Shown piece after piece: positions 1 to 64,000 of a DNA stretch of 64,000 nucleotides. Numbering within the stretch: the first letter of the stretch is position 1; each line of letters starts with the position of its first letter. The position numbers and the translations under genes were made by a program. Location of the stretch: the NCBI RefSeq assembly GCF_058153355.1, contig NZ_CM177019.1; one strand, written 5' to 3'. Below the pieces are notes generated by a model. That model worked only from the letters and a program-made list of their open reading frames with translations. It had not been told where the DNA came from and searched no databases.

Positions 1-791
1 TCAGGAACTGCACCGCTTCACGTACTTCAACCGCGTTACCGGCACTGGAGGCCAGCACCTGATTCATGTCGGTGAGTAGCGCGGTGGTGCGCACGCCAGC
101 GCCGTTAGCCACGCCAACAATCGCTTCGGCAAGGGCTTCAGAGAGTTCGTAGGTCGGCATAAATGCACCGCTACCGACTTTCACGTCCATCACCAGTGCA
201 TCCAGACCTTCCGCCAGTTTCTTCGCCAGGATCGAGGCAGTGATCAGCGGGATGGAATCCACGGTTGCGGTAATATCGCGGGTCGCATAGAAACGTTTAT
301 CCGCCGGAGCCAGTGAACTGGTCTGGCCAATAATCGCCACGCCGACGTCTTTAATAATTTCGCGGAAACGGTTGTCATCTGGGAAGATGTCGAAGCCAGG
401 GATGGATTCCAGTTTGTCGAGCGTACCACCAGTATGGCCGAGGCCGCGACCGGAGATCATCGGAATATAGCCGCCGCAGGCAGCGACCATTGGCCCCAAC
501 ATCAGCGAAGTCACATCGCCGACGCCGCCGGTCGAGTGTTTATCAACAATCGGGCCATTCAGATGCAGGCTTTTCCAGTCGAGAACGGTTCCTGAATCTC
601 GCATCGCCATCGTCAGCGAGACACGCTCCGGCATTGTCATATCGTGGAAGAAAATGGTCATCGCGAGGGCGGCAATCTGCCCTTCGGAGATAGTGTTGTC
701 GCGAATGCCGTTGATAAAGAAGCGAATTTCTTCATCGCTCAGCGCATGACCATCACGTTTTTTACGAATAATTTCTTGTGCGAGAAACAAG
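1..791 (-). CDS. deoA: thymidine phosphorylase, N-terminal ~263 codons (3' end lies before window start)
   Basis: Minus-strand translation from a TTG at 789-791 reads [24 protein letters not shown]..., and bases 1-200 translate to ...[45 protein letters not shown], both matching DeoA as remembered. Sits directly downstream of deoC as in the deoCABD operon. Confidence 0.9.
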
Positions 792-957
792 GTAACCTCC
801 CGTGGAATAAGTTTGAAGGCGTTGTTGCCAGATGGCGGATGTTGTTATTGCCTGATGCGATGCTGACGCATCTTACAAGGCCTACACGGCACTCGACCCG
901 TAGGCCGGATAAGGCGTTCGCGCCGCATCCGGAATCCACCCTCTGGCAAAAGGCAGC

Positions 958-1737
958 TTAGTAGCTGCTGGCGCTCTTACCGTCGCCGTGGCCCAGCGCT
1001 TTCAGCAGGCTTGCCAGCAGGCTGGAAGCACCAAAGCGGTAGTGACGCGCATCTGCCCAGTCAGCACCGAACAGTTCATCTGCAATCGCGAGATATTTCT
1101 GCGCATCTTCCGCAGTACGCACGCCGCCCGCCGGTTTGAAACCAACGGTTTTCTCTACGCCCATATCACGGATCACTTCCATCATGATGCGCGCGCTTTC
1201 CGGCGTCGCGTTCACTGCTACTTTACCGGTAGAGGTTTTGATGAAATCAGCACCCGCTTTGATGGAGATTTCAGACGCTTTGCGGATCAGCGCTTCGTCT
1301 TTCAGTTCGCCGGTTTCAATAATCACTTTCAGCAGTACGTTCGCTGCTGCGCAAGCCTCTTTACAGGCTTTCACCAGATCAAAACCAACCTGCTCGTTAC
1401 CCGCCATCAGCGCACGGTACGGGAACACCACATCAACTTCATCGGCACCGTAGGCGATTGCCGCGCGGGTTTCGGCCAGCGCGATTTCGATATCGTCGTT
1501 ACCGTGTGGGAAGTTGGTTACCGTAGCGATACGGATTTCCGGGGTACCCTGCTCTTTCAGCGTTTTGCGAGCAATCGGGATAAAGCGAGGATAGATACAG
1601 ATAGCGGCGGTATTACCTACCGGAGTTTTGGCCTGATGACACAGGGCGATCACTTTCTCGTCGGTATCGTCGTCATTCAGGGTGGTCAGGTCCATCAATT
1701 TCAGTGCACGCAGGCTGCTTGCTTTCAGATCAGTCAT
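958..1737 (-). CDS. deoC: deoxyribose-phosphate aldolase
   Basis: ORF 958..1761; internal ATG at 1735-1737 gives the 259-aa DeoC sequence ([35 protein letters not shown]...). Confidence 0.95.
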
Positions 1738-1781
1738 TTCATTCTCCTGGCTTGTCGCCAATAAAATTCACCTTGCGAGTT

Positions 1782-1797
1782 TGTTAGTATTCTAACA
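1782..1797. promoter_or_regulatory. DeoR operator-like 16-bp palindrome TGTTAGTATTCTAACA (deoP2 region)
   Basis: Near-perfect match to the DeoR operator consensus TGTTAGAA/TTCTAACA, 45 bp upstream of the deoC start. Confidence 0.7.
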
Positions 1798-1995
1798 TCG
1801 ACTCCGCAACACACTTCGATATACATCACAATTAAGGAAATCTACTTACAAAATTGCATTACTGTAATGCGATCTGGTTCAAATAATTCACTTTCAAATG
1901 AATGCGTCAGTGGTGGCAAACGCATCAGGATCAAAGTGAACATCACGAAACTTCTTACAATGGCGCATCACCTTCGGCATAAAAAGGAACAGAAG

Positions 1996-3546
1996 ATGCC
2001 CACTTCTCATGAAAATGCACTGCAACAACGTTGCCAGCAAATTGTCACCAGTCCGGTACTTAGCCCGGAGCAGAAGCGCCATTTTCTGGCGCTGGAAGCA
2101 GAAAACAATCTGCCTTACCCACAGCTTCCTGCCGAAGCCCGCCGCGCGCTGGATGAAGGTGTAATCTGCGATATGTTTGAAGGTCATGCGCCGTATAAAC
2201 CGCGCTATGTCTTACCCGATTACGCCCGTTTTTTGGCCAACGGTTCCGAATGGCTGGAGCTGGAAGGCGCAAAAGATCTTGATGACGCACTCTCTCTGCT
2301 GACCATTCTTTACCACCACGTTCCTTCGGTCACATCGATGCCGGTCTACCTGGGGCAACTGGATGCGTTGTTGCAACCGTATGTTAGAATTCTAACACAA
2401 AACGAGATCGATATTCGAATAAAACGTTTCTGGCGTTACCTCGACAGAACCCTGCCAGACGCCTTTATGCACGCCAATATTGGCCCATCTGATTCACCCA
2501 TTACCCGTGCGATTTTACGCGCAGACGCAGAGCTGAAGCAGGTTTCACCGAACCTGACTTTTATCTACGATCCTGAAATCACCCCTGATGACCTGCTGCT
2601 GGAAGTGGCGAAAAACATCTGTGAATGTAGCAAACCGCACATCGCCAACGGTCCCGTGCATGATAAAATTTTCACAAAAGGGGGCTACGGGATTGTGAGC
2701 TGTTACAACTCACTGCCGTTAGCGGGTGGTGGCAGTACGCTGGTACGCCTTAACCTGAAAGCCATTGCCGAGCGCAGTGAATCGCTGGATGATTTCTTTA
2801 CGCGCACTCTACCGCACTACTGCCAGCAGCAAATCGCCATCATCGATGCGCGGTGTGAATTCCTCTATCAACAATCACACTTCTTTGAGAATAGCTTCCT
2901 GGTGAAAGAAGGGCTGATTAACCCTGAACGTTTTGTGCCAATGTTTGGCATGTACGGACTGGCAGAAGCGGTTAACTTGTTGTGTGAGAAAGAAGGAATT
3001 GCCGCACGTTACGGTAAAGAAGCCGCTGCGAATGAAGTGGGTTATCGCATTAGCGCGCAACTGGCGGAGTTTGTCGCCAATACCCCCGTGAAATATGGCT
3101 GGCAAAATCGCGCCATGCTACACGCACAGTCGGGGATAAGTTCCGATATCGGCACCACGCCGGGCGCGCGTTTGCCGTATGGCGATGAGCCAGATCCGAT
3201 CACCCATCTGCAAACTGTCGCCCCGCATCATGCTTATTATTATTCCGGCATCAGCGACATTTTGACGCTCGACGAAACCATCAAACGTAATCCGCAGGCG
3301 CTGGTACAGCTTTGCCTCGGTGCCTTTAAAGCCGGAATGCGTGAATTTACCGCCAATGTCAGCGGTAACGATCTGGTTCGCGTTACCGGTTATATGGTGC
3401 GTTTGTCGGATTTAGAAAAATATCGTGCCGAAGGTTCACGTACCAATACCACCTGGCTGGGAGAAGAAGCCGCACGCAACACTCGTATTCTGGAACGCCA
3501 GCCGCGCGTGATAAGCCATGAACAGCAGATGCGCTTTAGTCAGTAA
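1996..3546 (+). CDS. yjjI: glycyl-radical-enzyme-like protein YjjI
   Basis: ORF 1867..3546; start at the [15 protein letters not shown] Met gives 516 aa as remembered for YjjI; followed by an overlapping radical-SAM activase gene. Confidence 0.85.
2382..2397. promoter_or_regulatory. DeoR operator-like perfect palindrome TGTTAGAATTCTAACA (deoP1 region)
   Basis: Perfect 16-bp palindrome exactly 600 bp from the 1782..1797 site, matching the known ~599 bp spacing of deo O1/O2; lies inside the yjjI reading frame. Confidence 0.7.
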
Positions 3547-4381
3547 GATTATCCCCTTCTCCTGCGTTGACGGGCCAGGCAGTCGTCTGGCTCTGTTTTT
3601 ACAGGGCTGTAATCTGCGCTGCAAAAACTGTCACAATCCGTGGACAATGGGGCGCTGTAATGATTGCGGGGAGTGCGTGCCACAGTGTCCGCATCAGGCG
3701 TTGCAGATTGTTAACAGCAAAGTAGTGTGGAACGCAGCCGTCTGCGAGCAGTGTGATACCTGCCTGAAGATGTGTCCACAACACGCTACGCCGATGGCGC
3801 AATCCATGAACGTGGACGAGGTGCTTAGTCACGTCCGCAAAGCGGTGCTGTTTATTGAAGGGATAACGGTAAGCGGCGGTGAAGCCACGACCCAGTTGCC
3901 GTTTGTGGTGGCGCTGTTTACTGCTATCAAAAATGATCCACAACTGTGTCATCTCACCTGTCTGGTGGACAGTAACGGCATGTTGAGCGAAACCGGCTGG
4001 GAAAAATTACTCCCAGTGTGCGACGGCGCGATGCTCGACCTCAAAGCGTGGGGTGGCGCGTGTCATCAACAGCTAACCGGACGCGATAATCAGCAGATCA
4101 AGCGCAGCATTAGTCTGCTTGCCGAGCGCGGCAAACTGGCAGAACTGCGTTTGCTGGTAATCCCAGGCCACGTGGATTATTTGCAGCATATCGATGAGCT
4201 GGCGGCGTTTATCAAGGGACTTGGCGATGTTCCGGTACGCCTGAACGCGTTTCATGCCCACGGCGTGTATGGCGAGGCGCAAAGCTGGGCGAGCGCCACG
4301 CCGCAAGACGTTGAGCAATTGGCTGATGCGTTACGGGAGCGCGGGGTGAGCCGGTTGATATTTCCGGCGCTGTATTTGTGA
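3518..4381 (+). CDS. yjjW: glycyl-radical enzyme activating protein (radical SAM, ferredoxin-like Cys clusters)
   Basis: 287-aa ORF with CxxxCxxC-type and multiple CxxC clusters; overlaps the yjjI stop; K-12 synteny. Confidence 0.85.
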
Positions 4382-4382
4382 C

Positions 4383-4510
4383 ATGCCGGATGTGGCCTAC
4401 GGTTCGGCACAGACCTGTAGGCATGATAAGACGCGTCAGCGTCGCATCAGGCATTGTGCGCCAACTGCCGGATGCGGCGTGAACGCCTTATCCGGCCTAC
4501 GAAGGGCAGA
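4383..4510. repeat. BIME: two REP palindromic units in the yjjW/yjjV convergent intergenic region
   Basis: Contains GCCGGATGCGGCGTGAACGCCTTATCCGGCCTAC (4467..4500) and a GATAAGACGCGTCAGCGTCGCATCAGGC unit, both canonical E. coli REP sequences. Confidence 0.85.
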
Positions 4511-5293
4511 CTACCCACGAACGTTAAACACCGCATACGTGTTATTAAGCAACACTTCGGCAATCTCATCCGCGGGTTCCGGGCGTAACTCGCACAGCAC
4601 GGCAAACACACGGGCGGCCTGTTCAGGGCGATTAGGCTGCCCCTGAAAACCATTGAGCGGCATATCTGGTGCGTCGGTCTCCAGCAACAACGATGCCAGC
4701 GGCAGCTTTGCGATGACATCGCGGGTTTTACTGGCGCGTGGATAGGTGATAGTACCGCCTACGCCAATTTTGTAGCCCAGCTGCACAAACCGTTCGGCCT
4801 GTTGCAGGCTGCCAGAAAAACCATGAACCACACCAGTGCGTGGCAAATTTTGGCGTTTAAGATGCATCGCCAGTTTGTCGTGCGTGCGCCGTGAATGAAG
4901 GATCACCGGCAGATCGTAGCGTTTCGCCAGTTTCAGTTGTTCATCAAGCAACCACTGCTGCCTCTCAAATTGCGGATCGTCACCAAAGAGATCCAGGCCG
5001 ATCTCCCCCACCGCCACCACCTTCGTCGGACGTCTTCCCAACGCCTGCTGTAACTGATCCAGCGATGCATCGTTATGTTTTTCCAACATCCCCGGATGCA
5101 ACCCTAAAGCGGCATACAGCGGTTGATAATTTTCCGCTAACGCCTGCACGCGGGCAAAATTTGCCGCCTCGGTGGCCGGAACAATGATCTTGCCTACGCC
5201 CGCTTGTGCCGCGCGTTGCAGGCTGGCCTCTTCATCGCCACTAAACGGCGGGAAATCAAAATGGCAGTGGGTGTCGATAAAACGGCAAATCAA
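4511..5293 (-). CDS. yjjV: TatD-family metal-dependent DNase/hydrolase
   Basis: 260-aa ORF (MICRFIDTHCHFDFPPF...), TatD-like HxH motif at the N-terminus; K-12 synteny. Confidence 0.85.
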   Translation of the reverse strand: MICRFIDTHCHFDFPPFSGDEEASLQRAAQAGVGKIIVPATEAANFARVQALAENYQPLYAALGLHPGMLEKHNDASLDQLQQALGRRPTKVVAVGEIGLDLFGDDPQFERQQWLLDEQLKLAKRYDLPVILHSRRTHDKLAMHLKRQNLPRTGVVHGFSGSLQQAERFVQLGYKIGVGGTITYPRASKTRDVIAKLPLASLLLETDAPDMPLNGFQGQPNRPEQAARVFAVLCELRPEPADEIAEVLLNNTYAVFNVRG

Positions 5294-6363
5294 GCCAAAT
5301 CCTCATTGTTAAATGTCGGGTCGTTCGCCTGTGGAGCGTCTATCACCTCGGTAACCAGCGTATCGTTGGCGACGGGTGCAGGCGGAATAACGATCGACTC
5401 CGGCGTCACCACCGGCACCAGATGGCGGCTCAGCGGCGCTTTTTCAGTCAATAACTTACCGACCGTTGCCAGAAAATAACGCCCGCATAAACGCCCAAGT
5501 TTATAGTCTTCACGCAGCGCCGGAATCCGACTGCCGAGCGCGATACTATGTAATGGCTTCGGCGGATAAATTTCGAATATCCTCAACTGGCCCGGTGGTT
5601 TCTCAATAAATTGCTGAATCTCACGATAGCTGGTTTCATGATGCTGCACCAGATTGACCAGCGGCTGCAGGCTACTGTCACCCAGCCAGCGTTCCATGCG
5701 TTTGAACCACTGCGGCGTGTAGTACATTTGTGACGGCACAGTGCGGATGACGACTAACGTTTTTGCGCCCTGCCTTGCTGCCTCTTTAACCGGGATCGCA
5801 TCACTGATCCCGCCATCCAGGTAATTAATGCCTTCCAGCGACACTCCGCTACGATAAAAGCCCGGTATCGCACTGGAGGCGCGAATCACATCCAGCCAGT
5901 TCTGTTTGTTTGGCAAAAAGTAATTCGGCGCATAGTCATCCTGACGACAAGCGCACATATAAAACGATTTGCCGCTGTCAAATAGCCGCGCTGCGGTGTC
6001 CATTTGCAACGGCATCTGGCTTGCGGTGGCCTCCACCAGCCAGTCGAGATCGATAAGATTTCCTCCACGGACAAAGCGCAATGGATCGAAAAATTCGCGT
6101 TTTGTGGTATAGCGCATGATGACTTTGCGCGCGTAACCGGGCTGATTGCAGATATACGCCGAGAGGTTCTGCGCCCCGGCAGATGTGCCGAGATAAAGAT
6201 CGAAAGGATTAAACTGCGCGCGCATAAACTCATCCAGCACGCCAGCTGTGAAAATTCCACGCTGTCCGCCGCCTTCGCACACCAGAGCAATCCGTCCAGG
6301 CTGGAACGGCCTTAGCGACAACGGCGCAATATTACCAAGCGTTACAGGTATTCGCTGCCCCAC
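5290..6363 (-). CDS. yjjU: patatin-like phospholipase
   Basis: ORF 5290..6399; GxGxxG (CEGGGQRGIFTAGVL) and GTSAG serine motif typical of patatin family; start trimmed to the GTG giving ~357 aa. Confidence 0.8.
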   Translation of the reverse strand: MGQRIPVTLGNIAPLSLRPFQPGRIALVCEGGGQRGIFTAGVLDEFMRAQFNPFDLYLGTSAGAQNLSAYICNQPGYARKVIMRYTTKREFFDPLRFVRGGNLIDLDWLVEATASQMPLQMDTAARLFDSGKSFYMCACRQDDYAPNYFLPNKQNWLDVIRASSAIPGFYRSGVSLEGINYLDGGISDAIPVKEAARQGAKTLVVIRTVPSQMYYTPQWFKRMERWLGDSSLQPLVNLVQHHETSYREIQQFIEKPPGQLRIFEIYPPKPLHSIALGSRIPALREDYKLGRLCGRYFLATVGKLLTEKAPLSRHLVPVVTPESIVIPPAPVANDTLVTEVIDAPQANDPTFNNEDLA

Positions 6364-6484
6364 CTCTGCCTTCCTGTTTTTGTTGTGAAAGAATGACAAA
6401 GTAACGCAATTTATTATTCGCTAAAACCACAAAAGCCAGTCCGTTGGACTGGCTTTGGATAAAATTTTCTTAATGGTCTGAAAT

Positions 6485-6646
6485 CTAGGGTCGTTTTCGG
6501 CCCATGAACAAACTCACCAGGAACAGAATAATCCCGACGACAAAGACAATTTTAGCTGCGCCTGCAGCAGTACCGGCCAGACCACCAAACCCAAGTGCGG
6601 CGGCAATTAACGCGATAACCAGAAATATGATGCCCCAACGAAACAT
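6485..6646 (-). CDS. ytjA: small membrane protein (UPF0391)
   Basis: ORF 6485..6676; internal start [22 protein letters not shown] gives the 53-aa hydrophobic protein expected between yjjU and osmY. Confidence 0.7.
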
Positions 6647-6772
6647 AAGCGTCTCCTTTACCATAGTTAATGTCACCGCTTGATATGAGCGTGAAAATCA
6701 CTCAATGCGATATTTTTAGTGTGGTGCACATCGCGCCTCCCGACAAAGTTCGGGAGGTCGAATTACGACGAA

Positions 6773-7378
6773 TTACTTAGTTTTCAGATCATTTTTAACG
6801 CTTTTCACACCATCTACCGCTTTGGCGATACTTTCAGCACGGTCGCTCTGTGCCTGAGAATCTACGGTACCGGAGAGCTGAACCACACCATCGGTGGTTT
6901 CAACTTTCACTTTACGTGAAGGGACGATATCGTCCGCCAGCAGCTTGGCTTTGATTTCACTGGTGGTGGCGGTGTCACCCGCGTAGCCCTTCACAGAGCC
7001 TTCTTTAGCGTCGCGAACGTGCAGTTTGTCGCTGACAGAGGTCACGCCTTCAACGCCTTTCGCCACTTTCACTGCCTCTTCGGCCTGGGCCTGGCTTTCA
7101 ACGAAACCGCTCAGGGTCACGACTTTTTGATCGGTTTTGACAGAGATATCGGTGCTCTTGATGTTGTCATGATCCACCAGGGCCGCCTTCACTTTCGCGG
7201 TGATAGCGCTGTCATCCATGAAATTACCGACTTTATTCATAGAGCTATCGACTTTTTGCCCTGCACTTTCATTGGTTGTCTGCGCGTTGTTTTCTGCGTA
7301 GGCAGAGCCGGTCGCGACGGCAGAGGTCAACATTACAGCCAGCAGAGTTTTCGAAATCTTCAGTCTTGTCATAGTCAT
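6773..7378 (-). CDS. osmY: osmotically inducible periplasmic protein OsmY (two BON domains)
   Basis: ORF 6773..7456; start at [28 protein letters not shown] (signal peptide) gives 201 aa. Confidence 0.9.
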
Positions 7379-7770
7379 CGATTTATTCCTGTATGTTTGC
7401 TCGTAATTTGAGCCTGGCAACACGAGGTTGCATTGCTGAATAGGGAGAGGCTTCACCCTCTACAGAAGTCAATGGTCGCTATCACAAAAGCGATGGCTGA
7501 TGAATAACGACCATTACAGCCTCTGAATCAGTTATTAATATCGGTAGAATGACAATCGACGGCTTTAGATACTGATATCTACGCATTGAACGGTATTTAA
7601 CGCCGTCAGAAATGTCATTACTTTGTTAAATATAGATCACAATTTTGAAACCGCTCGGGATATCCCCTAAAACATAAGCAAAAGTGAATGTTTTAAGAAC
7701 ATTCCGTAAGCGGCTAATAAGGAAGGGAAATTGACAGGGCGCAGCGGCTACCGCGCCCTGGAGGCAAGAA

Positions 7771-9357
7771 TTAATGCTCGCGAGTCTGGTGGAACTGAAC
7801 GTCCGGATAACGTTCCTGCGCCAGGCGCAGGTTGACCATGCTGGTAGCGATGTAAGCGAGGTTATCGCCGCCATCAAGCGCCAGTTGGCTTTCGTTCTTA
7901 CGCTTGAACTCTTCGAATTTCTTCGCGTCCGCACATTCTACCCAGCGTGCAGTGGCAACGTTGACTGACTCATACACTGCTTCAACGTTGTATTCGCTCT
8001 TCAGGCGCGCTACCACCACATCAAACTGCAGCACACCAACCGCACCAACGATCAGGTCGTTGTTGGAGATCGGACGGAACACCTGCACCGCGCCCTCTTC
8101 GGAAAGCTGTACCAGCCCTTTGAGCAGCTGTTTTTGCTTCAGCGGATCTTTCAGGCGGATACGACGGAACAGTTCCGGCGCAAAGTTCGGAATACCGGTG
8201 AACTTCATCATCTCCCCCTGGGTAAAGGTGTCGCCGATCTGAATAGTGCCGTGGTTGTGCAGACCAAGGATGTCGCCCGGATACGCTTCCTCAACATGCG
8301 AACGGTCGCCCGCCATAAAGGTCAGCGCGTCGGAGATCACCACATCTTTCGCGGTGCGCACCTGGCGCAGCTTCATGCCTTTTTCATATTTACCGGATAC
8401 CACGCGCATAAACGCCACGCGGTCGCGGTGTTTCGGGTCCATGTTGGCCTGAATTTTAAATACGAAGCCGGTAAATTTATCTTCGCTCGCCTCTACGGTA
8501 CGGGTATCAGTCTGACGCGGCATCGGCGCAGGTGCCCACTCTACCAGGCCATCCAGCATATGATCGACGCCGAAGTTACCCAGCGCAGTACCAAAGAACA
8601 CTGGAGTAATTTCGCCCGCAAGGAACAATTCTTTGTCGAACTCGTTAGACGCGCCTTTCACCAGTTCCAGTTCGTCACGCAGCTGCTGTGCCAGATCTTC
8701 ACCAACCGCAGCATCGAGATCCGGGTTATTCAGCCCTTTAACAATACGGACTTCCTGAATGGTGTGACCTTTACCGCTCTGATAGAGATAGGTTTCGTCT
8801 TTATAAAGGTGGTAAACGCCTTTAAACAGCTTGCCGCAGCCAATCGGCCAGGTGATCGGCGCACAGCCGATTTTCAGCTCGTTCTCAACTTCATCGAGCA
8901 GCTCCATCGGGTCGCGGATATCACGGTCAAGTTTGTTCATAAAGGTGAGGATCGGCGTGTCGCGCAGACGGGTAACTTCCATCAGCTTGCGGGTACGATC
9001 TTCAACACCTTTTGCGGCGTCGATAACCATCAGGCAGCAGTCCACCGCCGTCAGAGTACGATAGGTATCTTCCGAGAAGTCTTCGTGCCCCGGGGTGTCG
9101 AGCAGGTTAACCAGGCAGTCGTGATACGGAAACTGCATCACAGACGTAGTAATGGAGATCCCACGCTGCTTTTCCATCTCCATCCAGTCCGACTTAGCGT
9201 GCTGGTTGGAACCACGGCCTTTTACTGTACCGGCAGTCTGAATGGCCTGTCCGAACAGCAGCACCTTCTCGGTGATGGTCGTTTTACCGGCGTCCGGGTG
9301 AGAAATAATTGCAAAGGTTCTTCTTTTCGCTACCTCTGCGGCCAAAAGGCTTGTCAT
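7771..9357 (-). CDS. prfC: peptide chain release factor 3 (hybrid: first ~16-21 codons supplied by the prophage)
   Basis: GTPase motifs [20 protein letters not shown] and NKLD; start ATG at 9355-9357 reads [15 protein letters not shown], whereas the displaced host version [16 protein letters not shown] is found at 48839..48913. Confidence 0.9.
9296..9309. repeat. prophage attL core (14-bp identity ATTATTTCTCACCC on the prfC coding strand)
   Basis: Identical 14-mer at 48848..48861; flanking prfC-homologous sequence diverges on one side and phage/host sequence on the other. Confidence 0.7.
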
Positions 9358-9374
9358 AATTGTTGTCTCTTTGA

Positions 9375-9395
9375 TTATGTACAATCATATGTACA
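9375..9395. repeat. integrase arm-type site cluster (TTATGTACAATCATATGTACA)
   Basis: 20/21 identical to 48664..48684; further (A/T)TGTACA copies nearby on both arms; both lie inside the prophage ends. Confidence 0.55.
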
Positions 9396-9517
9396 AAGAA
9401 AAATTCATGCCGCTGATTGTACATTTTGGAGGTATCAGAGCATAGCAGAACATGATCAGTAGGTGTATTTGTAGCCAAAGAACATTTGTATATGCAGCAA
9501 TCTTTGCTCTATTGACA

Positions 9518-9533
9518 CTGTTTATTCATACAG
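9518..9533. promoter_or_regulatory. LexA (SOS) box CTGT-N8-ACAG overlapping a TTGACA -35 element upstream of the dinI-like gene
   Basis: CTGTTTATTCATACAG immediately after TTGACA (9512..9517); a weaker second copy at 9546..9561. Confidence 0.55.
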
Positions 9534-9577
9534 TTAAAAATAATACTGTATAAAAACGCAGTAGAGAGGGGTTTTTT

Positions 9578-9826
9578 ATGCGTATTGAGATCTGCATAGC
9601 CAAAGAGAAAATGACTAAAATGCCAAACGGTGCTGTGGATGCGTTAAAGGAAGAATTAACTCGGCGCATCAGTAAGCGTTATGACGATGTAGAAGTGATC
9701 GTAAAAGCCACCAGCAATGATGGGCTTTCTGTTACACGCACCGCAGATAAGGATTCTGCAAAAACATTTGTTCAGGAGACTCTGAAAGATACCTGGGAGT
9801 CTGCTGACGAGTGGTTTGTTCACTAA
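9578..9826 (+). CDS. DinI-family damage-inducible protein (prophage-encoded)
   Basis: 82-aa [13 protein letters not shown]...[16 protein letters not shown] resembling DinI (conserved C-terminal TWESADxWFV); SD GAGAGGGG upstream. Confidence 0.8.
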
Positions 9827-9856
9827 TTAACACGTAAAATCTGTAACGGCTGGAAA

Positions 9857-10060
9857 TCATTCAATACTCGCACTATCGAAAGTTCGCCAGCCAACCGCAG
9901 CACGTTCTTGCATACGACGTGTCTGCGGTTTTATATAATCCCAGCCGGTCCAGTTTCCAGACAACCAGCGTGTCACCTGCCGATAATGTCCTGTCAACGC
10001 ATTACGTTGTAGATCGATTTTCTGGTCATTTGTTGATACGCAAACATAGCCAATAAGCAT
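9857..10060 (-). pseudogene. Gin/Pin/Hin-family serine DNA invertase, degraded remnant
   Basis: N-terminus MLIGYVCVSTNDQKIDLQRNAL matches the invertase catalytic N-terminus, then the frame breaks; a second frame encodes GDTLVVWKLDRLG (a Gin motif); only ~200 bp of a ~580 bp gene remains. Confidence 0.8.
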
Positions 10061-10126
10061 GGTAGCTCCCTCTGACAAAAGCAGGAATGATGCCATTTAC
10101 TCGTTATTTCTGCATTTTCATAAACA

Positions 10127-10148
10127 TTGGTTTACAGGAAGCGGTAAA
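10127..10148. repeat. gix-like recombination site (right), TTGGTTTACAGGAAGCGGTAAA
   Basis: Inverted repeat of 13182..13203 (21/22 bp); contains the GGTTTACAGGAA half-site characteristic of Gin/Cin/Pin crossover sites. Confidence 0.75.
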
Positions 10149-11085
10149 TCAGGCTTCTGGCGCATTACAGAAAAACCAGAACGGTGCAGATATTCCAGGA
10201 AAAGATACCTTCACCAAAAATATTGGTGCCTGTCGCGCATATAGCGCATGGGTGGATATTGGTGGCGATAGTCAGGTCTGGACAACTGCGCAATTTATTT
10301 CGTGGCTGGAGAGTCAGGGAGCATTTAACCATCCTTACTGGATGTGCAAAGGCTCATGGGCTTATGCAAATAATAAGGTCATTACAGATACAGGTTGCGG
10401 AAATATTTGTCTTGCAGGTGCTGTGGTGGAAGTTATTGGCACCCGCGGCGCAATGACCATACGCGTTACCACGCCGGGCACGTCCAGCGGCGGCGGAATC
10501 ACTAACGCTCAATTCACTTATATTAATCATGGTGATGCTTACGCTCCTGGCTGGCGACGAGACTACAACACGAAAAACCAGCAGCCTGCATTTGCTTTAG
10601 GGCAAACAGGAAATACCGTCGGAAACGACAAAGCCGTTGGCTGGAACTGGAATAGCGGGGTCTATAACGCAAATATTGGTGGCGCAACAACATTAATCCT
10701 CCACTTCAATATGAATACGGGGAGTTGCCCTGCCGTACAGTTCCGTGTGAATTACAGGAACGGCGGTATTTTTTATCGTTCAGCGCGTGATGGTTATGGA
10801 TTTGAGGCTGGCTGGTCAGAGTTTTACACCACAACACGCAAGCCATCAGCGAGAGATGTTGGCGCATATACGCAGGCAGAATGTAACTCAAGGTTTATTA
10901 CAGGTATTCGCCTTGGTGGTCTGTCATCTGTTCAGACATGGAATGGTCCCGGCTGGTCTGACAGGTCAGGTTATGTTGTTACCGGTTCCGTTAACTCAAA
11001 CAGAGATGAACTAATTGATACAACTCAGGCAAGGCCAGTTCAGTATTGCATTAATGGGACGTGGTATAACGCGGGGAGTATTTAA
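10149..11085 (+). CDS. alternative (currently silent) tail-fibre C-terminal cassette, no own start codon
   Basis: Begins at the gix site with GLQEAVNQ, homologous to GLQETVNR in the expressed fibre; ends ...RPVQYCINGTWYNAGSI like the expressed fibre C-terminus. Confidence 0.7.
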
Positions 11086-11087
11086 CG

Positions 11088-21254: not shown

Positions 21255-22730
21255 CTAAAGACGGAACTGGTTAACCACGGCAAAGACACGCAACTGGTTA
21301 ACATAGTCAGGCGGGAACAGCGTGTTCAGGCGGTTCGGATCGCTGGCATCACGCTCCACAACCAGGTACTGCTTAAACAGTTCGTAGTTTTCCACGATCC
21401 CCGCACGCTCAAGCTGACGGTAGGTTGCCAGCAGTTCCCCTTTGATCACCGCCGGGGTGACAATCGCCTGACCGGGACCAAAGCGGGTACCGTCACTGGC
21501 AAGCTTGTGACGCCCGTACTTACTGGTAATGACGGATTTCAGTTTGCGCAGTACATACGCGCTGGTATGCAGCGTCTCACTGTCGAGGTAGCTGTTATCC
21601 GCAACCCCGTAAGCGTTTTTCCTGTACGTGGTGACATCACGCTGAATGCGCAGTACCCCACTTTCGACATACGCCGTTGCCACGCCATGAGACAGCAGGG
21701 TCTGTTGCTCGGTCATCGTGAACCGTTTCCCCTTCGGTGCAGGCAGCATACCCACCAGCTCACCGGTCTGCGTGGGACGTGCCGGATCGTTGCGAATAAA
21801 CACCGCTGCGCGGGCGGTACGGCTTGCCGCCAGCTCGTCGGCTGGCGTCTGAGTGTCTTTTTCGTATCCCGCCAGGGTAATGTGCTGCTGGTTAAACTGG
21901 TCACCTGCGGTCACCAGTTCTGACAGCGTGCCGATCTTTGCCGTATACACATGACCATACAGCTGACGCGCATAGCTCCAGCGACCGCTGGTATCGTTCA
22001 TCTCGGTCACCAGCGTGTTAACGGAGGCCGTGTCGTTGAACGGCAAGCCAATATAATCAAACGGCTCATCCGCCATTGCAGCCACCGCGCCGGTGAGAAC
22101 CGGAGCGCCCGTTCCGGCGCTCCCCGTCGCCACGGCAATCTGTACGCCCGCTGGCAGCACTTCGCCCCCACCAAAGCCGTAGTAATTGAGGCTGACAGGA
22201 ATTTCATTCCCGCAAAGCCCCTTATGACGCGCGGTCAGTGTGACCACGCCTGCCGAAGATGAGGCCGTAAACGGCAGGGCCGGAACGGCATTGATGGCAT
22301 CTTTGATACTGCTGGCAATCGTCGTGACGTTATCGCCGTTGGTCACCGGTGCCTGCACGCGGGTACGTCCCACATAAACATTCACCGTGCCGGTTTCGGT
22401 TGCTGCTCCGGTCACCGTCAGCGTAACCGTTGCCGCCGCGCCTGTGGCTTCCGGAACGGCAATCACATACAGCTCGCCAAACGGGTCGGTCTGGCGATAA
22501 GCCTCGACCATACGCGCCAGCTGACTTCCCACACCACAAATCTGGCGTGCATAGTCTGCCGACGGCATCAGCACCAGACTGTTGGCAACAATCTCTGCAC
22601 CGTTATTGGCGTGACCAATCAGCAACGATGCCCCGCTGTCCTGTGCAGTATTCGCCGCCGAGTTATCCATTTCCGCATAAAACAGCGGAACCAGCGTATT
22701 CGACGGAATGGTGTTAAAGCTTATCGTCAT
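21255..22730 (-). CDS. contractile tail sheath protein
   Basis: 491 aa; size and position typical of myovirus sheath. Confidence 0.8.
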   Translation of the reverse strand: MTISFNTIPSNTLVPLFYAEMDNSAANTAQDSGASLLIGHANNGAEIVANSLVLMPSADYARQICGVGSQLARMVEAYRQTDPFGELYVIAVPEATGAAATVTLTVTGAATETGTVNVYVGRTRVQAPVTNGDNVTTIASSIKDAINAVPALPFTASSSAGVVTLTARHKGLCGNEIPVSLNYYGFGGGEVLPAGVQIAVATGSAGTGAPVLTGAVAAMADEPFDYIGLPFNDTASVNTLVTEMNDTSGRWSYARQLYGHVYTAKIGTLSELVTAGDQFNQQHITLAGYEKDTQTPADELAASRTARAAVFIRNDPARPTQTGELVGMLPAPKGKRFTMTEQQTLLSHGVATAYVESGVLRIQRDVTTYRKNAYGVADNSYLDSETLHTSAYVLRKLKSVITSKYGRHKLASDGTRFGPGQAIVTPAVIKGELLATYRQLERAGIVENYELFKQYLVVERDASDPNRLNTLFPPDYVNQLRVFAVVNQFRL

Positions 22731-22884
22731 CGGTGTTCACCTTTTTATTCACGCGCCGGATATCACCCGCTGCTTCACGGCGCAGCCAGTAGTTGTTCTC
22801 GTCAACATTTCGCCCTTCGGTGGGCAAAAGGTCACCGCGGGCAGGGTCAGGCACTGACCGCCCTTTAACAGGTTTCACAAACAT
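22714..22884 (-). CDS. small tail-associated protein (below the ORF-track length cutoff)
   Basis: 56 codons MFVKPVKGRSVPDPARGDLLPTEGRNVDENNYWLRREAAGDIRRVNKKVNTDDDKL read from the minus strand; its stop overlaps the sheath start. Confidence 0.45.
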   Translation of the reverse strand: MFVKPVKGRSVPDPARGDLLPTEGRNVDENNYWLRREAAGDIRRVNKKVNTDDDKL

Positions 22885-22892
22885 GAAGATTC

Positions 22893-23453
22893 TCAGGAAG
22901 GAAGGGTTATTTCGGTGTGATGTTCGATATCGCCGTCAGGCCCGTTACCGGGATCGAGATAATCAACATCAATCGCCAGCGTTCGCAGTTCATCCAGACT
23001 GTTCAGCTCATCCTGCTGGCGGGTATCGTCTTCGGTCAGCTCGCTGATGACCGAAAAATCGAACTGATAAATCAGCTCATGACGATTCAGATCCAGCAGC
23101 GTGCCGCCGTCATAGGTAATCGGGTTACCGCACGCTTCCGGGTTCCAGCCCAGCAGGGCCTTAAAGAGCATCTGCCGGACATCGTCCACCACATCATACG
23201 AGGCAAACTGACCGCGCTCATCACGCCCGTTACTCAGTATGACAACCACGGAGAAGCCCTCTTTCAGCTCCTGCCAGTAGTCGGTCTGGCTTTTGTTTTC
23301 TCCCGGAGAATCATCCCCCGGTACCACATATGCCGCCGGGAGTTTCAGCTTTCCGACCTCCGGCAGATTTTTGAACTGGGCCGCGCCTGCCACCCGGTTT
23401 TCAAAATACGGGCAGCGGGCACGCAGCGCAGCAATAACAGGCGTCAGTTTCAT
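22893..23453 (-). CDS. tail completion/neck protein (Mu gp37-like)
   Basis: 186 aa; position between head-tail joining genes and the sheath. Confidence 0.5.
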   Translation of the reverse strand: MKLTPVIAALRARCPYFENRVAGAAQFKNLPEVGKLKLPAAYVVPGDDSPGENKSQTDYWQELKEGFSVVVILSNGRDERGQFASYDVVDDVRQMLFKALLGWNPEACGNPITYDGGTLLDLNRHELIYQFDFSVISELTEDDTRQQDELNSLDELRTLAIDVDYLDPGNGPDGDIEHHTEITLPS

Positions 23454-24001
23454 GTTTTTTTCCTTCTTACAGGACGTAATGACCGCTGTAACTCACGGGA
23501 CAGTAACTTTTGTGTCCAGTAACGACGCTGGTCGATGACATCAGCCATAAAGTTATTACGTGGTGCCAGCCGCCAGCGGGATGAATGCTGCTTTTTCTGG
23601 CGCTTATCCTTTTTGCTCATCCCGTATGCGGCATGACGCACACCGTAATACAGAAACGCCGGATAATACGCAGAACCTTCAGGAAAACGCCGGTTACCCT
23701 GCCCGTTTTTCTGGTTAGGGGAAATCCTGACCATCAGGCCAGAACGACGGGAGCTTTTACGGGGGACGTAATAACCTATAGAACGCGCAAGTCGTCCGGT
23801 CTGATAGCCGGGGTTTTCACCTGGAGCAGACCGACCACGTCGCATCACCAGCCGCCGGGCATCACGCATATAGACACGCCCGATTTGAACAAATGCCCTT
23901 CGGAGCCTGGCACGATTAAACTCCATCTCCTCCGGTTGTTTGAAATCAACGTGTAAAAATGCTGTCTGCTCCACTGCGTCCTCCCATTTGTTCTTCGGCA
24001 C
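23450..24001 (-). CDS. neck/tail terminator-like protein
   Basis: 183 aa, basic; overlapping-start arrangement within the structural operon. Confidence 0.45.
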   Translation of the reverse strand: MPKNKWEDAVEQTAFLHVDFKQPEEMEFNRARLRRAFVQIGRVYMRDARRLVMRRGRSAPGENPGYQTGRLARSIGYYVPRKSSRRSGLMVRISPNQKNGQGNRRFPEGSAYYPAFLYYGVRHAAYGMSKKDKRQKKQHSSRWRLAPRNNFMADVIDQRRYWTQKLLSRELQRSLRPVRRKKT

Positions 24002-24356
24002 CCAGTTCCGTACACTCCAGCAGCAGAAAGCGCCGCGCCCCGTTCAGATCACGCTGACGTTTCACCCGGTACACACTGTCATCACAGACCACCTCATAAT
24101 CAGCAGTGATCCCCCGGCGGTAGCGAATGGTGATGTAATGGGTGATGGCGTCTCCGATCTGCGCGGTTTCCTGCCAGGTGGTGGCACTGGTCTGGATAAC
24201 CTTCGCCCATGCCCGGAACGCAACCGGGTATTGAGGCTCCACGCCAAAGTTATCCGCGGGCATATCCACCCGCTGGCGGATCAGGACGCGTTTATTCAGC
24301 TCGCCTGGGTCAGGCAGAATGTAGGTTGCGCTGGTCTGCGCCTGACGAATTTTCAT
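23946..24356 (-). CDS. head-tail adaptor protein
   Basis: 136 aa; position after the connector gene in an HK97-type head module. Confidence 0.5.
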   Translation of the reverse strand: MKIRQAQTSATYILPDPGELNKRVLIRQRVDMPADNFGVEPQYPVAFRAWAKVIQTSATTWQETAQIGDAITHYITIRYRRGITADYEVVCDDSVYRVKRQRDLNGARRFLLLECTELGAEEQMGGRSGADSIFTR

Positions 24357-24721
24357 AGTGGTATAAGGCGATAAGGAGCAACCAACCAGTTAAAGCTCAT
24401 TGGCAACTCCATTTTCTCAACGTCTGTAACCGTTGAGCGGTTTTCGTAGAAATGGCTGACAAGTAGCAGGAGCGCCAGCTTCACATCATCAGATATCACA
24501 AGCCCATCAGGATCATCCGCAGGCCTGTCATCTGCGGTTGCATACAACGTACGGTTAAGGAAGTTTTCCGTCCGACTCTGAGCGGCCTTCCCAAGTAGTT
24601 CAAGCAACTCATCTTCATCAGAGAAATCATCATCCAGACGAAGCTGAAGCTTAATCTCTTCCATTTTTAACAGCATAAAACCTCCTGTGCCCGCCAGAAC
24701 GCGGGCACAAAAAAACCGCAT
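24353..24721 (-). CDS. head-tail connector (gp6-like)
   Basis: 122 aa, acidic; immediately downstream of the major capsid gene. Confidence 0.55.
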   Translation of the reverse strand: MRFFCARVLAGTGGFMLLKMEEIKLQLRLDDDFSDEDELLELLGKAAQSRTENFLNRTLYATADDRPADDPDGLVISDDVKLALLLLVSHFYENRSTVTDVEKMELPMSFNWLVAPYRLIPL

Positions 24722-24754
24722 TACGCGGCGTGCTGTATTACGTAAAAAGACTAA

Positions 24755-25984
24755 TCAACCACCAACGCTACCTTTCCCCACCAGCGCTTTAATGGCAGAG
24801 GTGTCTTCCAGGATACAGTCAAAACGATGGAAGGCCAGAAAACCGGTCTGATCATATTCCGCGTAACGCTCAACCAGACGTTTAAGAATCATGTATCGCA
24901 CACGACGGATAATGAAGCGATCAAAGTCACCACAGAACATGAATTTTTTACCCGCCCCGATATCATCAATTTCCTGATCAATGACATACGGTACATTCAA
25001 CACTGAAGCAGGTGCCACACCAACAATATCCGGCAACCATAAAGGGCGTCCCTGACCGTCTTCCATCTCACTGATCAGTTTCAGCGTATTATCGTTAAAC
25101 GCCAGGCGGAATTTCGGTCCGCGACGATATGCAGGATCAATGCTGTGTTTCAGAGCCAGAATTTCCTGCCACTTCACCGCATTTGCCGCGGCAGTCTGTG
25201 TTGTGCCGGTCACTGATGCTGCCAGCCCTTTGGGTTGTTTAGGCGTACCAGCACCAGTCCCCTGAATCAGATAACGGGCTTCACCACGACCAATACGTTC
25301 AGCAATGCGACGGGCAAGATAAGCTTCCATATCGATCGCGCTGTCCTGCAGCAACTCATTAGACACACGAATGATTTTCGATGTCATTTTGAGCGCCCCA
25401 AGGCTTCCCATACCGAAATCGGTGTCTTCTTCACCGGCTTCTTCATTTTCGCCCAGCAGAACACCAACTTCGGAAGTACCATCAGCTGTTGCCCACTCCA
25501 TAGTGCGACCGTCAGAAGTGGTAAGAATCTGCGCCACACTGGCGATGCCACCGTAGGATTTCATCTTCTCAACAACTTTCGCCAGGAATGTTTCTGGTAC
25601 GGTATATCCGCCCTTTTCATCCTGAGCTACGCCCTGGGCACGAAGTTCACGCAACGCCTTTCGTTCTTCTGATGTCAGCTCACTGGCACCGTGACGCATC
25701 CACTTATCAAAAACCTGAGCTCGTTTCTCATCCTGTTGCGGATTGTTTTCCGGCTCAAGATTCTGACGCTGCTCTTCCTCATTGCTTTCAATGTACGCCT
25801 GATCCTGACGACGCAGTTCTTCTTCGCGTGCAATTCGTTCATCAAGCGCTTCCAGTTCGGATTTTGCTTTGTTCCACTCAGTGCGCTGCTCTTCCGTCCA
25901 TGCGTTATCACCAATTTTTTCATTCAGGGCGCGCATGTCAGTTGCGATAGTATTACGTTTCTGTTTCAGTTCATGCAGTTTCAT
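24755..25984 (-). CDS. major capsid protein, HK97 family, with N-terminal coiled-coil delta domain
   Basis: 409 aa; N-terminal ~100 aa charged coiled coil (MKLHELKQKRNTIATDMRALNEKIG...), then a capsid fold region; follows the prohead protease gene. Confidence 0.8.
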   Translation of the reverse strand: MKLHELKQKRNTIATDMRALNEKIGDNAWTEEQRTEWNKAKSELEALDERIAREEELRRQDQAYIESNEEEQRQNLEPENNPQQDEKRAQVFDKWMRHGASELTSEERKALRELRAQGVAQDEKGGYTVPETFLAKVVEKMKSYGGIASVAQILTTSDGRTMEWATADGTSEVGVLLGENEEAGEEDTDFGMGSLGALKMTSKIIRVSNELLQDSAIDMEAYLARRIAERIGRGEARYLIQGTGAGTPKQPKGLAASVTGTTQTAAANAVKWQEILALKHSIDPAYRRGPKFRLAFNDNTLKLISEMEDGQGRPLWLPDIVGVAPASVLNVPYVIDQEIDDIGAGKKFMFCGDFDRFIIRRVRYMILKRLVERYAEYDQTGFLAFHRFDCILEDTSAIKALVGKGSVGG

Positions 25985-25994
25985 GATGTTTCCT

Positions 25995-26654
25995 TTACGC
26001 GTTAAGAAGGGTCAGGACGCGTTCACGCGCCATACGTTGATTAATGGCTTTCTGTAGCGCGCCGCTGTTGCGCGCCTCCTGCCATGCTTTCATGGAGCGA
26101 ACAGCCGAGTCAGCCTCCTGATAGGCAGGATATGTCACAGGACTGACATCCAGCAGACGGGAAAAGCGGGTTATCTCGCGAATAACAACCCCGTCCTCAT
26201 CCTGATACCACTCCTCGCCGTCACGGGCGACACGGAAAGCAAAAGATGACTGGTTAATATCTCCACGTTGCATCGGGGCCAGCACCAGATCACGAATGGT
26301 CTGTGTCTCCGGAGCCTGGATGTCATAGCGTAATCCGCGCTCATCAACTGAAAGATTCAGCGTGCCTGCTGCACTACGCCCAAGAATAAAATTAGGATCG
26401 TGGTTAAACAGTGCGCGTACATCATCACCAAGCACATCGTCAAAAGCGCCGGGCCGGATGATTTCGCGGAATGAACCAAATATCAGCTCAGAACGACAGT
26501 CAAACACCGATCCATAACCGATAATGTGCGCAGGGTTATCGTCATGCCGCTCAGCACGCACCTCACCGCTGTAACAACGGATTTCACGGTCATTCATTGG
26601 TTTTTCCCTCATCATTTTTTGGGGGCTTAAAATCTCCTGCCGGGTTAGCAGCAT
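25995..26654 (-). CDS. prohead protease, HK97 family
   Basis: 219 aa between the portal and capsid genes. Confidence 0.75.
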   Translation of the reverse strand: MLLTRQEILSPQKMMREKPMNDREIRCYSGEVRAERHDDNPAHIIGYGSVFDCRSELIFGSFREIIRPGAFDDVLGDDVRALFNHDPNFILGRSAAGTLNLSVDERGLRYDIQAPETQTIRDLVLAPMQRGDINQSSFAFRVARDGEEWYQDEDGVVIREITRFSRLLDVSPVTYPAYQEADSAVRSMKAWQEARNSGALQKAINQRMARERVLTLLNA

Positions 26655-27846
26655 TCACGCTTACCAGCATCTCATCCAGCCCTTCAACCGGATTCATATC
26701 CTCGAATGCGCGGGCCTCATTACGGCTCATCCATCCATCGGTAATAGCGAAGTGATAGAATTGCGCGCGCTCCTGCGGAGTTCCGCGTAAAAGCCCCGTC
26801 AGATTGAACCTGACGTAATACCCGGCGGCTAACTCAGCGCGGGTAAACAAGCGACGGTTAAGCTCCTGCTCCCAGTTCGTCACCCACGGCATCATCGTGT
26901 AGCGGACAAACTGAATCGCCTGCGCAGAAATATTGGAGAAGGTGGCTTTTTCGAGGTCATTAATCATGTGCGCAGGAATATTGAAAATACCGGCAATCAT
27001 TGAACGGTTCAGTTTCATCATGTCAATGATCTGAGCGTCAACTGGCGACACAGTCAGTGCCTTGTAATCCAGATCGGCTGGCAACAGCATGGTTTTGTTT
27101 TCCTGGCTGCGTAACGCCTGCGATGCCTTCTGCCACTGATCTTTAAGCCAGCCCCAGCTGTCCTTATTGAGTCCGCTTTTAACGGATACTATCCCCGCCG
27201 GACGGGCATTACCGCTGAAGAAGCTTTCTGTGTATTTCTGACCGCTCATCCCCATGCCTATTGTTTCGGCATGTTGCATAATCGGACTCAGCCCCATCTT
27301 CTGATTATTACCCAGCGCACGAATGTGGATCATATCGTCGGGGCTGATCGCAAACGCCCCATATTCGTTGTACAAACCGTAGGTGTATCGGCCACCAGTA
27401 TTCATCAGCGTCGTTTCCCACGGCATACAGCAATCCAGGGATATGACTTCACCGCGACGATTACGTTTCACCCAGGTATACCCATTCCCCCAGCCAAGGA
27501 TGTGACGTTGCTTCAGTTCGCGCCATTTGTAACTGGTTTGCCAGGTATTGGGCTCATCATGAACCAGATAAAACGCCGGATGATCGCGTGCGGGCTCAAC
27601 CTTCCCATTGTGCCTGCGCATAACATGCAACGGCATCTGGGCAAGGCTGGAAGACAGGACATAGATACAGGAATACACCGCAGCCAGTTTCATCGCAGTT
27701 TCAGGACTGACATAAACGTCTGCCCGGAACAGCCCATCAGTATCAACGGCATCCCCGGTTATCGGGGTGGAAGGATTCTCCAGTGCTTTACTTCTGAACA
27801 GAGCATCAAGCAGCACGCGTCCCCCTTCTGGCCATAGCCAGTGCAC
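26590..27846 (-). CDS. portal protein, HK97 family
   Basis: 418 aa downstream of the terminase large subunit; the true start may be an internal Met. Confidence 0.8.
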   Translation of the reverse strand: MHWLWPEGGRVLLDALFRSKALENPSTPITGDAVDTDGLFRADVYVSPETAMKLAAVYSCIYVLSSSLAQMPLHVMRRHNGKVEPARDHPAFYLVHDEPNTWQTSYKWRELKQRHILGWGNGYTWVKRNRRGEVISLDCCMPWETTLMNTGGRYTYGLYNEYGAFAISPDDMIHIRALGNNQKMGLSPIMQHAETIGMGMSGQKYTESFFSGNARPAGIVSVKSGLNKDSWGWLKDQWQKASQALRSQENKTMLLPADLDYKALTVSPVDAQIIDMMKLNRSMIAGIFNIPAHMINDLEKATFSNISAQAIQFVRYTMMPWVTNWEQELNRRLFTRAELAAGYYVRFNLTGLLRGTPQERAQFYHFAITDGWMSRNEARAFEDMNPVEGLDEMLVSVNAANPAGDFKPPKNDEGKTNE

Positions 27847-27967
27847 CCACCAGCAGTAAACCGCCGGACAGCATCAGAGCCGGAGCCATACCAAACTGCA
27901 GGTAAAACCCGCACGCAAGCAGGCCAAAACCAGCCAGCCCGATAACATCAGCAATTAGTGATTTCAT
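27806..27967 (-). CDS. small hydrophobic protein translationally coupled to the terminase (not in ORF track)
   Basis: 53 codons [53 protein letters not shown]; its ATG overlaps the terminase TGA. Confidence 0.35.
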
Positions 27968-29697
27968 AGAATTAAGAGAGCATCGTCCGGATCAAGAGAT
28001 GAGAGGAAATCGTCGGGTTCTTTGAGCATTGCCCGACCGATCGCCATAATCAGTGCAACCGCACCATCGATTTTGTTTTCCGCCTGCTCCTTGACAGGCT
28101 TCACCACATCATCGTTACCCGGAATAGTTTTGCCGACCACGTTGCCGATACACCAGGTCATGATGGGATTGCCGTCATGATGAAAGCGCCCCGATTCAAT
28201 CGCCGCTTCCAGCTCTTTCATCGGATCGGACATGTTGGTGTAGTTCTGAATGATGGTGATGGGGTTCAGGTCTTCATCAGCAAGGTCATGCGACAGCCCG
28301 GTCGCCCCGAAGGGGTCGATGGGTGACTCACTGACCGGGCTGATTTTGTTCGCCGCTTTGGCCTCCTCGAGGATGTAGCGATAATCCACCTCCGCACCAG
28401 CGGTAACAGTCAGAACGCCCATTTCCACCCATTTCTGAAAGCGTTCGGCTGTCCGGCGATCTTCATTTTTCTCGACGCTGTACACCGTGTCATACGGTAC
28501 CCAGAAACGCGGAGCCACACTGTAGTAATGCGTTTTACCGTCAATCTCGCGGGTATAAAGTCGCGCCATGCTGTTCATATCCAGCTTACGCGCCAGGTCA
28601 AAGGCCAGAATGCACGGCTGCCCCTCGAACTGCTCAAGGGACAGTGATTTATCCTCGCAGCTCTGCCAGCTCACCAGGTTGAAATACGCCGAACGCGCCG
28701 ACACCCAGATATTGAGGTGTTTTGTTTTAAAGACGTTTGCCAGACGGGCGTTATTTTTCGCACGCTGCTGCTGACTTAACAAAAATTCGCGATAAACCGA
28801 CACGCCAATATTCGGGTTAGCTTTTTCCAGCACCTGCGGGTCGGTCCAGTCATCGCCTTCGTCAACGGTATAGATGATCCCGAACAATTCATCGTTGGGT
28901 ACCGACCCGTTGAGCATCTCGATAACTTCCCGCCGCTTGTCGTAGCACGGCCCCTCAATGTTGTACCCGGCGGTGGTGATGGCCCACATCAGTGGCTGAC
29001 GTCGCGCCCCCATCCCGGTAAGCATCGTGGTATAAAGCGCATCGGTGGCGTGCTCGTGATATTCATCCACGACGGCACAGTGGGGTGATGAACCATCACC
29101 GGGGTTACCGATCAGCGGTTCAAACCGCGCGCCATCCTCCGGACGGTTCATGTTTGAGGCGTTAACCTCAATCCCGAACGCTTCCGTCAGCATGGGTGTG
29201 CGTTTACACATCAGTCGAGCCGGGCGAAAGACTTCCCACGCCTGTTTCTCTGTCGTGGCACCGGAATACACTTCCGCGCCAAACTCGTTATCACAGGCAA
29301 AACAATACAGGGCAACACCGGCAGAGATTGCCGATTTGCCGTTCTTACGGGGGATTTCGGTATACACCTCCCTGAAGCGGCGCAGCCGGGAGCCTTTATT
29401 GACCCAGCCAAACGCACAGCAGATCACAAAGAGCTGCCACGGTTCCAGCGTGATGGGCATCCTCTTGAATGCCCACTCCCCCTTGGTGTGTGGCAACAGC
29501 TGAATAAATTTCGCGGCCCGTTCAGCCAGGTCCTTGTCGAAGCGGTAACGAAACGACTTACTTTTTTCCGCCATCAGGTCATCAAGATGGCGCTGGCAGG
29601 CCTGAATCACAAACTGGCAGGCCACAATCTTTCCGCGCACGACATCACGGGCATACTGATTGGCAGCATTTACGTTGGGGTAAGATTTCCGGCTCAT
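27964..29697 (-). CDS. terminase large subunit
   Basis: 577 aa; ATPase/nuclease size and position; overlaps the small subunit gene. Confidence 0.85.
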
Positions 29698-30197
29698 GAT
29701 TCGATGATTTTCAGAAACGGGTTAGTGGCTTTCTTCTGCCCCGCCAGGCCAATCAGACGCTGGCGGCTGCTGGGGTCGAGTCCGAGCATTGCCCCCGTGC
29801 TGCTCATCTCGGACTCCTGTTCTTTTTTGGCTGTCAGCTCCGGATTTTTGACCCTGCCGCCCATTGCGCCGGTGATGGTGTTGCCCTGTATGGCAATATT
29901 TTTCACGGCACGTCGCCAGAACTCATAGGCCACGCACCACCGCTCAAGCACCGCGAGGTCAGTCACGCACAGCAGGCCCTGACCGCAGAGTTCTTTGGTT
30001 GTCAGTTGCCACATGATCGTGGCGAGAGTGAGATCTTCTTCAGCGAACCACTCCGGTGGCTCAACACCTTTGATGGGCGTAAAAACAGGTTCATCTTTGT
30101 TCAGGGCTCGCTTGCCGGGGTTTCCGGCCAGCGCCTTGCGCGCCGTTGGCTTGGGGCGACGCCCGGAACGCCCCGCCGTTCCAGCCATATGCGGCAC
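29694..30197 (-). CDS. terminase small subunit (P27-family-like)
   Basis: 167 aa, basic N-terminus; precedes the large subunit. Confidence 0.7.
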
Positions 30198-30313
30198 TCC
30201 TGGTTAAATTTCATTTTTCGCGGGTATAAAAAAACGATGGGGCGGGCAGTCCGGAAGACGTCAGGTCACAGAGATTTGACCCGCCCCTCCCCTCAGACAG
30301 TTGAGAATTATTA

Positions 30314-30664
30314 TCACTTAAGTCGTTCACGGGCCGTCTTCGCCTTATGACACGGCCAGCACAGACTCTGCAGATTACAGTCGGCATCAGTGCCGCCATG
30401 CGCTTTAGGGATGATGTGGTCAACGGTTTTCGCCTCACGCACCACACCAGCACGCAGACATAACTGACACAGGCCTTTGTCACGCTTCAGGACACGCGCG
30501 CGGATACTGTCCCACTTCGAACCATAGCCGCGCTGATGACGGGACTGACCTGGCTTGTATTGCTTCCAGCCTTCACTTTTGTGGCTTTCGCAATAGCCTG
30601 ACGGGTCAGTGGTTGTAGAGCTGCAGCCGCGAATACGGCAGGCCTTTGGGATTCGTGGTGGCAT
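30314..30664 (-). CDS. HNH endonuclease (terminase-associated)
   Basis: 116 aa with CQLCLRAG...DHIIPKAHGGTD...CWPCHKAK (HNH with zinc-binding Cys pairs); sits upstream of the terminase genes as in HK97-type phages. Confidence 0.85.
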   Translation of the reverse strand: MPPRIPKACRIRGCSSTTTDPSGYCESHKSEGWKQYKPGQSRHQRGYGSKWDSIRARVLKRDKGLCQLCLRAGVVREAKTVDHIIPKAHGGTDADCNLQSLCWPCHKAKTARERLK

Positions 30665-30689
30665 TTATCAATCTCCACTCAATTCCTTT

Positions 30690-31214
30690 CTACTTCGTCA
30701 TCATTTTACTAAGTTCCTGAGGAGTCAATTCCCATGTAATAAACCGAGAAGACTCCAAAACATCATCTTCTCCGAGCAAGTATTTACGTATATTCTTCAT
30801 GAAGACCCTATAATCTGGGGCATCATTCTTGTGCGACAGAATTTTAGACAATTCCGTTGCTAGATCAGCTGGTAACCATAAAAAAGCCTCATTTGTTAAT
30901 TGTCTTAATCTTTTTCTGTCATAGGGATTTGTCATCCATTCAGACATAAGCTCGGCAATTAATGCCGACTTCATTCTTATCTCATGTTGCCTTTTTTGCT
31001 TATCCAGAATAACAGTGTTTGCTGTTTTTATTGTTTCAAGCATAACATCGTATTCATGCTTGACTGCATTCTGCACAGTGCTTTGTAGCCAAGTTCTCCC
31101 AATAAAAAACATTAAAGGGAGTATTACAACCCAAGCGATTACATTTGCTATCCAACCAGCGTCCATATCTATCCTCATGAAAATAAAAATGATTAACACA
31201 CAAGCTGTTAGCAT
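30690..31214 (-). CDS. hypothetical membrane-anchored protein, AT-rich cargo gene
   Basis: 174 aa; two N-terminal hydrophobic helices followed by a charged soluble domain; clearly lower GC than neighbours; no family recognised. Confidence 0.6.
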   Translation of the reverse strand: MLTACVLIIFIFMRIDMDAGWIANVIAWVVILPLMFFIGRTWLQSTVQNAVKHEYDVMLETIKTANTVILDKQKRQHEIRMKSALIAELMSEWMTNPYDRKRLRQLTNEAFLWLPADLATELSKILSHKNDAPDYRVFMKNIRKYLLGEDDVLESSRFITWELTPQELSKMMTK

Positions 31215-31225
31215 ATAACATTATT

Positions 31226-31483
31226 TCAATGATTACTTCTTTTGCTTTCTATTTTGCGGATTGCAACTTTATCTTGATTACATTGATTTAATGCTGATAA
31301 CAAATTCACATTCAAATCAAGACTTGCACCATACGTCAGTGGGTTGGGTATAAACGGTACAGGAGTATCAGAAGTCAAGCTGACTGGTAGTGGTGTCTTC
31401 GGAATGCTCACGTAAACTGTTCGCGTACTTCCGCAACCTGTCAGCAGCGGCAGCAGGTACAGGACGGGCAGCACAATCATCAT
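31226..31483 (-). CDS. o-spanin Rz1 (outer-membrane lipoprotein), embedded in the Rz gene in another frame
   Basis: MMIVLPVLYLLPLLTGC lipobox; Pro-rich mature part; lies within/overlapping 31368..31760. Confidence 0.65.
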   Translation of the reverse strand: MMIVLPVLYLLPLLTGCGSTRTVYVSIPKTPLPVSLTSDTPVPFIPNPLTYGASLDLNVNLLSALNQCNQDKVAIRKIESKRSNH

Positions 31484-31760
31484 CCGCAACAGCCACTTTA
31501 ATATCTTCCTGGGTTCTCTGTGACTCCAGTGCGATCTGCTGTTTTGCATGCTGGTTAGCCTCCAGAACTGTATTGACGATTTGCATTGATTGCAGGACGT
31601 TATTGGTAATGGCAGTTGCTGATTCAGCATTTTGTACAGCCTCATCAGCACGTTTCTTTTCGTACTGATATTTGCTGTAGTAGTAGTTGGCTGACCAGAT
31701 GAAAGAACCAATGGCAGTAACGAAAAAAGCAGCGATAATCAGCTTATAACTCAACTTCAT
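31368..31760 (-). CDS. i-spanin Rz
   Basis: 130 aa; N-terminal transmembrane segment plus coiled coil; follows the endolysin gene. Confidence 0.7.
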   Translation of the reverse strand: MKLSYKLIIAAFFVTAIGSFIWSANYYYSKYQYEKKRADEAVQNAESATAITNNVLQSMQIVNTVLEANQHAKQQIALESQRTQEDIKVAVADDDCAARPVPAAAADRLRKYANSLREHSEDTTTSQLDF

Positions 31761-32220
31761 TTACCACCCCACCAGCCTCTTTAAATCGGGCAATCAGGTC
31801 ACCGATTTTATGTTCATACTGACCGTAACCTGCGCCCGGCAGTGAAGCCCAGATATTGCTGCAACGATCGATAGCCTGACGGATATCACCGCGATCAATC
31901 ATCGGTAAAGCGCCACGCTCTTTAATCTGCTGCAATGCCACTGCGTCCTGGCTTTTGGGGGAGAAGTCTTTCAGACCAAGCTGTTTACGGTAAGCATCCC
32001 ACCATCGGGAAAGAATCTGGTAGCGTCCAGCAGCCGTTGATTTAAGTTTTGGGTTTAGCGTGACAAGTTTGCGAGGGTGGTCGGAGTAATCAGTGAAGAG
32101 TTCACCACCGACAATAACGTCATAACCGTGGTTACATGTCGGTTGCCGTCCATTATCCGTTCCTTCTGACCATGCCACCATATCGAGGAAAGCTTTACGC
32201 TGGGAATTTAGTACCTGCAT
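31744..32220 (-). CDS. endolysin (lambda R-type lytic transglycosylase)
   Basis: 158 aa; near-identical over long stretches to lambda R as remembered (NQRKAFLDM.AWSEGTDNGRQ...NHGYDVIVGGELFTDYSDHPRKLVTLNPKLKST). Confidence 0.9.
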   Translation of the reverse strand: MQVLNSQRKAFLDMVAWSEGTDNGRQPTCNHGYDVIVGGELFTDYSDHPRKLVTLNPKLKSTAAGRYQILSRWWDAYRKQLGLKDFSPKSQDAVALQQIKERGALPMIDRGDIRQAIDRCSNIWASLPGAGYGQYEHKIGDLIARFKEAGGVVNEVEL

Positions 32221-32223
32221 AAA

Positions 32224-32559
32224 TTACTCCTTAGAGCCACCAAACTTGTTACCGATTACTCTCATTGCAGCCCCACGAATTGCATCGACCCCAATCAGCC
32301 CCACCCCACCACCAATGGCAACAGAAAGCGATTTAGGCCATCCGACATACTCAAGCGCGGATGCAAAGGTCAGCGTCAGAGCGCCACAGAGCAAAATTTC
32401 GAGTGTTTTTCGTTTCCAGCCGCCACCACCACCAAAATAGGCAATACGCAAACCAGCCATAACAATCGACATAATCACTGCGCCCAGCGGCGTATCTCCA
32501 CGCCACCAGCTCTGGAACAACTCCAGCCAGTCCGGCCAGGTATTTGGGTTATGAGGCAT
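32224..32559 (-). CDS. putative holin
   Basis: 111 aa with 2-3 hydrophobic helices and a charged C-terminus, immediately upstream of the endolysin. Confidence 0.6.
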   Translation of the reverse strand: MPHNPNTWPDWLELFQSWWRGDTPLGAVIMSIVMAGLRIAYFGGGGGWKRKTLEILLCGALTLTFASALEYVGWPKSLSVAIGGGVGLIGVDAIRGAAMRVIGNKFGGSKE

Positions 32560-32636
32560 TTAGTCATCTCTCACCTCGCGATTATTTGCGGGTGCTGTGT
32601 TGGAAATAAAAAGGCCAAGCAACGTGGCCACCAGAA

Positions 32637-33689
32637 TTATTTCCCCACCAGTTCACTTACCTCTTTCACCGTCTGGTTAAACCGATCTGACTCAAACTCA
32701 ACACCTAACGCCCGACGCCCCAGCGCCATTGCTGCTTTTATTGTGGAACCGGATCCCATAAAGAAATCAGCAACCAGATCGCCTGGTCGACTACTGGCAT
32801 TGATTATTTGCCGGAGCATATCCGCAGGCTTCTCACACGGATGTTTACCCGGGTAGAACTGAACGGGTTTATGCGTCCAGACGTCGGTATAAGGCACGGA
32901 AACTGATACGGAGAAATAGCGCCGGAGAGTTTTAAACTCATCCAGCAATTCAGAATATTTGCGATTCAGTGAATCATAAGATGCCACCAGCTGGTGGTGT
33001 GTGTGTTCCAGTTGTTGTTCCTGAAACTTCTCTGCCGCTATACGGGAAAACAGTGCCTGCAACTTTCGGTAGTCAGCCTCGTTCGGCAACTGCCACTGAC
33101 TGGCACCAAACCAGTGGGAAACCATATTTTTCTTACCAGTGGCTTCGGCAATCTGTTTTGCCGTTATCCCCAGTTCGGCACGAGCATCCCTGAAATACGA
33201 AATCAGCGGTGCCATTATGTGCTGTTTGAGTTCCCTTTCTTTTGCCGCATAGCCGTCACTTTTGCCGCGATATGGCCCCTGGTAATGTTCAGCAAACAGA
33301 ACGCGCTCTGTTGCGGGAAAATATGCGCGCAGACTTTCTTTATTACACCCGTTCCATCGTCCGGACGGCTTCGCCCAGATGATATGGTTAAGCACGTTGA
33401 AACGTTCACGCATCATGATCTCGATATCAGATGCGAGGCGATGTCCACAGAACAGGTAAAGGCTTCCGGCAGGTTTCAACACCCGCCAGAACTGGGCCAG
33501 ACAATGGTCCAGCCACTTAAGGTAATCTTCGTCCCCTTTCCACTGATTGTCCCAGCCGTTGGGTTTCACCTTGAAGTACGGCGGATCGGTAACAATCAGG
33601 TCAATGGAATCATCAGGCAGGGACTGAATAAAATACAGGCAATCAGCGTTGATTAAATCAGCACTGTTTATTTTTACAGTATTTTTCAT
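32637..33689 (-). CDS. DNA methyltransferase (N6-adenine or N4-cytosine, beta-class)
   Basis: 350 aa; motif IV TDPPYF near the N-terminus and AdoMet motif FFMGSGST near the C-terminus. Confidence 0.8.
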   Translation of the reverse strand: MKNTVKINSADLINADCLYFIQSLPDDSIDLIVTDPPYFKVKPNGWDNQWKGDEDYLKWLDHCLAQFWRVLKPAGSLYLFCGHRLASDIEIMMRERFNVLNHIIWAKPSGRWNGCNKESLRAYFPATERVLFAEHYQGPYRGKSDGYAAKERELKQHIMAPLISYFRDARAELGITAKQIAEATGKKNMVSHWFGASQWQLPNEADYRKLQALFSRIAAEKFQEQQLEHTHHQLVASYDSLNRKYSELLDEFKTLRRYFSVSVSVPYTDVWTHKPVQFYPGKHPCEKPADMLRQIINASSRPGDLVADFFMGSGSTIKAAMALGRRALGVEFESDRFNQTVKEVSELVGK

Positions 33690-33838
33690 GGATCAGTAAG
33701 CGTAACTCTGGTAGGCTCACTCTGCTTTTGCGCTAAAGCAGTGGGCCGAGGTTCGCTTGTGACCAGTAAGCATGAGCGAATGGCTGGCAGGTGCTACCAA
33801 CACCCACCAGCCGCCCATTTTCACAAATTAAAAGCCCT

Positions 33839-34057
33839 TCATTGCTGAAGGCGTCTGTAACAGCCGAACTGGTAATCTGCCAGCCCCGCCATAACCAGCT
33901 GGGTCAGTATTAACTGACAGCGTTCGCGTGAAAGGTATGTGTTTTGTGCTATCTCCCCGACTGTTGCCGGTTCGACGCTTAATTCATTAAAAACAACTTT
34001 CGCCGTTTCTGTCATATCTAGCTGTTTTAGCATGTCTTTTTTCCTTCTGGTTAACAT
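33839..34057 (-). CDS. small hypothetical protein, possible winged-helix DNA-binding fold
   Basis: 72-aa ORF first downstream of the late promoter/terminator; SD present; no family recognised. Confidence 0.45.
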   Translation of the reverse strand: MLTRRKKDMLKQLDMTETAKVVFNELSVEPATVGEIAQNTYLSRERCQLILTQLVMAGLADYQFGCYRRLQQ

Positions 34058-34156
34058 GACATACCAATAACTCTTGTCTAAAAAGCCAGCAAGATAAAAA
34101 GTCAGTATTCACGACCACCAGCGTGTTTACCGTACTGCCAACATCAAGGCACAAAA

Positions 34157-34180
34157 AAACCCGCTCAGCGGCGGGTTCTT
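34157..34180 (-). terminator. intrinsic terminator (tR'-like) downstream of the late promoter
   Basis: Minus-strand CCCGCCGCTGAGCGGG hairpin followed by a T7 run. Confidence 0.65.
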
Positions 34181-34223
34181 AAATCTTATCAACGGTAGAC
34201 ATACAAAGCCCATCGTTGGGACA

Positions 34224-34252
34224 ATCTTATCCATATTTTTTGAAAAATGCAA
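34224..34252 (-). promoter_or_regulatory. late promoter (PR'-like): -35 TTGCAT, 17-bp spacer, -10 TAAGAT
   Basis: Sigma70-like elements on the minus strand immediately downstream of the Q-like gene and ~45-60 nt upstream of the terminator. Confidence 0.5.
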
Positions 34253-34283
34253 GAATTATGTCGTCATCTTCGGCGAAAATCAT

Positions 34284-35036
34284 TTATCTCGTCACTTTTC
34301 TTAATTGCGTCTCAGCATATGCTTCTTCCTGCCAGCACTTTGTCACCAGTTTATCAATGACATCTGCATATCCTTTGTACCACTGATAATCCGTCAAATC
34401 TGGTACCAGTTTCTGTACATGACACCGCGCCAGTGTCGTTGGTAAACGGCTAAACCGGTTTCCATTGCAACGTCCACAAATCTTATAAACAGGCCTGCCA
34501 TGAAGCCGGGTCCTTTTTTCATCCAGGACAATACCTTTACCCTTACACCCTCTGCACGCTGTGCTGACTTCTCCCTTACCATGGCAATGCTGACACAGTT
34601 CCTTTACCCACTCTTCCTTGATAACAGATTCCCCGCTTCTGGAGTGTTTCACCACTTCGCGCAATACATTATGAAATCCAGTACCAGCACAATGCTCACA
34701 GCAAGCCTTACTTGCCGCAGACCTGGAATAATCAGCAAAGGCAAAATTCACAAGGTAAGGAATGATCTGTAGCCGGGTTTCTTCACTCAATTTGTTCAAT
34801 GTCGGGTTATCCAGTGCCATCGCGTAATTGAGCAGACCTTCAATCGCAAACTGAGGATCCTGAATACCAAGTTTTGCCAGGAATAAGGCAAACCCAAGCG
34901 GTGCTTTCGACTGCACCATCCCCTGCGCAGCCATTACATCCGTAATTGTTAAACCACCAGAGCCTGTCGCCGGTGCGTCATCGCTCAATATTGGAGATTT
35001 TGGGGAGTAATATTTCGGTAAGGCTTCAAGGTTCAT
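34284..35036 (-). CDS. antitermination protein Q-like (Cys-rich zinc-binding)
   Basis: 250 aa with CEHCAGTG...CQHCHGKGE...CRGCKGKG...CGRCNG motifs; located just upstream of the late promoter/terminator pair. Confidence 0.65.
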   Translation of the reverse strand: MNLEALPKYYSPKSPILSDDAPATGSGGLTITDVMAAQGMVQSKAPLGFALFLAKLGIQDPQFAIEGLLNYAMALDNPTLNKLSEETRLQIIPYLVNFAFADYSRSAASKACCEHCAGTGFHNVLREVVKHSRSGESVIKEEWVKELCQHCHGKGEVSTACRGCKGKGIVLDEKRTRLHGRPVYKICGRCNGNRFSRLPTTLARCHVQKLVPDLTDYQWYKGYADVIDKLVTKCWQEEAYAETQLRKVTR

Positions 35037-35049
35037 GCTCGTTCTCCAC

Positions 35050-36045
35050 TTACGCCAGTACGCCTATTGCCAGCGCACGATCGATAAAACGAAATATCAG
35101 CTCCAGCTGGGAGCCATACTTCTCTTCAAATGCCGCGGTATCCGCATGCAACTCGTCGTGATGCTTTCTGCACAAAGGCAACACAAAGAGGTCATGCGCT
35201 TTTGTACCCATTCCGCCCTGACCGTGGCCTATCAGGTGGTGGGGATCATCAGCAGGCTTTCCACAACATGCACACGGCTGTGTCTTAACCCAGCGCGTGT
35301 ACTTTTCGTTAACCCAGCGGCGACGTTTTGGGCGTAACATAAAAGACTCCGGCGACTCCGGATCCACTTTCAGCGCCAGCACCTTTTTCACTTTATCCTG
35401 GATGATGCTGGTGGCAGGAACCGAAGGAACAAGGTCACTTTCCCGGGTGACAGACGGCACAACAGGCTTCGGTAATCTCAGTGCCTTACGGGCTGCACTT
35501 TCCGGCAAGGCACCCGCCAGGTCATTACGAACCAGCCACCAGCACAGTTCCGGCATTGTCACAACGTGACTATCATCAAAACCGAGATCCCGACGCACGA
35601 CAGACAACACCCAGCGGGCACAGTTATCCGTTGCCATTGATTCCAGCCGTTCCGTGAACTGATCGCGCAGCTGGTTATCGCAGTGCCAGCACAGACGGAT
35701 TGCGCCCGGCGCGTGTCGCATTGTGGTCATGTTCTCGCTGTGCCAGTCGGAATGAGGCCACTGACAGCCATTTTCACGAAGTAACCAGCTTTCAAGACAT
35801 TCCACGCCACCAGCACGACGGATCACTGCCTCATTGCGGAACACGCCCCGAACGGCAGGATCATCCGCCAGCGGTTGTGATACCGCCGGAACGGCACCAC
35901 TGGCGAAAGATGAATAACGTTCCGGCTCAGGCTCCAGCAGGACACGCCCCTGCATAAACAGGGGCATCAGCTCTGAACCTGGTCTGAACAATACGATCCC
36001 CATACGCGGGGCAATTTCAGGGGTCAGTAATGCTCTCACGGTCAC
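35050..36045 (-). CDS. DUF968-like prophage protein (HNH-like C-terminus)
   Basis: 331 aa; C-terminal CACCGKPADDPHHLIGHGQGGMGTKAHDLFVLPLCRKHHDELH. Confidence 0.6.
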   Translation of the reverse strand: MTVRALLTPEIAPRMGIVLFRPGSELMPLFMQGRVLLEPEPERYSSFASGAVPAVSQPLADDPAVRGVFRNEAVIRRAGGVECLESWLLRENGCQWPHSDWHSENMTTMRHAPGAIRLCWHCDNQLRDQFTERLESMATDNCARWVLSVVRRDLGFDDSHVVTMPELCWWLVRNDLAGALPESAARKALRLPKPVVPSVTRESDLVPSVPATSIIQDKVKKVLALKVDPESPESFMLRPKRRRWVNEKYTRWVKTQPCACCGKPADDPHHLIGHGQGGMGTKAHDLFVLPLCRKHHDELHADTAAFEEKYGSQLELIFRFIDRALAIGVLA

Positions 36046-36046
36046 C

Positions 36047-36874
36047 TCAATGAACGGTATCGAGCAGCTTTAACAGCTCAGGGAATCGGGATTCGAAGAA
36101 ATGCGGCTGCGTCTCGCGCGGATTTGCGGGACTGGTGATGTTCTTGCCGAACATGCAGCCTTTCGCTGTCAGCGACCAGAATTTTTTGATGTTGTTAATC
36201 GCGGTACGGCTGTATCGTTCGCGTTGTTCGACGATCCCCAGCTTCGCCATCTGGTGATATGCCTGATTAGCCGTCAGGCGGATACCATACTGTTTCAGCA
36301 GTGCACTCAGCGACAGCGTAGGGCGGCTTGAACCATCTGGCGCATCAGCAGGGGCATCAATGGCATAGATCGGCATAAGTTCAGGAAGACCAGCTACCTT
36401 TGATAATTTCTGGTATGCACCAAGTTTCGAGGAGTTTGACAGATTTAGAGTCTTTGCTGCTGATTCAAGCAGAATGACCCCGGATTTGATTTTGTCGGAT
36501 ATGGTTTCTTCTGGTGATGAATTATGAAGCGCATCAAAAGTACGTATCACTTTTAAGCTGAATGCCGGGCTGATCCACATTGCATATGCATAGACCAGCT
36601 CTTTACAGACATACGTCCCACCATTGCGCCCCTGAATGGTGATGACAGGAATACTACGGGAATCTCCCGTAGTTTCTTCTTCCAATAATTCCACAAGAGC
36701 CTTCGTTTCAGGACGACGCATAAACTCGTGAACTTCCAGCGAACGGGAGGAGCGATTCTCACCAGCAGCAAGAAGAGCAGCTTTCTGAAGGTCGTTAAGA
36801 CAGTAGTTAGATTCGAAGTACTGGCGCACAGAAACGCCATCAATTACAAGCAACTGATTCATTGGTTTCTCCAC
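36047..36874 (-). CDS. KilA-N domain protein (putative antirepressor)
   Basis: 275 aa; N-terminal region with ELVYAYAMWISPAFSLKVIRTF resembles KilA-N/Bro-N; preceded by a consensus SOS box. Confidence 0.6.
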   Translation of the reverse strand: MEKPMNQLLVIDGVSVRQYFESNYCLNDLQKAALLAAGENRSSRSLEVHEFMRRPETKALVELLEEETTGDSRSIPVITIQGRNGGTYVCKELVYAYAMWISPAFSLKVIRTFDALHNSSPEETISDKIKSGVILLESAAKTLNLSNSSKLGAYQKLSKVAGLPELMPIYAIDAPADAPDGSSRPTLSLSALLKQYGIRLTANQAYHQMAKLGIVEQRERYSRTAINNIKKFWSLTAKGCMFGKNITSPANPRETQPHFFESRFPELLKLLDTVH

Positions 36875-36959
36875 AAATTTTTATCCACGAGCGGGACTGC
36901 ACTCCCTTTTCGTTGATGCAGGATGCACTTACTGCGATTTTTAATAGTTATCAAGGGCA

Positions 36960-36979
36960 TACTGTTCATAAATACAGTA
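36960..36979. promoter_or_regulatory. LexA (SOS) box TACTGTTCATAAATACAGTA
   Basis: 20-bp palindrome matching TACTGT-N8-ACAGTA at both ends; ~85 bp upstream of the KilA-N gene start, in the RusA/KilA-N intergenic region. Confidence 0.6.
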
Positions 36980-37024
36980 TCTTTAACGAGGTAATACCCA
37001 AATTTAGGGTGTTGCTCAATTCCG

Positions 37025-37420
37025 TTACCGAGTTGCTAATTTGCAACTCGCTTTTTCGTACTTACTGATAGTGATCTCGACCTTCCCTTCCGGGATAACC
37101 GGTCCCCACTCCACCAGCATTCTTTTCACCTGACTGTCGTCTTCCCACACACCCGCGTGGGTCAGAGCGTCAAACAGCGCCTTGTTATAGTTGTCCAGAT
37201 CGCGGATCCGGTTATCCGGAGGAAACAACACGATCTCCACTGAAGCAGGTGCCGACGTTGGTTTCGGCAGACGACGTAACTGCTCAACTATTGCTGCGCA
37301 CGCCGCGCTCTGGAATTTGCGCCCCGCCGCGCTTATCAGGCTTTTACCAGCAAACGCCCCTTTGTTAGGGTGTCGCCAGTACGTATTCACGCTGGGCGGG
37401 AAAGGCAGGATCAGTTTCAT
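37025..37420 (-). CDS. Holliday junction resolvase RusA-like
   Basis: 131 aa; conserved RusA pattern (PPSVNTYWRH..., DLDNYNKALFDALTHAGVWEDDSQV). Confidence 0.8.
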   Translation of the reverse strand: MKLILPFPPSVNTYWRHPNKGAFAGKSLISAAGRKFQSAACAAIVEQLRRLPKPTSAPASVEIVLFPPDNRIRDLDNYNKALFDALTHAGVWEDDSQVKRMLVEWGPVIPEGKVEITISKYEKASCKLATR

Positions 37421-37743
37421 ACTTTCAGGCCTCTCTCATGTAACCAGTGGGTTGCACGCAGCCTTGCGTTTTCCTCACCGGCAAGCAGTGAGCGGATAAT
37501 CCCGACAGCCTCGCTGTCGTCGTCCTTCACCGCGGTATGAAGCGTTATCCCCCGGGCCACGCCACGCTTTATCGTGATGACGCCTTTTTTCTCCAGTGCG
37601 CGAAGATGCTCCACCGCTGCATTCACTGAACGGTATCCCAGCATGGTTGCCACCTCCTGATTGGTTGGCGGGAAGCCACGTTCTTTCTGGTAAGAAATCA
37701 GCATATCCAGCACCTGCTGCTGGCATTGAGTTAATGTCGTCAT
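37417..37743 (-). CDS. LexA N-terminal DNA-binding-domain homologue (no peptidase domain)
   Basis: 108 aa; LTQCQQQVLDMLISYQKERGFPPTNQEVATMLGYRSVNAAVEHLRALEKKGVITIKRGVARGITL aligns with the E. coli LexA N-domain at roughly half identity; there is no S24 peptidase region. Confidence 0.7.
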   Translation of the reverse strand: MTTLTQCQQQVLDMLISYQKERGFPPTNQEVATMLGYRSVNAAVEHLRALEKKGVITIKRGVARGITLHTAVKDDDSEAVGIIRSLLAGEENARLRATHWLHERGLKV

Positions 37744-38393
37744 GCCGCCATCTCCCTGACCAGTTTTTCCGCCTGCTGGCGAACCTGCGCCAGAAAGGCC
37801 TCACCACATGCCTCAAGTTCATCGCGCCCGATGTAGCTGATTGCCGGTCCCTTCCAGGTCTTGTCGAAAACAACAATAGCACCAGCGAAGAAAGCGCCTG
37901 TCGGCACCTGCTTCTCGTCCTTCGGTATAAACCAGGCAGGCAGTTCAAAACCAATACGCCCGCGAATAAAAGCAATATGATCTGCATCTTCCGGCCACCA
38001 CACTTCGCTGGTGGCAGCTTTGATCAGGAAAACATAGCGCCCGCCTTTATCACGCATGGCACTGGCATGTTTCATGATGTAACGCATGCCGGTGATGTAT
38101 TGCCCCTCATGCTGACTGGCGCGGCTGTATGGGGGATTACCAAAGGCAGCACCTTTAAGCTCCGCAAGACGTTCTGACCAGTCATGCGCCAGCGCGTTGT
38201 CTTCCGCCGTGTAATACGCGGCACATTTGGCGTTATCACCGTCAGTGAACAGATCCAGAACAAACGGACCAAACAAGGTGTTAATTCCCCAGAAAATGTT
38301 GTCCGGCGTGCGCCACTGATCGCCCACTTCCTTCAGTTCATGGGCTGGTTTGTTCCGCAGTTCTACCAGCGCCTGGCAATATTTATTACTCAT
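37740..38393 (-). CDS. phage N6-adenine DNA methyltransferase (Dam-like)
   Basis: 217 aa with FGNPPYS catalytic motif; typical lambdoid nin-region methylase. Confidence 0.8.
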   Translation of the reverse strand: MSNKYCQALVELRNKPAHELKEVGDQWRTPDNIFWGINTLFGPFVLDLFTDGDNAKCAAYYTAEDNALAHDWSERLAELKGAAFGNPPYSRASQHEGQYITGMRYIMKHASAMRDKGGRYVFLIKAATSEVWWPEDADHIAFIRGRIGFELPAWFIPKDEKQVPTGAFFAGAIVVFDKTWKGPAISYIGRDELEACGEAFLAQVRQQAEKLVREMAA

Positions 38394-38487
38394 TAAGCCC
38401 CCACGTAAAAAGCATCCGCAATGTCTCCGGAAGTACAGCCCGGATGGGCTTCAATGAATTTCTGAACGTCATTTAACAGACTCATGA

Positions 38488-39480
38488 TCACCCCCTGAAT
38501 CCTGCCGGGATCTGGCTGTAGTCCACGTTGTCGTAACTGGCTTTGAAGTACGGGTCTTCACGTTTTTCTGTGTGCGTGCTGACGGACGGCGATAAGCGCA
38601 GGGAAAGCTCATCCCATTTTTCCCGCAACTTCGACGGGCTGAGCACGTTACGGCACCAGAACGGATCGCGGCTGACGCGGCTGTACATCTCGCAGATTTG
38701 TTTGTGAGTACGACCATCCTGCACACACATCAGGCGAATTTCGTTTGCCCATGCTGTCCAGTTCGGTTCTTTGGGACGAACCACCTCGCCGTCACATTCG
38801 GCGGCCTGCTCGTACAGGGCGATGATTTTTTTCCAGAGCCACTGTGCGCAGGTCAAATCATCCTGCGTTCCCCACTGGCGCTTTTTAGGGCTGAATACAA
38901 CCGCATCAGGATGGCGAGTTAAAAACTCCTGTTCAGCCGTTTGCGTGTCCGGTTGCGAAGCGTCCGGACGAGAAGAGGTTTTATTCTCTGTAGTAATCTC
39001 TGTTGTATTCTCTGTAAGATCATTGGGCCATTTTGACCCGATGACAGCGTGTCGTTTTGAACCAATGGATCGTGTCATTTTGCGCCCATCCATCAGGTCA
39101 CTTTGACCCGATGGAGAAGTGCATTTTGACCTGATGGATTCGTTCACTTTGACCTCTTCTAAAAGCTCACTTTCATAGTTGATCGTGTAGAAGTTGGTCA
39201 TGTCACGCTTCGATTTATTGAGTTGCTCGCGACGCAAAACCCCAAGTGATTTCAAGCTTGCAAATGTGCGTTTCAGAGTGGACTCTGACCAGAACGGAAA
39301 CTGCTCCAGCCACTGTTCTGTCGTGTTATAAACCCAGCGAATTCCGCCATGCTCTGTGCCTGAATTCGTTTCATTCAGCCAGTAATGAAGCTGCTGCAAC
39401 ACAATTGCCTCATTCAGACCAATACGGCATGCAAGATCACGATTTATCACAATGGGCTGGGATGTCATTAACAGGCTCAT
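38488..39480 (-). CDS. replication initiator/replisome organiser with DnaT-like C-terminus; origin iterons embedded
   Basis: 330 aa; internal iterons; C-terminus ...NVDYSQIPAGFRG mirrors the host DnaT C-terminus ...[10 protein letters not shown] present in this window. Confidence 0.7.
   Translation of the reverse strand: MSLLMTSQPIVINRDLACRIGLNEAIVLQQLHYWLNETNSGTEHGGIRWVYNTTEQWLEQFPFWSESTLKRTFASLKSLGVLRREQLNKSKRDMTNFYTINYESELLEEVKVNESIRSKCTSPSGQSDLMDGRKMTRSIGSKRHAVIGSKWPNDLTENTTEITTENKTSSRPDASQPDTQTAEQEFLTRHPDAVVFSPKKRQWGTQDDLTCAQWLWKKIIALYEQAAECDGEVVRPKEPNWTAWANEIRLMCVQDGRTHKQICEMYSRVSRDPFWCRNVLSPSKLREKWDELSLRLSPSVSTHTEKREDPYFKASYDNVDYSQIPAGFRG
39028..39157. repeat. phage replication origin iterons: six direct repeats, core TTTGACC(C/T)GATGG, ~23.5 bp period
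   Basis: Repeat cores start near 39031, 39055, 39078, 39101, 39125 and 39148; located inside the initiator gene as lambda ori is inside O. Confidence 0.7.
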
Positions 39481-39489
39481 GACCGACCT

Positions 39490-39828
39490 CTATTTCCCTG
39501 AATTTACGACGAAACTGTTCGAGCGGACTGAAGCATTCATGTTCATAGCCTTCACGGAGGTAGATAACCCGTTGTGTTTCCGGCTCCCAACGAATGACTC
39601 TGACGGGCACTCCGTAGTGATCTTTGAACCAGCGGTTAACTTGTCGCAAAGGACTGTCTCCTTCTGCCGGTTGAAATCACCCACAGCCCACTCTGCAAAG
39701 CTGTGGGTTACAATTTCCCTGTCACCTGGTACATTCACTGCATAGCAATACTCCACCTTCGCTTTTCCACCCGGTACAGGAAGCGCAATCAGTTGCGAGC
39801 GACGGTAGTGTGTTGTTAAACTGTTCAT
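39490..39828 (-). CDS. hypothetical early protein
   Basis: 112 aa; ATG overlaps the stop of the upstream gene (ATGA coupling) and the stop lies 9 bp before the initiator start. Confidence 0.5.
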
Positions 39829-40409
39829 GCGTTAGTTTCTCCACAGACACAAAACGCCACGACGCCCGGAGCTGCACACTCGCGGGCGTCACTCTTTTCT
39901 GGAGCGCAAAAGATTTTGTAGACCAGTGCTGCATGCTCCTGGAGCTTCGAAATTGACAGATACAACTCATCATTAATTACTGTCTGCTCGTGTGGCTCCA
40001 CTACCCCATCTTCGATTGCCGAACGAATCTGCTTTGAGTAACTCCCGATCTGTTCGATGACTTCCAGCAGACGCTGGTTTATATCGGCGTTCTCTACTTC
40101 CTCAATTTCAGGAAGCGATACAAACACCCCACCAGCAGACTGTGCGACAGCATCCGCAATGTAGTGAGTGCCAGCCGCGCGCTGTAAAATCATTGCCCAT
40201 CCCAGCGGGAAAATCTGATCGCCATCTGCACGAAGGCGGTTGAATAAAGCGTTCTCTGTTACATCCAGCCACTCAGCAGCTTCAGCGTAACCTCCCGGCA
40301 ACGCCGCGATAGTTTTTCTGACAGCTTTCACGTACCACTCAGGCTGTTTTTCTACTTTCCAGTGATGCTTACCCACGGCTATCTCCTTAAAACTGTGGTT
40401 ACTTTCCAT
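39825..40409 (-). CDS. early regulatory protein (YdaT/CII-like position)
   Basis: 194 aa directly downstream of the Cro-like gene; resembles Rac-type YdaT as far as memory allows. Confidence 0.5.
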
Positions 40410-40647
40410 CAGATAAGTCTTTAATCTTTTGAAAAATATCTGGACGTAATTTTTCTTTTGATACGCCAGTGGTCATTTCAATGAATATCGAGAGCTTTGC
40501 AGGGGGACGCTTTTCTCTGTTCAACCAGTTCCAGACATGTTGTTGCTTTACTAAACGACCACTGCTGGCTGTGAGCTTCCGAGCCAATTCTGATTGACCA
40601 CCAGCCAGAGCGATTGCCTCTGATAAGGCTAATTGCTCAGGTGTCAT
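40399..40647 (-). CDS. Cro-like HTH regulator (YdaS-like)
   Basis: 82 aa, divergent from the CI-like repressor across an operator region. Confidence 0.7.
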   Translation of the reverse strand: MTPEQLALSEAIALAGGQSELARKLTASSGRLVKQQHVWNWLNREKRPPAKLSIFIEMTTGVSKEKLRPDIFQKIKDLSDGK

Positions 40648-40650
40648 AGC

Positions 40651-40784
40651 TTTCTCCTATCTGTAAGTAGTAAAGTTGTTGATAACTTCGATTATACAAC
40701 TACAACAACTTTTATTACAACTTTTAGATGTTGGAAAGCTAAAACATAAAGTTGTAACCTCAATAAAAACGAGGGGGATATGTT
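40651..40784. promoter_or_regulatory. OR-like operator/promoter region with repeated AAGTTGT / ACAACTT half-sites
   Basis: Divergent intergenic region between cro-like and cI-like genes with at least four copies of the heptamer in both orientations; the same motif recurs at 41650..41700. Confidence 0.55.
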
Positions 40785-41471
40785 GTGAAAACATTGGCAG
40801 AAAGACTAAAAAGCGAAAGAGAAAAAGCAGGAATGAGTCAGGCGCAACTAGCTGAAAAAATTGGACTTTCACAACAATCCGTAGCGAAAATCGAGAATGG
40901 AGAAACTCAACAGCCTCGGAAAATTAAAGAGATTGCTAAAGTGTTAGGGGTTTCTCAAAAGTGGTTGCAATTGGGCATTGAGGATAACGCGTCTTTCCCA
41001 AACCTTGTTGTAAAGGAGGCTGAAAGTACAACATTAGATCCTGACATTTTTGCAAACATTCCTGTCCTAGATGTCGAATTATCAGCGGGTAATGGATGTT
41101 TGGCTGAAATAGTTGAATCAACTGTAGACTGGTTCCCGCTAAGAAGGATTGATTTAAGGAAAGCTGGTGTATGTGTCTCCAATGCAAAGATCGTAAAAAT
41201 TTGGGGTAATAGTTTACTACCTGTACTTAACAATGGAGATTTTGTTGCTGTTGATGTTTCCCAAACAGTTCCTATTCGTGATGGGGATCTTTATGCTATA
41301 CGTGATGGCGTATTACTTAGAGTTAAAATATTGATCAATTTACCTGACGGTGGTCTGATTCTAAGAAGTTTCAATAAAGATGAGTATCCAGATGAAATAC
41401 TCACCTTCGAAGATAGGCGTTCCAGAATTCACGTTATAGGTAGAGTATTCTGGTCATCGCGCACTTGGTAA
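40785..41471 (+). CDS. CI-like repressor (HTH_XRE N-domain + S24 LexA-type peptidase C-domain)
   Basis: 228 aa; GMSQAQLAEKIGLSQQSVAKIENG HTH; C-terminal domain with Ser (GNSLLP) and Lys (RVKIL) typical of autocleaving repressors; GTG start with SD GAGGGGG. Confidence 0.85.
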   Translation: MKTLAERLKSEREKAGMSQAQLAEKIGLSQQSVAKIENGETQQPRKIKEIAKVLGVSQKWLQLGIEDNASFPNLVVKEAESTTLDPDIFANIPVLDVELSAGNGCLAEIVESTVDWFPLRRIDLRKAGVCVSNAKIVKIWGNSLLPVLNNGDFVAVDVSQTVPIRDGDLYAIRDGVLLRVKILINLPDGGLILRSFNKDEYPDEILTFEDRRSRIHVIGRVFWSSRTW

Positions 41472-41649
41472 TGCATCAAAAACATTCCTTCAGAAATTTA
41501 GTTACCATTATTACCCGCCTTTTCAATCTTCCTCCCGTGATTTGAGAGTTTCCAATCACGGAAGGAAAGTGTCCATTGTGTAATTAAAAGCGCATCGTCC
41601 ATACAACCTCCTTTTTTGATAACCCTAGCCCCCATTTAACATCCGTCAA

Positions 41650-41700
41650 AACCACATAAAGTTGTTGACAACAACCAAAACAACAACTAGATTACAACTT
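41650..41700. promoter_or_regulatory. OL-like operator region (AAGTTGTTGACAACAACC palindrome and further ACAACTT copies)
   Basis: Same heptamer family as the OR region, located downstream of cI and upstream of the plus-strand early-left genes. Confidence 0.5.
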
Positions 41701-41803
41701 AAAGATGTTGCAGTAACGAACAGGCAGGACGCCCACGAAGTAGCCGCCGGTGGCGTATGAATGACCGGATGATTCGTTAAATACTATGTGTAAGAGAGCG
41801 CAA

Positions 41804-42006
41804 ATGAACCGTTATTTCACATGCTCGTTTTGTGGCGCAAACGAGCTGCAGGCAAAAAAATCATCGCCAAAGGCGGAAAAGATGAAGTTGCTATCTGCTC
41901 TGAGTGCGTAGTCTTGTGTGTTGGGGCATTAATCAATATCAGCACAACTATTCAGTTCACACCAAATGAGAATGCGCCTTTAGATGCGCGGAAATCTGGA
42001 GGTTAA
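41804..42006 (+). pseudogene. ClpX-N-type C4 zinc-ribbon protein, reading frame split at an A7 tract (41854..41860)
   Basis: Frame A: MNRYFTCSFCGANELQAKK...; frame B continues ...IIAKGGKDEVAICSECVVLCVGALI. The joined sequence has CxxC-N18-CxxC; a -1 shift at A_AAA_AAA connects the frames. Confidence 0.5.
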
Positions 42007-42098
42007 AGAACAAAATGAAAGTCCAGATTTTAAACAATAACTGTGAAGTCGTTTGGGCGTAAAACATGACCGCGCGTAGACCAAGGGAGGAAAAAGTG

Positions 42099-42272
42099 GG
42101 AATAGTTAGAAATCAAGCAGATATATTGAAAATCAGCTCTGAATTGCTTGGAGTTTTGAAAAGTGAGCTCACCGCACATGGCATCGAGCCCACTGACGAA
42201 AATTTAAGTTGGGTTTTGTCGATTATTCAACAATCACTCAAGCCCAGCCTCAGCAAACTTTTTATCGAGTAG
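42099..42272 (+). CDS. small hypothetical early protein
   Basis: GTG start with strong SD AAGGGAGG; 57 aa; 3' end overlaps a convergent minus-strand ORF. Confidence 0.4.
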   Translation, partial: GIVRNQADILKISSELLGVLKSELTAHGIEPTDENLSWVLSIIQQSLKPSLSKLFIE

Positions 42273-42425
42273 TGCTTCGAACTTATCGTAAAGCTTGCTT
42301 ATGTCGTCTATCGGGTTTTCTGACGTACTGTAATTTTTATCTGATGTCATGGCAGCAGTCTGATATGCAGTGTGAGTCTTAACCGATAGTTGGAATAAAT
42401 AAAGAATTTTTTCTTCTTTGGTCAT
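42234..42425 (-). CDS. small hypothetical acidic protein, convergent and 3'-overlapping
   Basis: 63 aa (MTKEEKILYLFQLSVKTHTAYQ...), SD AAGGAA, low GC. Confidence 0.45.
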   Translation of the reverse strand: MTKEEKILYLFQLSVKTHTAYQTAAMTSDKNYSTSENPIDDISKLYDKFEALLDKKFAEAGLE

Positions 42426-42863
42426 AACTATTTCCTTCTTGGCTATATGAAAACACCAAGATACCACCGAGCCTGAAGTGGTGAAAAGACAGGCACATAA
42501 CAGCTAAGTATTTTCAACCAGAGAGAATCCTTAGCGTTGTGGTGAATGCGGCTCAGCGCACGCGGGTTAAGGTTGAGGTTGACAGTCGACCTTCTGTGGA
42601 TACCCACCCGCCTGGTGTGCAACCTTCGCCAGGCACCGGGAGGCACCCGGCACCACAACTTTATGCTGTGTGTAGTCCTCGCGGTACCAGTTTGTACACT
42701 TGCTTCCGGCTGGTACCGCTCTTTTTACAAAACAGAGAAGGGCATCACCGGACGACGGGCTCATAACCCAATCCATCCGGGCGGCTGCCACCGCAGGTGT
42801 TCTTCTCTGTTTTGTGGAGAAACCAACCGACCTTGCAGGGTCGATATGATGAGGAGCAGCAAA

Positions 42864-43226
42864 ATGGCTAGCGAACGCAGTACTGATGTGCAGGCATTTA
42901 TCGGGGAGCTGGACGGCGGCGTATTTGAAACCAAAATCGGCGCAGTTCTCAGTGAAGTCGCTTCCGGTGTGATGAACACGAAAACCAAAGGTAAGGTCTC
43001 GCTCAACCTGGAAATCGAACCATTTGATGAGAACCGTGTGAAAATCAAACACAAACTCTCATATGTTCGCCCGACTAACCGCGGGAAAATTTCCGAAGAA
43101 GACACCACCGAAACACCGATGTATGTCAATCGCGGTGGTCGCCTGACTATTCTGCAGGAAGACCAGGGACAATTACTGACTCTTGCCGGTGAACCTGACG
43201 GAAAACTACGCGCAGCAGGTCATTAA
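42864..43226 (+). CDS. hypothetical early protein (YfdP-like size and position)
   Basis: ATG at 42864 with SD GAGGAG; 120 aa MASERSTDVQAFIGELDGG...; the upstream part of the track ORF is judged non-coding. Confidence 0.6.
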   Translation: MASERSTDVQAFIGELDGGVFETKIGAVLSEVASGVMNTKTKGKVSLNLEIEPFDENRVKIKHKLSYVRPTNRGKISEEDTTETPMYVNRGGRLTILQEDQGQLLTLAGEPDGKLRAAGH

Positions 43227-43291
43227 TATCGTTCTTAATTAACTGATTATTTATCTCATCACTGAATATCTTTATATAGTGAGGACTTATT

Positions 43292-44116
43292 ATGTCTCAG
43301 AACTTAGACGCAACCGCAATTAATCAAATCCATGCCCTTATTTCTGCTCAGGGTGTTAATGAAATTATTAGTAAGATTGGTGCCGATGCTGTGGCATTGC
43401 CTGAGAATTTCCGCATTCATGATCTGGAAAAATTTAATTTAAATCGCTTCCGTTTCCGTGGTGCGCTTTCCACTGCCAGCATCGATGACTTTACCCGTTA
43501 TTCTAAAGATCTTGCAGATGAAGGCACCCGCTGCTTTATCGATGCCGATAATATGCGTGCCGTCAGTGTGCTTAACCTGGGTACTATTGATGAACCAGGT
43601 CACGCAGATAACACCGCCACTCTCAAACTGAAAAAGACAGCACCGTTCTCTGCTCTGTTGTCTGTTAATGGCGAGCGTAACTCCCAAAAGTCACTGGCAG
43701 AATGGATTGAAGACTGGGCCGACTACCTTGTGGGCTTTGATGCTAATGGTGACGCCATTCAGGCAACCAAAGCGGCTGCGGCGATCCGTAAAATCACAAT
43801 TGAAGCGAACCAGACCGCTGATTTTGAAGACAATGACTTCAGCGGCAAACGCTCCCTGATGGAGTCTGTCGAAGCGAAGACCAAAGACATTATGCCAGTG
43901 GCATTTGAATTTAAATGCGTTCCGTTTGAAGGCCTGAAAGAACGTCCGTTTAAATTACGCCTCAGCATTATCACTGGCGATCGTCCTGTACTGGTTCTGC
44001 GCATTATTCAGCTGGAAGCGGTGCAGGAAGAAATGGCTAACGAATTTCGTGATCTGCTTGTTGAGAAATTTAAAGACAGCAAAGTAGAAACCTTTATTGG
44101 TACTTTCACCGCCTGA
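43292..44116 (+). CDS. YfdQ-family protein (DUF2303-like)
   Basis: 274 aa, the same length as CPS-53 YfdQ; part of a YfdP/Q/R/S-like gene set. Confidence 0.6.
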
Positions 44117-44243
44117 TTTCATTACTGCAAATGCCCCTGCGGGGGCATTTATGGAAACATAATTTACTCAATAATCGCCGGATGGTGAGGGCTTCCTTTT
44201 ACCAGAATTCAGCGCGGTGCAGCGCATATACGTGGAGAACAAA

Positions 44244-44780
44244 ATGTCATTTATTAAAACTTTTTCCGGGAAGCATTTTTATTATGACAAGATAAATAAA
44301 GACGACATCGTTATTAACGATATCGCGGTTTCCCTTTCAAATATCTGTCGCTTTGCAGGGCATCTTTCACACTTCTACAGCGTCGCCCAACATGCGGTGC
44401 TTTGCAGCCAGCTGGTACCGCAGGAATTTGCTTTTGAAGCGTTAATGCATGATGCAACAGAAGCATATTGCCAGGACATCCCCGCACCACTGAAACGACT
44501 TCTTCCTGACTATAAACGGATGGAAGAAAAAATAGACGCCGCAATCCGTGAGAAATACGGGTTACCCCCAGTTGTGAGTACGCCCGTGAAATATGCCGAT
44601 CTCATCATGCTGGCAACCGAACGCCGCGATCTCGGGCTTGATGATGGCTCTTTCTGGCCTGTACTGGAAGGCATCCCGGCAACAGAGATGTTCAACGTGA
44701 TTCCACTGGCACCGGGTCATGCCTACGGGATGTTTATGGAACGTTTTAACGATTTATCGGAGTTACGCAAATGCGCATGA
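44244..44780 (+). CDS. HD-domain 5'-deoxynucleotidase (YfdR-like)
   Basis: ORF 44217..44780; start MSFIKTFSGKHFYYD gives 178 aa; HD-like residues (HAVLCSQ...MHDATEAYCQD). Confidence 0.7.
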   Translation: MSFIKTFSGKHFYYDKINKDDIVINDIAVSLSNICRFAGHLSHFYSVAQHAVLCSQLVPQEFAFEALMHDATEAYCQDIPAPLKRLLPDYKRMEEKIDAAIREKYGLPPVVSTPVKYADLIMLATERRDLGLDDGSFWPVLEGIPATEMFNVIPLAPGHAYGMFMERFNDLSELRKCA

Positions 44781-45133
44781 ATGTTTTCGAAATGGAAGGG
44801 TTTCTTCGCGGGAAATGTGTACCGCGAGATCTGAAAGTGAACGAAACAAATGCTGAGTACCTGGTACGTAAATTCGACGCGCTTGAAGCTAAATGTGCGG
44901 CACTGGAAAACAAAATAATACCAGTGTCAGCTGAACTGCCACCAGCAAATGAAAGTGTTCTGTTATTTGATGCTAATGGAGAAGGCTGGCTGATTGGCTG
45001 GCGTTCTCTCTGGTACACCTGGGGACAAAAAGAAACCGGAGAATGGCAGTGGACATTTCAGGTCGGGGACCTTGAAAACGTCAATATCACTCACTGGGCA
45101 GTAATGCCAAAAGCACCGGAGGCTGGAGCATAA
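44771..45133 (+). CDS. hypothetical protein (YfdS-like)
   Basis: 120 aa; overlaps the upstream stop. Confidence 0.5.
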   Translation: MRMNVFEMEGFLRGKCVPRDLKVNETNAEYLVRKFDALEAKCAALENKIIPVSAELPPANESVLLFDANGEGWLIGWRSLWYTWGQKETGEWQWTFQVGDLENVNITHWAVMPKAPEAGA

Positions 45134-45912
45134 TGACCACATTTACCAATAAAGAACTGATTAAAGAAATCAAAGAACGAATCAGCAGCCTAGAGGTTCG
45201 AGACGATATTGAGCGCCGTGCTTATGAAATTGCTCTGGCATCGCTAGAAGAGGAGCCGGTGGCATGGCTGCATTCAGAAAATGGCTTAGGTATTCCGGCA
45301 ATAACGAGGTGTAAAAACATTGCTGACAGTTGGTTATCAAAGGGCTGGTATGTTCAGCCGCTATATATAGCCAAGCCAGTGCCGGTAGTGCCAGATGCTC
45401 GTCCGTCTTTAAATAATGGCATAGTCGGTTTTGATGAAGGCTGGAACGCCTGCCGCGCCGCCATGCTTCATGGTGCCGAACCTGTAAACCAAACTTACAA
45501 GTCACCACACACGCAGTTTGAACAAGTTGCTGACCTCTACGAAATGCAATTTGATGACGGTCGCACTTGTGCCTTTCACACTGATGCGCAAAAGGCTGCG
45601 CAATGGCTTCAGGTGTGCGACGGAAACAGGGTTCAGGAATACGTTAAGCTGGAACGGCTGCAGAACGCGCTGTCTGGCAACTCTCCGGTAAGTCCGGGTG
45701 GTTGGATAAGCTGTAGTGAGCGAATGCCGAATGATAAACAGTATGTTTGGTGTTGGGGGAAGTCTTACGGCTGGACTGAGTGCGATACCTTCGAAGGGTA
45801 TTATGATTGGTCGAGAAACAAATGGTGGGCAGTTACTGACAATGAGGAAGAACAGGCATCGAAAGTAACCCACTGGATGCCACTACCGGAGCCGCCGCAG
45901 GAGGTGAAGTAA
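45133..45912 (+). CDS. hypothetical protein with Trp-rich C-terminal domain (DUF551-like)
   Basis: 259 aa; C-terminus WISCSERMPNDKQYVWCWGKSYGWTECDTFEGYYDWSRNKWWAVTD. Confidence 0.5.
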   Translation: MTTFTNKELIKEIKERISSLEVRDDIERRAYEIALASLEEEPVAWLHSENGLGIPAITRCKNIADSWLSKGWYVQPLYIAKPVPVVPDARPSLNNGIVGFDEGWNACRAAMLHGAEPVNQTYKSPHTQFEQVADLYEMQFDDGRTCAFHTDAQKAAQWLQVCDGNRVQEYVKLERLQNALSGNSPVSPGGWISCSERMPNDKQYVWCWGKSYGWTECDTFEGYYDWSRNKWWAVTDNEEEQASKVTHWMPLPEPPQEVK

Positions 45913-46106
45913 TGAACAACTTAATGACAACTAAACAAGTCGCCGATTTCTGTGGTGTTTCAGTATCGACAGTTCTTCGCTGGAACAGCGTAAACAGGAG
46001 AACTGGTCAGAAATATAGGCCTGACTTTCCAGATCCTGATATTAAATCCTGCCCAAATAAATGGGCATCACACAAGATTTACAGATTTGCGGGAGTGATT
46101 GAGTAA
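45912..46106 (+). CDS. excisionase/AlpA-like HTH protein
   Basis: 64 aa; TTKQVADFCGVSVSTVLRW helix-turn-helix; located near the integrase. Confidence 0.6.
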   Translation: MNNLMTTKQVADFCGVSVSTVLRWNSVNRRTGQKYRPDFPDPDIKSCPNKWASHKIYRFAGVIE

Positions 46107-46388
46107 TATGTATTAGCTTAGATGTGAGCTGACACATCTATGCTTAGATGCCAAACCTAATCTGAGCGTCCACTCTTTACCAAGAGCGGACGTTACCAAT
46201 GACCATATGACATGAATCGATAAGATCAAAACATTATCACCAAGAAATGTCATACCATTGATACAAATAAAATTGATTACCCCCTTACTCTTGTTGAAAA
46301 GTTAGTCGTAGAGTACCTATCGCAATGTAATCAGCTTTAATCATCTTAAAATTACTCCTTAAAAATTAGCTTTTATATACTGAACAAA

Positions 46389-47108
46389 TTAAATCTCTGT
46401 TTCTTTTCCTGCTCGGCTCAACCAATACTCCATTGTTTGAGTATGAATCTTTTCAGCGTATATTTTATCAATTAATTTATCTTGTTTTTCTTTAATGACT
46501 TCACGCAGTGAATCATATAACATAAAAAAACGTTCATCATCTTCCTCATTATTACCGTAATTTATTTGATTGAGCTCTGAAAAAATATGATAGTACCTTT
46601 TCTTCTTGGTCCCCGGCAATATTAAAACCAAGCCACATTGATCATATTCGAATTCACCTTTATGGGCAGCAAAGTTATGTCTAACATTCATAATAGAATC
46701 ATGTAAATCTCTGTATTTTTCTGGCACATGCTTTCTCTGCAATGTGAATCGACGCCCTTTCGCCTCTGTAAAACACTTACCGTAAGTAACAACTTTTGAT
46801 ATAAATAAAGACTTTAATATTAGATTCTTTTCTAAATCCGGATAAATAAAGTGTTGTTCTTTATTAATGTTATTACAAATGTTTTTTATTATATTCTCCC
46901 AACCAATAACATTCCGAAGATCTTTATCAAGCAACTGTAAGGCCACATATTGTTCTACAAAGCGGCCTTTTAAAGGTATTCGTGGTAATATTACACCTTT
47001 CTGCTTATAAATTCTTTCTATCGTATTATCTGGATATTGGATCTTCCTTATTTCTATTCCGTCTTCTTCTGATACCCTTACTAATGGTTCATTTTTTAAC
47101 TTTGACAT
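46389..47108 (-). CDS. hypothetical protein, AT-rich cargo gene between xis and int
   Basis: 239 aa; markedly AT-rich relative to flanks; own intergenic regions on both sides; no family recognised. Confidence 0.6.
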   Translation of the reverse strand: MSKLKNEPLVRVSEEDGIEIRKIQYPDNTIERIYKQKGVILPRIPLKGRFVEQYVALQLLDKDLRNVIGWENIIKNICNNINKEQHFIYPDLEKNLILKSLFISKVVTYGKCFTEAKGRRFTLQRKHVPEKYRDLHDSIMNVRHNFAAHKGEFEYDQCGLVLILPGTKKKRYYHIFSELNQINYGNNEEDDERFFMLYDSLREVIKEKQDKLIDKIYAEKIHTQTMEYWLSRAGKETEI

Positions 47109-47394
47109 GTTAACCCTCTTAAATAAAAAACTAACTTTATCCAGATAGTGTCCGTTAAGAAGTTTTCGTTACAACTAAGTTTCTAGGTAAATCATGAATC
47201 GACCTATAGTATCAAAAACATTTGGTGGTAAACATCTGCATTTATCAAATGGCAGGAGCGATTTAGGGGCATAGGGATAGTGATGATATCGATACTCGCC
47301 CCCCTCTTATGTCAACACAATGGCGTAAACTTAACGCTCACATCTCGCTCAAAGTGTGCTAGGAGATTTGGTTATGTTCAGGTGATACAAACCG

Positions 47395-48618
47395 TCAGTT
47401 TGAATCAGAGATAGTACAATTAACAATCGATTCAACCCTCTTCCACCATGCCAGGTAAGCTTTACGCTGTTCTTCTAGATAATCGCTCTTATCATAAACT
47501 TGCCATACCCCTGGCAGCTTATGACCAAGCATAATTTCTGCGATATGAGGCGCAGTAAGATCAGAAAAATTTGTTCGAGCTGTACGTCTCAAGTCATGAA
47601 GAGACCAATGAGGGAATTGATATCCTAAACACCGCCATGCGTACTGCATTAAATTGTAAGGCAGCGACTGCAATGATGTCCGACCAACGGGTTCCCTGCT
47701 TCCTTCCTTAGTAAAAAGCATATCGGAACCATTGTTCATAGAGATAGCGTACTTTATAAGCTCTTCAACCGGTTCAATAATGGGCCGCTTTAGCGGTTCG
47801 CCTGTTATCTCCCCTGTCTTATGTCGTTCTGGTGGTACAGTCCATACTTTATTAATGAAATCAAAATCGTCCACCCGGGCGGTAATTAGCTCTGAACTAC
47901 GGCAACCAAAATGCAGCAATAGTTTAATGAAGGCCCGGTATTTAGGAACCATTCGAGAACCATCGATCGCAGCATAAAGGATTTTAATTTCATCATGTGT
48001 CAGAAACCGTTTCTTCTGACCTTTACGGATATCCATATCTTTACCCGTGATATCCGACAGCGGGCGAGTTTCAATGAGCTTTCTCTTATACGCCCAGACA
48101 TGGGCCTGCTTTGCGTTAATTAGCAATCGGTCTGCTATTGCTGGAGTCTTAGTGCTAAGAGGCTCCAGGACTTCTAACCAATCATGCAATGTAGCTGCAT
48201 CGTGAGGGATATTCCCGATTTTAGAGAACAGGTGCAGCTCAAACGAGCGAAGTATCTGTTCAGAACCTTTTTTATTTTTTACACAATATGCTTCATACCA
48301 AGCACGGATCACAGACTCTACCGTCATGGCTTCAGTAGCTTTTCGTTTTTCAGCCTGCTTGACCAATCGTGGATTACGGTTTGACTCGAGTTCACCACGA
48401 AGACGGATAACTTCTTCTCTGGCCTCTTTTAATCCAGTTGCCGGGTAAGTTCCGATATCAAGACGCTCACCTTTCCCTGCCCATTGATAACGATATTGGA
48501 ACACTACGCGACCTTTCGGTGATACTCTGACAGACAGACCATCACGATCGGATTTAACCAAAACCTTATCACGTTCCTTTCCAACGACTGAACGCAACCA
48601 CGCATCAGACAGCGCCAT
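47395..48618 (-). CDS. tyrosine integrase (P4-type)
   Basis: 407 aa; C-terminal catalytic region with HDLRRTARTNF and a downstream Tyr; adjacent to attR and the arm-type sites. Confidence 0.9.
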   Translation of the reverse strand: MALSDAWLRSVVGKERDKVLVKSDRDGLSVRVSPKGRVVFQYRYQWAGKGERLDIGTYPATGLKEAREEVIRLRGELESNRNPRLVKQAEKRKATEAMTVESVIRAWYEAYCVKNKKGSEQILRSFELHLFSKIGNIPHDAATLHDWLEVLEPLSTKTPAIADRLLINAKQAHVWAYKRKLIETRPLSDITGKDMDIRKGQKKRFLTHDEIKILYAAIDGSRMVPKYRAFIKLLLHFGCRSSELITARVDDFDFINKVWTVPPERHKTGEITGEPLKRPIIEPVEELIKYAISMNNGSDMLFTKEGSREPVGRTSLQSLPYNLMQYAWRCLGYQFPHWSLHDLRRTARTNFSDLTAPHIAEIMLGHKLPGVWQVYDKSDYLEEQRKAYLAWWKRVESIVNCTISDSN

Positions 48619-48663
48619 TACTCACCTTGTACAAATCGCAAAACACCTCTGCTGTTTTGTACA

Positions 48664-48684
48664 TTATGTACAAGCATATGTACA
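48664..48684. repeat. integrase arm-type site cluster (TTATGTACAAGCATATGTACA)
   Basis: Pairs with 9375..9395; additional TTGTACA copies at ~48626 and ~48655. Confidence 0.55.
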
Positions 48685-48838
48685 GATTTTTGATGAAAGC
48701 AAGCTGATCGATTTAAAGTTACATGAAAGAGTTTTCAATTAAAGAAGCTACATAAGCAAATGTATTTAAATGAGTTATATAGCTCAACTTCAATTAACTG
48801 AAAGGATTTTGAAAGAGTAAAAGAGCTTTAATTTGGAC

Positions 48839-48913
48839 TTAATTATTGGGGTGAGAAATAATGGCAAAAGTGCGGCGCTTCGCCACCTCTTGCAAATAAG
48901 GAGACAACGTCAT
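48839..48913 (-). pseudogene. prfC: orphaned original 5' end of prfC (24 codons) displaced by prophage integration
   Basis: Minus strand reads ATG ACG TTG TCT CCT TAT TTG CAA GAG GTG GCG AAG CGC CGC ACT TTT GCC ATT ATT TCT CAC CCC AAT AAT TAA = [24 protein letters not shown]. Confidence 0.85.
48848..48861. repeat. prophage attR core (ATTATTTCTCACCC)
   Basis: Identical to 9296..9309. Confidence 0.7.
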
Positions 48914-49003
48914 AATTCTTTCTTCTTGAGTAAGCGGCATCGCGCCGCGCTTGTTGAAAACGAAAAATTGCGGCTATTTTACCCATCAACGGGGGGGAGG
49001 CAA

Positions 49004-49681
49004 TCAGTGTTTACACAGGAGCTGCTCCAGTTCGTGCAACGAAGAAACGGTCCAGGTAGGCGCGATGCCTTCTGGTTGCTCGCGATTGTGCGCATTCAGC
49101 CAGCAGGTCGCAAGCCCGGCGTTGATGCCACCGAGAATATCGGACTCGGCAGTGTCGCCAACCATCAGCACGCGTGAACGGTCAGGATTGCCCGCCTGTT
49201 CCAGCGCATAATCGAAAATTTTCTTATTCGGTTTGGCTACGCCAACTTCTTCGGAAATCACCAACAAATCGAAATAATCACGCAGGCCCGTGCGTTCCAG
49301 ACGCACTTGCTGCAAGGCGCTAAAGCCGTTGGTGATGATGCCGATTTTGGCGTTGCCGCGAATGGCATTAAGCAGGGAAACCGCGCCCGGCAGCGGTGTG
49401 CAAATTTCCGCCATCGCATTAATGAAGGCCTCGTTGAGTTTACCTGGCTCGACGTTCAGCCGTTCGGCCCAGCTCTCAAAACGCCCGTGCTGAAGCTGTA
49501 ATGAAGTGATCGCACCGTTTTGATAATCTACCCACAGGGGCTTGTTAACGGCCTGATAGTCCTGAAAATCTTCAGCGGTAAAAGTGACGCTGTAATCAAG
49601 AAACATCCGCTGCAGGCCGGTGAATGAGTCAAAGGTAAACAGCGTTTCATCGGCATCAAAGAAAATCCAGTCCCACTTCAT
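49004..49681 (-). CDS. yjjG: HAD-family pyrimidine 5'-nucleotidase
   Basis: 225 aa, DxD HAD motif (IFFDADETL); K-12 synteny. Confidence 0.9.
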
Positions 49682-49695
49682 TATTCCACCTTGTC

Positions 49696-50142
49696 TTACA
49701 TACTGATTGGCAACGCCATGATGATGGCGTCTTCGCGACCGTCCTTGGTGGGGTAGTAATTGCGGCGAATCGTCGCCTCGTTAAAGCCTAAACTTTCGTA
49801 CAGGGCAATGGCGGCAGCGTTTGAGGCACGGACTTCCAGCCATAGCGTCGCCACGCCGCGTTTTTCCAGTTCGTCGATCAGATGTTCCAGCAGCGCCCTT
49901 CCCAGTCCCTGACGCTGATAGTCAGGATCGACCGCAATATTGAACAATGTAGCTTCATCCAGCACCACTTGCGTAATCGCAAACGCCGCCATTTTGCCGT
50001 TTTGCGTTAACTGAAAGTTGAGATAACGCTCGCCCTGATTACTGGCAAAGGTTTTTTCACTCCACGGAAAGGCGTGGGCGCGTTGTTCAATGTGGAAAGC
50101 CGTTGGTAAATCAGTCGTTTCGAGGGAAGAAATCGTGTTCAT
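49696..50142 (-). CDS. rimI: ribosomal protein S18 alanine N-acetyltransferase
   Basis: 148 aa GNAT fold ([13 protein letters not shown]); K-12 synteny. Confidence 0.9.
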
Positions 50143-50524
50143 ATGTGCAAATTTGTTGCCATAACGCGGCGCGTGCCGTTGGGTTTGCCCGTAATTCGGT
50201 GAGCGCCGGTGATGCCACCTGAGCGCCTTCCAGTGATAGCGGTTCGTCAGTACCCAACCGCCAGCTGTTGCAGCGACTGCCTTGCGGCAGCATCGCGATT
50301 TTTTCTGGCGTCAGTTGCAGCACTTGATCGGGGCTGACGGTTAATGCACGCAGAACATCGCTCACCAGAGGATCGGTCAGGGCGGGAAGATCGTTTGCCA
50401 CCATCACCAGACGGACGTGTGCCGGGATCGCAATGGCAATCTCCCCCTGCAACGCGCCAGGGCGACGCAGCGACCACTGGGTAATGCCCAGTTGCTGTAA
50501 CTGCCAGTCTCGTCGGGATGTCAT
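50111..50524 (-). CDS. holD: DNA polymerase III psi subunit
   Basis: 137 aa MTSRRDWQLQQLGITQW...; overlaps rimI as in K-12. Confidence 0.9.
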   Translation of the reverse strand: MTSRRDWQLQQLGITQWSLRRPGALQGEIAIAIPAHVRLVMVANDLPALTDPLVSDVLRALTVSPDQVLQLTPEKIAMLPQGSRCNSWRLGTDEPLSLEGAQVASPALTELRANPTARAALWQQICTYEHDFFPRND

Positions 50525-50626
50525 AGCGAATCGCTCCTGTTGTCAGGGGCGCAAATATAGCAAATTCGTCGATACCGCGCCAACATATGGCTATAATCGC
50601 CGCCAGTATCAATTGAGGAGCATTCC

Positions 50627-51658
50627 ATGTCTGCATTTACCCCGGCAAGTGAAGTCTTGCTGCGTCACAGTGATGATTTCGAACAAAGCCGTATTCTTTT
50701 TGCCGGAGACTTACAGGATGACCTGCCCGCGCGTTTAGATACCGCGGCCAGCCGTGCTCATACCCAGCAGTTCCACCACTGGCAGGTATTAAGCCGCCAA
50801 ATGGGTGATAACGCCCGTTTTAGTCTGGTCGCCACGGCGGATGACGTCGCAGATTGCGATACGCTGATTTACTACTGGCCGAAGAACAAACCGGAAGCCC
50901 AGTTTCAGTTGATGAATTTACTTTCTCTGCTGCCGGTGGGAACGGATATTTTTGTCGTTGGCGAGAACCGAAGCGGCGTGCGCAGCGCCGAGCAGATGCT
51001 GGCAGATTATGCACCGTTGAATAAGGTGGACAGCGCCCGTCGCTGTGGCCTCTATTTTGGTCGTCTGGAAAAACAGCCGGTATTTGATGCCGATAAATTC
51101 TGGGGCGAATACAGCGTCGATGGCCTGACGGTCAAAACGTTGCCGGGCGTGTTTAGCCGCGACGGTCTGGATGTCGGTAGCCAGTTGCTGCTTTCGACGT
51201 TAACCCCGCACACGAAAGGTAAAGTGCTGGATGTCGGCTGCGGTGCAGGCGTTCTTTCAGTTGCCTTTGCACGCCACTCACCGAAGATTCGTCTCACGTT
51301 GTGCGATGTTTCTGCGCCAGCAGTTGAAGCCAGCCGTGCAACACTTGCGGCCAACGGTATTGAAGGTGAAGTCTTTGCCAGCAACGTCTTTTCTGAGGTG
51401 AAAGGTCGTTTTGATATGATCATCTCCAATCCGCCGTTCCACGATGGGATGCAAACCAGTCTGGATGCAGCACAAACGCTGATTCGCGGCGCGGTGCGTC
51501 ATCTTAACAGCGGCGGCGAGCTGCGAATTGTAGCGAACGCCTTCCTGCCTTACCCGGACGTGCTGGATGAGACATTTGGCTTCCACGAAGTGATCGCGCA
51601 AACCGGGCGCTTCAAGGTGTATCGCGCCATTATGACCCGCCAGGCGAAGAAAGGTTAA
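50627..51658 (+). CDS. rsmC: 16S rRNA (guanine1207-N2)-methyltransferase
   Basis: 343 aa with AdoMet motif VLDVGCGAG and NPPFH. Confidence 0.9.
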
Positions 51659-51677
51659 GTATCCCGCCGCAAGCCTT

Positions 51678-51711
51678 GCCGGATGCGGCGTGCTTGCCTT
51701 ATACAACCTAC
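51678..51711. repeat. REP-like palindromic unit with conserved tail
   Basis: GCCGGATGCGGCGTGCTTGCCTTAT...; a paralogous copy with the same downstream tail (CCTA.AAAACCTGCA.GTTAG) occurs at 54148..54189. Confidence 0.6.
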
Positions 51712-51727
51712 AAAACCTGCAAGTTAG

Positions 51728-54090
51728 CCCTGTCGGGTAGCAGCGATTCATTACTGTCTCGCCGCCCCCTAAGAACGGTACGTGCGAGTTTCCCCGCATA
51801 CCGCTCAAGCCTTTATAAGCCTCCACCTTGTGGGAGACCAGCGTCATTACTATGTAGTTGTCGATGGCAGTTGGGATGGAGTAGGACTAAATTGCTCACA
51901 TCATCGCTACCGCCAAGAGATTTCTTGAGCAAATGATGAACATTCCATCCTGTATCGCGATTAATCGGTTGCTCACATAAAGGGCAGCGCGATCCTTGCC
52001 TTTTCCATATAGCGAGAATCCTTTTCTGCCCCTGTTGGGATTTCTTCCATGAGTAGTCCAGCCTTCTTTCGAAGTATGTTTCCCACTCGGGATCATATGG
52101 ATTTGCCGTTCCCTTTATTTTTATATAGCGATTAATATGGATGTCGCTGGCCCGGGACAGAACATATTTCCTACCCTCCGGATCGACTCCATAAAATCGA
52201 CCATGACACATTTTTATTGTCGTGTGGTACTTTCGGAAGATCCATCTCCGGCCTTTGCCGGGATGTCTCCTTCTGCACCACTGCCAGATTTTGCGCCAGA
52301 TTTGGTTGTCGACATAGTTAAATGTCTCTGCCGATGCTACATGTTGGTGATAGTTTGCCCACCCGGTGATGATTGGATTAAGCAGATTTATTAGCACCCA
52401 TGCAGGAACCGTTCGGTTACCTTCAATAGTCTCTCTGATCTTGCTAAGAAATTGTTTAACGTTTTTCTTGGCTGGTCTGATTATGAGTTTTCTACCGAAG
52501 CGTCGGACGTGCTGCCCAAGGAAATCAAATCCGTCAGTAATGTGAGTGATGACCGTTTTCTCTTCGGATAACGTCAGCCCTCTTTCTGCAAGAAATGATT
52601 TCACCAACGGAAGAACATTCTCCTCCAGAAGTTCTTTCGACTTTCCGGAAATGATGAAATCATCAGCATACCGGACGAAGTGAACCTGATGTTTCCTGAA
52701 TGTTTTTGAGCGTTTCGGACCAAAGCGATTTTGCAGCAGTCTTTCCAGTCCATCCAGGGCCATGTTTGCCAGAACTGGAGATATGATTCCTCCCTGGGGT
52801 GTACCCGAGAGAGTTTTGCTGAATATGCTTTTTTCGATGATCCCGGCTTTCAACCAATTACGGAGTATTTGCTTGTCCATAGGAATATTTTCAAGCAGCC
52901 ACTCGTGGCTAATGTGTTCAAAGCATCCTTTAATATCGCCTTCCAGAACCCATTTCGAGGCGTTCCGGGAACTATACATATTACATACCTGTTGAATGGC
53001 GTCAGCCGTACATCGCGCTGGTCTGAAACCATAACTGTTGTGATCTGCATTAGTTTCCGATACAGGCTCCAATCCCAGCAGATGCAGGGCCTGCATTGCC
53101 CTGTCAAGCATGACGGGGATTCCTAATGGTCTTTTCTTGCCATTAGATTTGGGTATAAAAACTCTTTTTAGCGGTAGGGGCTTGTACCCTTTTCGCCTGA
53201 GTTTGAATATCGCTTCCCATTTTGATTCTGGAGTACTCCAGATTTGACCATCAACTCCGGGGGTTTTACGCCCGCTATTTTCCGTAACTCGTTTCACCGC
53301 CAGTGCTCTGGCGCTGAATGAGCGAACCAGCAATCGTTGCAATCTACCGACTGTACGCCATTGCTGGTTACATGCCGCCTTTGCGATTCTTGTCTGTATG
53401 GTTTTAACGTGTTGATGGCATTTCTTCCAGTTAATGGAATGCCAACCTTTTCCGTTGATGACCGCAGTTACATTGTTAGATGTAATTTTCATACATGTCA
53501 TCCAAAGAAACCTTCGCAGATGTTTCGCAATTAAAGACCAGATGGAAGTCAGCACGGTTTCCCGTTAAGGCAAATATTGAACCTCTATCCGCACGATTAC
53601 AGTCCGGCTTTCGCTTTTTCCATCCTCCTTTACCCGCATTCTCATCAGTTTGCCTTACGGTGCCCCTGCCACTAGGGCGAGAATTCGGGCTTACCAAGTT
53701 CCGACCAACATACAAAGAACGGGTTAGGTTCTGTCTATCCGCCGGGGGAGTTATTGTCCATGTATTCCCACTACGAACAGGAATAGCCTTACCCCTTACC
53801 TTTTGGTGCAAGCCTATCAGCATCTTTGGCTCGTTCTCTGTTACGACGTTTAACGACAGTTCACTATGTTAACCATACCGCCCAGCCTAGCGCTCTCGCC
53901 GCATGATGCTTGTAGCGATCAGGTTTTCTCACGATTAACTGAAGCAATATTTGCTAAGCTACATTGTCCCAAGGGCTTCAGACAGAGCCGTTACCAGCTT
54001 TGCCTGCCTCAGTAGGCTACAACTAATGGAATAGTTGGTTTTATATAAATAATTTATCAAAACAATATGTTGGACGACTTCTTGTCGCAC
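51728..54090 (-). mobile_element. group II intron (~2.36 kb), boundaries approximate at the 3' end
   Basis: 5' end GTGCGACAAG (reverse complement of 54081..54090); RT/maturase/HNH ORF; canonical domain V GAGCGGTATGCGGGGAAACTCGCACGTACCGTTC (reverse complement of 51773..51806) 7 nt after the ORF stop. Confidence 0.75.
51813..53492 (-). CDS. group II intron reverse transcriptase/maturase with C-terminal HNH endonuclease domain
   Basis: ORF 51813..53555; RT motifs including YADDFII; maturase (X) region; C-terminal CPLCEQ...HH...NCHRQLH; likely start at MKITSNNVT. Confidence 0.85.
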   Translation of the reverse strand: MKITSNNVTAVINGKGWHSINWKKCHQHVKTIQTRIAKAACNQQWRTVGRLQRLLVRSFSARALAVKRVTENSGRKTPGVDGQIWSTPESKWEAIFKLRRKGYKPLPLKRVFIPKSNGKKRPLGIPVMLDRAMQALHLLGLEPVSETNADHNSYGFRPARCTADAIQQVCNMYSSRNASKWVLEGDIKGCFEHISHEWLLENIPMDKQILRNWLKAGIIEKSIFSKTLSGTPQGGIISPVLANMALDGLERLLQNRFGPKRSKTFRKHQVHFVRYADDFIISGKSKELLEENVLPLVKSFLAERGLTLSEEKTVITHITDGFDFLGQHVRRFGRKLIIRPAKKNVKQFLSKIRETIEGNRTVPAWVLINLLNPIITGWANYHQHVASAETFNYVDNQIWRKIWQWCRRRHPGKGRRWIFRKYHTTIKMCHGRFYGVDPEGRKYVLSRASDIHINRYIKIKGTANPYDPEWETYFERRLDYSWKKSQQGQKRILAIWKRQGSRCPLCEQPINRDTGWNVHHLLKKSLGGSDDVSNLVLLHPNCHRQLHSNDAGLPQGGGL

Positions 54091-54093
54091 TCG

Positions 54094-54181
54094 TAGGCCA
54101 GATAAGACGCGCCCGCGTCGCATCTGGCATCTGCACCCAAATACCGTGTCGGATGCGGCATGAACGCCTTATCCGACCTAT
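54094..54181. repeat. BIME: two REP units abutting the intron 5' end
   Basis: TAGGCCAGATAAGACGCGCCCGCGTCGCATCTGGCA and GTCGGATGCGGCATGAACGCCTTATCCGACCTAT. Confidence 0.7.
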
Positions 54182-54248
54182 AAAACCTGCACGTTAGTTT
54201 CCTGATGGACATTTTTCCAGCAATTACACCTCCGTCGATAATTAACTA

Positions 54249-54276
54249 TTGACGAAAAGCTGAAAACCACTAGAAT
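54249..54276 (+). promoter_or_regulatory. leu tRNA operon promoter (-35 TTGACG, 16-bp spacer, -10 TAGAAT)
   Basis: Strong sigma70 elements ~40 bp upstream of the first tRNA. Confidence 0.6.
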
Positions 54277-54317
54277 GCGCCTCCGTGGTAGCAATTCTTT
54301 TTAAGAATTGATGGTAT

Positions 54318-54404
54318 GCGAAGGTGGCGGAATTGGTAGACGCGCTAGCTTCAGGTGTTAGTGTCCTTACGGACGTGGGGGTTCAAGTCCCCCCCCTCGC
54401 ACCA
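54318..54404 (+). tRNA. leuQ: tRNA-Leu (anticodon CAG), copy 1
   Basis: 87-nt sequence GCGAAGGTGGCGGAATTGGTAGACGCGCTAGCTTCAGGTGTTAGTGTCCTTACGGACGTGGGGGTTCAAGTCCCCCCCCTCGCACCA, matching E. coli tRNA-Leu1 with encoded CCA. Confidence 0.95.
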
Positions 54405-54432
54405 AAAACCACGTTGATATTGCTCGCACTGG

Positions 54433-54519
54433 GCGAAGGTGGCGGAATTGGTAGACGCGCTAGCTTCAGGTGTTAGTGTTCTTACGGACGTGGGGGTTCA
54501 AGTCCCCCCCCTCGCACCA
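54433..54519 (+). tRNA. leuP: tRNA-Leu (CAG), copy 2 (one C to T difference in the variable arm)
   Basis: Same 87-nt sequence except GTGTTCTTACGG instead of GTGTCCTTACGG. Confidence 0.95.
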
Positions 54520-54552
54520 AACGAGGCGATATCAAAAAAGTAAGATGACTGT

Positions 54553-54639
54553 GCGAAGGTGGCGGAATTGGTAGACGCGCTAGCTTCAGGTGTTAGTGTC
54601 CTTACGGACGTGGGGGTTCAAGTCCCCCCCCTCGCACCA
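54553..54639 (+). tRNA. leuV: tRNA-Leu (CAG), copy 3
   Basis: Identical to copy 1. Confidence 0.95.
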
Positions 54640-54677
54640 ATTATCTTTACTTCCTTTCTTGTTTCTTCCCTGTTTTG

Positions 54678-54914
54678 TCATCCCTGATTCAAATTCATTA
54701 TCATCAGCATGATGCCAGCAATAAGCGCCAGGCATGATGGTAGCAAAATGTAATGCCGTAACTGTTTGTGATACAACATCACTGGCGTCATCACCAATCC
54801 CATCAGAATGACAATCCGCCACTGATCCGGCGATAAATCCGCATACATCAGCCCTGCAATCAGCAATCCCGGCAGCAACACTCCCCAACCACTGCCCAGC
54901 ATACGTTGCAACAT
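54678..54914 (-). CDS. yjjZ: small inner-membrane protein
   Basis: ORF 54678..55025; start MLQRMLGSGWGVLLPGLLIAGL gives 78 aa; divergent from fhuF. Confidence 0.7.
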   Translation of the reverse strand: MLQRMLGSGWGVLLPGLLIAGLMYADLSPDQWRIVILMGLVMTPVMLYHKQLRHYILLPSCLALIAGIMLMIMNLNQG

Positions 54915-54932
54915 GGTTTCATCTCTTTTATT

Positions 54933-55040
54933 GATAATGATAACTAATATCATATGATAATTTTTATCATTTGCAAGCCAGAGAAATCCCTTGCTATCGG
55001 GTAAACCTATCGTTAGGATTAGCAATCATTATCATTTAGA
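54933..55040. promoter_or_regulatory. Fur-box-rich regulatory region between yjjZ and fhuF
   Basis: GATAATGATAACTAATATCATATGATAAT (54933..54961) and GCAATCATTATCATTT (55022..55037) match the Fur consensus GATAATGATAATCATTATC. Confidence 0.7.
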
Positions 55041-55054
55041 TTACTATCACGATT

Positions 55055-55843
55055 ATGGCCTATCGTTCCGCACCGCTCTATGAAGATGTTATCTGGCGAA
55101 CGCATCTCCAGCCGCAGGATCCTGGACTTGCAGAAGCAGTACGGTCGACGATCGCAGAAAATCGTGAACATTTGCTGGAGTTTATCCGCCTGGATGAACC
55201 CGCCCCATTTAGTGCCCTGACGCTGGCGCAATGGTCATCACCGAATGCGTTAAGTTCTCTGTTAGCTGTTTATTCCGATCATATCTACCGCAATCAACCA
55301 ACGATGATCCGCGAGAATAAGCCGCTGATCTCCCTGTGGGCGCAATGGTACATCGGCCTGATGGTGCCGCCATTAATGCTGGCCCTGTTAACGCAGGAAA
55401 AAGCATTAGATGTGTCGCCGGAACATTTCCACGTTGAGTTTCACGAAACCGGACGCGCCGCCTGTTTCTGGGTCGATGTGTATGAAGATAAAAACGCAAC
55501 ACCACATTCACCGCAGCAGCGAATGGAAACGTTAATTAGCAAGGCGCTTGTTCCGGTTGTGCAAGCATTAGAAGCGACTGGAGAAATTAACGGTAAACTT
55601 ATCTGGAGTAATACCGGTTATTTGATCAACTGGTATCTGACTGAGATGAAACAGTTGCTCGGCGAGGCGACAGTTGAATCGCTGCGCCATGCCCTCTTTT
55701 TTGAGAAAACGCTCACTACCGGTGAAGATAATCCACTCTGGCGTACCGTGGTGCTGCGCGACGGCCTGCTGGTGCGCCGCACTTGCTGCCAGCGTTATCG
55801 CTTGCCGGATGTGCAGCAATGTGGTGACTGTACGCTGAAATAG
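55055..55843 (+). CDS. fhuF: ferric-siderophore reductase (2Fe-2S)
   Basis: 262 aa, C-terminal CCQRYRLPDVQQCGDC cluster motif. Confidence 0.9.
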   Translation: MAYRSAPLYEDVIWRTHLQPQDPGLAEAVRSTIAENREHLLEFIRLDEPAPFSALTLAQWSSPNALSSLLAVYSDHIYRNQPTMIRENKPLISLWAQWYIGLMVPPLMLALLTQEKALDVSPEHFHVEFHETGRAACFWVDVYEDKNATPHSPQQRMETLISKALVPVVQALEATGEINGKLIWSNTGYLINWYLTEMKQLLGEATVESLRHALFFEKTLTTGEDNPLWRTVVLRDGLLVRRTCCQRYRLPDVQQCGDCTLK

Positions 55844-55881
55844 AAAAATTTGCCGGGGAAGTAAACCCGGCATTAAGCGTA

Positions 55882-56559
55882 TTAATAGGGGTGCAACACG
55901 TTACTTGCTTCGCAATGACGCATACATAACAGAATGTCTGCGGCCTCCAACAACCCTGCATCAGAACTGACGCCCAGTTTCGACATTACATTAAATTTAT
56001 GCGCGCGGATCGTTTTGATATTGCGTTTAAGCTGCTCGGCAATTTGTGTCATTGAGTAGCCACGCGACATAAAGCGCAATATTTCTCTCTCCGTCGGGCT
56101 TAGCGTCCGGCTTTGGTTAATGTACCACTGATTGTTCAATCGGTCGGTCGCCTGACGCACACCATTTAATGACAAAAAGAGTTCCTGATGAAAAATCTCC
56201 AGCGTCGACGCTTTACTTAATACACCGTCCAGCGGTGATGGCGACAATGAACCAATCAGCCGAGCTTCAATATCATCATCCGCAATAACTAAACGGCGAG
56301 TACGCGGAAACTTAATCGCCAGTTCAGTCAGGCAAGATAATCCCTCTCTGCGTTTACTTCTCATGGCAGAAAAAGAAAAAATGACCGCCGCAAATGAGAT
56401 CCGCGACATGGCATCCTGAAATGACTCCTGACTGGTATAGATATGGAGCTTATAAGGGTTACCTGCAAACCTTCTGAATAAACTCTCAATACCGATACTG
56501 CTCATGACGCATTTTTCTATGAGTGCGACATTTCTCTTCTTAATTCGGCTGTGTTCCAT
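55882..56559 (-). CDS. bglJ: LuxR-family transcriptional activator
   Basis: 225 aa, C-terminal LuxR-type HTH ([25 protein letters not shown]); downstream of and overlapping yjjQ. Confidence 0.85.
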
Positions 56560-57242
56560 TCTGCGGCATCTCCATAAACAGAAGGCAAGTTAAGTTCTCT
56601 TGCACCCTGCGCGCTATTTATCCATGCATACATTTCAGCGTTGCTGTGAATTGCCAGTCGACGCATCGCACTGTTTTTTTGGGCGCTGATAGTTTTATTA
56701 CTTTTCTTAAGCAATGAAGCTATCTGGTTGATGCCCCATCCTTTACCTAATAGCCGCAGCACTTTGCGCTCTGAAAGAGTGAGAATGACGGAGCGATAGC
56801 TAAAATCATGCGTTTCAGTCATTGCCGGAGAGGTCAGCATGGCGCTGATACGCTCTGCGTGCGTATTGCCAGAACGCACGGTCTTAACCAGATTCTCAAT
56901 GGGTTCAACATCAGACAATAATGTCGCCGTAGGGCACATGAGAAGTTCTACCGCCTGGGAATACCAGGAGCGTGACACCATGAAAACCCAGTGAATTTCC
57001 CGATATTGTGAGATTAAAGAATAATAATGTTCACAAACAAAACGTGGATCTTCACTTTCACCGGCTAAATCAGCAATGACTAATCCGGAACGACGTAATT
57101 GTAATAAAGTAAGGTCCTCCGCAGAGGCGCTGGATATTATTTTATATTCAGGGAAGTGAGTCCTCATGACCTCTTTTAACCCTGCTTGCATAACAGGTAT
57201 TTTACTGATAACAATTCCATTTTTGCAGCATCCTGGCAACAT
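56517..57242 (-). CDS. yjjQ: LuxR-family transcriptional regulator
   Basis: 241 aa, LuxR HTH ([23 protein letters not shown]). Confidence 0.85.
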
Positions 57243-57860
57243 ATTTCCTCCACATCCACTGTCTAAAAATCATGATGGTCTATTCAGGATATTCATTCCT
57301 TAAATGTTTCCAGCAAATTAATAGATTAAGCGAATAAATTATCCTTTGCATTCACTTTCATATCAGCATACTCCTGCTGCACAATAACTCCACTGCATGT
57401 GTCAGAAGGTTAGCATCAAATGATAACCTGGTGAAATAGCCTGGAGACATTTAAAATATCTACATTAAGTTGTTAGAAATACTTAATGAAAAACAGAATC
57501 TTCATTCATTTAATTTATAATTAACTGATATCCCTTCCCGCAGGATGCAAAATCACACAATCAATATTTATTCAATAAAATCTGATAGTTTTAACTTGTT
57601 AAAATTAAAAAACGCGCCCAGTTATCTTTTATCCTGATTCGTAAGGGCTAAACAATAAATTCATTATAGTGATAATATTCATGCGATAATTTGTTTGCGG
57701 CGAGAGATAATTCGCTTTTTAACACCGAGCTTCTCCCGATAACCAGGATTAATCAGCGCAATTTTGATCTTAACCTGCCGCAAAACAACCGCGCTTCATG
57801 ATACAAATGGATTCTCATTATCTGAACAATACGCAGCACGTCTATGACAAAGGGCGAATT

Positions 57861-59095
<1,235 letters not shown>

Positions 59096-59202
59096 AATTG
59101 CCTCACTTAAAGCACGCGGATGAGAGACAGCCTCCTCTCCTCCGTGTGTTACTATAAAAGTTATCTCCCTTCTCGTTCATCGTTCCATATTTGAGAAACA
59201 GT

Positions 59203-59742
59203 ATGTCTTCCAGAGTTTTGACCCCGGACGTCGTTGGTATTGACGCCCTGGTACACGATCACCAAACCGTTCTGGCAAAAGCTGAAGGCGGTGTGGTTGC
59301 CGTATTTGCTAACAATGCCCCGGCGTTTTATGCCGTCACGCCTGCGCGCCTGGCTGAACTGCTGGCGCTGGAAGAAAAGCTGGCGCGTCCAGGAAGCGAT
59401 GTCGCTCTGGACGATCAACTCTATCAGGAACCGCAAGCCGCTCCCGTTGCTGTACCCATGGGGAAATTCGCCATGTATCCGGACTGGCAACCCGATGCCG
59501 ACTTTATCCGCCTGGCGGCGCTATGGGGCGTGGCGCTAAAAGAGCCGGTGACCACCGAAGAACTGGCCTCATTCATTGCCTACTGGCAGGCGGAAGGTAA
59601 AGTCTTTCACCATGTACAGTGGCAACAAAAACTGGCGCGCAGCCTGCAAATCGGCCGTGCCAGCAACGGCGGACTGCCGAAACGAGATGTGAATACGGTC
59701 AGCGAACCTGACAGCCAAATTCCACCAGGATTCAGAGGGTAA
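59203..59742 (+). CDS. dnaT: primosomal protein DnaT
   Basis: ORF 59191..59742; start [17 protein letters not shown] gives 179 aa; directly upstream of dnaC. Confidence 0.9.
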
Positions 59743-59744
59743 CG

Positions 59745-60482
59745 ATGAAAAACGTTGGCGACCTGATGCAACGCCTGCAAAAAATGATGCCTGCCCATAT
59801 CAAACCCGCATTCAAAACGGGCGAAGAACTGCTGGCCTGGCAGAAAGAACAAGGGGCAATCCGCTCCGCCGCTCTCGAACGTGAAAACCGGGCGATGAAA
59901 ATGCAGCGCACCTTTAACCGCTCCGGTATTCGTCCACTGCATCAGAACTGCTCCTTTGAGAACTATCGCGTTGAGTGTGAAGGGCAGATGAATGCGTTAA
60001 GCAAAGCGCGCCAGTATGTCGAAGAGTTTGACGGCAACATCGCCAGCTTCATCTTTTCTGGCAAGCCAGGAACCGGCAAAAACCATCTGGCGGCGGCAAT
60101 CTGCAACGAGCTACTGCTACGCGGTAAATCCGTATTGATCATCACCGTGGCCGATATTATGTCGGCGATGAAAGATACCTTCAGGAATAGCGGTACCAGC
60201 GAAGAACAACTGCTTAACGATCTGAGCAACGTTGATCTGCTGGTGATCGATGAGATCGGTGTGCAGACCGAATCGAAATACGAAAAAGTGATCATCAACC
60301 AGATCGTCGATCGCCGCTCTTCTTCCAAACGCCCAACCGGAATGCTGACCAACAGTAATATGGAAGAGATGACCAAGTTGCTGGGCGAACGCGTGATGGA
60401 TCGTATGCGCCTGGGTAACAGTTTGTGGGTGATCTTCAACTGGGATAGCTACCGTAGCCGGGTAACGGGTAAAGAGTATTAA
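59745..60482 (+). CDS. dnaC: helicase loader DnaC
   Basis: 245 aa; Walker A GKPGTGKNHLAAA; AAA+ loader. Confidence 0.95.
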   Translation: MKNVGDLMQRLQKMMPAHIKPAFKTGEELLAWQKEQGAIRSAALERENRAMKMQRTFNRSGIRPLHQNCSFENYRVECEGQMNALSKARQYVEEFDGNIASFIFSGKPGTGKNHLAAAICNELLLRGKSVLIITVADIMSAMKDTFRNSGTSEEQLLNDLSNVDLLVIDEIGVQTESKYEKVIINQIVDRRSSSKRPTGMLTNSNMEEMTKLLGERVMDRMRLGNSLWVIFNWDSYRSRVTGKEY

Positions 60483-60520
60483 TCCCCGTTTCTGGCGGTA
60501 TACTGCGACACAATTCCACA

Positions 60521-61024
60521 TTGAGTAATAATGATAAAACTGTTAAACACCTTCTGTGCTGTGCCCTTGCCGCCAGCGCATTAATTTCCACCGGGGTGCA
60601 TGCTGCATCCTGGAAAGATGCGCTCTCCAGCGCCGCCAGCGAACTTGGCAACCAAAACAGCACGACACAAGAAGGCGGTTGGTCGCTCGCTTCATTAACT
60701 AGCTTGCTTAGCAGCGGGAACCAGGCCTTAAGCGCAGATAACATGAACAATGCCGCAGGCATACTGCAATACTGCGCCAAGCAAAAGCTAGCTTCGGTAA
60801 CCGATGCCGAAAACATCAAGAACCAGGTGCTGGAAAAGCTGGGCCTGAACAGTGAAGAGCAAAAAGAAGACACCAACTATCTGGATGGCATTCAGGGTTT
60901 GCTGAAAACCAAAGATGGTCAGCAACTCAATCTGGATAACATCGGAACGACTCCGCTGGCAGAAAAGGTGAAAACCAAAGCCTGCGATCTGGTGTTAAAG
61001 CAGGGGCTAAACTTCATTTCCTGA
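60521..61024 (+). CDS. yjjA: secreted hypothetical protein (DUF2501)
   Basis: 167 aa with signal peptide; K-12 synteny. Confidence 0.8.
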   Translation: MSNNDKTVKHLLCCALAASALISTGVHAASWKDALSSAASELGNQNSTTQEGGWSLASLTSLLSSGNQALSADNMNNAAGILQYCAKQKLASVTDAENIKNQVLEKLGLNSEEQKEDTNYLDGIQGLLKTKDGQQLNLDNIGTTPLAEKVKTKACDLVLKQGLNFIS

Positions 61025-61277
61025 TCCGCGAAACGCCGCGTTTTAGCTGTTACCCGGCTGACGCGGCTCTCTCCTGCCCTTTTCCCTGCTCCTGGACGGT
61101 TTTCCCCCTGTTACACGGGAAGCGACCGTAATCAAAAAAGTCTGTTTATAAACTAATTCCTAACAACATCGCATTTTTTTGACACTAGAATTGCAGCAAT
61201 ATGGCGACGCCATTACATTGTGCTTCTCAAAAAGCTTAAACGTTGGCTAAACGGCCCGGTTTAGTGAGGATCGCCCG

Positions 61278-63569
61278 TTGTCAGAACTACTCTCTTTCGC
61301 CCTTTTTCTCGCCTCTGTGCTGATTTACGCATGGAAAGCGGGACGTAACACCTGGTGGTTTGCAGCCACGTTAACGGTGCTGGGGCTATTTGTCGTTTTA
61401 AATATCACCCTGTTTGCCAGCGACTATTTTACTGGTGATGGTATTAACGACGCGGTTCTCTATACCTTAACCAACAGCCTGACCGGTGCTGGCGTCAGCA
61501 AATACATCCTGCCGGGTATCGGCATTGTGCTGGGGCTGACGGCGGTGTTCGGTGCGCTGGGCTGGATCCTGCGCCGTCGTCGTCATCATCCGCACCATTT
61601 TGGTTACAGCCTGCTGGCGCTCTTACTGGCGCTGGGTTCGGTGGACGCCAGCCCGGCATTTCGTCAGATAACAGAACTGGTGAAATCCCAGTCACGCGAC
61701 GGCGACCCGGACTTCGCGGCTTATTATAAAGAGCCGTCGAAAACTATCCCTGACCCGAAACTCAACCTGGTTTATATCTACGGCGAAAGCCTCGAGCGGA
61801 CCTATTTTGATAACGAGGCTTTCCCGGATCTCACACCTGAACTGGGCGCGTTGAAAAATGAAGGACTGGATTTCAGCCATACGCAGCAGCTGCCGGGAAC
61901 GGATTACACGATTGCTGGCATGGTGGCTTCTCAGTGCGGCATTCCGCTGTTTGCTCCCTTTGAAGGCAACGCCTCCGCTTCTGTTTCCAGCTTCTTCCCA
62001 CAGAACATCTGTCTGGGCGATATCCTGAAAAACTCGGGTTATCAGAACTATTTCGTGCAGGGCGCGAATCTGCGTTTTGCCGGTAAAGATGTGTTCCTGA
62101 AGTCGCACGGCTTCGACCATTTATATGGCTCAGAAGAGCTGAAAAGCGTGGTGGCAGACCCACACTATCGCAACGACTGGGGATTCTACGACGATACCGT
62201 GCTGGATGAAGCGTGGAAAAAGTTTGAAGAGCTTTCCCGCTCTGGCCAGCGATTCTCACTGTTTACCCTGACGGTCGATACCCATCACCCGGATGGTTTT
62301 ATCTCGCGCACCTGTAACCGCAAAAAATATGATTTTGACGGTAAGCCAAATCAGTCATTCAGTGCGGTAAGTTGCAGCCAGGAGAACATCGCAACGTTTA
62401 TCAACAAAATCAAAGCGTCACCGTGGTTTAAAGATACCGTTATCGTCGTCTCGTCTGACCATTTAGCGATGAACAACACGGCGTGGAAATACCTCAATAA
62501 GCAAGATCGCAATAATCTGTTTTTCGTCATTCGTGGCGACAAGCCGCAGCAAGAAACGCTGGCGGTGAAGCGTAATACGATGGATAACGGCGCGACGGTG
62601 CTGGACATTCTCGGTGGCGATAACTATCTCGGACTTGGTCGTAGCAGTTTATCCGGGCAGTCAATGTCGGAAATCTTCCTCAATATCAAAGAGAAAACGT
62701 TGGCGTGGAAGCCGGATATCATCCGCCTGTGGAAATTCCCTAAAGAGATGAAAGAGTTCACCATCGACCAGCAGAAAAACATGATTGCCTTCTCAGGTAG
62801 CCATTTCCGTTTGCCGCTGCTGTTGCGGGTTTCAGACAAACGCGTGGAACCGCTGCCGGAAAGTGAATACTCAGCACCGCTGCGTTTCCAGTTGGCCGAT
62901 TTTGCTCCACGCGACAATTTCGTCTGGGTTGACCGTTGCTATAAGATGGCACAACTCTGGGCTCCGGAACTGGCACTTTCCACCGACTGGTGTGTCTCGC
63001 AAGGGCAGCTTGGCGGTCAGCAAATTGTCCAGCATGTTGATAAAACAACATGGAAGGGCAAAACGGCATTTAAAGATACGGTCATCGACATGGCGCGTTA
63101 CAAAGGCAATGTCGATACGCTGAAGATTATTGATAACGATATTCGCTACAAAGCCGACAGTTTCATCTTTAACGTCGCCGGTGCGCCAGAAGAGGTGAAA
63201 CAGTTTAGCGGGATTTCTCGTCCGGAGTCGTGGGGCCGCTGGTCCAACGCACAGCTGGGCGACGAAGTAAAAATCGAGTACAAGCATCCGCTGCCGAAGA
63301 AATTTGACCTGGTGATTACCGCCAAAGCATACGGCAATAACGCCAGCCGTCCTATTCCGGTACGCGTAGGCAATGAAGAACAAACCCTTGTGCTGGGCAA
63401 TGAAGTAACCACCACCACGCTGCATTTCGATAACCCAACCGATGCCAACACGCTGGTGATTGTGCCACCTGAACCCGTCTCAACCAACGAAGGGAATATC
63501 CTCGGACACTCGCCGCGTAAGCTTGGTATCGGCATGGTGGAAATTAAAGTGGTGGAACGTGAAGGGTAA
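61278..63569 (+). CDS. opgB: phosphoglycerol transferase I (osmoregulated periplasmic glucan biosynthesis)
   Basis: 763 aa, TTG start, N-terminal transmembrane helices plus sulfatase-like domain. Confidence 0.9.
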
Positions 63570-63703
63570 TTCCTGACTGATTTGTAGGTCGCATAAGGTG
63601 CGACCTACACACCTTCTCCGGCTCACAACACATTATTAAGAAACAAAAAAAACAGCGCCCAACACTTCCCCGGACGCTGCATGGCAACTTTAATAATCTC
63701 GCC

Positions 63704-64000
63704 TTATAAGAAAGTAATTACACCCTTAATCAACTCACGATTGTTAATCACATCGCGCTCATAGGTTTCTGCCAGCGTGGCGAACGGATAGCGATGGGTT
63801 AACATCATGTAGGCAGTGATTTTTCCTTCCGCCATCAGTCGACCGACTTTAGCGAAATCTTCCGGCGTGGCGTTGCGGCTGCCCATCATCGTCGTTTCTT
63901 TTTTATGGAATTCCGGATCGGAGAACTGCAACTCACCTTTAAACAGACCGACAAATACCACCGTGCCGCCGTGACGAATCAGATTCACGGTGTTATTCAT
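63704..64000 (-). CDS. lgoD: zinc-type alcohol dehydrogenase, C-terminal part only (5' end beyond window)
   Basis: C-terminal 98 aa of an MDR-family dehydrogenase (GGTVVFVGLFKGELQ...); K-12 neighbour yjjN/lgoD. Confidence 0.7.
   Translation of the reverse strand: MNNTVNLIRHGGTVVFVGLFKGELQFSDPEFHKKETTMMGSRNATPEDFAKVGRLMAEGKITAYMMLTHRYPFATLAETYERDVINNRELIKGVITFL

Follow-up and report, generated by a model that had tools for sequence, protein, structure and literature searches.

Two palindromes that are very probably the DeoR operators of Escherichia coli deoCABD, one of them written into the codons of yjjI

The two 16-bp palindromes found upstream of deoC in the DNA analysed here, a single stretch of 64,000 nucleotides that we call the window, are very probably operators already known to bind DeoR and control E. 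coli deoCABD, namely O2 with its promoter P2 and O1 with its promoter P1, accompanied by the third operator, OE. A preliminary description of this DNA had picked out the pair, matched them in identity and spacing to deo O2 and O1, and placed the upstream one ~390 bp within the yjjI frame. All of this is borne out, since the palindrome at 1782-1797 has 1 mismatch and that at 2382-2397 is perfect, both agree with published operators at a spacing of 600 bp (599 in K-12), and O1 starts 386 bp after the yjjI ATG at 1996. The source stretch is the E. coli deoCABD/yjjIW region, inverted relative to the K-12 orientation, and the 1.2 kb surrounding the operators, when compared with 5426 complete E. coli genomes, finds matches of 95-99.5% identity in 5423. 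Gene coordinates (Table 1) were taken from an E. coli record of 99.5% identity as annotated in RefSeq, in which deoA and deoC both lie on the minus strand, and yjjI and yjjW are co-oriented on the plus strand and share 29 nt at their junction; we presume that yjjW is the operon partner of yjjI. An Rfam scan of positions 700-3700 returned no match within the operator region.

Table 1. Genes, operators and promoter elements of the deoC-yjjI region (positions in the window)
Feature	Position	Strand	Basis
deoC CDS, first gene of the operator-controlled deoCABD	958..1737	-	RefSeq; tblastn 100% to query
deoO2 (DeoR operator, promoter P2), TGTTAGTATTCTAACA; minus strand TGTTAGAATACTAACA	1782..1797		palindrome with 1 mismatch
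Putative deoP2 -10 TAGAAT, preceded by TGn (extended -10), within O2	1789..1794	-	read from the sequence
Proximal CRP site of deoP2; minus strand TGTGATGTATATCGAA	1815..1830	-	same as the ETEC ChIP-seq site, PMC4287617
Distal CRP site of deoP2; plus strand TGCGATCTGGTTCAAA	1868..1883	-	sequence; 53-bp distance to the proximal CRP site
Predicted yjjI promoter: FNR-like box 1921-1934, -10 TACAAT 1956-1961	1921..1961	+	conservation
yjjI CDS (YjjI-family glycyl radical enzyme, 516 aa), host of O1, P1 and OE	1996..3546	+	RefSeq
deoO1 (DeoR operator, promoter P1), TGTTAGAATTCTAACA	2382..2397		perfect palindrome
Putative deoP1 -10 TAGAAT, TGn upstream (extended -10), within O1	2389..2394	-	sequence
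Conserved block 5' of the P1 -10; minus strand CCAGAAACGTTTTATTCGAA...	2407..2436	-	synonymous constraint, third strongest in yjjI
deoOE (third, upstream DeoR operator; best placement), TGATAAAATTTTCACA; yjjI codons 222-227	2661..2676		position, similarity, conservation
yjjW (activase)	3518..4381	+	RefSeq annotation, tblastn

The identification rests in the first place on the letters themselves. With up to 1 mismatch allowed, the palindrome occurs twice in the 64-kb window against a chance expectation of 0.00, as estimated from 100 dinucleotide-preserving shuffles of that same window. In addition, the primary literature, to the extent that it is quoted in PMC5326754, gives the DeoR palindromes as TGTTAGAA-TACTAACA and TGTTAGAA-TTCTAACA; going by that quotation, positions 1782-1797 are the reverse complement of the former and positions 2382-2397 reproduce the latter letter for letter. 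The O1-O2 distance given in the quoted portions of the literature is 599 bp, which is also the start-to-start distance in K-12 MG1655, and we find 600 bp here because of a 1-bp indel (an insertion in this strain) in the deoC-yjjI spacer. E. coli K-12 deoCABD is indeed the same locus, with identical operators, OE at the same 279 bp beyond O1, both CRP sites, and the deoC ATG at the same 45 bp past O2, and the present strain departs from it by that spacer insertion and a few point differences outside the operators. The K-12 regulatory region was described in a series of papers (Dandanell & Hammer 1985; Valentin-Hansen et al. 1986; Dandanell et al. 1987; Amouyal et al. 1989, as cited in later work), and the more recent literature includes DeoR ChIP-qPCR at the deoC promoter, together with the effect of inducer (PMC5326754), and a 'loopometer' study that describes DeoR acting on one operator at each of the tandem promoters, O1 and O2, with ~600 bp between them, with O1/O2/OE looping observed both in vitro and in vivo (PMC8053113).

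In the mechanism that we favour, O2 would cover the -10 of P2 next to deoC and O1 the -10 of P1, 600 bp upstream, with OE (2661-2676) serving as a third and weaker operator 279 bp past O1. A DeoR multimer that sits on two or three operators at once would loop out the DNA between them, and both P1 and P2 would be blocked in the looped state; the binding and looping in this scheme are adopted from the literature, as is the release of DeoR from its operators that deoxyribose-5-phosphate would bring about. P2 is under the further control of two CRP sites and CytR. Because yjjI-yjjW divergently adjoins deoC, P1, O1 and OE all fall within yjjI codons, and selection fixes the synonymous positions of yjjI at these sites, at a cost paid in rare codons and restricted amino-acid choice. 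The P1 leader would cross the first ~387 nt of yjjI in antisense and then run through the yjjI promoter, and the O1-O2 loop would enclose the predicted promoter of that gene.

P1 and P2 would both use extended -10 elements, and P2 is CRP-dependent. A generic σ70/terminator scan of positions 1600-2900 called neither of them, because a good -35 hexamer is absent from both. From the position of its -10, P2 transcription probably starts at ~1782, and by analogy P1 transcription may be placed at ~2382. When +1 is set at 1782, the deoP2 CRP sites fall at -40.5 and -93.5, which are the known CRP positions at this promoter, and the CytR operator is located between the two sites. PMC3454398 sets out how CRP and CytR are arranged at deoP2, and the proximal CRP site, which is conserved in our alignment A1, is listed under yjjI/deoC in a CRP ChIP-seq study of ETEC (PMC4287617). 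An ETEC CRP ChIP-seq 'site' inside yjjI (CGTACCGTCGGTCACA, at ~2319-2334) was considered and set aside, since the codons there vary freely and so do not hold a conserved site. In alignment A1, the half of O2 that bears the P2 -10 is invariant; natural variants of O1 are likewise confined to the half that does not carry the -10, and the P1 -10 reads either TAGAAT or TAAAAT. The block at 2407-2436, in which the rare codons CGA141 and ATA142 fall, is presumably the -35/UP region of P1, and the σ70 ChIP and RNA-seq work of Choe et al. (2019) places one deoCABD promoter 'in an upstream gene, yjjI'.

As for the third operator, OE is reported to sit ~300 bp further upstream of O1 (PMC8053113), and position, similarity and conservation together suggest that it is best placed at 2661-2676, where the third-best full-palindrome match in the 64-kb window (4 mismatches) is found. 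The preliminary description had instead proposed a possible third half-site, TGTTACAA, near 2701. The octamer is present at 2701-2708, but it is a chance match: at up to 1 mismatch there are 37 such 8-mers in the window against 42.7 expected, and the codons at 2701-2708 are unconstrained and vary normally. With chance-level occurrence, free codons and a better full match at 2661-2676, we reject 2701 as a third DeoR site.

O1 and OE sit inside a bona fide YjjI gene. It might be objected that the yjjI start is mis-annotated, with the true start beyond 2400, or that the gene is unexpressed, so that the operators would in truth be intergenic, and this we regard as vanishingly improbable. Against it, PF11230 matches the yjjI protein over residues 22-504 and over the whole of its profile (1-485 of 485; 732.6 bits, E=2e-220), and TIGR04040 matches residues 11-504 with 789.2 bits against a cut-off of 498.3, so that the family models begin at residues 22 and 11, respectively. 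For nearly every one of the 80 loci compared, with orthologues that are 71-99% identical, the tblastn alignment begins somewhere in residues 1-12; in addition, neither the ATG at 1996 nor its Shine-Dalgarno sequence varies across 14 genera, and codons 1-128 show the ordinary synonymous variation that is typical of coding sequence. A search for support for a yjjI start downstream of 2400 found none, and the earlier placement of the start upstream of 2400 holds. A longer yjjI ORF, from an ATG at 1867, was also considered and discarded, as this start is not conserved and frame-breaking indels occur 5' of 1996.

A comparison of the embedded sites took in 80 yjjI loci, from Escherichia to Proteus. 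yjjW lies beside yjjI in every one of them except L024, a locus too short downstream, and the divergent neighbour of yjjI is deoC wherever the locus reaches far enough, bar four Proteus loci; from Escherichia to Edwardsiella, deoC and yjjI keep their divergent layout together with the embedded sites. In 76 of the 76 deoC-adjacent loci O1 occupies one and the same codon position and carries 0-2 mismatches there, OE is at most 1 base off the E. coli sequence in 75 of these 76, and the distance between the two is 279 bp in all 76. O2, across the Enterobacteriaceae, carries 1-4 mismatches and stands 35-59 bp from the deoC ATG, and the O1-O2 distance, which could be followed in 72 loci, ranges from 567 to 612 bp with a mode of 600-601. 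These distances fall into clusters at ~568, 590, 600 and 612 bp, with the main cluster at 596-604, and the resultant lengths for helical phasing are only 0.3-0.56. In the four Proteus loci, where deoC is not adjacent and the yjjI neighbours are smp/serB/radA, the O1 position has 6-8 mismatches and the OE position 11-12.

A per-codon synonymous-entropy scan took in 69 distinct deoC-adjacent yjjI orthologues (7-codon windows, 2000 permutations). Entropy averages 0.66 over the gene, and none of the 2000 permutations went below 0.14; the lowest value in yjjI is that of OE (0.01, codons 222-228), the second-lowest that of O1 (0.087, codons 129-135), and the next-lowest, at 0.22-0.24, belongs to codons 138-147 just upstream of the P1 -10. 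O1 itself covers codons 129-134 (taT GTT AGA ATT CTA ACA), and the codons AGA131, CTA133, CGA141 and ATA142, which rank with the rarest in E. coli, are frozen; five of the nine rare codons in the whole of yjjI fall within codons 131-151 (scan P ~8e-4).

Could the intragenic palindromes be there for the benefit of yjjI itself, whether by forming a hairpin in the mRNA, by imposing a programmed pause at rare codons or as part of a protein motif? The palindrome could fold into a short hairpin in the yjjI mRNA, and AGA-ATT-CTA would slow translation. We think such a role very improbable. The sequence is exactly a DeoR operator, with its partner at the canonical 599/600 bp, and OE makes a poor hairpin yet is the more strongly frozen of the two. 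Residue 131 changes among R, K and G, with the DNA still only 1-2 mismatches from the palindrome. In Proteus, the matching peptide PYVG.LT is written with codons that are free to vary and the palindrome is absent; free codons and loss of the site together indicate that the constraint acts on the DNA and needs deoC next door.

It is also instructive to look at relatives in which yjjIW does not lie beside deoC, and three such deo regions were reached via DeoC homologues. In Pantoea ananatis (L082), the gene order is yjjU-yjjV-deoCABD with a 229-bp spacer, and two DeoR-like palindromes lie upstream of deoC both there (TGTTATAATAATAACA / TGTTATTATTATCACA) and in a second enterobacterial genome, L084 (TGTTATAATTATAACA / TGTTAGCATTTTAACA), spaced 142 bp and 175 bp apart, respectively. 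No third operator was seen in the deoC upstream region of either, and the region upstream of deoC in Providencia (L083) holds no DeoR-like palindrome at up to 4 mismatches. The compact deo regions of L082 and L084 thus resemble the present locus in having two DeoR-like palindromes upstream of deoC, and differ from it in that these are only 142-175 bp apart and fully non-coding, whereas here the distal one stands 600 bp away and inside yjjI. By inference from these comparisons, the two-operator logic would predate the 600-bp geometry, and yjjI codons would carry P1, OE and the distal operator in the lineage in which yjjIW lies directly beside deoC.

Our proposal for a yjjI promoter is based on conservation, because a scan with the FNR consensus is too permissive to be used alone (351 matches against ~274 expected). 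The FNR-like box has a good ATCAA half only; across 14 genera GGATCAA (1928-1934) and TACAaT (1956-1961) show no variation or almost none, with variable flanks, and the layout suggests a class II FNR promoter with a yjjI transcription start at ~1968. An FNR ChIP peak, which would correspond to window position ~1903 after allowing for the coordinate offset between genome versions, is known from the deoC-yjjI spacer. This peak, and the direct activation of yjjI by FNR, were reported by Myers et al. (PMC3688515). On the other side, from its inferred start the P1 leader would run ~645 nt to the deoC ATG (~2382 to 1738), and with the yjjI ATG at 1996 this puts ~387 nt of the leader antisense to yjjI. 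It would follow from this geometry that divergent transcription overlaps, if P1 is active as the literature says. The predicted yjjI promoter lies both inside the O1-O2 loop interval and in the path of the P1 transcript, and O1 and OE are located where a polymerase transcribing yjjI must pass.

It is possible to imagine that P1 and the DeoR sites inside yjjI have a second role in regulating yjjI-yjjW, with a measurable coupling of at least ~1.5-fold, an extension of the operator mechanism (not a replacement for it) that we consider possible but on the whole unlikely. With DeoR bound, the looped O1/OE/O2 complex would stand in the way of polymerase setting out from the yjjI promoter, either as a roadblock or by trapping it topologically, and with DeoR released, P1 would fire convergently into yjjI and cause collision or antisense interference; the outcome would be an excludon-like tie between deoxynucleoside catabolism and an orphan glycyl radical enzyme. 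The position of the predicted promoter (1921-1968) within the O1-O2 loop and on the P1 path speaks for such coupling, as do the presence of O1 and OE in transcribed yjjI and the retention of the divergent arrangement, with its embedded sites, from Escherichia to Edwardsiella. However, of 29 papers that name yjjI, the two that name deoC as well describe no coupling, the conservation of the sites is fully accounted for by deo control, and yjjI co-varies with anaerobic respiration genes. In addition, yjjI is reported to be FNR-activated and to go up anaerobically without deo inducer (PMC3688515), so yjjI is not strictly blocked by DeoR occupancy. The fuller version of this idea, in which DeoR looping across O2-O1-OE and P1 antisense transcription gate the FNR-dependent expression of yjjI-yjjW, and in which the arrangement has been kept for coupling as well as repression, is one that we put forward as a speculation and think distinctly doubtful. 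Control of deoCABD by DeoR remains the reading that we prefer for O1, O2 and OE.

The locus has well-known cousins. Auxiliary looping operators within coding sequence include lac O2 in lacZ and gal OI in galE, and the likeness is plain, in that one operator near the promoter and another far off inside an ORF are joined by a repressor multimer, so that the site is doubly constrained, by coding and by binding. The difference is that the operator within the gene is a downstream one in lac and gal, placed in the first gene of the regulated operon itself, whereas at deo it is upstream, in a divergent neighbour of unrelated function, that two operators and a whole promoter are found. Excludons, known from Listeria, are divergent operons with overlapping long 5' leaders, and their hallmark is reciprocal expression. 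Judged from positions, deo/yjjI would have an excludon-like geometry, with the P1 leader (~645 nt) antisense to the 5' part of yjjI and to its promoter; unlike an excludon, deo also has P2, the stronger promoter, which does not overlap yjjI.

The operators, their spacing and the looping have been textbook material since the 1980s and are thus already known, as is the existence of a deo promoter within yjjI, which Choe et al. (2019) stated. What we add is the placement of OE, the rejection of 2701 and the confirmation of the yjjI start, together with a quantification, across the family, of the synonymous fixation of O1, P1 and OE within yjjI. The deo O1/O2/OE system is among the founding examples of long-range repression through DNA looping, and it now also offers a clean and quantifiable case, over ~70 species, of regulatory DNA overwriting the coding sequence of a neighbour and forcing the rarest codons of the host gene. 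Annotation, codon-optimisation and recoding projects should respect the operators within yjjI. If the coupling prediction is true, it would open a first physiological route to the function of YjjI, an orphan glycyl radical enzyme, and if the gating is true, YjjI expression would be tied to deoxynucleoside availability, hinting that under anoxia the substrate of the enzyme may be a product of nucleoside or deoxyribose breakdown.

Between this strain and K-12 the spacing of the DeoR operators O1 and O2 is almost the same, at 600 bp and 599 bp respectively, the difference being due to a 1-bp indel (window ~1980-1985, compared with K-12 4617065-4617323) in an A-rich stretch just upstream of the Shine-Dalgarno sequence of yjjI, the glycyl radical enzyme gene. 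The Hafnia and Edwardsiella loci (L072, L073, L075 and L077) retain O1 and the further DeoR operator OE within yjjI, and their deoC-yjjI spacer is ~460-470 bp. Here the best O2-like site has 4-5 mismatches and lies 185-219 bp from deoC, which places O1 and O2 626-675 bp apart, and the organisation of the P2 promoter in these genera may differ.

Where yjjI is not the neighbour of deoC, as in Pantoea ananatis (L082), Providencia (L083) and a further enterobacterial locus (L084), deoC is preceded instead by yjjV or nupC. Two DeoR-like palindromes are found in non-coding DNA both in Pantoea ananatis (3302-3459) and in L084 (3219-3409), at spacings of only 142 bp and 175 bp, respectively; in Providencia there is no DeoR-like palindrome at ≤4 mismatches. 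The genes radA, serB and smp lie just beyond deoD-yjjJ-lplA in E. coli, whereas in Proteus mirabilis (L079, 528-3732) they are found upstream of yjjI, and the deo operon, with lplA and yjjJ, is therefore missing from that position in Proteus.

Within yjjI itself, our scan of synonymous entropy also picked out a fourth, weaker patch of constraint at codons 296-301, ~221 bp beyond OE, where the 7-codon entropy is ~0.28, compared with a mean of 0.66. Here TTTGAGAAT is a 7/9 match to a DeoR half-site, but the patch holds no palindrome. Synonymous variation is lowered, too, across the 29-nt overlap of yjjI with the activase gene yjjW, as would be expected if this stretch is dual-coding or carries a signal for translational coupling.

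Coordinates of features in the window
Feature	Position	Strand	Remarks
REP/BIME-like repeat arms	825-840 / 934-949 and 872-885 / 900-913		deoC-deoA spacer (825-949)
Terminator-like hairpin and T-run	2022-2034	-	P1 leader; GCAACGTTGTTGC AGTGCATTTT
ETEC intragenic CRP peak	~2319-2390		inside yjjI, close to O1/P1; CRP ChIP-seq (PMC4287617)
Fourth constrained patch	2881-2898		TTC TTT GAG AAT AGC TTC
End of yjjI, with the yjjW overlap	3514-3546		yjjI codons 507-516; yjjW start 3518
Three tandem tRNA-Leu(CAG) genes	54318-54639		arranged as E. coli leuV-leuP-leuQ cluster

Elsewhere, the spacer between deoC and deoA carries nested inverted repeats, and its Rfam naRNA4 matches, at 28.9 and 24.9 bits, stay below the gathering score of 59.5. 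The DeoR palindrome also has recurring pseudo-matches with 4-5 mismatches, at 54356, 54471 and 54591, and these are explained by the three tandem tRNA-Leu(CAG) genes.

Turning to the P1 promoter, its leader includes a terminator-like hairpin ~350 nt past the inferred start, antisense to yjjI codons 9-13, with a weak stem of 5 bp. CRP ChIP-seq in ETEC placed one peak within yjjI, 544 bp from the peak at the deoP2 CRP site (PMC4287617). The motif assigned to this intragenic peak is weak and the codons there lack conservation; speculatively, this peak may arise through cross-linking, as a ‘shadow’ cast by the O1-O2 loop.

Follow-up and report, generated by a model that had tools for sequence, protein, structure and literature searches.

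Gene organization of the locus

The window, by which we mean the whole 64-kb stretch of DNA analysed here, carries an SfV-like myovirus prophage of 39,553 bp (~39.6 kb, 9310..48862) that lies within the 5′ coding region of prfC, the gene for release factor 3 (RF3). To its left lies a hybrid prfC of 528 aa on the minus strand (7771..9357), and divergent from it a dinI-like gene on the plus strand (9578..9826; DinI, NF007893 and phrog_189), with a LexA-box-like TACTGTATAAAAACGCAGTA (9543-9562, plus strand) recognised by the known CTG-N10-CAG consensus and a promoter-like site, TTGACA-18-AAAAAT, which a promoter scan placed on the same strand from 9512. Next comes the remnant of a DNA invertase gene (9857..10096, minus strand), of which only some 25 residues at the N-terminus can be recognised (the hits to phrog_8275 and phrog_125 cover residues 11-38 and no more), and a full-length recombinase occupies this position in O145:H28 RM12761. 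A tail-fibre and tail-fibre-assembly cassette with alternative inverted copies (10087..13492, inverted repeats 11032-11444 / 11821-12232) is followed by a minus-strand late module (13496..32559), in which PHROGs, as in the cassette, identify the baseplate, tape measure (18566..20473), sheath (21255..22730), major head (24755..25984), large terminase (27964..29697) and endolysin (31744..32220). The early and regulatory module (32637..45912, PHROGs) includes methyltransferases, a Q-like antiterminator (34284..35036), an O-like replication protein (38488..39480), a CII-like gene (39825..40409) and a plus-strand CI-like repressor (40785..41471).

Beyond it lie a plus-strand excisionase (recombination directionality factor) candidate of 64 aa (45912..46106; phrog_1553, E = 4e-36), a minus-strand gene of unknown function (46389..47108, 239 aa; phrog_8440, no NCBIfam or PADLOC match) and the gene of a tyrosine integrase of 407 aa (47395..48618), read on the minus strand in the same direction as prfC. 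A PADLOC defence scan of the genes between int and the early region returned nothing meaningful. The element can be described as a complete-looking temperate phage, in which SfV-like structural and early genes are combined with the int/att cassette of cdtI, 2H10 and the prfC-type Stx phages, although its full competence is not certain, since one distal arm site is mutated (TGTATA) and the invertase gene is truncated.

Integration site and attachment core

The prophage is flanked by two copies of GGGTGAGAAATAAT on the plus strand, one at 9296..9309 (attL core) and an exact copy at 48849..48862 (attR core), which read ATTATTTCTCACCC in the prfC sense. Taken by itself, a 14-nt exact repeat has no significance in a 64-kb window, where 28 pairs of exact direct repeats of at least 14 nt were counted; roughly 20 of these pairs are unrelated, and a uniform model predicts ~7.6. 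This pair gains its significance from where it stands: both copies lie in frame in prfC starts, one on either side of a prophage with an integrase gene, and they also match the empty site and the attP of free phages. In a five-way alignment of attB, attP, attL and attR sequences, the attB of K-12 MG1655, which is the empty site with its host halves directly joined, is made up of the left half of attR and the right half of attL. The attP of cdtI and Ayreon combines the left half of attL with the right half of attR, and the switch between host and phage falls exactly at the 14-mer. The attP reconstructed from the window (604 nt) is matched over 100% of its length by 2H10 and cdtI (95-96.5% identity) and over 88% by Ayreon, and in all three free phages the predicted attP is present as one contiguous stretch. 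Furthermore, in GenBank entries for Stx2c phages located at prfC, a 14-nt ‘duplication due to insertion’ is marked where the core aligns (92%-identical alignment).

The original prediction had placed a prophage inside the prfC 5′ coding region with the N-terminus rebuilt, and its coordinates, its reading frames and the 14-mer that it took for the crossover core all hold up, the last because K-12 attB and free-phage attP switch there. The presence of the prophage within the 5′ coding region, where it provides a substitute gene start, is confirmed. There is virtually no chance that the orientation is reversed, with the 9357 side belonging to the host and the 48913 side to the phage, or that the 14-mer is a chance repeat and the prophage ends elsewhere. 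Such a reading could draw on the insignificance of a lone 14-nt repeat, but the version contiguous with prfC in K-12 and in most of 5,424 matching E. coli genomes is the 48913-side one, that contiguous with int in free phages is the 9357-side one, and the comparison that the original prediction had named as decisive, the N-terminus encoded at an empty site, came out on the 48913 side: RF3 of K-12 MG1655 begins MTLSPYLQ. The start on the 9357 side is therefore phage DNA, and the K-12 locus, the five-way alignment and the K-12 RF3 N-terminus together already refute a reversed orientation or a chance repeat. A tyrosine recombinase placed the phage by site-specific recombination in prfC codons 18-22 (I-I-S-H-P, just before the GTPase P-loop), and strand exchange took place within the 14-bp identity ATTATTTCTCACCC.

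The hybrid prfC and the orphaned host 5′ end

The hybrid gene starts at an ATG at 9357, and its codons 1-16 (9310..9357, minus strand) are phage-derived, contiguous with the int-side arm in cdtI, 2H10 and Ayreon, with host sequence following from the core onward. Its product begins MTSLLAAE and differs from K-12 RF3 only in the first 7 vs 8 residues, since residues 8-528 are identical to K-12 residues 9-529 at 521/521 positions; RefSeq annotates the same hybrid as an intact prfC (WP_000202563.1). On the other side, 221 nt beyond the int start, a minus-strand mini-ORF (48839..48913) of 24 codons encodes 22 residues identical to the K-12 RF3 N-terminus, followed by N N and a stop. Two further proposals are thereby borne out, namely that the phage carries its own prfC 5′ segment, which is contiguous in free phages and absent from the K-12 start, and that the remnant at 48913 is the original host 5′ end. 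Immediately before the core, attP has its own ribosome-binding region, an ATG and 16 codons resembling those of prfC, so that integration rebuilds a full-length RF3 changed only in its first 7-8 residues and leaves the host promoter, ribosome-binding site and first 22 codons as a 24-codon stub before int. In sequence prfC is repaired, and its function would presumably be preserved with it.

The 27 nt that encode EVAKRRTFA differ between the phage and host copies at 8 positions, all of them synonymous, and different elements carry different replacement prfC starts, at least four unrelated N-termini, always in frame. We count both the all-synonymous differences (8/27) and the independent in-frame starts as support for selection on the replacement start, which they suggest, although the divergence could also go back to a prfC acquired from a different host, with no selection in the phage behind it. 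The phage-derived junction is found in 699/5426 complete E. coli genomes (~13%, about one in eight), at ≥99% identity in 687 of those 699, and among 12 sampled records 11 are close matches on a gene annotated prfC, the other being an 89% match without an annotated feature.

Integrase and putative TGTACA arm sites

The integrase matches phrog_1 and possesses the domains PF13356 (Arm-DNA-bind_3), PF22022 and PF00589 according to the precomputed annotation of close relatives, being 99.0% identical to the Int of 2H10 and 97.3% to that of the Stx1a/Stx2c prfC phages; the int region of cdtI has 95% DNA identity. Two 21-nt repeats, TTATGTACAATCATATGTACA (9375..9395) and TTATGTACAAGCATATGTACA (48664..48684), are identical at 20/21 positions and contain TGTACA. 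This hexamer occurs 14 times in the window vs 12 expected, and 7/14 occurrences lie in the reconstructed attP, inside about 105 nt of its sequence, a clustering far beyond chance. The P′ arm has three TATGTACAA-type sites (9376-9384, 9388-9396 and, inverted, 9416-9424), 19-67 nt upstream of the replacement prfC ATG, and a degenerate fourth site (9486..9494) that reads TGTATA here (9488-9493) and TGTACA in cdtI, Ayreon and the elements L096 and L098. Equivalent sites precede the replacement prfC start in the unrelated elements L097, L100, L101 and L102. Four TGTACA sites make up the P arm (48626..48685), at -15, -45, -54 and -66 relative to the int ATG; relatives in Salmonella, Xenorhabdus, Pseudomonas and Acinetobacter have them at the same positions, and conservation before int reaches integrase relatives of only ~45% identity.

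The catalytic and arm-binding domains, the arm-type repeats on both sides and an excisionase candidate are the features of a lambda-type (heterobivalent) system, and the TGTACA repeats on either side of the core would be arm-type sites to which Int binds through its N-terminal arm-binding domain. Comparison with relatives and the Arm-DNA-bind_3 domain fit this assignment, and the conserved positions likewise favour the earlier proposal that the 21-bp repeats are arm-type sites, probably not the core. That the repeats instead bind another factor (the excisionase, a phage repressor or a host protein) as operators of int and prfC is quite unlikely: their location, -15 to -66 relative to int and -21 to -66 relative to the replacement start of prfC, is where operators would be, but the motif accompanies Int in phages and islands whose other genes are unrelated, in hosts ranging from Escherichia to Acinetobacter and Moraxella, it stands on both arms where excisionase sites are normally confined to one, it changes on both arms at once in Gifsy-1, and Int has a dedicated arm-binding domain. 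The two roles are not exclusive, as Int bound at -15 could autoregulate int.

Transcription of prfC and int

A promoter-like TTGCCT-16-TAAAAT in the yjjG-prfC intergenic region (48976..49003, minus strand), found by a consensus scan only, is the candidate native prfC promoter. It now faces the remnant ORF and int, and a terminator scan between it, with the prfC remnant, and int found none, an arrangement that permits read-through into int and does not prove it. Since the native promoter is now 39.6 kb away and faces int, prfC must be transcribed from inside the prophage, and in the lysogen its promoter would be located at the phage left end, with 9358..9577 as the most likely interval. Before integration, in the circular phage, this transcription unit would be expected to read through the prfC-like leader into int. 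We infer this phage-borne promoter from necessity, with no convincing sigma-70 match: a strict sigma-70 scan of 9200..9700 returned no promoter on the prfC strand, a relaxed weight-matrix scan of 9358-9700 on that strand gave weak candidates only (TTTTCT-17-CATAAT and TACACC-17-TATGCT), and the relaxed scan found no promoter position common to the window, L097, L100, L101, L102 and Gifsy-1. A shared TAGAATC(C/A)C(C)GCC upstream of the arm sites in L097, L100 and L102 is absent from the window.

Such results might be taken to mean that the replacement 5′ end is a promoterless relic and prfC is effectively inactivated, with lysogens lacking RF3 and tolerating the loss because it is dispensable. 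Between the new ATG and the divergent dinI-like gene, 220 nt in all, there is indeed no convincing prfC-strand promoter, RF3 is non-essential and its expression not guaranteed, prfC has been listed among genes ‘disrupted’ by prophages (Bobay et al., 2013; PMC3603311), and Ogura et al. (2007) leave prfC expression open and note that prfC is not listed as essential. We nevertheless regard inactivation as very unlikely, for the replacement start reads in frame, with its ATG retained and a Shine-Dalgarno-like stretch rich in purines, only synonymous differences separate its conserved codons from those of the host, other elements have at least four unrelated replacement N-termini, every one of them in frame, the cassette is conserved at ≥99% in 687 genomes, and SXT/R391 elements at the same site restore function (PMC12210918). 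The explanation that we favour with high confidence is site-specific integration at prfC with 5′-end repair, TGTACA arm sites and phage-borne transcription.

Integrase relatives and the lepA parallel

Diverged relatives of the integrase were gathered by protein search, contig look-ups and a DNA pattern scan, and those of 84%, 65%, 52% and 33% identity are found at prfC with the same layout; an integrase search in viral contigs gave only relatives of 97-100% identity, ending at int. A Pantoea agglomerans Int (56% identical) has one TGTACA site only and no adjoining prfC remnant, so that not every member of the clade targets prfC.

As a separate observation, the related integrase of Gifsy-1 is directed at the equivalent codons of lepA, a paralogous GTPase gene. 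In this Salmonella phage Int is 47% identical to the one described here, and attP has the identical arrangement (arm repeats, then MKNIRNFSIIAHID as the replacement gene start, then core, arm repeats and int), with a target at the equivalent position of a paralogous translational GTPase gene; it differs in that the target is lepA, not prfC, and the motif on both arms is TGTCCA, not TGTACA. The parallel suggests a general strategy of the clade, in which translational GTPase genes are entered at their conserved start and the element brings a spare one along. One may tentatively go further and picture a reciprocal promoter exchange, in which an outward-facing phage promoter serves int, through the prfC-like leader, in the circle and RF3 in the lysogen and the host promoter then serves int through the putative Int sites at -15 to -66, combined with a clade that moves between prfC and lepA along conserved pre-P-loop codons, the arm motif changing alongside; this combined scenario is speculative and, in our judgement, rather doubtful. 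Neither the exchange nor the movement is stated in the literature searched.

Comparison with known elements

The observation and its interpretation are correct and were already known, both from the SXT/R391 precedent and from a prfC Stx1 phage, for which a changed RF3 N-terminus and loss of the native promoter and ribosome-binding site have been described (Ogura et al., 2007; PMC2323221). With prfC a published attachment site of prophages and integrative conjugative elements (ICEs), the case matters little as a discovery; its value is for annotation, as large-scale surveys count prfC as ‘disrupted’ by prophages though the gene is rebuilt, and the question of RF3 expression concerns lysogens that include many Shiga-toxin-producing strains.

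The closest relatives are the prfC phages cdtI (AB285204), 2H10, Ayreon, the O103 Stx1 phage (Ogura et al., 2007) and the CC119 Stx1a/Stx2c phages (LC7278xx), whose Int is 97-99% identical and which share the attP, the 14-bp core, the replacement prfC 5′ segment and the TGTACA arms. The body of the present prophage is that of an SfV-like contractile-tail phage without cdt or stx, whereas the CC119 prfC Stx phages are long-tailed; differing bodies around a common int/att cassette are ordinary mosaicism. In the structural genes SfV matches 66% of the query 9310..31000 at 97% (97.3%) nucleotide identity, and in the early region SfV and the prfC Stx2c phages match 58% of the query 31000..48848 at ~95%, the SfV match ending at position 14237 of the 17849 in that query, short of the int-att end. 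Phages of the SfV group, to which SfI, SfII and SfIV are also related, integrate at a tRNA gene; the present prophage has the SfV-like structural gene set but sits at prfC, without the SfV-type integrase and tRNA site.

Phage 21 and e14, which integrate at icd, and tRNA-integrating phages also carry a copy of the displaced part of their target gene, so that the gene stays intact. They replace a 3′ end and leave the host promoter and start untouched, whereas here the 5′ end, ribosome-binding site and promoter are replaced. SXT, in work by Hochhut and Waldor from 1999, reportedly provides a new promoter and N-terminus. The SXT/R391 ICEs use the same prfC site and rebuild the gene as seen here, and their integration ‘restores a functional prfC’ (PMC12210918). 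Their defining feature is an integrase nearly identical to IntSXT (PMC2791158), and int expression is controlled by SetCD (PMC4344509); the cdtI Int clusters with IntSXT, not as a ~99% orthologue (PMC8138268). An ICE identity was considered and rejected for the present element, as the SXT/R391 conjugative backbone (tra, setCD/setR) is absent: SXT/R391 are conjugative elements, whereas the genes of the element at this locus are those of a phage (head, tail, terminase, lysis), together with one for a CI-like repressor.

Integration within the prfC coding region

The original prediction described a prophage inside the 5′ coding region of prfC, the gene of release factor 3 (RF3), with its N-terminus rebuilt from phage DNA, and this reading is confirmed, since the attB, attP and RF3 identity comparisons all agree with it. 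The hybrid prfC (7771..9357, minus strand) starts at 9357, and a second prfC-like start lies on the same strand at 48913, opening a mini-ORF that ends in N, N and a stop; 39,556 nt separate it from the first, and it lies 221 nt past the start codon of int (47395..48618, minus strand, 407 aa). Both carry ATTATTTCTCACCC in the prfC sense, at 9296..9309 and 48849..48862, so that the two starts and their common 14-mer were found where they had been predicted. With 28 pairs of this kind in the window, of which about 20 are unrelated, an exact 14-nt repeat alone is without significance, and it is the context that gives it meaning. The longest direct repeats of the window come from three tandem tRNA-Leu(CAG) genes (54318..54639), an ordinary host feature.

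The prfC locus of K-12 MG1655 (holD-rimI-yjjG-prfC) is without insertion, and a five-way alignment has shown that its attB is identical to the 48913 side as far as the 14-mer and to the 9296 side after it, the free phages cdtI and Ayreon having the complementary arrangement. The RF3 N-terminus of this uninterrupted locus is the 48913-side version, the outcome on which the prediction had been staked in advance. The attP rebuilt from the window (604 nt) matches 2H10 and cdtI over its full length at 95-96.5% identity and Ayreon over 88% of its length, and by alignment the core position is annotated as a 14-nt insertion duplication in the GenBank records of the CC119 Stx1a/Stx2c phages. Of the 528 aa of the hybrid RF3, residues 8-528 are the same as residues 9-529 of K-12, the sole change being MTLSPYLQ to MTSLLAA at the N-terminus. 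Past the core, a weaker similarity continues for about 50 nt on the phage-borne side (48870..48895 at attR, 9317..9342 at attL), since what the phage carries is a diverged copy of the 5′ end of prfC. Attachment-site cores are usually given as the exact duplication only, and owing to this diverged similarity repeat-finding tools could misplace the prophage boundary.

Insertion into prfC with a replaced start is already known and very common. A prfC Stx1 phage was reported to change the RF3 N-terminus with loss of the native ribosome-binding site and promoter (Ogura et al., 2007, PMC2323221), reviews name prfC as an Stx phage site (PMC8065619), the CC119 Stx1a/Stx2c phages use it (PMC10132054), SXT/R391 integrative conjugative elements insert there and restore a functional prfC (PMC12210918), and the cdtI phage integrase and IntSXT fall into one prfC-targeting cluster (Smyshlyaev et al., 2021, PMC8138268). 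Elsewhere prfC was counted as “disrupted” (Bobay et al., 2013, PMC3603311), a label that is over-simplified with respect to this cassette.

Over the nine codons before the core (EVAKRRTFA), 8 of 27 nucleotides are not the same in phage and host, every change being synonymous; these changes could go back to a prfC that was acquired from a different host. When viral contigs were scanned by pattern, more junctions came up whose replacement starts are unrelated; all are in frame, with TGTACA repeats ahead. Moreover, the phage-derived 160 nt adjoining the core is present in 699 of the 5426 complete genomes of E. coli, with an identity of at least 99% in 687, and genomes with this junction include O145:H28, O121 and O111:H8 strains; among 12 sampled records, the 11 close matches lay on a gene annotated as prfC and an 89% match had no annotated feature. 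Together, the synonymous-only differences, the in-frame replacement starts and the occurrence in many genomes argue for selection on the translated product of the rebuilt prfC.

Gene content of the prophage

The prophage spans 9310..48862, or 39,553 bp with one core copy counted. Its late genes, among them those of terminase, head, sheath, tape measure and tail fibres, are 97% identical to those of Shigella phage SfV. A large part of the early region shares about 95% identity with SfV and with prfC-type Stx2c phages, and the int/att end is the cassette of cdtI, 2H10, Ayreon and the CC119 Stx1a/Stx2c phages. It encodes a CI-like repressor, a CII-like protein, an O-like replication protein, a Q-like antiterminator, an endolysin, the integrase and an excisionase (45912..46106), and stx and cdt genes are absent from it. 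Between excisionase and integrase lies a 239-aa gene (46389..47108, minus strand; phrog_8440, function unknown) without NCBIfam or PADLOC match, which may be a cargo gene. An invertible tail-fibre cassette (10087..12232) carries alternative fibre C-termini and assembly genes in inverted orientation. Only the first 25 or so codons of a DNA invertase remain (9857..10096, minus strand), at a position where a related prophage of O145:H28 RM12761 has a full-length recombinase, and the switching cassette is therefore probably locked.

Predicted arm-type sites of the integrase

TGTACA occurs 14 times in the window, close to the 12 expected by chance, but one attP arm has three of these sites (9378-9423) and the other has four (48628-48684); the site consensus is TATGTACAA, and paired copies lie 12 nt apart. 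The two 21-nt repeats containing it (9375..9395 and 48664..48684) are located as predicted and agree at 20 of 21 positions. Upstream of the int ATG the motif stands at -66, -54, -45 and -15 in the window, at -65, -53, -44 and -15 in a Salmonella element (Int 84% identical), at -81, -67, -55 and -15 in Xenorhabdus (65%), at -70, -57 and -21 in Pseudomonas (52%), and at -67, -55, -45 and -16 in Acinetobacter phage ABMM1 (45%), the surrounding sequence being otherwise diverged; the Salmonella, Xenorhabdus and Pseudomonas elements each lie directly after a host prfC stub and core. Because these positions are kept among relatives, TGTCCA is found on both arms of Gifsy-1, and Int has an Arm-DNA-bind_3 domain, the assignment of the repeats as predicted arm-type Int sites, also part of the original prediction, is well supported by comparison. 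A predicted fourth, distal P′ arm site lies at 9488..9493, some 133 nt ahead of the replacement ATG of prfC, reading TGTATA in the window versus TGTACA in cdtI, Ayreon and two viral contigs. The -15 site abuts the ribosome-binding region of int, which suggests possible autoregulation of int.

Promoters of prfC and int

After integration, the native promoter-like site (TTGCCT-16-TAAAAT, 49003..48976) points toward the stub and int, and a dinI-like gene in divergent orientation adjoins the new prfC start upstream; transcription of prfC in the lysogen must then, we infer, start in about 220 nt of phage DNA, in which no convincing sigma-70 site was found. Within 9512..9562, the promoter-like site of the dinI-like gene is overlapped by the LexA-box-like TACTGTATAAAAACGCAGTA; a prfC promoter located in the same region could make RF3 expression responsive to DNA damage. 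In three viral contigs with otherwise dissimilar prfC junctions (L097, L100 and L102), TAGAATC(C/A)C(C)GCC is found 60-90 nt upstream of the replacement start codons, just upstream of the TGTACA repeats, and is a candidate -10 element with GC-rich discriminator of an outward promoter; the window cassette has no equivalent.

As read from the sequence, prfC and int run in the same direction, and the order in the circular phage is arm sites, replacement prfC start, core, about 230 nt with arm sites, and int. In the lysogen, the host prfC promoter and stub come to lie before int, with no terminator-like site found between these and int, and integration may thus exchange promoters between int and prfC.

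Relatives of the integrase and GTPase gene starts

The target is not shared by every member of the Int clade: on a Pantoea agglomerans contig (L088, upstream of int at 2501), an int whose product is 56% identical to the window Int has one TGTACA site and lies beside bhsA-like and fimbrial genes with no adjoining prfC remnant. In Moraxella phage Mcat9 (KR093633; L094, 1-38), whose integrase is 41% identical, TGTGTACATAATTGTGTACATA directly before the integrase is annotated as “attL”, and it looks less like a crossover core than like a pair of arm-type repeats of this clade.

The attP of Gifsy-1 (NC_010392, 46500-48491 and 1-1500; Int 47% identical) has the layout of the window, but for lepA instead of prfC and with TGTCCA on both arms instead of TGTACA. 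GTCCA repeats are followed by the lepA start, ATG AAG AAC ATA AGA AAT TTT TCG ATC ATT GCT CAC ATC GAT, which reads MKNIRNFSIIAHID, then by about 200 nt with four GTCCA/TGGAC sites (GTCCA at -73, -61, -46 and -22 before the int ATG), and by int. Neither this parallel nor a clade-wide strategy was found stated in the literature searched. The Gifsy-1 core occupies codons that are paralogous to those of the prfC core, immediately ahead of the P-loop of the GTPase, and the same architecture at equivalent lepA codons points to a clade-wide strategy in which the starts of GTPase genes would serve as targets.

Follow-up and report, generated by a model that had tools for sequence, protein, structure and literature searches.

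The left end of a prophage integrated in the Escherichia coli prfC gene probably carries a self-contained, SOS-inducible moron, in which the gene for an 82-aa homologue of DinI is preceded by its own promoter with two LexA operators and by a ribosome-binding site. The module lies within a 64,000-nt stretch of E. coli chromosome, referred to here as the window, and its features are collected in Table 1. A dinI-like prophage gene had been proposed at this position in the original prediction, and this was confirmed: the open reading frame is intact, its product falls into the DinI family, and att repeats, an integrase gene and a CI repressor gene are all present around it.

The gene prfC is encoded on the − strand, with a RefSeq-type start codon (ATG, 9357–9355). 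One copy of a 14-bp att repeat with an imperfect extension lies inside prfC, and at the far end of the prophage, next to yjjG, the native 5′ codons of prfC are still present. Together, the repeat and these codons place a prophage of ∼39.5 kb, lambdoid/SfV-like, in the 5′ end of prfC. In addition to the integrase and CI, it encodes CII-like and O-like proteins, RusA, Q, terminase, portal, an HK97-type capsid and further head and tail proteins, the tail being of the contractile Mu/SfV type. Since CI has a Peptidase_S24 domain, RecA filaments are expected to be relevant to the induction of this prophage itself. Going inward from attL, the dinI-like gene comes first, 270 bp within the left prophage end. 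It is separated from the prfC start by 220 bp of intergenic DNA, and a convergent remnant of a pin-type invertase gene begins 30 nt past its stop codon.

Table 1. Coordinates of the dinI-like module and of related prophage features in the window
Feature	Position	Strand	Remarks
attL core, ATTATTTCTCACCC on − strand	9296–9309	.	Inside prfC; partner copy 48849–48862; prophage start
−35 of P1, TTGACA	9512–9517	+	Also left edge of conserved module; TTGACA-18-AAAAAT, 10/12 match
Distal LexA operator (box 1), CTGTTTATTCATACAG	9518–9533	.	23.3 bits; 20-mer 9516–9535
−10 of P1, AAAAAT	9536–9541	+	Predicted; alternative TAAAAA 9535–9540 with 17-nt spacer
Proximal LexA operator (box 2), CTGTATAAAAACGCAG	9546–9561	.	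17.9–18.0 bits; 20-mer TACTGTATAAAAACGCAGTA 9544–9563
Shine–Dalgarno region, GAGAGGGG	9564–9571	+	Read from sequence; 6 nt before ATG; AGAGGG conserved in relatives
dinI-like coding sequence	9578–9826	+	82 aa + stop; intact ORF, DinI family
Probable intrinsic terminator of dinI-like transcript	9893–9938	+	14-bp stem 9893–9930, then U-rich tail
LexA-like protein	37417–37743	−	108 aa, LexA DNA-binding domain only; Pfam LexA_DNA_bind 1.7e-18
CI	40785–41471		HTH and Peptidase_S24 domains, A-G/Ser/Lys motifs
Integrase	47395–48618		

The 82-aa protein matched the Pfam DinI family (PF06183) over the entire profile (positions 1–63 of 63; 70.8 bits against a cut-off of 24.2, E = 1.2e-19), as well as PHROG 189, 'RecA filament binding protein DinI', at 4e-31. 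It could be aligned with K-12 DinI over its full length (46% identity), and a PDB search returned the DinI structures 1GHH and 7YWA as its sole real structural relatives. RefSeq names the product 'DinI-like family protein'. Its score of 72.5 bits against the NCBIfam equivalog model NF007893 is under the cut-off of 111, which indicates a paralogue rather than an orthologue of chromosomal DinI, with properties that may differ from those of the latter. Of 5426 complete E. coli genomes, 5425 contain chromosomal dinI. Two dinI copies are therefore very probable in the lysogen, the chromosomal one lying outside the window, in line with the second DinI paralogue that had been predicted for it.

Residues E74, A76, D77, W79 and F80, which belong to the C-terminal W-E-S/T-A-D-D/E-W-F helix typical of the family, are unchanged in 12 diverse homologues, and the protein consists of a single domain of ∼80 aa; the alignment further revealed two 2-residue insertions relative to the K-12 and Gifsy types. 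RecA F203 enters a DinI pocket made up of L13, L21, W71, W77 and F78, and in the cryo-EM complex DinI residues E24, E69 and D76 oppose a basic RecA patch (Gao et al. 2023, PMC9926225); LexA, UmuD and lambda CI occupy the same RecA groove as DinI (PMC9926225). In our alignments, these contacts map to M15, L23, W73, W79, F80, E26, D71 and E78 of the 82-aa protein. Five of the eight positions are identical and three conservative, and this conservation in kind of all eight contacts makes RecA-filament binding the activity to be expected of the protein.

The 33 DNA alleles of the gene that we compared encode only six protein variants (mean pS 0.16, mean pN 0.005). The pN/pS ratio of 0.034 indicates strong purifying selection on the protein sequence, although retrieval of the loci by peptide similarity biases this estimate. 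Copies at 85–89% identity were also present in prophage remnants by ssrA, tRNA-Pro and yecD, all of them pseudogenes with frameshifts or stop codons. The host thus does not retain the gene after the phage has decayed, and selection appears to be tied to the living phage and not to the host.

Upstream of the gene, we predicted the promoter P1 at the place where the GenBank record of phage mEp460 carries an annotated promoter of 29 nt. Two candidate LexA operators, 28 bp apart, lie 42 and 14 nt upstream of the ATG. Box 1 occupies the P1 spacer, whereas box 2 begins 5 nt past the −10, covers the predicted P1 transcription start (near 9548) and contains a TATAAA. The sequence can also be read as an alternative promoter, with TTCATA at 9525–9530, an 18-nt spacer and TATAAA at 9549–9554 in box 2, which mirrors the layout of K-12 dinI, where the TATAAA of a TTGTCA-17-TATAAA promoter is inside the box; transcription would then start near 9561. 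Whichever promoter is assumed, its core elements are overlapped by both boxes. The centre spacing of 28 bp does not correspond to an integral number of helical turns, so that cooperativity between the two operators is uncertain.

The SOS box of the original prediction corresponds to box 1 and was recovered at 23.3 bits by a LexA matrix scan, but the account given of it holds only in part. It had been described as overlapping the −35, which is true only of its 20-mer form and only for the last two −35 bases, whereas the 16-mer merely abuts this element; and it had been taken as the gene's single box, whereas the second, proximal one had been missed. For the scan, 28 E. coli LexA sites served to construct a log-odds matrix, with the K-12 dinI site verified in the genome. 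Across the 64 kb, four sites reached at least 17.9 bits, all of them within the prophage and two of them directly upstream of the dinI-like gene, and the next best site scored 11.4. By comparison, 40 simulated 64-kb sequences (dinucleotide-Markov) contained no site of that strength. The positive controls scored 22.6 (K-12 dinI) and 23.2 (Gifsy-1 dinI), and the training sites span 12.4 to 26.7 bits. The simple pattern CTGT-N8-ACAG occurred three times in the 64 kb, compared to 0.70 expected occurrences. Both operators match proven LexA sites in strength.

Globally, DNA corresponding to positions 9440–9830 was matched in 1833 of the 5426 complete E. coli genomes, in up to seven places per genome, and in 104 phage records, including cdtI, 2H10, mEp460 and many Stx1a-, Stx2a- and Stx2c-converting phages. 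The protein is 100% identical to cdtI gp30 and to its counterpart in phage 2H10. In a MAFFT alignment of 28 distinct upstream sequences from IMG/VR loci, homology started exactly at the TTGACA, the sequences preceding it being of at least five unrelated types, and at the other end it stopped a few bases past the stop codon. The neighbours of the module also vary, being prfC, ssrA, tRNA-Pro or yecD in E. coli genomes and the int gene in free phages. Given these sharp edges and differing contexts, the module behaves as a compact mobile unit of ∼320 bp and, judging from its predicted promoter, is an autonomous monocistronic moron. Its presence at other att sites, without prfC, also makes it unlikely that the boxes serve the divergent prfC; the distance from box 1 to the prfC ATG is 161 bp, and promoter matches on the − strand were all weak.

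Within the module, conservation was concentrated in the operators. Among 27 distinct relatives, only 1 of the 16 columns of the CTGT/ACAG tetrads was variable, compared to 7/16 in the operator spacers, 7/12 between the two boxes, 11/16 from box 2 to the ATG and 31/31 upstream of the −35. The sole tetrad change affects box 1 (1/8 columns) and converts CTGT to CTGG, which is also found in proven sites. Two loci had a quite different box-2 spacer, in which CTGT-N8-ACAG was nevertheless retained. By this comparison, the operators are conserved among homologues beyond neutral expectation.

To place the two boxes in a wider context, we fetched ten phage DinI homologues with 37–79% identity from Escherichia, Klebsiella, Yersinia, Aeromonas and Salmonella phages. 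For nine of them, a LexA box of 15–26 bits ended 13–19 nt before the ATG, and the one gene without a box is the second gene in an operon. The K-12 dinI box lies 19 nt from the ATG, as do the Gifsy dinI boxes (PMC8072944). The distal box was only seen in the E. coli att-proximal lineage, and Klebsiella phage P18-100, with a protein of 68% identity, has the proximal box alone. Since nine of the ten phage genes, K-12 dinI and the Gifsy genes all carry their box proximally, the comparison indicates that the proximal box is the ancestral operator. In the relatives, box 2 reads CTGTATACAAACACAG (22.3 bits). In the window, a derived A-to-G change turns ACAG into GCAG, costs ∼4 bits and affects a column that is invariant in the 27 relatives; this variant is common only to the window and strain JNU. 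The proximal operator in the window is thus probably somewhat weakened, and with ∼4 bits lost its repression may be leakier than in the relatives.

This mutated proximal box could be taken as a sign that the SOS-box-like sequences are not functional operators at all, being chance AT-rich palindromes or relics upstream of a gene that is constitutive or silent. Partial boxes in some of the decayed copies do indicate that boxes can outlast selection for some time. Nevertheless, we regard this explanation as highly improbable: the matrix scores are within the range of proven sites, sites of this strength were absent from all 40 simulated windows, and the tetrads are conserved while spacers and flanks vary. 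Moreover, the distance between box and ATG is kept among DinI homologues with 37–79% identity while the flanks are unrelated, and the homologous Gifsy boxes were experimentally required for induction by DNA damage (PMC3121763). Functional LexA operators remain our preferred reading of both boxes.

Downstream of the gene, a hairpin that probably acts as an intrinsic terminator was found by folding (−20 kcal/mol, z = −3.4; none of 200 shuffled sequences folded as well). A consensus terminator scan gave no match there, owing to the 9-nt loop of the hairpin. It starts 67 nt downstream of the gene, outside the conserved module, and is therefore specific to this context. The resulting 3′ region of ∼110 nt, which closes with this stable hairpin, raises the question of whether the functional product of the locus is an RNA, particularly as a DinR-like 3′ sRNA exists for Klebsiella dinI (PMC10907235). 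This appears exceedingly improbable in view of the strong purifying selection on the protein sequence and the location of the 3′ region outside the conserved module. In addition, the Rfam search detected nothing above chance (only a sub-threshold CssrB match on the opposite strand, 22.9 versus 76 bits), and predicted pairing with the ftsZ start region reached −21.2 kcal/mol compared to −21.1 ± 3.3 kcal/mol for shuffled sequences. With an unconserved 3′ region, a sub-threshold Rfam match and pairing at shuffle level, a DinR-like 3′ sRNA acting on ftsZ was rejected, and we take the 82-aa protein to be the product of the locus.

Phage-borne DinI domains are also known from antirepressor systems, and the dinI-like gene could in principle belong to one of these, either a Tum as in phage 186 or an operon as in Gifsy, in which case its LexA boxes would directly control prophage induction. 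The PHROG 189 profile, with 151 positions, does extend ∼70 positions beyond the part matched by the 82-aa protein, which covers only positions 71–149. Furthermore, in Gifsy-1, mEp237, SEN34, pAEv1818 and one Klebsiella phage a small ORF and then ninB lie downstream of the DinI gene, and the small ORF after Gifsy dinI is an antirepressor (Lemire et al. 2011, PMC3121763). Two arrangements of phage DinI genes can be distinguished, an att-proximal monocistronic gene for 82 aa and a nin-region operon with a protein of ∼77 aa, and the gene in the window is located at the att end of its prophage and not in a nin region. Its product consists of the DinI domain only, whereas the antirepressor activity of PSP3 maps to the non-DinI half (PMC3121763). 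The convergent invertase remnant and the terminator-like hairpin leave no room for a co-transcribed partner, and homology between phages stops just past the stop codon. The ORF list of the window contained no partner ORF downstream of the gene; the only + strand ORFs there encode 34 and 45 aa, have TTG/GTG starts and lie inside the invertase remnant. The CI of this prophage, finally, is of the self-cleaving S24 type by its motifs. Both the Gifsy operon and the Tum reading were therefore rejected on the basis of the missing partner ORF, the lone DinI domain and the cleavable type of CI, and we consider an antirepressor role very improbable for what we read as a monocistronic dinI-like gene.

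A different question is which protein reads the operators. The prophage itself encodes a 108-aa LexA-like protein that has the LexA DNA-binding domain and lacks the S24 domain. It shares 43% identity with LexA residues 1–86, and its recognition-helix segment (RSVNAAVEHLRAL) resembles that of LexA (RSPNAAEEHLKAL). This protein might also, or even mainly, bind the operators, as an uncleavable mimic able to silence SOS-box promoters again in lytic growth, once host LexA has been destroyed. The restriction of all four strong LexA boxes of the window to the prophage would fit such a role, as would the joint presence of the LexA-like gene and the DinI module in cdtI, mEp460, 2H10, Stx2c phages, PhiR47_1, PhiR55_1, PhiR63_1 and SKA5. 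However, this co-occurrence may just mirror related phage backbones, the LexA DNA-binding domain alone binds weakly, and the mimic is pure inference, for which our literature search returned no publication. We consider it unlikely.

A LexA box is also located upstream of the KilA-N gene of the prophage, and one can imagine an SOS sub-circuit of the phage's own, in which host LexA and subsequently the 108-aa protein repress the dinI-like gene and the LexA-boxed KilA-N gene, while the extra DinI tunes repressor cleavage. Quite unlikely as it is, such a circuit would allow the phage to re-close SOS-box promoters in lytic growth, possibly including those of host SOS genes, and the extra DinI would set the rate at which RecA filaments promote cleavage of its own CI and of the repressors of co-resident prophages.

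We favor host LexA as the regulator and propose the following model for the SOS-inducible module. In an undamaged lysogen, host LexA dimers would sit on both operators and keep the gene off, one dimer in the −35/−10 spacer and the other over the predicted transcription start and the alternative −10. Upon DNA damage, RecA filaments would stimulate the self-cleavage of LexA and the promoter would open, so that the dinI-like protein could build up alongside chromosomal DinI. F203 in the L2 loop of RecA would then enter the pocket formed by M15, L23, W73, W79 and F80, with the acidic patch of E26, D71 and E78 facing K232, R243 and K245 of RecA. As this groove is shared by LexA, UmuD and lambda-type CI, extra DinI would provide more of a filament stabilizer as well as a competitor, and competition with the S24-type CI of the same prophage would be expected. 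In this way, it could shift the timing or the threshold of UmuD and CI cleavage, including that of its own CI.

The steps of this model differ in certainty. We infer LexA occupancy and damage induction from chromosomal dinI and Gifsy dinI, and RecA binding from the protein sequence. For the Gifsy dinI homologues, LexA control as well as induction by mitomycin C and nalidixic acid have been demonstrated (PMC3121763; PMC8072944), and the LexA box of Klebsiella dinI overlaps the transcription start, with LexA occupancy confirmed by ChIP (PMC10907235). E. coli dinI is likewise a LexA-bound, damage-inducible gene. An effect on prophage induction is speculative and the least certain step. [quoted passage not shown] A paper on Stx phages guessed that phage DinI limits Stx phage induction (PMC8456039); other than this, our literature search for the E. 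coli lineage found annotation-level mentions and no experiments.

As matters stand, this is a routine, well-annotated cargo gene. LexA-regulated prophage homologues of dinI were already known from Gifsy-1, -2 and -3, and phage cdtI has an annotated protein of identical sequence. What our sequence comparison adds is the two-operator layout, the ancestral status of the proximal box and the sharp boundaries of the module. By analogy with the known homologues, the module would raise the dose of a RecA-filament modulator exactly while SOS is on, and about a third of complete E. coli genomes have at least one copy, including copies in Stx- and Cdt-converting phages. If cleavage of UmuD, LexA or CI were measurably shifted, this would affect the induction thresholds of toxin phages, SOS mutagenesis and quinolone tolerance. 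In one comparative study, a DinI-like gene in a viral region was listed among horizontally acquired genes discussed as possibly mitigating the effect of quinolones (bioRxiv 10.1101/2023.06.20.545734).

Comparison with known systems places the module among several LexA-controlled DinI relatives. K-12 DinI (b1061; PDB 1GHH, 7YWA) belongs to the same fold family and has the same length, and its LexA box is in an equivalent position, overlapping the core promoter. In contrast to the gene in the window, K-12 dinI has only one full box, with a CTGT half-site over the −35 where the window gene has a second full operator, and it is a core gene (5425/5426 genomes), whereas the module was found in 1833/5426. 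Among plasmid-encoded proteins, ImpC of the TP110 impCAB operon and PsiB of conjugative plasmids are small modulators of RecA or SOS. ImpC is likewise DinI-like and LexA-controlled, and is co-transcribed with umuDC-like genes, whereas PsiB is from another fold family.

Of the phage systems, Tum of coliphage 186 (with a split tum in Fels-2 and PSP3) shares the phage-borne location and a DinI-like segment with the gene described here, as well as the LexA repression predicted for the latter. In Tum, an antirepressor is fused to a DinI-like half (Lemire et al. 2011, PMC3121763); the protein comprises 146 aa, with the antirepressor activity assigned to the non-DinI half (PMC3121763), whereas the window protein is a DinI domain alone, in a prophage with a CI of the cleavable type. 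The dinI homologues of Gifsy-1, -2 and -3 (STM2621 and others) are also prophage-borne, and their LexA box lies 19 nt from the ATG, as compared to 14 nt here. Gifsy DinI is only 42% identical to the window protein and does not have its two 2-residue insertions. In addition, Gifsy dinI is located in the nin region at the head of a dinI–antirepressor–irsA operon and has one operator, whereas the window gene is monocistronic and att-proximal and has two. The Gifsy repressors are not cleaved, in contrast to what the S24 domain suggests for CI of the prophage in the window.

The closest counterparts are cdtI gp30, mEp460_021, the 'DinI' proteins of Stx1a, Stx2a and Stx2c phages and BP-4795 ORF85, which are encoded by the same module with the same promoter and both boxes. 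Our literature search found no published operator analysis for cdtI, mEp460 or the Stx phages, and the mEp460 record has the promoter only. The mEp460 and Stx-phage proteins are 94–99% identical to the window protein, and in cdtI, mEp460 and the Stx phages the module is always located between att/int and tail-fibre or cargo genes. Phage cdtI also uses the prfC att site, with cdtABC as the neighbouring cargo where the window has the invertase remnant. Finally, the proximal box of the window carries the GCAG allele, as opposed to ACAG in the modules of cdtI, mEp460 and the Stx phages.

In the lysogen, prfC is a hybrid gene with a phage-derived 5′ end: the att core falls at codon ∼17, and phage DNA provides codons 1–16, including the start codon, as well as everything upstream. 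Sequence comparison revealed that the N-terminal residues of the hybrid PrfC differ from the native ones. The native 5′ end of prfC and its promoter are now 39.5 kb away, adjoining yjjG. Upstream of the new start codon, no strong sigma-70 promoter was detected on the minus strand, only weak matches (TTTTCT-17-CATAAT). TGTACA repeats (e.g. TTGTACATATGATTGTACATAAT) flank the attachment site on either side and are probably arm-type binding sites of the prfC-specific integrase.

The prophage also contains an invertible host-range segment, in which two tail-fibre/tail-fibre-assembly cassettes in opposite orientations are adjoined by the N-terminal remnant of a Pin-type invertase. RefSeq names the equivalent of this remnant in strain JNU 'pinE, incomplete', and the segment is probably locked. 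Downstream of the dinI-like gene lies a stable hairpin followed by a U tail, which the consensus terminator scan overlooked because the loop is 9 nt long. On the strand opposite the hairpin, Rfam returned a sub-threshold match to the Shigella sRNA CssrB (22.9 vs 76 bits).

Frameshifted or stop-carrying copies of the dinI-like module are present in E. coli strains 03_3503, Ec-050-T20-ESBL and p11A (L085, L086 and L087), where they immediately adjoin ssrA, tRNA-Pro and yecD; these broken copies are the final remnant of decayed prophages. One of them adjoins T3SS effector genes (espK), and an intact copy in an O157 strain lies close to espM2.

Features of the prophage and its attachment site
Feature	Position	Strand	Details
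prfC 5′ ends (hybrid and native)	9296–9357, 48849–48910		
Weak sigma-70 match	9402–9374	−	
TGTACA repeats	9379–9422, 48650–48700		
Hairpin with U tail	9893–9938		−20 kcal/mol, z = −3.4
CssrB match	9896–9956		opposite hairpin
Invertase remnant	within 9857–13492		
Tail-fibre cassette 1	10087–11621	+	
Tail-fibre cassette 2	11650–13492	−	
DNA methyltransferase gene	32637–33689	−	
LexA-box-like sequence	33662–33681		CACTGTTTATTTTTACAGTA, 22.6 bits
KilA-N domain gene	36047–36874		
Predicted LexA box (strong)	36960–36979		TACTGTTCATAAATACAGTA, 23.2 bits
rusA	37025–37420		
LexA-like protein, 108 aa	37417–37743	−	Pfam LexA DNA-binding domain, 1.7e-18

The sole domain of the 108-aa LexA-like phage protein is the DNA-binding domain, with 43% identity to LexA residues 1–86 and a recognition-helix segment reading RSVNAAVEHLRAL versus RSPNAAEEHLKAL in LexA. 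An S24 domain is absent, and an 'LLAGE' motif lines up with the LexA cleavage site; the protein could be an uncleavable LexA mimic. We found no functional study of it in the literature. The gene also occurs in SfV (orf42), SfII, SfIV, cdtI (orf48), mEp460 (mEp460_046) and Stx2c phages.

Two further LexA-box matches were scored in the prophage using a matrix built from 28 E. coli sites. The one within codons 3–9 of the methyltransferase gene, identical in SfV orf48, may be an operator near the gene's 5′ end or may simply reflect the coding sequence by chance. The other, a strong box, lies in the ∼150-nt spacer between rusA and the KilA-N domain gene. The prophage may have gained SOS control over the KilA-N gene (antirepressor-like?), since in mEp460, cdtI and SfV, unlike here, the corresponding gap is only 19 nt and contains no LexA box.

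Follow-up and report, generated by a model that had tools for sequence, protein, structure and literature searches.

The segment 30196–30297, read on the minus strand of the 64,000-nucleotide stretch of DNA analysed here (the window), is very probably the cos site of a temperate phage of the SfV/SfI/phiP27 type, which has an HK97-like head and packaging module and resides as a prophage in E. coli. The assignment comes from sequence comparison. As in the SfV/SfI/phiP27 group, the segment is situated between the genes for an HNH endonuclease and the small terminase (terS), contains the mapped 10-nucleotide sequence YGCCCGCCCC in the form TGCCCGCCCC (30248–30239), and has the flanking blocks, with a T-tract and ACCCGCGAAA downstream, at fixed distances from it. 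It also shows what is found at HNH-dependent cos sites of the HK97 type, namely a gp2-like large terminase, a gp74-like HNH protein, and homologous cos DNA with the same cut column. A sequence-only reading had placed a candidate cos site between the HNH gene and terS, and this proposal is borne out by the match to the 10-mer mapped in SfI, to the annotated cos-site of phiP27, and to the genome ends of HK97 and EPP-1.

The feature is an already known, ordinary cos site. Mapping in SfI and annotation in phiP27 had already covered this sequence, so no new cos biology is involved. For this prophage, the assignment would place the origin and direction of packaging (cut at 30239–30248, proceeding towards lower coordinates), which is of use for annotation, for predicting the genes at the virion ends, and for the interpretation of read pile-ups.

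The prophage and its packaging genes

The genes around the gap are transcribed from the minus strand in the order HNH, gap, terS, the large terminase gene TerL, portal, and S78 (HK97-type) prohead protease. The HNH, TerS and TerL genes are all full length. The gene context had been described correctly in the earlier reading: Pfam recognizes the HNH domain at 30664–30314 and Terminase_4 at 30188–29694, both on the minus strand. The HNH protein also matches the HNH family phrog_144 (E 2e-44) and the HNH endonuclease of PDB entry 5h0m (E 3e-12). The features of the region, in the order of transcription, are listed below together with what each rests on.

30314–30664, minus strand: HNH endonuclease gene, 116 aa, packaging accessory nuclease (Pfam PF01844, E 5e-15)
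30280–30294, minus strand: G-run GAGGGGAGGGGCGGG, conserved upstream cos element, which includes the distal arm GGGGCGGG (30287–30280) of an inverted repeat (44 diverse loci)
30273–30279, minus strand: TCAAATC motif directly after the G-run (most loci and HK97)
30253–30272, minus strand: spacer of fixed length and variable sequence, whose version in the window has the palindromes GACGTC and TCCGGA (low information content, no consensus structure)
30249–30252, minus strand: tetranucleotide GGAC directly upstream of the 10-mer, with the predicted nick in the other strand at its 3' side (conservation)
30239–30248, minus strand: predicted cohesive-end 10-mer TGCCCGCCCC, cosN equivalent, which includes the proximal repeat arm CCCGCCCC (identical to the gap mapped in SfI)
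30226–30238, minus strand: ATCGTTTTTTTAT, predicted to begin the packaged DNA at its left end, with the T-tract TTTTTAT (TTTTTAT nearly invariant in the alignment)
30204–30225, minus strand: ACCCGCGAAAAATGAAATTTAA, cosB equivalent where the small terminase is predicted to bind, at +14 to +35 relative to the inferred cut (conservation)
30197–30203, minus strand: Shine-Dalgarno region CCAGGAG of terS (read from the sequence; AGGAG is 8 nt before the ATG)
29694–30188, minus strand: small terminase gene terS, 164 aa, P27 family (Terminase_4, PF05119, E 4e-20)
27964–29697, minus strand: large terminase gene TerL, 577 aa, with ATPase and nuclease domains (PF03354, PF20441)

The list of open reading frames starts terS at GTG 30197, whereas the start annotated in SfV, SfI and SfIV corresponds to ATG 30188. 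The latter is likely the correct one, and with it the gap between the HNH gene and terS becomes 30189–30313 (125 nt).

The prophage spans about 39.5 kb, from approximately 9.3 to 48.9 kb of the window, inside an E. coli chromosome; the genomes of the SfV type are 37–41.5 kb long. The host flanks are 98–99% identical to the E. coli chromosome; one of them contains prfC/yjjI/deoA and the other opgB/rsmC/fhuF. An integrase ORF (47395–48618, minus strand) is situated at the right end of the prophage. The 14-bp direct repeat GGGTGAGAAATAAT, present at 9296–9309 and 48849–48862, brackets the element, with prfC to the left and the integrase to the right, and its two copies probably are the att core sites. 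The window prophage thus adjoins prfC, whereas SfI integrates at thrW. Three tandem tRNA-Leu(CAG) genes (54318–54639) are found in the right-hand host flank. As judged from an annotated E. coli prophage collinear with it, the element encodes a Mu-like tail, an HK97-like head, lysis functions, the Q antiterminator and a repressor region. The interpretation of the element as a cf-PICI satellite was dropped, as it is a 39.5-kb prophage with tail genes.

One difference from the Sf phages is a low-GC (31–38%) insertion of about 640 bp upstream of the HNH gene. It is located at 30665–31305, between the Rz/Rz1 lysis genes and the HNH gene, and neither SfV nor E. coli GZ2408P has it at this location. 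The product of its ORF (30690–31214, minus strand), 174 aa long and hydrophobic at the N-terminus, has no match in Pfam, PHROG or PADLOC. The homologues of this protein form only 37 clusters, all of them annotated as hypothetical, and the named sources are almost all Enterobacterales. The insertion looks like a moron.

The probable 10-nt cohesive-end sequence

In SfI, the termini of DNA from free particles were sequenced directly and compared with the prophage, which gave a 10-nt gap, 5'-TGCCCGCCCC-3', and the authors concluded that SfI, like SfV, is packaged by the cos mechanism rather than by headful (PMC3636060). The window holds this 10-mer exactly, at the aligned position. A literature search for the cos sequence produced the SfI paper as the only match in a relevant context. 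In SfI, SfV, SfII, SfIV and ST64B, the cos site has the same location, between the HNH gene and a P27-family terS, the TerS start is identical and the HNH is the same. The cos regions of SfI, SfII, SfIV and ST64B are near-identical to that of the window, and the gap differs from that of SfV in one of the 125 aligned positions, with full identity over the stretch that begins at the G-run and reaches the terS start.

The Stx2e phage phiP27 encodes TerS of the same Pfam family as that of the window. Its record (NC_003356, misc_feature 21806–21815) has a "cos-site" annotated on CGCCCGCCCC, which occupies the same alignment columns as the window 10-mer. The architecture and spacing are the same, and phiP27 has each of the blocks (G-run, TCAAATC and ACCCGCGAAA). 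The DNA identity with the window, however, is about 77%, the 10-mer begins with C in phiP27 and with T in the window, and the A/T-rich part of the downstream block is different (AAATTAAAAATTT). For the cos mapping in SfV and phiP27, the sources were the GenBank features and what the SfI paper says about it.

Two further phages have record ends at this site. The linear record of EPP-1, an Edwardsiella phage isolated by plaque assay, ends with ...GTACTGCCCGCCTC, exactly at the aligned 10-mer. The HK97 record ends with ...GACCGCCGCCAAA and restarts with GTTTGAATTTAACGCTAACCCGATTTTTTTAG; in the DNA profile alignment (see below), the physical right end of HK97 is aligned with 30239, the last base of the 10-mer. 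On the other hand, the GenBank records of SfV and SfIV are opened at a point 7 nt upstream of the 10-mer, between GACGTCT and TCCGGAC. This linearization point disagrees with the ends of SfI, HK97 and EPP-1, and the SfV record may follow a convention that differs from the true ends.

HK97 has an HNH-dependent terminase system (PMC9410871, PMC11331095), and its cohesive ends are 10-nt 3' overhangs (PMC9410871, legend to figure 1; PMC11331095). The length is given inconsistently in PMC9410871, as 10 nt in the figure legend and 12 nt in the discussion, while the ends of the HK97 record and PMC11331095 agree on 10 nt. The predicted 10-nt cohesive ends of the window prophage most probably are 3'-protruding as well, because of the homology with HK97, and because the run-off sequencing of SfI produced a gap and not an overlap, as recessed 5' ends would give.

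Assuming that the prophage follows its relatives, induction and replication would be followed by staggered nicking by TerS, TerL and the HNH protein on either side of TGCCCGCCCC (30248–30239). Packaging would then run from 30238 towards lower coordinates, with terS entering first, up to the next cos site. The site would be formed by three parts at fixed spacing, the G-run with TCAAATC (30294–30273), GGAC with the 10-mer (30252–30239), and the T-tract with ACCCGCGAAAAATGAAATTTAA (30238–30204).

Conserved blocks and the inverted repeat

To find relatives, we used a similarity search in phage genomes, joined the record ends of the matches, and aligned them. The region is common to the Shigella phages SfV, SfI, SfII and SfIV and the Salmonella phage ST64B, and several of the records begin or end inside it. 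The first search for loci, in viral contigs, yielded only TerS that were 98–99% identical. As these copies are too close for the analysis of covariation, a TerS profile search with one genome per species was performed. It yielded 47 loci from the Enterobacterales (including Edwardsiella, Serratia, Citrobacter, Xenorhabdus, Photorhabdus, Providencia, Morganella and Gilliamella) and Comamonadaceae, with the TerS identity down to 47–50%.

The regions upstream of terS from 44 diverse loci, anchored at a single motif, form a near-gapless alignment, with at most one gap column in the core. It features three conserved blocks at fixed spacing: the G-run with TCAAATC; GGAC or GTAC with the first half of the 10-mer (30252–30245); and the T-tract with ACCCGCGAAAAATGAAATTTAA. 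Variation is seen in the spacer of 20 nt and immediately past the cut. The tetranucleotide preceding the 10-mer is GGAC in 31 of 46 loci and GTAC in 11, and HK97 has GAC. The DNA profile constructed from 43 relatives, with the window left out, has one significant match in the 64-kb window, at 30297–30196 (E = 1.5e-29), and it also matches the end-to-start junction of HK97 (E 3e-8). The 105-bp cos core is present in 1,117 of 5,426 complete E. coli genomes. In addition, an E. coli-type cos region and TerS 97% identical to that of the window are found in JAEWTL010000102.1, which is titled "Bacillota bacterium MAG" and probably is a mis-binned enterobacterial contig.

The GC-rich inverted elements pointed out in the sequence-only reading do exist, although the coordinates given there, about 30250 to 30295, are shifted by approximately 10 nt. 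They form a perfect 8-bp inverted repeat, GGGGCGGG at 30239–30246 and CCCGCCCC at 30280–30287 on the plus strand, whose arms are 33 nt apart. The repeat as such is no better than chance: when the gap was shuffled 2000 times with its dinucleotides preserved, 138 of the shuffles (6.9%) contained a perfect repeat of at least 8 bp, and the inverted repeat was on these grounds rejected as a significant feature. The fold of the whole gap is no better than that of its shuffles (z = -0.91). In 44 distinct loci, pairing is observed in 72.2% of cells (8 pairs), compared to 73.7% when the 3' letters are shuffled among the sequences, and 462 of 500 arm shuffles pair at least as much as the real loci; every measure of arm covariation in these loci is at or below the shuffled mean. 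RNAalifold applied to the relatives produces no consensus structure (-0.23 kcal/mol), and no Rfam family matches the gap. At the same time, each arm taken separately, and the region as a whole, are conserved far above chance. The proximal arm is the cohesive end itself, as the 10-mer mapped in SfI falls at 30248–30239. In lineages with other 10-mers (CGCCGCCTCA, CGCCACCTTG, CGCCCCCCTA), many loci retain the G-run of the GGGGCGGG type, which no longer pairs. Since the G-rich element and the C-rich cut site are conserved independently, the repeat is a by-product of the two and neither a structure nor a matched pair.

Three other explanations of the gap were considered. The arms could be a matched pair marking cos, whose symmetry itself is the signal, as half-sites of one symmetric protein complex or as a cruciform. 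Indeed, the arms are perfect in the window, in the SfV-type phages and in phiP27, and both lie within conserved blocks at the fixed spacing of 33 nt. However, the complementarity within a locus does not exceed that between loci, the relatives with altered 10-mers keep a non-matching G-run, HK97 combines G10 upstream with CGCCGCCAAA at the cut, and 6.9% of shuffles give an 8-bp repeat by chance; this explanation is improbable. The repeat followed by a run of T could also be a Rho-independent terminator of the lysis/HNH transcript, with the sense strand having the stem GGGGCGGG/CCCGCCCC, ATCG and TTTTTTT. The 8-bp GC stem on the minus strand is indeed followed, 4 nt later, by seven T, and is contained in the minimum-free-energy fold of the gap. 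Still, the loop is 33 nt long, the terminator scan made no call, and HK97 lacks the repeat; neither the fold z-score, nor the arm covariation in the 44 loci, nor the consensus folding, nor Rfam agrees with a structured RNA. Moreover, a lambdoid late transcript has to cross cos in order to reach the head genes. Given the long loop, the negative scan, and the lack of covariation and of a consensus structure, we rejected the RNA interpretation, including the terminator, as highly improbable.

Finally, packaging could be of the headful (pac) type, or cos could be located elsewhere, so that the gap would be only a regulatory or translation-initiation region of terS. One of the conserved blocks in the window is situated just upstream of the terS ribosome-binding site, as would be expected in this case. 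Several observations contradict it. SfI, with a near-identical TerS start and cos region, has defined ends here and is not a headful phage (PMC3636060). The genome ends of HK97 and EPP-1 fall at the aligned site, the promoter scan of the gap called no promoter-like site, and the conserved block follows the 10-mer, not the start codon. Between the 10-mer and the ACCCGCGAAAAATGAAATTTAA block there are 13 nt in every case, but anything from 11 to 82 nt separates the block from the terS ATG; a constant distance to the 10-mer and a variable one to the gene start fit the cos function and argue against a translation signal. We consider the chances of this explanation to be nearly negligible and retain the cos site. 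Prophages of Xenorhabdus, Photorhabdus, Providencia and Morganella have an insertion of 43–82 nt between the ACCCGCGAAAAATGAAATTTAA block and the terS start and preserve the 13-nt distance to the cut.

Terminase recognition and comparison with HK97 and lambda

The large terminase of the prophage is similar to gp2 of HK97 over the whole length (BLASTP, 25% identity over about 520 residues, E 2e-29). The HNH protein is similar to gp74 (BLASTP, E 1e-10), and its gene is directly upstream of cos and terS; the HNH gene of HK97 is 319 nt from the genome end, and that of the window is 65 nt from the 10-mer. TerS is a different case. No sequence similarity between TerS and HK97 gp1 was found by BLASTP or by hhalign, with either 13 or 110 sequences, and phmmer against the PDB sequences showed no homology to gp1, which is outside PF05119. 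The likeness of TerS to gp1 was found at the level of the fold only.

The upstream half of the HK97 cos site is homologous to that of the window: it has the G-run, TCAAATC at the same spacing, GAC and a C-rich 10-mer. The HK97 10-mer is CGCCGCCAAA, and the upstream run is G10, hence HK97 does not have the inverted repeat formed in the window by the G-run and the 10-mer. The TCAAATC motif of HK97 (ATCAAATC) is at an equal distance from the cut. Downstream, ACCCG is 4 nt further from the cut in HK97 than in the window, and the combination of ACCCG and an A/T-tract resembles the mapped HK97 TerS site.

The HK97 TerS nonamer binds 15 bp at positions +15 to +29 from the cut, reading the C:G pair at +21 and the adjacent A-tract (PMC11331095). 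Stalling of the motor at cos requires TerS, and gp74 stimulates cleavage, yielding the 10-nt 3' overhangs (PMC11331095; PMC9410871). The window contains, at +11 to +25, the highly conserved TATACCCGCGAAAAA, which resembles HK97 CTAACCCGATTTTTT at +15 to +29. The ACCCGCGAAAAATGAAATTTAA block is the most conserved one in the alignment, retained even in the Comamonadaceae loci with TerS just 48–50% identical. Based on this conservation and on the comparison with HK97, we infer that the block is a putative TerS binding site. As the sequences of TerS and gp1 are unlike, the transfer of the HK97 binding-site model relies on the likeness of the folds and on the short DNA motif. The R7-S8 pair at the N-terminus of HK97 gp1 reappears in the window TerS, and the latter has nearly invariant S141-R142 close to the C-terminus, where gp1 has S127-R128. 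These residues may correspond to those of gp1, the pairs having been matched without backing from an alignment.

The lambda cos site lies between the lysis and terminase genes and consists of a nicking site, a small-terminase binding region downstream of it, beside the small-terminase gene, and a termination element upstream. The window site shares this general layout (cosQ, cosN, cosB). However, lambda has 12-nt 5' overhangs, lacks an HNH protein, and uses TerS of the Nu1 type together with R sites and IHF, whereas TerS of the window belongs to PF05119 and has no match to the Nu1 family, and its relatives have 10-nt ends. No sequence similarity between the window cos site and that of lambda was seen. 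Hence the site does not belong to the lambda type.

The upstream block deserves a separate comment. The G-run has high column conservation in the 44 diverse loci and is present in HK97 too. Together with TCAAATC, it occurs at fixed spacing in HK97, in enterobacterial phages of the P27 type and in Comamonadaceae prophages, whatever the type of TerS. The HK97 studies PMC11331095 and PMC9410871 confine their description to the TerS site, which is downstream of the cut. As a tentative suggestion, to which we would give somewhat less than even odds, the G-run and TCAAATC (30294–30273) could be a separate functional subsite of the HNH-dependent cos, serving either as a termination signal like cosQ or as a place where TerL or the HNH protein docks. 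The three-block cos common with HK97 despite the unrelated TerS sequences, together with the upstream G-run element, may be of interest to those who study packaging of the HK97 type. The spacer between TCAAATC and GGAC often contains small lineage-specific palindromes, such as GGCGATCGCC in Rosenbergiella and AGGGC-CTT-GCCCT in Kosakonia.

Follow-up and report, generated by a model that had tools for sequence, protein, structure and literature searches.

A mobile, AT-rich cargo gene of prophages and other elements, and the predicted inner-membrane protein that it encodes

Between the lysis genes and the packaging genes of a prophage in contig NZ_CM177019.1 lies a short, AT-rich open reading frame, and the question that it raises is whether such a gene serves lysis, as its position might suggest, or is accessory cargo with a function of its own. 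An earlier note, made from the DNA sequence, had read it as a membrane-anchored protein carried as a moron, possibly for superinfection exclusion or abortive infection, possibly as a lysis regulator. We have analysed the gene within a stretch of 64,000 nucleotides (hereafter ‘the window’, to which all coordinates refer), together with its relatives in genomes, plasmids and viral contigs.

The gene and its place in the prophage

The element that carries the gene is a lambdoid E. coli prophage, and the gene lies between its Rz/Rz1 spanin genes and its HNH endonuclease and terminase genes, all on the minus strand. Beyond the HNH gene follow a P27-type small terminase, the large terminase and the portal, and beyond Rz1/Rz a lambda R-type endolysin, a lambda-family holin, a DNA methyltransferase and the Q antiterminator, again on the minus strand. 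These names are taken from the RefSeq annotation of E. coli prophages that are about 92% identical in the flanks and from Pfam matches on a 99%-identical contig. The surroundings of the gene are as follows.

30314..30664, minus strand: HNH endonuclease, the downstream neighbour (open reading frame list; RefSeq annotation of relatives)
30680..31340, no strand: AT-rich islet of GC 0.28–0.41, with sharp edges at about 30680 and about 31340 (120-nt GC profile)
31226..31483, minus strand: Rz1/LysC o-spanin of 85 amino acids with the lipobox LLTGC, embedded in Rz and running past it (translation; RefSeq annotation of relatives; Pfam LysC on the 99%-identical contig)
31368..31760, minus strand: Rz spanin (RefSeq annotation of relatives)
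32224..32559, minus strand: lambda-family holin (RefSeq annotation of relatives; Pfam on the 99%-identical contig)

The gene follows Rz1 after 59 nt, and the ATG of the HNH gene stands 25 nt after its stop codon. The same slot is filled differently in other E. coli. The flanks are matched at 80–95% in 2,958 E. coli genomes, none of which covers the gene, and the gene was not found in 5,426 complete E. coli genomes, while 99% identical copies of it occur in three independent E. coli sources. Two E. coli prophages (L001 and L002) that are otherwise collinear carry different cargo between HNH and Rz1, so that the comparison suggested by the earlier note, with related prophages lacking the gene, comes out as a moron would have it. 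In E. coli AMSCJX04 the slot holds a cargo protein of 184 amino acids with a transmembrane anchor, whose kinship with the present protein we reject (hhalign probability 1%). Neither this protein nor the L001 cargo has a PADLOC match, and the L002 cargo has no Pfam match.

The gene is compositionally foreign to the phage genes around it. Its GC content is 0.377, where the window as a whole has 0.50 and the late region beside the gene 0.54, and only 3% of the window's 477-nt windows are equally AT-rich; an AT-rich open reading frame at the lysis/packaging boundary is thus just what the earlier note had described. Besides the gene, the islet takes in the spacer of 59 nt and the 3′-terminal ~115 nt of Rz1. 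When E. coli relatives are compared with the window, identity is about 92% in the flanks but only 78.6% over 31228..31380, and the gene itself is unmatched. That the islet reaches into Rz1 is consistent with a recombination event that brought in the gene and had one of its junctions within the conserved 3′ part of Rz1. Low GC is also the rule among the relatives: the gene is below its flanks in 32 of the 34 scored loci and about equal to them in the other two (L031 and L043). In Enterobacterales loci the gene mostly has a GC of 0.34–0.42 against 0.44–0.56 in the flanks, and the corresponding values are 0.42 against 0.665 in a Pseudomonas oryzihabitans locus and 0.45 against 0.63 in a Chitinimonas locus.

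The predicted protein and its family

The window's open reading frame list gives an uninterrupted minus-strand frame of 174 codons, from 31214 to 30690, and the earlier note had taken this as the length of the product. However, Met17 of the query (MDAGW...) aligns with the start in all 37 closest homologues and in the wider family, and its ATG (31166) is preceded, 6 nt 5′ of it, by a GAGG that would be the ribosome-binding site (31173..31176), whereas no ribosome-binding site or Shine–Dalgarno motif was found before the ATG at 31214. The long start is annotated only in a 99%-identical E. coli copy, and the extension is missing in every other homologue. Because the homologues begin at Met17 and a GAGG is found there only, the product is probably a protein of 158 amino acids (30690..31166) with one transmembrane helix rather than one of 174 amino acids with two, and the 16-codon extension is probably untranslated. 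The first of the two helices proposed earlier, LTACVLIIFIFM, is a stretch of 12 hydrophobic residues which we reject as a transmembrane helix, since it lies within this unconserved extension and is too short for a membrane span. The parts of the gene, so read, are as follows.

30690..31166, minus strand: probable coding sequence of the family protein, 158 amino acids, from Met17 to the TAG stop (homologue starts, GAGG, 351 related clusters)
30693..31088, minus strand: predicted cytoplasmic part, residues 27–158 (AF2 model, K+R asymmetry)
30831..30908, minus strand: most conserved stretch, residues 87–112, LRQLTNEAFLWLPADLATELSKILSH (three family alignments)
31089..31157, minus strand: predicted single N-terminal transmembrane helix, residues 4–26, GWIANVIAWVVILPLMFFIGRTW (Kyte–Doolittle 2.2 over 19 residues; helical in the AF2 model)
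31167..31214, minus strand: 16-codon 5′ extension, MLTACVLIIFIFMRID, which contains the GAGG and is probably untranslated (missing in homologues; no Shine–Dalgarno motif before 31214)

A membrane segment, on which the earlier reading depended, is therefore still predicted, as a single helix. One N-terminal hydrophobic segment is found in 136 of 145 family members and a second in only one. Lysine and arginine residues average 3.24 in the 15 residues after the membrane helix and 0.35 in those before it, and the C-terminal side has more of them in 133 of the 136. By the positive-inside rule this asymmetry would place the N-terminus outside and the C-terminus, with the conserved domain, in the cytoplasm, which implies a predicted inner-membrane anchor with a cytoplasmic body. 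The soluble part has about 30% charged residues, in agreement with the charged domain that had been noted earlier. In the all-helical AF2 model (mean pLDDT 83.7) the membrane helix runs on as a stalk to about residue 79 and is followed by a small bundle of helices (residues 85–97, 100–110, 119–131 and 149–157).

Conservation is concentrated in this bundle, in the motif LRQLTNEAFLWLPxDLAxELS. The stretch 87–112 has most of the invariant residues, namely L87, L90, W97, L98, P99, L106 and L110, the only one elsewhere being R127; with L73 and W77 they make up the invariant or near-invariant positions of the protein as a whole. These residues are hydrophobic or aromatic, apart from P99 and R127, and the family alignments hold no conserved set of Asp, His, Cys or Ser that would suggest catalysis. 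Since the conserved residues resemble no catalytic set, they point to a non-enzymatic protein with a binding or scaffolding role.

A word-indexed search returned 37 clusters, all annotated as ‘hypothetical’, from Erwinia, Serratia, Hafnia, Citrobacter, Pantoea, Yersinia and one E. coli draft assembly, and an exhaustive profile search extended these to about 351 clusters at 50% identity, mostly of 140–190 amino acids. Judging from this many clusters with invariant or near-invariant columns, a chance open reading frame is ruled out. A profile search of genome contigs gave five loci, and a second, profile-based word search found no further named relatives. A Bacteroidetes MAG also has the family, and Foldseek adds flavobacteria and bacteria of candidate phyla. 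No Pfam domain was found in the query or in 61 diverse members; the query has no significant match among PHROG, NCBIfam or PDB sequences and matches no PADLOC-DB v2 family at E≤1; and in 50,697 deposited phage genomes, queried by tblastn with three divergent members, nothing matched. PDB, BFVD and AFDB hold no informative structural neighbour. A single Foldseek neighbour, an AFDB50 protein, is annotated as DUF4760 (PF15956), itself an uncharacterised family that a full-text search met in one paper only. This protein is of similar size and matches with an E-value of 1.5e-4, a TM-score of about 0.5 and 25% identity; neither the query nor any of the 61 members has a Pfam match that would place it in that family. 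By these searches the protein family is real, conserved and undescribed. The kind of gene, prophage cargo at the lysis/packaging boundary, is already known, and it is the protein family that is undescribed.

Mobility and expression signals

In most pairs, the DNA similarity between the window and other carriers runs from at or near the start codon to a point inside the open reading frame. In L007 and L013, nearly identical copies from E. coli, it extends further, as it does in Hafnia (L004/L014), there by about 395 nt upstream. No conserved partner gene was found, and a conserved downstream partner in particular is rejected, as the downstream genes differ at every locus.

The positions of the gene are in part uniform and in part highly varied. 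Of 18 IMG/VR loci at least 17 have it 3′ of the lysis cassette and on the same strand, and so do all Enterobacterales genome loci examined (Erwinia, Hafnia, Serratia, Pantoea, Yersinia and E. coli); it typically starts 60–130 nt after Rz1 and precedes the terminase genes. The prophages that carry it have at least four unrelated holin/endolysin sets and at least four terminase types, and in a Mu-like prophage the gene lies in the head module. One further locus has it beside a type I restriction–modification system, and another beside toxin–antitoxin, resolvase and STAND-like genes. On a Vibrio europaeus plasmid it directly follows the anti-phage gene Hhe in an array whose cassettes are set apart by 126-nt repeats, and on a conjugative Vibrio plasmid it lies between IS elements. 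Solitary AT-rich chromosomal islets, set between core genes, carry it next to RadC, next to YebC/ParD, or next to an ABC transporter and bacterioferritin. Because it is AT-rich nearly everywhere, because similarity stops at the borders of the open reading frame and because the contexts are so varied, the gene is single-gene, horizontally mobile cargo. Its neighbourhood with defence genes is suggestive; the PADLOC matches on neighbour genes are weak, and integron cassettes and islets also bring many non-defence genes.

Several relatives carry expression signals of their own. About 10 of 20 distinct loci have an intrinsic terminator (CCGCC-loop-GGCGG-T6-8) downstream of the stop codon. Upstream of the gene, five independent loci from two divergent clades have a sigma-28 promoter of the form TAAAGTTT-N11-GCCGATAA, which is the published consensus (PMC2859248). 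It scores 16/16 in L003 (Erwinia billingiae) and in L004/L014 (Hafnia alvei), 15/16 in L044 (a Pantoea plasmid prophage), 14/16 in L025 and 13/16 in L029 (both IMG/VR contigs of a divergent clade), and a sixth locus reaches 12/16. The −10 element always ends 27–32 nt before the ATG, and scores of at least 14/16 occur in only 6 of 3,622 background windows, the sites themselves among them. In those relatives the order promoter–gene–terminator makes a textbook moron tied to the flagellar class 3 regulon, and this regulatory wiring is unusual. Other cargo genes of the same prophages also have sigma-28-like promoters.

The copy in the window differs in this respect. Its best sigma-28 match is 10/16, the background level, so that the promoter expected of a FliA class 3 gene is seen in relatives and not here; a sigma-70 promoter is likewise rejected, as upstream matches are no commoner than in shuffled sequence; and terminator scans found no terminator between the gene and the HNH ATG. 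L007 and L013, two copies from E. coli at 99% identity, likewise have neither the sigma-28 promoter nor the terminator, and most other loci are without the promoter. As it has no signals of its own, the window copy is probably read with the late genes, which would mean transcription in the Q-dependent late operon.

Taken as a prophage moron, that is, as accessory cargo, the gene is supported by its variable presence among collinear relatives and by its deviant base composition, both seen in the window. The part of the earlier moron reading that holds for relatives only is an own promoter and terminator. Classical lambdoid morons at the lysis/packaging boundary are lambda bor, whose product Bor is an outer-membrane lipoprotein encoded on the opposite strand, and the HK97-type morons, in the sense reportedly given to them by Juhala/Hendrix. 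The present gene resembles these in being an extra gene of deviant composition in some collinear relatives, with an envelope-associated product and, in its relatives, with its own promoter and terminator. It differs from bor in that its product would be an inner-membrane, cytoplasm-facing protein and the gene is on the late strand, and from classical morons in that the promoter of the relatives is of the sigma-28 and not the sigma-70 type and the window copy has no signals. In expression the relatives are comparable to flxA in the Qin prophage of E. coli, which depends on FliA: like it, the Erwinia, Hafnia and Pantoea relatives are prophage cargo with a sigma-28 class 3 promoter, although the FlxA protein is unrelated, the gene has another position in its prophage, and the window copy has no such promoter.

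What the protein may do

We tentatively favour, at somewhat less than an even chance, a mobile moron whose inner-membrane, cytoplasm-facing product binds a host or phage component in phage conflict. On such a model, the single N-terminal helix would anchor the protein in the inner membrane, N-out/C-in, and the long stalk would hold the small, highly conserved helical bundle at the cytoplasmic face of the membrane, where it may bind a conserved component of the host or of an invading phage, and the carrying element would gain through exclusion or abortive infection. In several related prophages the sigma-28 (FliA, class 3) promoter and the terminator would lead to expression in motile lysogens. 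The E. coli prophage copy would have come in with neither of these signals, through a recombination event of which one junction lay in the 3′ end of Rz1, and may be read within the Q-dependent late operon.

A role in phage conflict is favoured because of the solitary, cassette and plasmid copies, often near restriction, toxin–antitoxin or defence genes, and because of the lysogen-type signals; these contexts speak for a function independent of the phage rather than for one in lysis. Membrane-anchored phage-exclusion or abortive-infection proteins are familiar from lactococcal AbiP, Sie2009, HK97 gp15 and P22 SieA/SieB. They share with the present protein a small single-gene product borne by prophages or plasmids, an N-terminal transmembrane anchor and no known enzymatic motifs, whereas the query matches no PADLOC defence model and no PHROG, Pfam or NCBIfam family, and no homology to a known exclusion, abortive-infection or other defence protein was found (PADLOC, 0 matches). 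Two further points weigh against this reading: a window copy made only late in lytic growth would give the lysogen no protection, and a protein that blocks DNA entry would sooner be expected to have its domain in the periplasm than in the cytoplasm. A bolder form of the same idea, which we regard as rather improbable, is a new single-gene inner-membrane module for exclusion or abortive infection that hops among prophages, integron-like cassettes, plasmids and islets, and that in enterobacterial prophages is FliA-wired, guarding motile lysogens from flagellum-dependent phages.

The main rival to a phage-conflict role is an accessory lysis protein, made from the late transcript and acting at the cytoplasmic face as an analogue of the Mu releasin gp25 or as a regulator of holin timing. 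Mu gp25 (DUF2730, PF10805) has one N-terminal transmembrane helix, N-out/C-in, with 3–4 periplasmic residues (Chamblee et al., 2022, PMC9239132), and its 99 amino acids include a helical domain in the cytoplasm; its gene lies between those for the spanins and for the small terminase subunit in a transposable phage that has a SAR endolysin and no holin (PMC9239132). The resemblance is close in architecture, predicted topology, the few periplasmic residues, and map position as a small late-region protein, and the same-strand position after the lysis cassette in nearly all prophage loci, as well as the placing of the signal-less window copy inside the late operon, suit a lysis gene. The two proteins nevertheless differ in length (158 against 99 amino acids) and have no sequence or profile similarity, so that homology is rejected (hhalign probability 0.14%; no PF10805 in the query or the 61 members). 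Their carriers differ too, the present one being lambdoid, with a Q antiterminator, a P27-type terminase and a soluble lambda R-type endolysin paired with a lambda-family holin, and the present family occurs outside phages as well. Nor does the query match any lysis-category PHROG or any Pfam or NCBIfam holin family, and the finding that the earlier note had named as speaking against its reading, an antiholin or other standard lysis component, did not emerge. Proteins 55–78% identical to one another have as neighbours at least four unrelated families of holins and four types of endolysin, which speaks against a specific lysis partner, and none of these four types, as represented in four carrier phages, has an N-terminal SAR-like hydrophobic segment. 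With many members far from lysis genes or outside phages, no member in the deposited phage genomes, and a terminator and sigma-28 promoter that would make no sense for a late lysis gene, we consider a lysis role unlikely.

The sigma-28 promoters themselves suggest another possibility, namely an effector that is made together with the class 3 genes, binds a cytoplasmic or membrane part of the motor, the export gate or the chemoreceptor array, and alters motility or blocks phages that enter by the flagellum. Near-consensus sites at a fixed distance in five independent prophage copies of two divergent clades (Erwinia, Hafnia, the Pantoea plasmid and two IMG/VR contigs), at scores so rare in the background, are what such an effector would have, and there is precedent in prophages that reportedly remodel flagella against flagellotropic phages. 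The promoter is nevertheless missing in the window, in the E. coli copies and at most other loci, and the family has members in a Bacteroidetes MAG, in flavobacteria and in candidate phyla, where the logic of a sigma-28 promoter would not hold. No flagellar protein was found to resemble the family, and as other cargo genes in the same prophages share sigma-28-like promoters, the promoter may be merely convenient for expression in the lysogen. We find a flagellar effector improbable.

It is very unlikely, in our estimate, that the protein is made by the phage to neutralise a membrane-associated immune effector of the host. The gene does lie in an accessory region of the late operon, and it directly follows an Acb2/Tad1-hairpin gene in L003 and L025 and in L031 it has a weak Acb2-like gene no more than 3 kb away, but the direct adjacency concerns only 2 of about 20 prophage loci, the solitary chromosomal, cassette-array and plasmid copies have no phage to protect, the sigma-28 promoter and terminator imply expression in the lysogen, and late expression would come too late against most defences. 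There is just as slight a chance that the window gene is a silent passenger, intact but stripped of its expression signals by recombination and with no role in this prophage: the promoter and terminator are indeed missing here and in L007 and L013, and among E. coli the gene is a great rarity, with none of 5,426 complete genomes having it. On the other side, its frame is unbroken and preceded by a good ribosome-binding site, three independent E. coli sources agree in it at 99% identity, and from its place inside the late operon it would be transcribed upon induction.

For the window alone the outcome is modest, a real and rare accessory gene. If a role in lysis were nonetheless to hold, phages with a holin would have a ‘releasin-like’ family of their own, the second and unrelated to the first. 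The sigma-28 promoters of the relatives offer a directly testable link between prophage cargo and the motility programme of the host. If the product does have a phage-conflict function, the slot after the spanin genes of lambdoid prophages would be a cargo hotspot worth mining, and an undescribed family of compact (about 150 amino acids), non-enzymatic, membrane-tethered proteins would join the defence repertoire.

Flagellar-type promoters and terminators around the family gene

Immediately 5′ of the family gene, which encodes a predicted membrane-tethered protein, the Erwinia, Hafnia, Pantoea-plasmid and IMG/VR prophage copies carry a sigma-28 (FliA) class 3 flagellar promoter of near-consensus form (TAAAGTTT-N11-GCCGATAA). 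These promoters match 13–16 of the 16 consensus positions, and their −10 elements end 27–32 nt ahead of the ATG; the window copy lacks the promoter.

Sigma-28 promoters upstream of the family gene
L003:7943-7969, Erwinia copy
L004:7942-7968, the same as L014:4488-4514, Hafnia copy
L044, ending 29 nt upstream of 5980, Pantoea-plasmid copy
L025:5914-5940, IMG/VR copy
L029:945-971, IMG/VR copy

Two further small genes carried as cargo in these accessory regions of the prophages are likewise preceded by sigma-28-like promoters, so in Hafnia and Pantoea prophages this slot may commonly hold cargo driven by FliA.

Sigma-28-like promoters at other cargo genes
L004 ~6575-6601, minus strand, 14/16, upstream of a 72-aa gene (6326-6544)
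L010 ~7030-7058, minus strand, 13/16, upstream of a 148-aa gene (6560-7006)

At the other end of the family gene, an intrinsic terminator (CCGCC and GGCGG on either side of a 4-nt loop, followed by T6-8) recurs in about half of the loci, directly past the stop codon (L003, L004, L010, L018, L021, L022, L025, L026, L027 and L047). This terminator is absent from the window, where 25 nt separate the stop codon from the start of the HNH endonuclease gene. We also observed a sigma-70-like match (TTGACT-17-AATGAT, 9/12; window 30700-30728, minus strand) located inside the family gene, at its 3′ end, and directed into the HNH gene; such matches are no more numerous around the family gene than in shuffled sequence.

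Alternative cargo in the slot and other features of the window

In two collinear E. coli prophages, L001 and L002, the slot between the HNH gene and Rz1 is occupied by different cargo, none of it matched by PADLOC.

Cargo equivalent to window 30665-31225
L001:2317-3322, plus strand, opposite-strand pair encoding 111-aa and 189-aa proteins
L002:2216-2770, minus strand, 184-aa protein

Judged by eye, the 189-aa protein may contain a PD-ExK-like motif, and the 184-aa protein, for which Pfam returned no match, looks like a helical body anchored by a hydrophobic N-terminal segment, an architecture resembling that of the family protein, although homology between the two is not detectable.

Elsewhere in the window, a 350-aa DNA methyltransferase gene (32637-33689, minus strand), kept in E. 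coli relatives, heads the late operon with the Q antiterminator and holin on either side. Further AT-rich patches (GC ≤ 0.40 per 477 nt) at 40600-41700, 45900-47600 and 56900-58000 may be other acquired cargo. Beyond the prophage late region, a group II intron (51732-54038, minus strand), with Rfam matches to domains D1-D4 and the catalytic region on either side of a 580-aa ORF (51813-53555), adjoins three tandem tRNA-Leu(CAG) genes (54318-54639, plus strand).

Defence and anti-defence neighbours

On the Vibrio europaeus plasmid pVEu (L042:71-6537), the anti-phage gene Hhe (1,915 aa) is followed, after 170 nt, by the family gene. Every later cassette is set apart by 126-nt repeats and no such repeat lies between these two genes, so Hhe and the family gene may travel as one cassette. 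At three other loci, genes of the Acb2/Tad1-hairpin type (anti-CBASS/anti-Thoeris sponge-like) lie beside or close to the family gene.

Acb2/Tad1-hairpin genes
L003:7627-7863
L025:5162-5392
L031:5184-5414

Their proximity marks these three regions as cargo zones in which defence and anti-defence genes are mixed.

Follow-up and report, generated by a model that had tools for sequence, protein, structure and literature searches.

The locus lies within a 64,000-nt stretch of DNA, here called the window, and its genes and signals are all read from the minus strand. In the direction of transcription the following features were recognized.

34284..35036, minus strand: Q antiterminator gene of 250 aa with its stop codon at 34284 (Pfam PF03589, PHROG 127).
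34224..34252, minus strand: PR'-type late promoter, placed by gap-free alignment to the lambda and P22 PR' promoters; -35 hexamer TTGCAT at 34252-34247, 17-nt spacer (presumed Q-binding element) at 34246-34230, -10 hexamer TAAGAT at 34229-34224.
34209..34217, minus strand: predicted transcription start (+1 at 34217, the first A of AACGAT) and -10-like sigma70 pause element, AACGAT followed by GGG.
34151..34217, minus strand: 6S-like leader RNA, about 65 nt long, in which the 5' hairpin CAACG...CGUUG comes ahead of that of the terminator.
34151..34177, minus strand: intrinsic terminator tR', AACCCGC-CGCUGA-GCGGGUU and a U run, assigned from fold, conservation and the SfV and Ayreon annotation; stem AACCCGC/GCGGGTT at 34177-34171 and 34164-34158, T7 run at 34159-34153.
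33839..34033, minus strand: orf47-like gene for a 64-aa predicted winged-helix protein, phrog_331 (PHROG 331 at 2.5e-34).
33828..33851, minus strand: terminator-like hairpin CCUUCAGCAAUGAAGG with CUUUUAAUUU behind it, sharing bases with the orf47 stop codon (scan; fold -8.1 kcal/mol).
33714..33826, minus strand: conserved structured leader RNA of about 113 nt with five helices (fold z = -3.5, covariance model, covariation); P1 pairs 33826-33822 with 33761-33757, P2 33818-33813 with 33777-33772, P3 33812-33799 with 33795-33782 and P4 33747-33741 with 33720-33714, P5 lying inside P4.
32637..33689, minus strand: M.EcoGII-family beta-class N6-adenine DNA methyltransferase of 350 aa (Pfam N6_N4_Mtase).
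32604..32629, minus strand: terminator-like hairpin GGCCACGUUGCUUGGCC with a U run behind it, separating the methylase gene from the holin gene (scan; SfV and Ayreon annotation).
31368..32559, minus strand: lysis cassette continuing the late operon, S at 32559-32224, R at 32220-31744 and Rz at 31760-31368 (Pfam Phage_holin_3_1; SfV annotation of S, R and Rz).

Judged by its sequence, the region is the late-gene switch usual for lambda-like prophages and is near-identical to that of Shigella phage SfV (U82619 / NC_003444). The DNA identity with the Q-orf47-orf48 segment of SfV is 96.7% across the whole 2.5 kb, with the same gene content and order and few substitutions. The SfV record annotates Q itself and terminators after Q and after orf48 and has no annotation for the promoter and the leader RNA; orf47 and orf48 were labelled "unknown" in the original record. 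At least 80% of the region is present in 416 complete E. coli genomes.

The Q-like gene that the earlier note had placed upstream of the promoter is, from its sequence matches, a true lambda-family Q. The Pfam family Antiterm (PF03589) was matched at E = 1.1e-52 and chain Q of PDB 7UBM at E = 1e-37, and the identity to lambda Q is 35% over the full length. The protein differs from lambda Q in a 48-aa insertion, which carries two extra CxxCxGxG zinc motifs and gives a sub-threshold match to DnaJ_CXXCXGXG.

The sigma70-like promoter TTGCAT-17-TAAGAT, described earlier on the minus strand just past this gene, was found there, 32 nt beyond the Q stop codon. Its hexamers agree weakly with the generic consensus (3/6 and 4/6 positions), and a generic promoter and terminator scan of the window listed neither PR' nor tR'. 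The promoter call therefore rests on homology and not on consensus, and the scan, having missed both elements, was discarded as evidence for or against either of them; in the case of tR', the stem running into the T run is the likely cause. The homology extends without gaps from the -35 hexamer to +9, where 32 of 44 positions match lambda PR', including AACGATGGG at +1 to +9, which is identical to lambda (+1 at 44587). The -35 hexamer, 17-bp spacer and -10 hexamer of both lambda and P22 are in register with those of the window, and AACGATGGG at +1 is identical in both. A promoter pattern derived from lambda gave one match in the 64-kb window, compared with 0.01 expected. The hexamers themselves differ from those of lambda (TTGACT/TAAATT). 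The spacer agrees with the lambda spacer at 11 of 17 positions by eye, thus differing at 6, and is nearly invariant in phages with this Q; it is the presumed Q-binding element. The pause element was invariant or nearly so among relatives in a comparison of nine phages, and sigma70 pausing at AACGAT is predicted from the known behaviour of lambda.

A strong intrinsic terminator shortly after the promoter was confirmed on the minus strand. The tR' stem of 7 bp can be extended to 10 bp at -13.9 kcal/mol and is followed by U7, and a rho-independent terminator is already annotated at this position in the SfV and Ayreon records. The promoter-terminator module is conserved in the nine phages compared, with the terminator stem kept and the loop variable; the likeness stops directly past the U run, and similarity between phages ends exactly at the terminator, on both sides. 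The comparison with PR'-qut-tR' of lambda, the source of 6S RNA, and Plate-qut-tlate of P22 showed that in both phages a Q of the same Pfam family lies immediately upstream, as here. In the P22 record, the annotated Plate, qut, +1 and tlate have the same geometry. The lambda-type layout proposed in the earlier note thus holds, in that promoter, pause element and terminator match the order determined experimentally in lambda and annotated in P22. The terminator stands close behind +1, giving a leader of about 58 nt in P22 and about 65 nt here; the leader of lambda differs in its length of 194 nt.

The 65-nt RNA folds at -21.6 kcal/mol (z = -3.1 for an 81-nt stretch), and its 5' hairpin CAACG...CGUUG is common to the window, lambda and P22. 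It could be asked whether this RNA, or a processed piece of the leader, acts in trans as a regulatory RNA in the lysogen. PR' would be constitutive and the small RNA consequently abundant, and the arrangement of 5' hairpin, terminator hairpin and U tail has an Hfq-friendly shape. A precedent is StxS of Stx phages (PMC7547250), likewise a short constitutive product of the late promoter that terminates at tR' in lysogens, although it belongs to a different Q/PR' type and is a transcript of 258 nt, cut by RNase E to 74 nt. Against such a role, the stretch between the two hairpins varies among close relatives. A trans-acting function is considered unlikely here; it would be compatible with the late switch and not exclusive of it.

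The first genes after tR' are, as described earlier, a small ORF and the 350-aa DPPY methylase. For the small ORF, a start at the upstream ATG (34057) would yield 72 aa; the ATG at 34033 is preceded by AGGA, and the 64-aa form is the more likely. The product belongs to the family of N15 gp51 (PHROG 331), and its homologues show 44-97% identity. The AlphaFold model (pLDDT 90.9) has an H-H-H-beta-hairpin fold, for which Foldseek returned weak matches to winged-helix domains (best E = 2.7e-3), and the protein is accordingly predicted to be a winged-helix protein of phrog_331. Lambda orf-64 was considered as a homologue and rejected, the two sequences looking unrelated by eye. At the position matching the hairpin that overlaps the orf47 stop codon, N15, PY54 and other loci have a strong terminator, directly before the structured leader element.

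The methylase matches Pfam N6_N4_Mtase at E = 1.4e-41 over residues 29-340, and its motifs, DPPY at residues 35-38 and FFMGSGST at 309-316, stand in the beta-class order of N-terminal DPPY, central TRD and C-terminal FxGxG. Its identity to M.EcoGII is 81% over 349 aa, calculated with a sequence taken from the supplement of PMC11551740 that contains small machine-reading errors. Against the first 237 aa of Anc291, an active non-site-specific ancestor (PMC11551740), the identity is 89%. M.EcoGII, like M.EcoGI, is a non-specific adenine methyltransferase borne by prophages of E. coli O104:H4; it has the same order of N-terminal DPPY and C-terminal FxGxG and a length of 349 instead of 350 aa. Many of the 19% of residues that differ lie in the central region. 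Adenine methylation in any sequence context has been published for M.EcoGII and Anc291 (PMC5778455, PMC11551740), and by extrapolation from M.EcoGII, at the stated 19% difference, the enzyme studied here is probably non-specific as well. The assignment of a recognition motif by methylome analysis, which had been suggested earlier, may therefore yield no motif.

The methylase had been seen as cargo in the slot where lambdoid phages often carry toxin genes, and this is borne out by Stx2c, Stx2a and Stx2e phages, in which the same cassette stands between Q and stx. More generally, in E. coli, Citrobacter, Hafnia, Providencia, Serratia and Yersinia, in N15 and in Aeromonas phages, the cassette is on the late strand, with Q or a late promoter on one side and the lysis or stx genes on the other. 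On the same strand the generic scan listed no promoter-like site from tR' to the methylase, which is weak evidence because that scan missed PR' and tR' too. From these data we infer, with good support, that the methylase is expressed late and in dependence on Q. A different situation would arise if it were an orphan, sequence-specific enzyme expressed in the lysogen from a promoter of its own and serving host epigenetic regulation or superinfection exclusion. Orphan prophage methylases of this kind exist, and a scan insensitive enough to miss PR' could have overlooked such a promoter. Nevertheless this possibility appears very improbable, given that terminators bracket the gene inside the late operon at every locus examined, that it shares 81-89% identity with enzymes shown to be non-specific, and that close homologues give no methylation signal in lysogens (PMC5778455; PMC6602927).

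The region is thus very probably the late switch of an SfV-like lambdoid prophage, working in the following way. In the lysogen, sigma70 RNA polymerase would initiate at PR' with +1 at about 34217 and pause early, as sigma region 2 rebinds the -10-like AACGAT of the non-template strand. Without Q, transcription would end at tR' and release the RNA of about 65 nt. Upon induction, the lambda-family Q would bind the promoter spacer and load onto the paused polymerase, rendering it resistant to terminators. The modified polymerase would then pass three hairpins, namely tR', that at the end of orf47 and the terminator behind the methylase, and read-through would reach S-R-Rz and the head and tail genes. 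The first late products would be the 64-aa winged-helix protein and the M.EcoGII-type adenine methyltransferase, and the transcript between their genes would fold into the five-helix leader of about 113 nt, an element that many lambdoid and N15-like phages have ahead of their first late gene. The methylase would modify progeny DNA just before packaging and so protect it from the restriction systems of the next host, while the lysogen, with expression confined to the late phase, would escape the toxicity of the enzyme.

The leader between the orf47 and methylase genes was analyzed with a covariance model (R1), which gave one match per locus, just before the first late gene. Paired cells amounted to 91.9%, compared with 31-41% in slid controls, and compensatory changes were present in 21 of 30 pairs, values reached by none of 500 shuffles; the counts come from an alignment fitted to the model and lean towards structure, and the slid controls argue for a real signal. 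An alignment made with MAFFT only misaligned the variable P3 hairpin, recovered just 15 pairs and was not retained. N15, PY54, an Aeromonas phage, lambda and P22 all have the element ahead of their first late gene, and its domain 1 occurs in lambda, P22, HK97 and Sf6. It is unannotated in all 40 records listed of the 185 that carry it. Rfam gave no match at the gathering threshold anywhere in the region; at E<=1 there were only sub-threshold matches to the Trp and Leu leaders, on the tR' hairpin region, which are probably a chance resemblance to "hairpin plus terminator".

As to its function, two assignments were rejected. The leader is not specific to the methylase, since lambda, P22 and g341c have domain 1 upstream of a holin gene without any methylase. 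It is not part of the Q module either: five phages with the same Q-PR'-tR' and other cargo lack it, and therefore it is not needed for Q action. The leading and most likely guess is an RNase III-type processing or stabilising site for the late mRNA. P2, of 6 bp, stacks on the 13-14 bp of P3, and a bulge of 4 nt is conserved on the 3' side. Sites for RNase III are near-continuous helices of about 20 bp, often with an asymmetric internal loop. The suggestion is based on this helix geometry and on a lambda paper, Daniels et al. of 1988, which reportedly deals with such sites; a literature search for RNase III sites in the lambda late leader found no text with coordinates.

It is tempting to speculate that the winged-helix protein acts with the structured leader as a control unit devoted to a toxic methylase, similar to com-mom of phage Mu, although this seems rather doubtful. 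The orf47 protein, made first, would bind the leader RNA or DNA and license translation of the methylase or read-through, as a second lock behind Q. Of 253 loci, 218 have a phrog_331 relative 50-300 nt ahead of the methylase, and most variants lack a Shine-Dalgarno sequence at a suitable distance from the methylase start. Among the domains that the predicted orf47 fold resembles is the RNA-binding winged helix of SelB. In N15, gene 51, promoter, terminator, gene 52 (a homologous methylase) and lysis genes follow one another, the phrog_331 protein and the leader RNA are shared with the window, and the late promoter and immediate terminator are annotated in the record. In both N15 and PY54 the phrog_331 ORF stands just before the late promoter and terminator; unlike here, the Q gene of N15 is far off in immB. 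In an Aeromonas phage, a Com-like ORF separates the same leader from the methylase, and Mu-like prophages are known to carry non-specific adenine methylases under Com control (PMC3299994).

The likeness to Mu com-mom consists in a toxic, broadly protective DNA-modification gene that is expressed late only and has both a small regulator gene and a structured RNA ahead of it. The differences concern each of the components. Com is a Cys4 zinc finger, whereas orf47 is a predicted winged helix with two cysteines and no zinc finger, and late control is exerted by the C activator in Mu and would be exerted by Q antitermination here. In Mu the start codon is held in an inhibitory stem; no such conserved stem is present here, where the conserved structure stops about 25 nt before the methylase AUG. 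Two helices were considered that could mask the methylase start, one pairing the linker with the region before the AUG and the other the 3' strand of P4 with AAGG; they had 46-51% of cells paired, no better than slid controls, and were rejected. Furthermore, lambda and P22 retain domain 1 without a methylase and without a phrog_331 gene. Taken as a whole, the proposal of a widespread, uncatalogued late-operon element of temperate phages of Enterobacterales and Aeromonas, which together with the phrog_331 protein would be a post-Q checkpoint gating a toxic non-specific methylase and a winged-helix/RNA counterpart of Mu Com-mom, is tentative and of low probability, and an RNase III-type site is preferred.

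The late switch itself adds little, being the textbook lambda switch re-identified in an SfV-like prophage common in E. coli. Q antitermination would nevertheless offer a concrete mechanism for the silence of M.EcoGII-type genes in lysogens, and the expectation for the methylome is dense, motif-free m6A on virion DNA and not a motif. The more interesting by-product is the leader RNA, which shows strong covariation and, although the best-studied phages carry it, has no Rfam family; the leader and the small winged-helix gene tightly linked to it both lend themselves to simple experiments. Since the cassette lies between Q and stx in Stx2a, Stx2c and Stx2e phages, modulators of read-through or RNA processing at this position would bear on toxin expression.

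The earlier note had placed a late promoter and an immediate terminator just 3' of a Q-like gene. All of these elements were found, in a row of features lying on the minus strand:

35036-34284, minus strand: Q ORF, 250 aa
34252-34247, minus strand: -35 element TTGCAT, 32 bases past the end of the Q ORF
34229-34224, minus strand: -10 element TAAGAT, separated from the -35 by a 17-nt spacer
from 34217, minus strand: AACGATGGG, 6 bases past the -10
34177-34158, minus strand: tR' hairpin AACCCGC-CGCUGA-GCGGGUU, followed by a T7 run
34033-33839, minus strand: small ORF orf47, 64 aa, best start ATG 34033 after AGGA
33851-33836, minus strand: weak terminator-like hairpin over the orf47 stop codon
33838-33690, minus strand: untranslated spacer, ~145 nt
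33826-33714, minus strand: leader element, helices P1 to P5
33689-32637, minus strand: DPPY methyltransferase, 350 aa
32629-32613, minus strand: terminator-like hairpin after the methylase
from 32559, minus strand: holin, endolysin and Rz genes

The proposed likeness to lambda PR'/tR' was borne out by a gap-free alignment in which 32 of the 44 positions from -35 to +9 were identical (lambda TTGACT-17-TAAATT-TGACTC-AACGATGGG; window TTGCAT-17-TAAGAT-TGTCCC-AACGATGGG). The first A of AACGAT falls on lambda coordinate 44587, which is the mapped PR' start, and in lambda AACGAT is the -10-like element behind the sigma70-dependent pause where Q loads. The geometry is the same in P22, whose record annotates Plate, qut, the +1 nucleotide and tlate and has a leader of ~58 nt. 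The first 27 nt of the leader RNA predicted in the window (34191-34217, minus strand) form a hairpin, CAACG...CGUUG, that takes in the pause element, and pairing at the same place is present in lambda (AACGA...UCGUU) and in P22. An RNA starting at 34217 and ending with the T run, ~65 nt, would fold into this 5' hairpin and the terminator hairpin (-21.6 kcal/mol); the tR' stem could be extended to 10 bp (-13.9 kcal/mol), and an 81-nt stretch gave z = -3.1 against shuffles.

Judged by generic consensus, PR' is no better than chance, its hexamers agreeing with TTGACA and TATAAT at 3/6 and 4/6 positions, and the case for it rests on homology. A generic promoter and terminator scan of the window listed neither PR' nor tR', the latter probably because its stem runs into the T run. 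Searching the 64-kb window with a pattern of the lambda-shared positions gave one match, where 0.01 would be expected. Sub-threshold Rfam matches of the PR' leader (34151-34229, minus strand) to Trp_leader (28.1 bits, gathering score 41) and to Leu_leader were taken as a chance likeness to the hairpin-plus-terminator shape of attenuators. A second exact TAAGAT is located at 34183-34188 (minus strand; +30 to +35 of the leader RNA), just 5' of the terminator, within a direct repeat, GATAAGATT, whose other copy is at the -10; it is kept in close relatives only and could be another sigma-dependent pause site or a product of chance.

The Q ORF belongs to the lambda Q family (Pfam Antiterm, E = 1e-52), is 35% identical to lambda Q end to end and matches the Q chain of PDB 7UBM. 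Relative to lambda Q, 48 aa are inserted that bear two extra CxxCxGxG motifs (34491-34634, minus strand; residues ~135-182) and give a sub-threshold match to the DnaJ central domain. The Qin-type Q of E. coli, annotated ydfT, is of the same length. From Q to the methylase, a span of 2.5 kb, the window shares 96.7% identity with Shigella phage SfV. Already annotated in the SfV record are Q, orf47, orf48, S and two terminators, the first of them rho-independent and located exactly here. Among 5,426 complete E. coli genomes, 416 contain at least 80% of this span, with identity up to 98.2%.

Nine phages with this Q type retain the promoter, pause element and terminator stem; their tR' loops vary (CGCUGA, CACUGA, UGAUGA, UUCG and others), and all similarity stops right after the T run. 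The cargo past that point is the methylase cassette, cspB/cspF or other ORFs, or else the holin follows at once. In phages cdtI and PhiR40_1 the Q is another one, of 120 aa, and sequence is shared with the window from the terminator hairpin onward. Since the Q module occurs with varied cargo and the tR'-orf47-methylase module occurs behind another Q, tR' is the mosaic joint on both sides, and comparison of the window (34151-34177, minus strand) with phage loci L002, L004, L005, L011 and L012 identifies the hairpin as a recombination joint. Ayreon, mEp460 and Stx2c phages contain a second copy of the tR' hairpin, bracketing an extra 141-aa ORF.

The 350-aa DPPY methyltransferase that the earlier note had set after the terminator is indeed present (33689-32637, minus strand). 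Its full-length identity to M.EcoGII (sequence taken from the supplement of PMC11551740) is 81%, and its identity to the first 237 residues of Anc291 is 89%. Anc291, a reconstructed ancestor from the same study, is reported there to act on both DNA and RNA, largely without site specificity (PMC11551740). Its sequence thus assigns it to the M.EcoGII clade, a point added to the earlier note. M.EcoGII methylates adenine in any context, is unexpressed in its own lysogen and is harmful if expressed (PMC5778455); in a 2025 review (PMC12707154) it is classed, along with Mu Mom, as 'silent in lysogens and toxic'.

In phages of E. coli, Citrobacter, Hafnia, Providencia, Serratia, Yersinia (PY54), Klebsiella and Aeromonas and in N15, the methylase homologues are late-strand genes placed 3' of Q or of a late promoter and 5' of the lysis genes. 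In the Stx2e phage P27, the Stx2a phage WGPS2 and Stx2c phages, Q is followed by the small ORF, the methylase, any tRNAs and then stx. In a rough survey, a recognisable same-strand Q was located upstream in 136 of 239 methylase loci with enough flank, most of the remaining loci having only 1.5 kb of flank; the 136 upstream Qs comprise at least seven sequence types. The conclusion of the earlier note that the methylase would be Q-dependent and expressed late is therefore a well-supported inference, and such control would explain why M.EcoGII is reported to be silent. The arrangement described in the earlier note is ordinary: an SfV-like prophage has the classical late switch of lambda and P22, and the known cargo slot holds a methylase of a known family.

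The early region of the same prophage contains a Dam-family methyltransferase (PF05869; 37740-38393, minus strand), adjoined by a 108-aa protein (37417-37743, minus strand) consisting of the LexA DNA-binding domain alone. Rfam matches elsewhere in the window were a group II intron (domains D1-D4 and catalytic core, 51732-54038, minus strand), adjoined by three tandem tRNA-Leu(CAG) genes (54318-54639, plus strand), two naRNA4/REP-like elements (4420-4497 and 54096-54178) and STnc100 (42506-42728).

The small ORF orf47 is a member of PHROG 331, a family of unassigned function that also includes N15 gp51 and with which PY54 ORF59 aligns. Pfam gave weak winged-helix hints and nothing stronger. A confident AlphaFold model from a 10-sequence alignment (pLDDT 90.9) has three helices and a beta hairpin, and its Foldseek matches, all marginal (best E = 2.7e-3), are winged-helix domains found in O-methyltransferases, in MarR and IclR regulators and in the part of SelB that binds mRNA. 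These matches and the predicted fold make the earlier description of a small possible DNA-binding protein reasonable; orf47 may bind either DNA or RNA. Of 253 loci, 218 have a phrog_331-like ORF on the methylase strand, 50-300 nt 5' of that gene, and this linkage is likewise new relative to the earlier note. In N15 and PY54 the phrog_331 gene precedes the late promoter and terminator instead of following them (L099, 2006-2233; L100, 1992-2225). The tail of tR' in the window (GGGUUUUUUUGUGCCUUGA) resembles the terminator-leader junction of other phages (GGUUUUUUUGUGCCUGAAAAUGGGCG), which suggests that orf47 was inserted between tR' and the leader element.

The spacer before the methylase is almost invariant in six phages whose small ORFs are just ~50% identical, can be recognised in phages of Citrobacter, Hafnia, Providencia and Serratia, and folds at -66.5 kcal/mol (z = -3.5). 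A covariance model seeded with eight sequences matched each annotated methylase locus exactly once, the match ending at the methylase ATG, and 137 of 158 further IMG/VR methylase loci were matched. Outside the seed it matched PY54 (63.8 bits), N15 (39.9 bits), PhiR46_1 (38 bits), Aeromonas phage phiARM81ld (33.7 bits) and lambda, between tR' and S (44996-45159; 42.5 bits, E ~3e-8); with filters off, P22 and g341c were also matched, 5' of the holin gene. Five phages with the Q-PR'-tR' of the window and other cargo gave no match. In N15, PY54, the Aeromonas phage and others the leader begins a few bases after a strong terminator. It is followed by the methylase in enteric phages, by S in lambda and, in the Aeromonas phage, by an ORF like Com, the Mu translational regulator, which overlaps the start of the homologous methylase (L101, 2206-2577). 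Lambda and P22 keep domain 1 (P1-P3) alone, and a lambda-type copy was found in 185 phage records, including HK97, Sf6, P22, ES18 and BTP1. Among these 185, the 40 records listed all lack an RNA feature annotated for it, and an Rfam search returned nothing like it. The leader, a further addition to the earlier note, is a conserved, structured late-leader RNA that appears uncatalogued. A short variant of ~122 nt without domain 2 (P4/P5) occurs in the IMG/VR loci L169, L171, L172, L173 and L176 (25-28 bits). A GATC (Dam site; 33691-33694, minus strand) directly precedes the ATG of the methylase; CUGAUCYAUG is the arrangement in most enteric variants of the alignment of leader loci (A8), and in the Serratia type the ATG overlaps the GATC (CAUGAUC).

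Covariation was assessed on 45 representatives differing by >7%. Standard pairs filled 91.9% of cells, against 31-41% when partners were slid by 1-3 columns, in an alignment fitted to the covariance model and hence favouring the structure. Compensatory changes were found in 21 of 30 pairs (175 cells), and none of 500 shuffles reached any of five covariation measures. The P3 arms are visibly rewritten between lineages (for instance GGCUGGUGGGUG/CACCUGCCAGCC, GACUGUAAAAGUG/CACCUUUACAGUC, GCUACAGUAUG/CAUACUGUAGC, GGCAGGAGGU/ACCUCCUGCC), and from the abundance of G-U pairs the structure is assigned to the sense strand.

P2 stacked on P3 forms ~20 bp with a conserved 4-nt bulge at the 3' side. A helix of this length with such a bulge is a typical RNase III substrate shape, and it is tempting to guess that P2/P3 could be an RNase III processing site. 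Com-like control of the methylase by orf47 and the leader is also suggested by the tight linkage of the methylase with a winged-helix gene, its poorly spaced Shine-Dalgarno sequence and the Com-like ORF of the Aeromonas phage. However, of two helices that would hide the methylase start region in the manner of Mu com-mom, neither was supported, which leaves such a model without its key structural feature. The main interest of the locus lies in the leader RNA and in the possible second checkpoint on a toxic enzyme.
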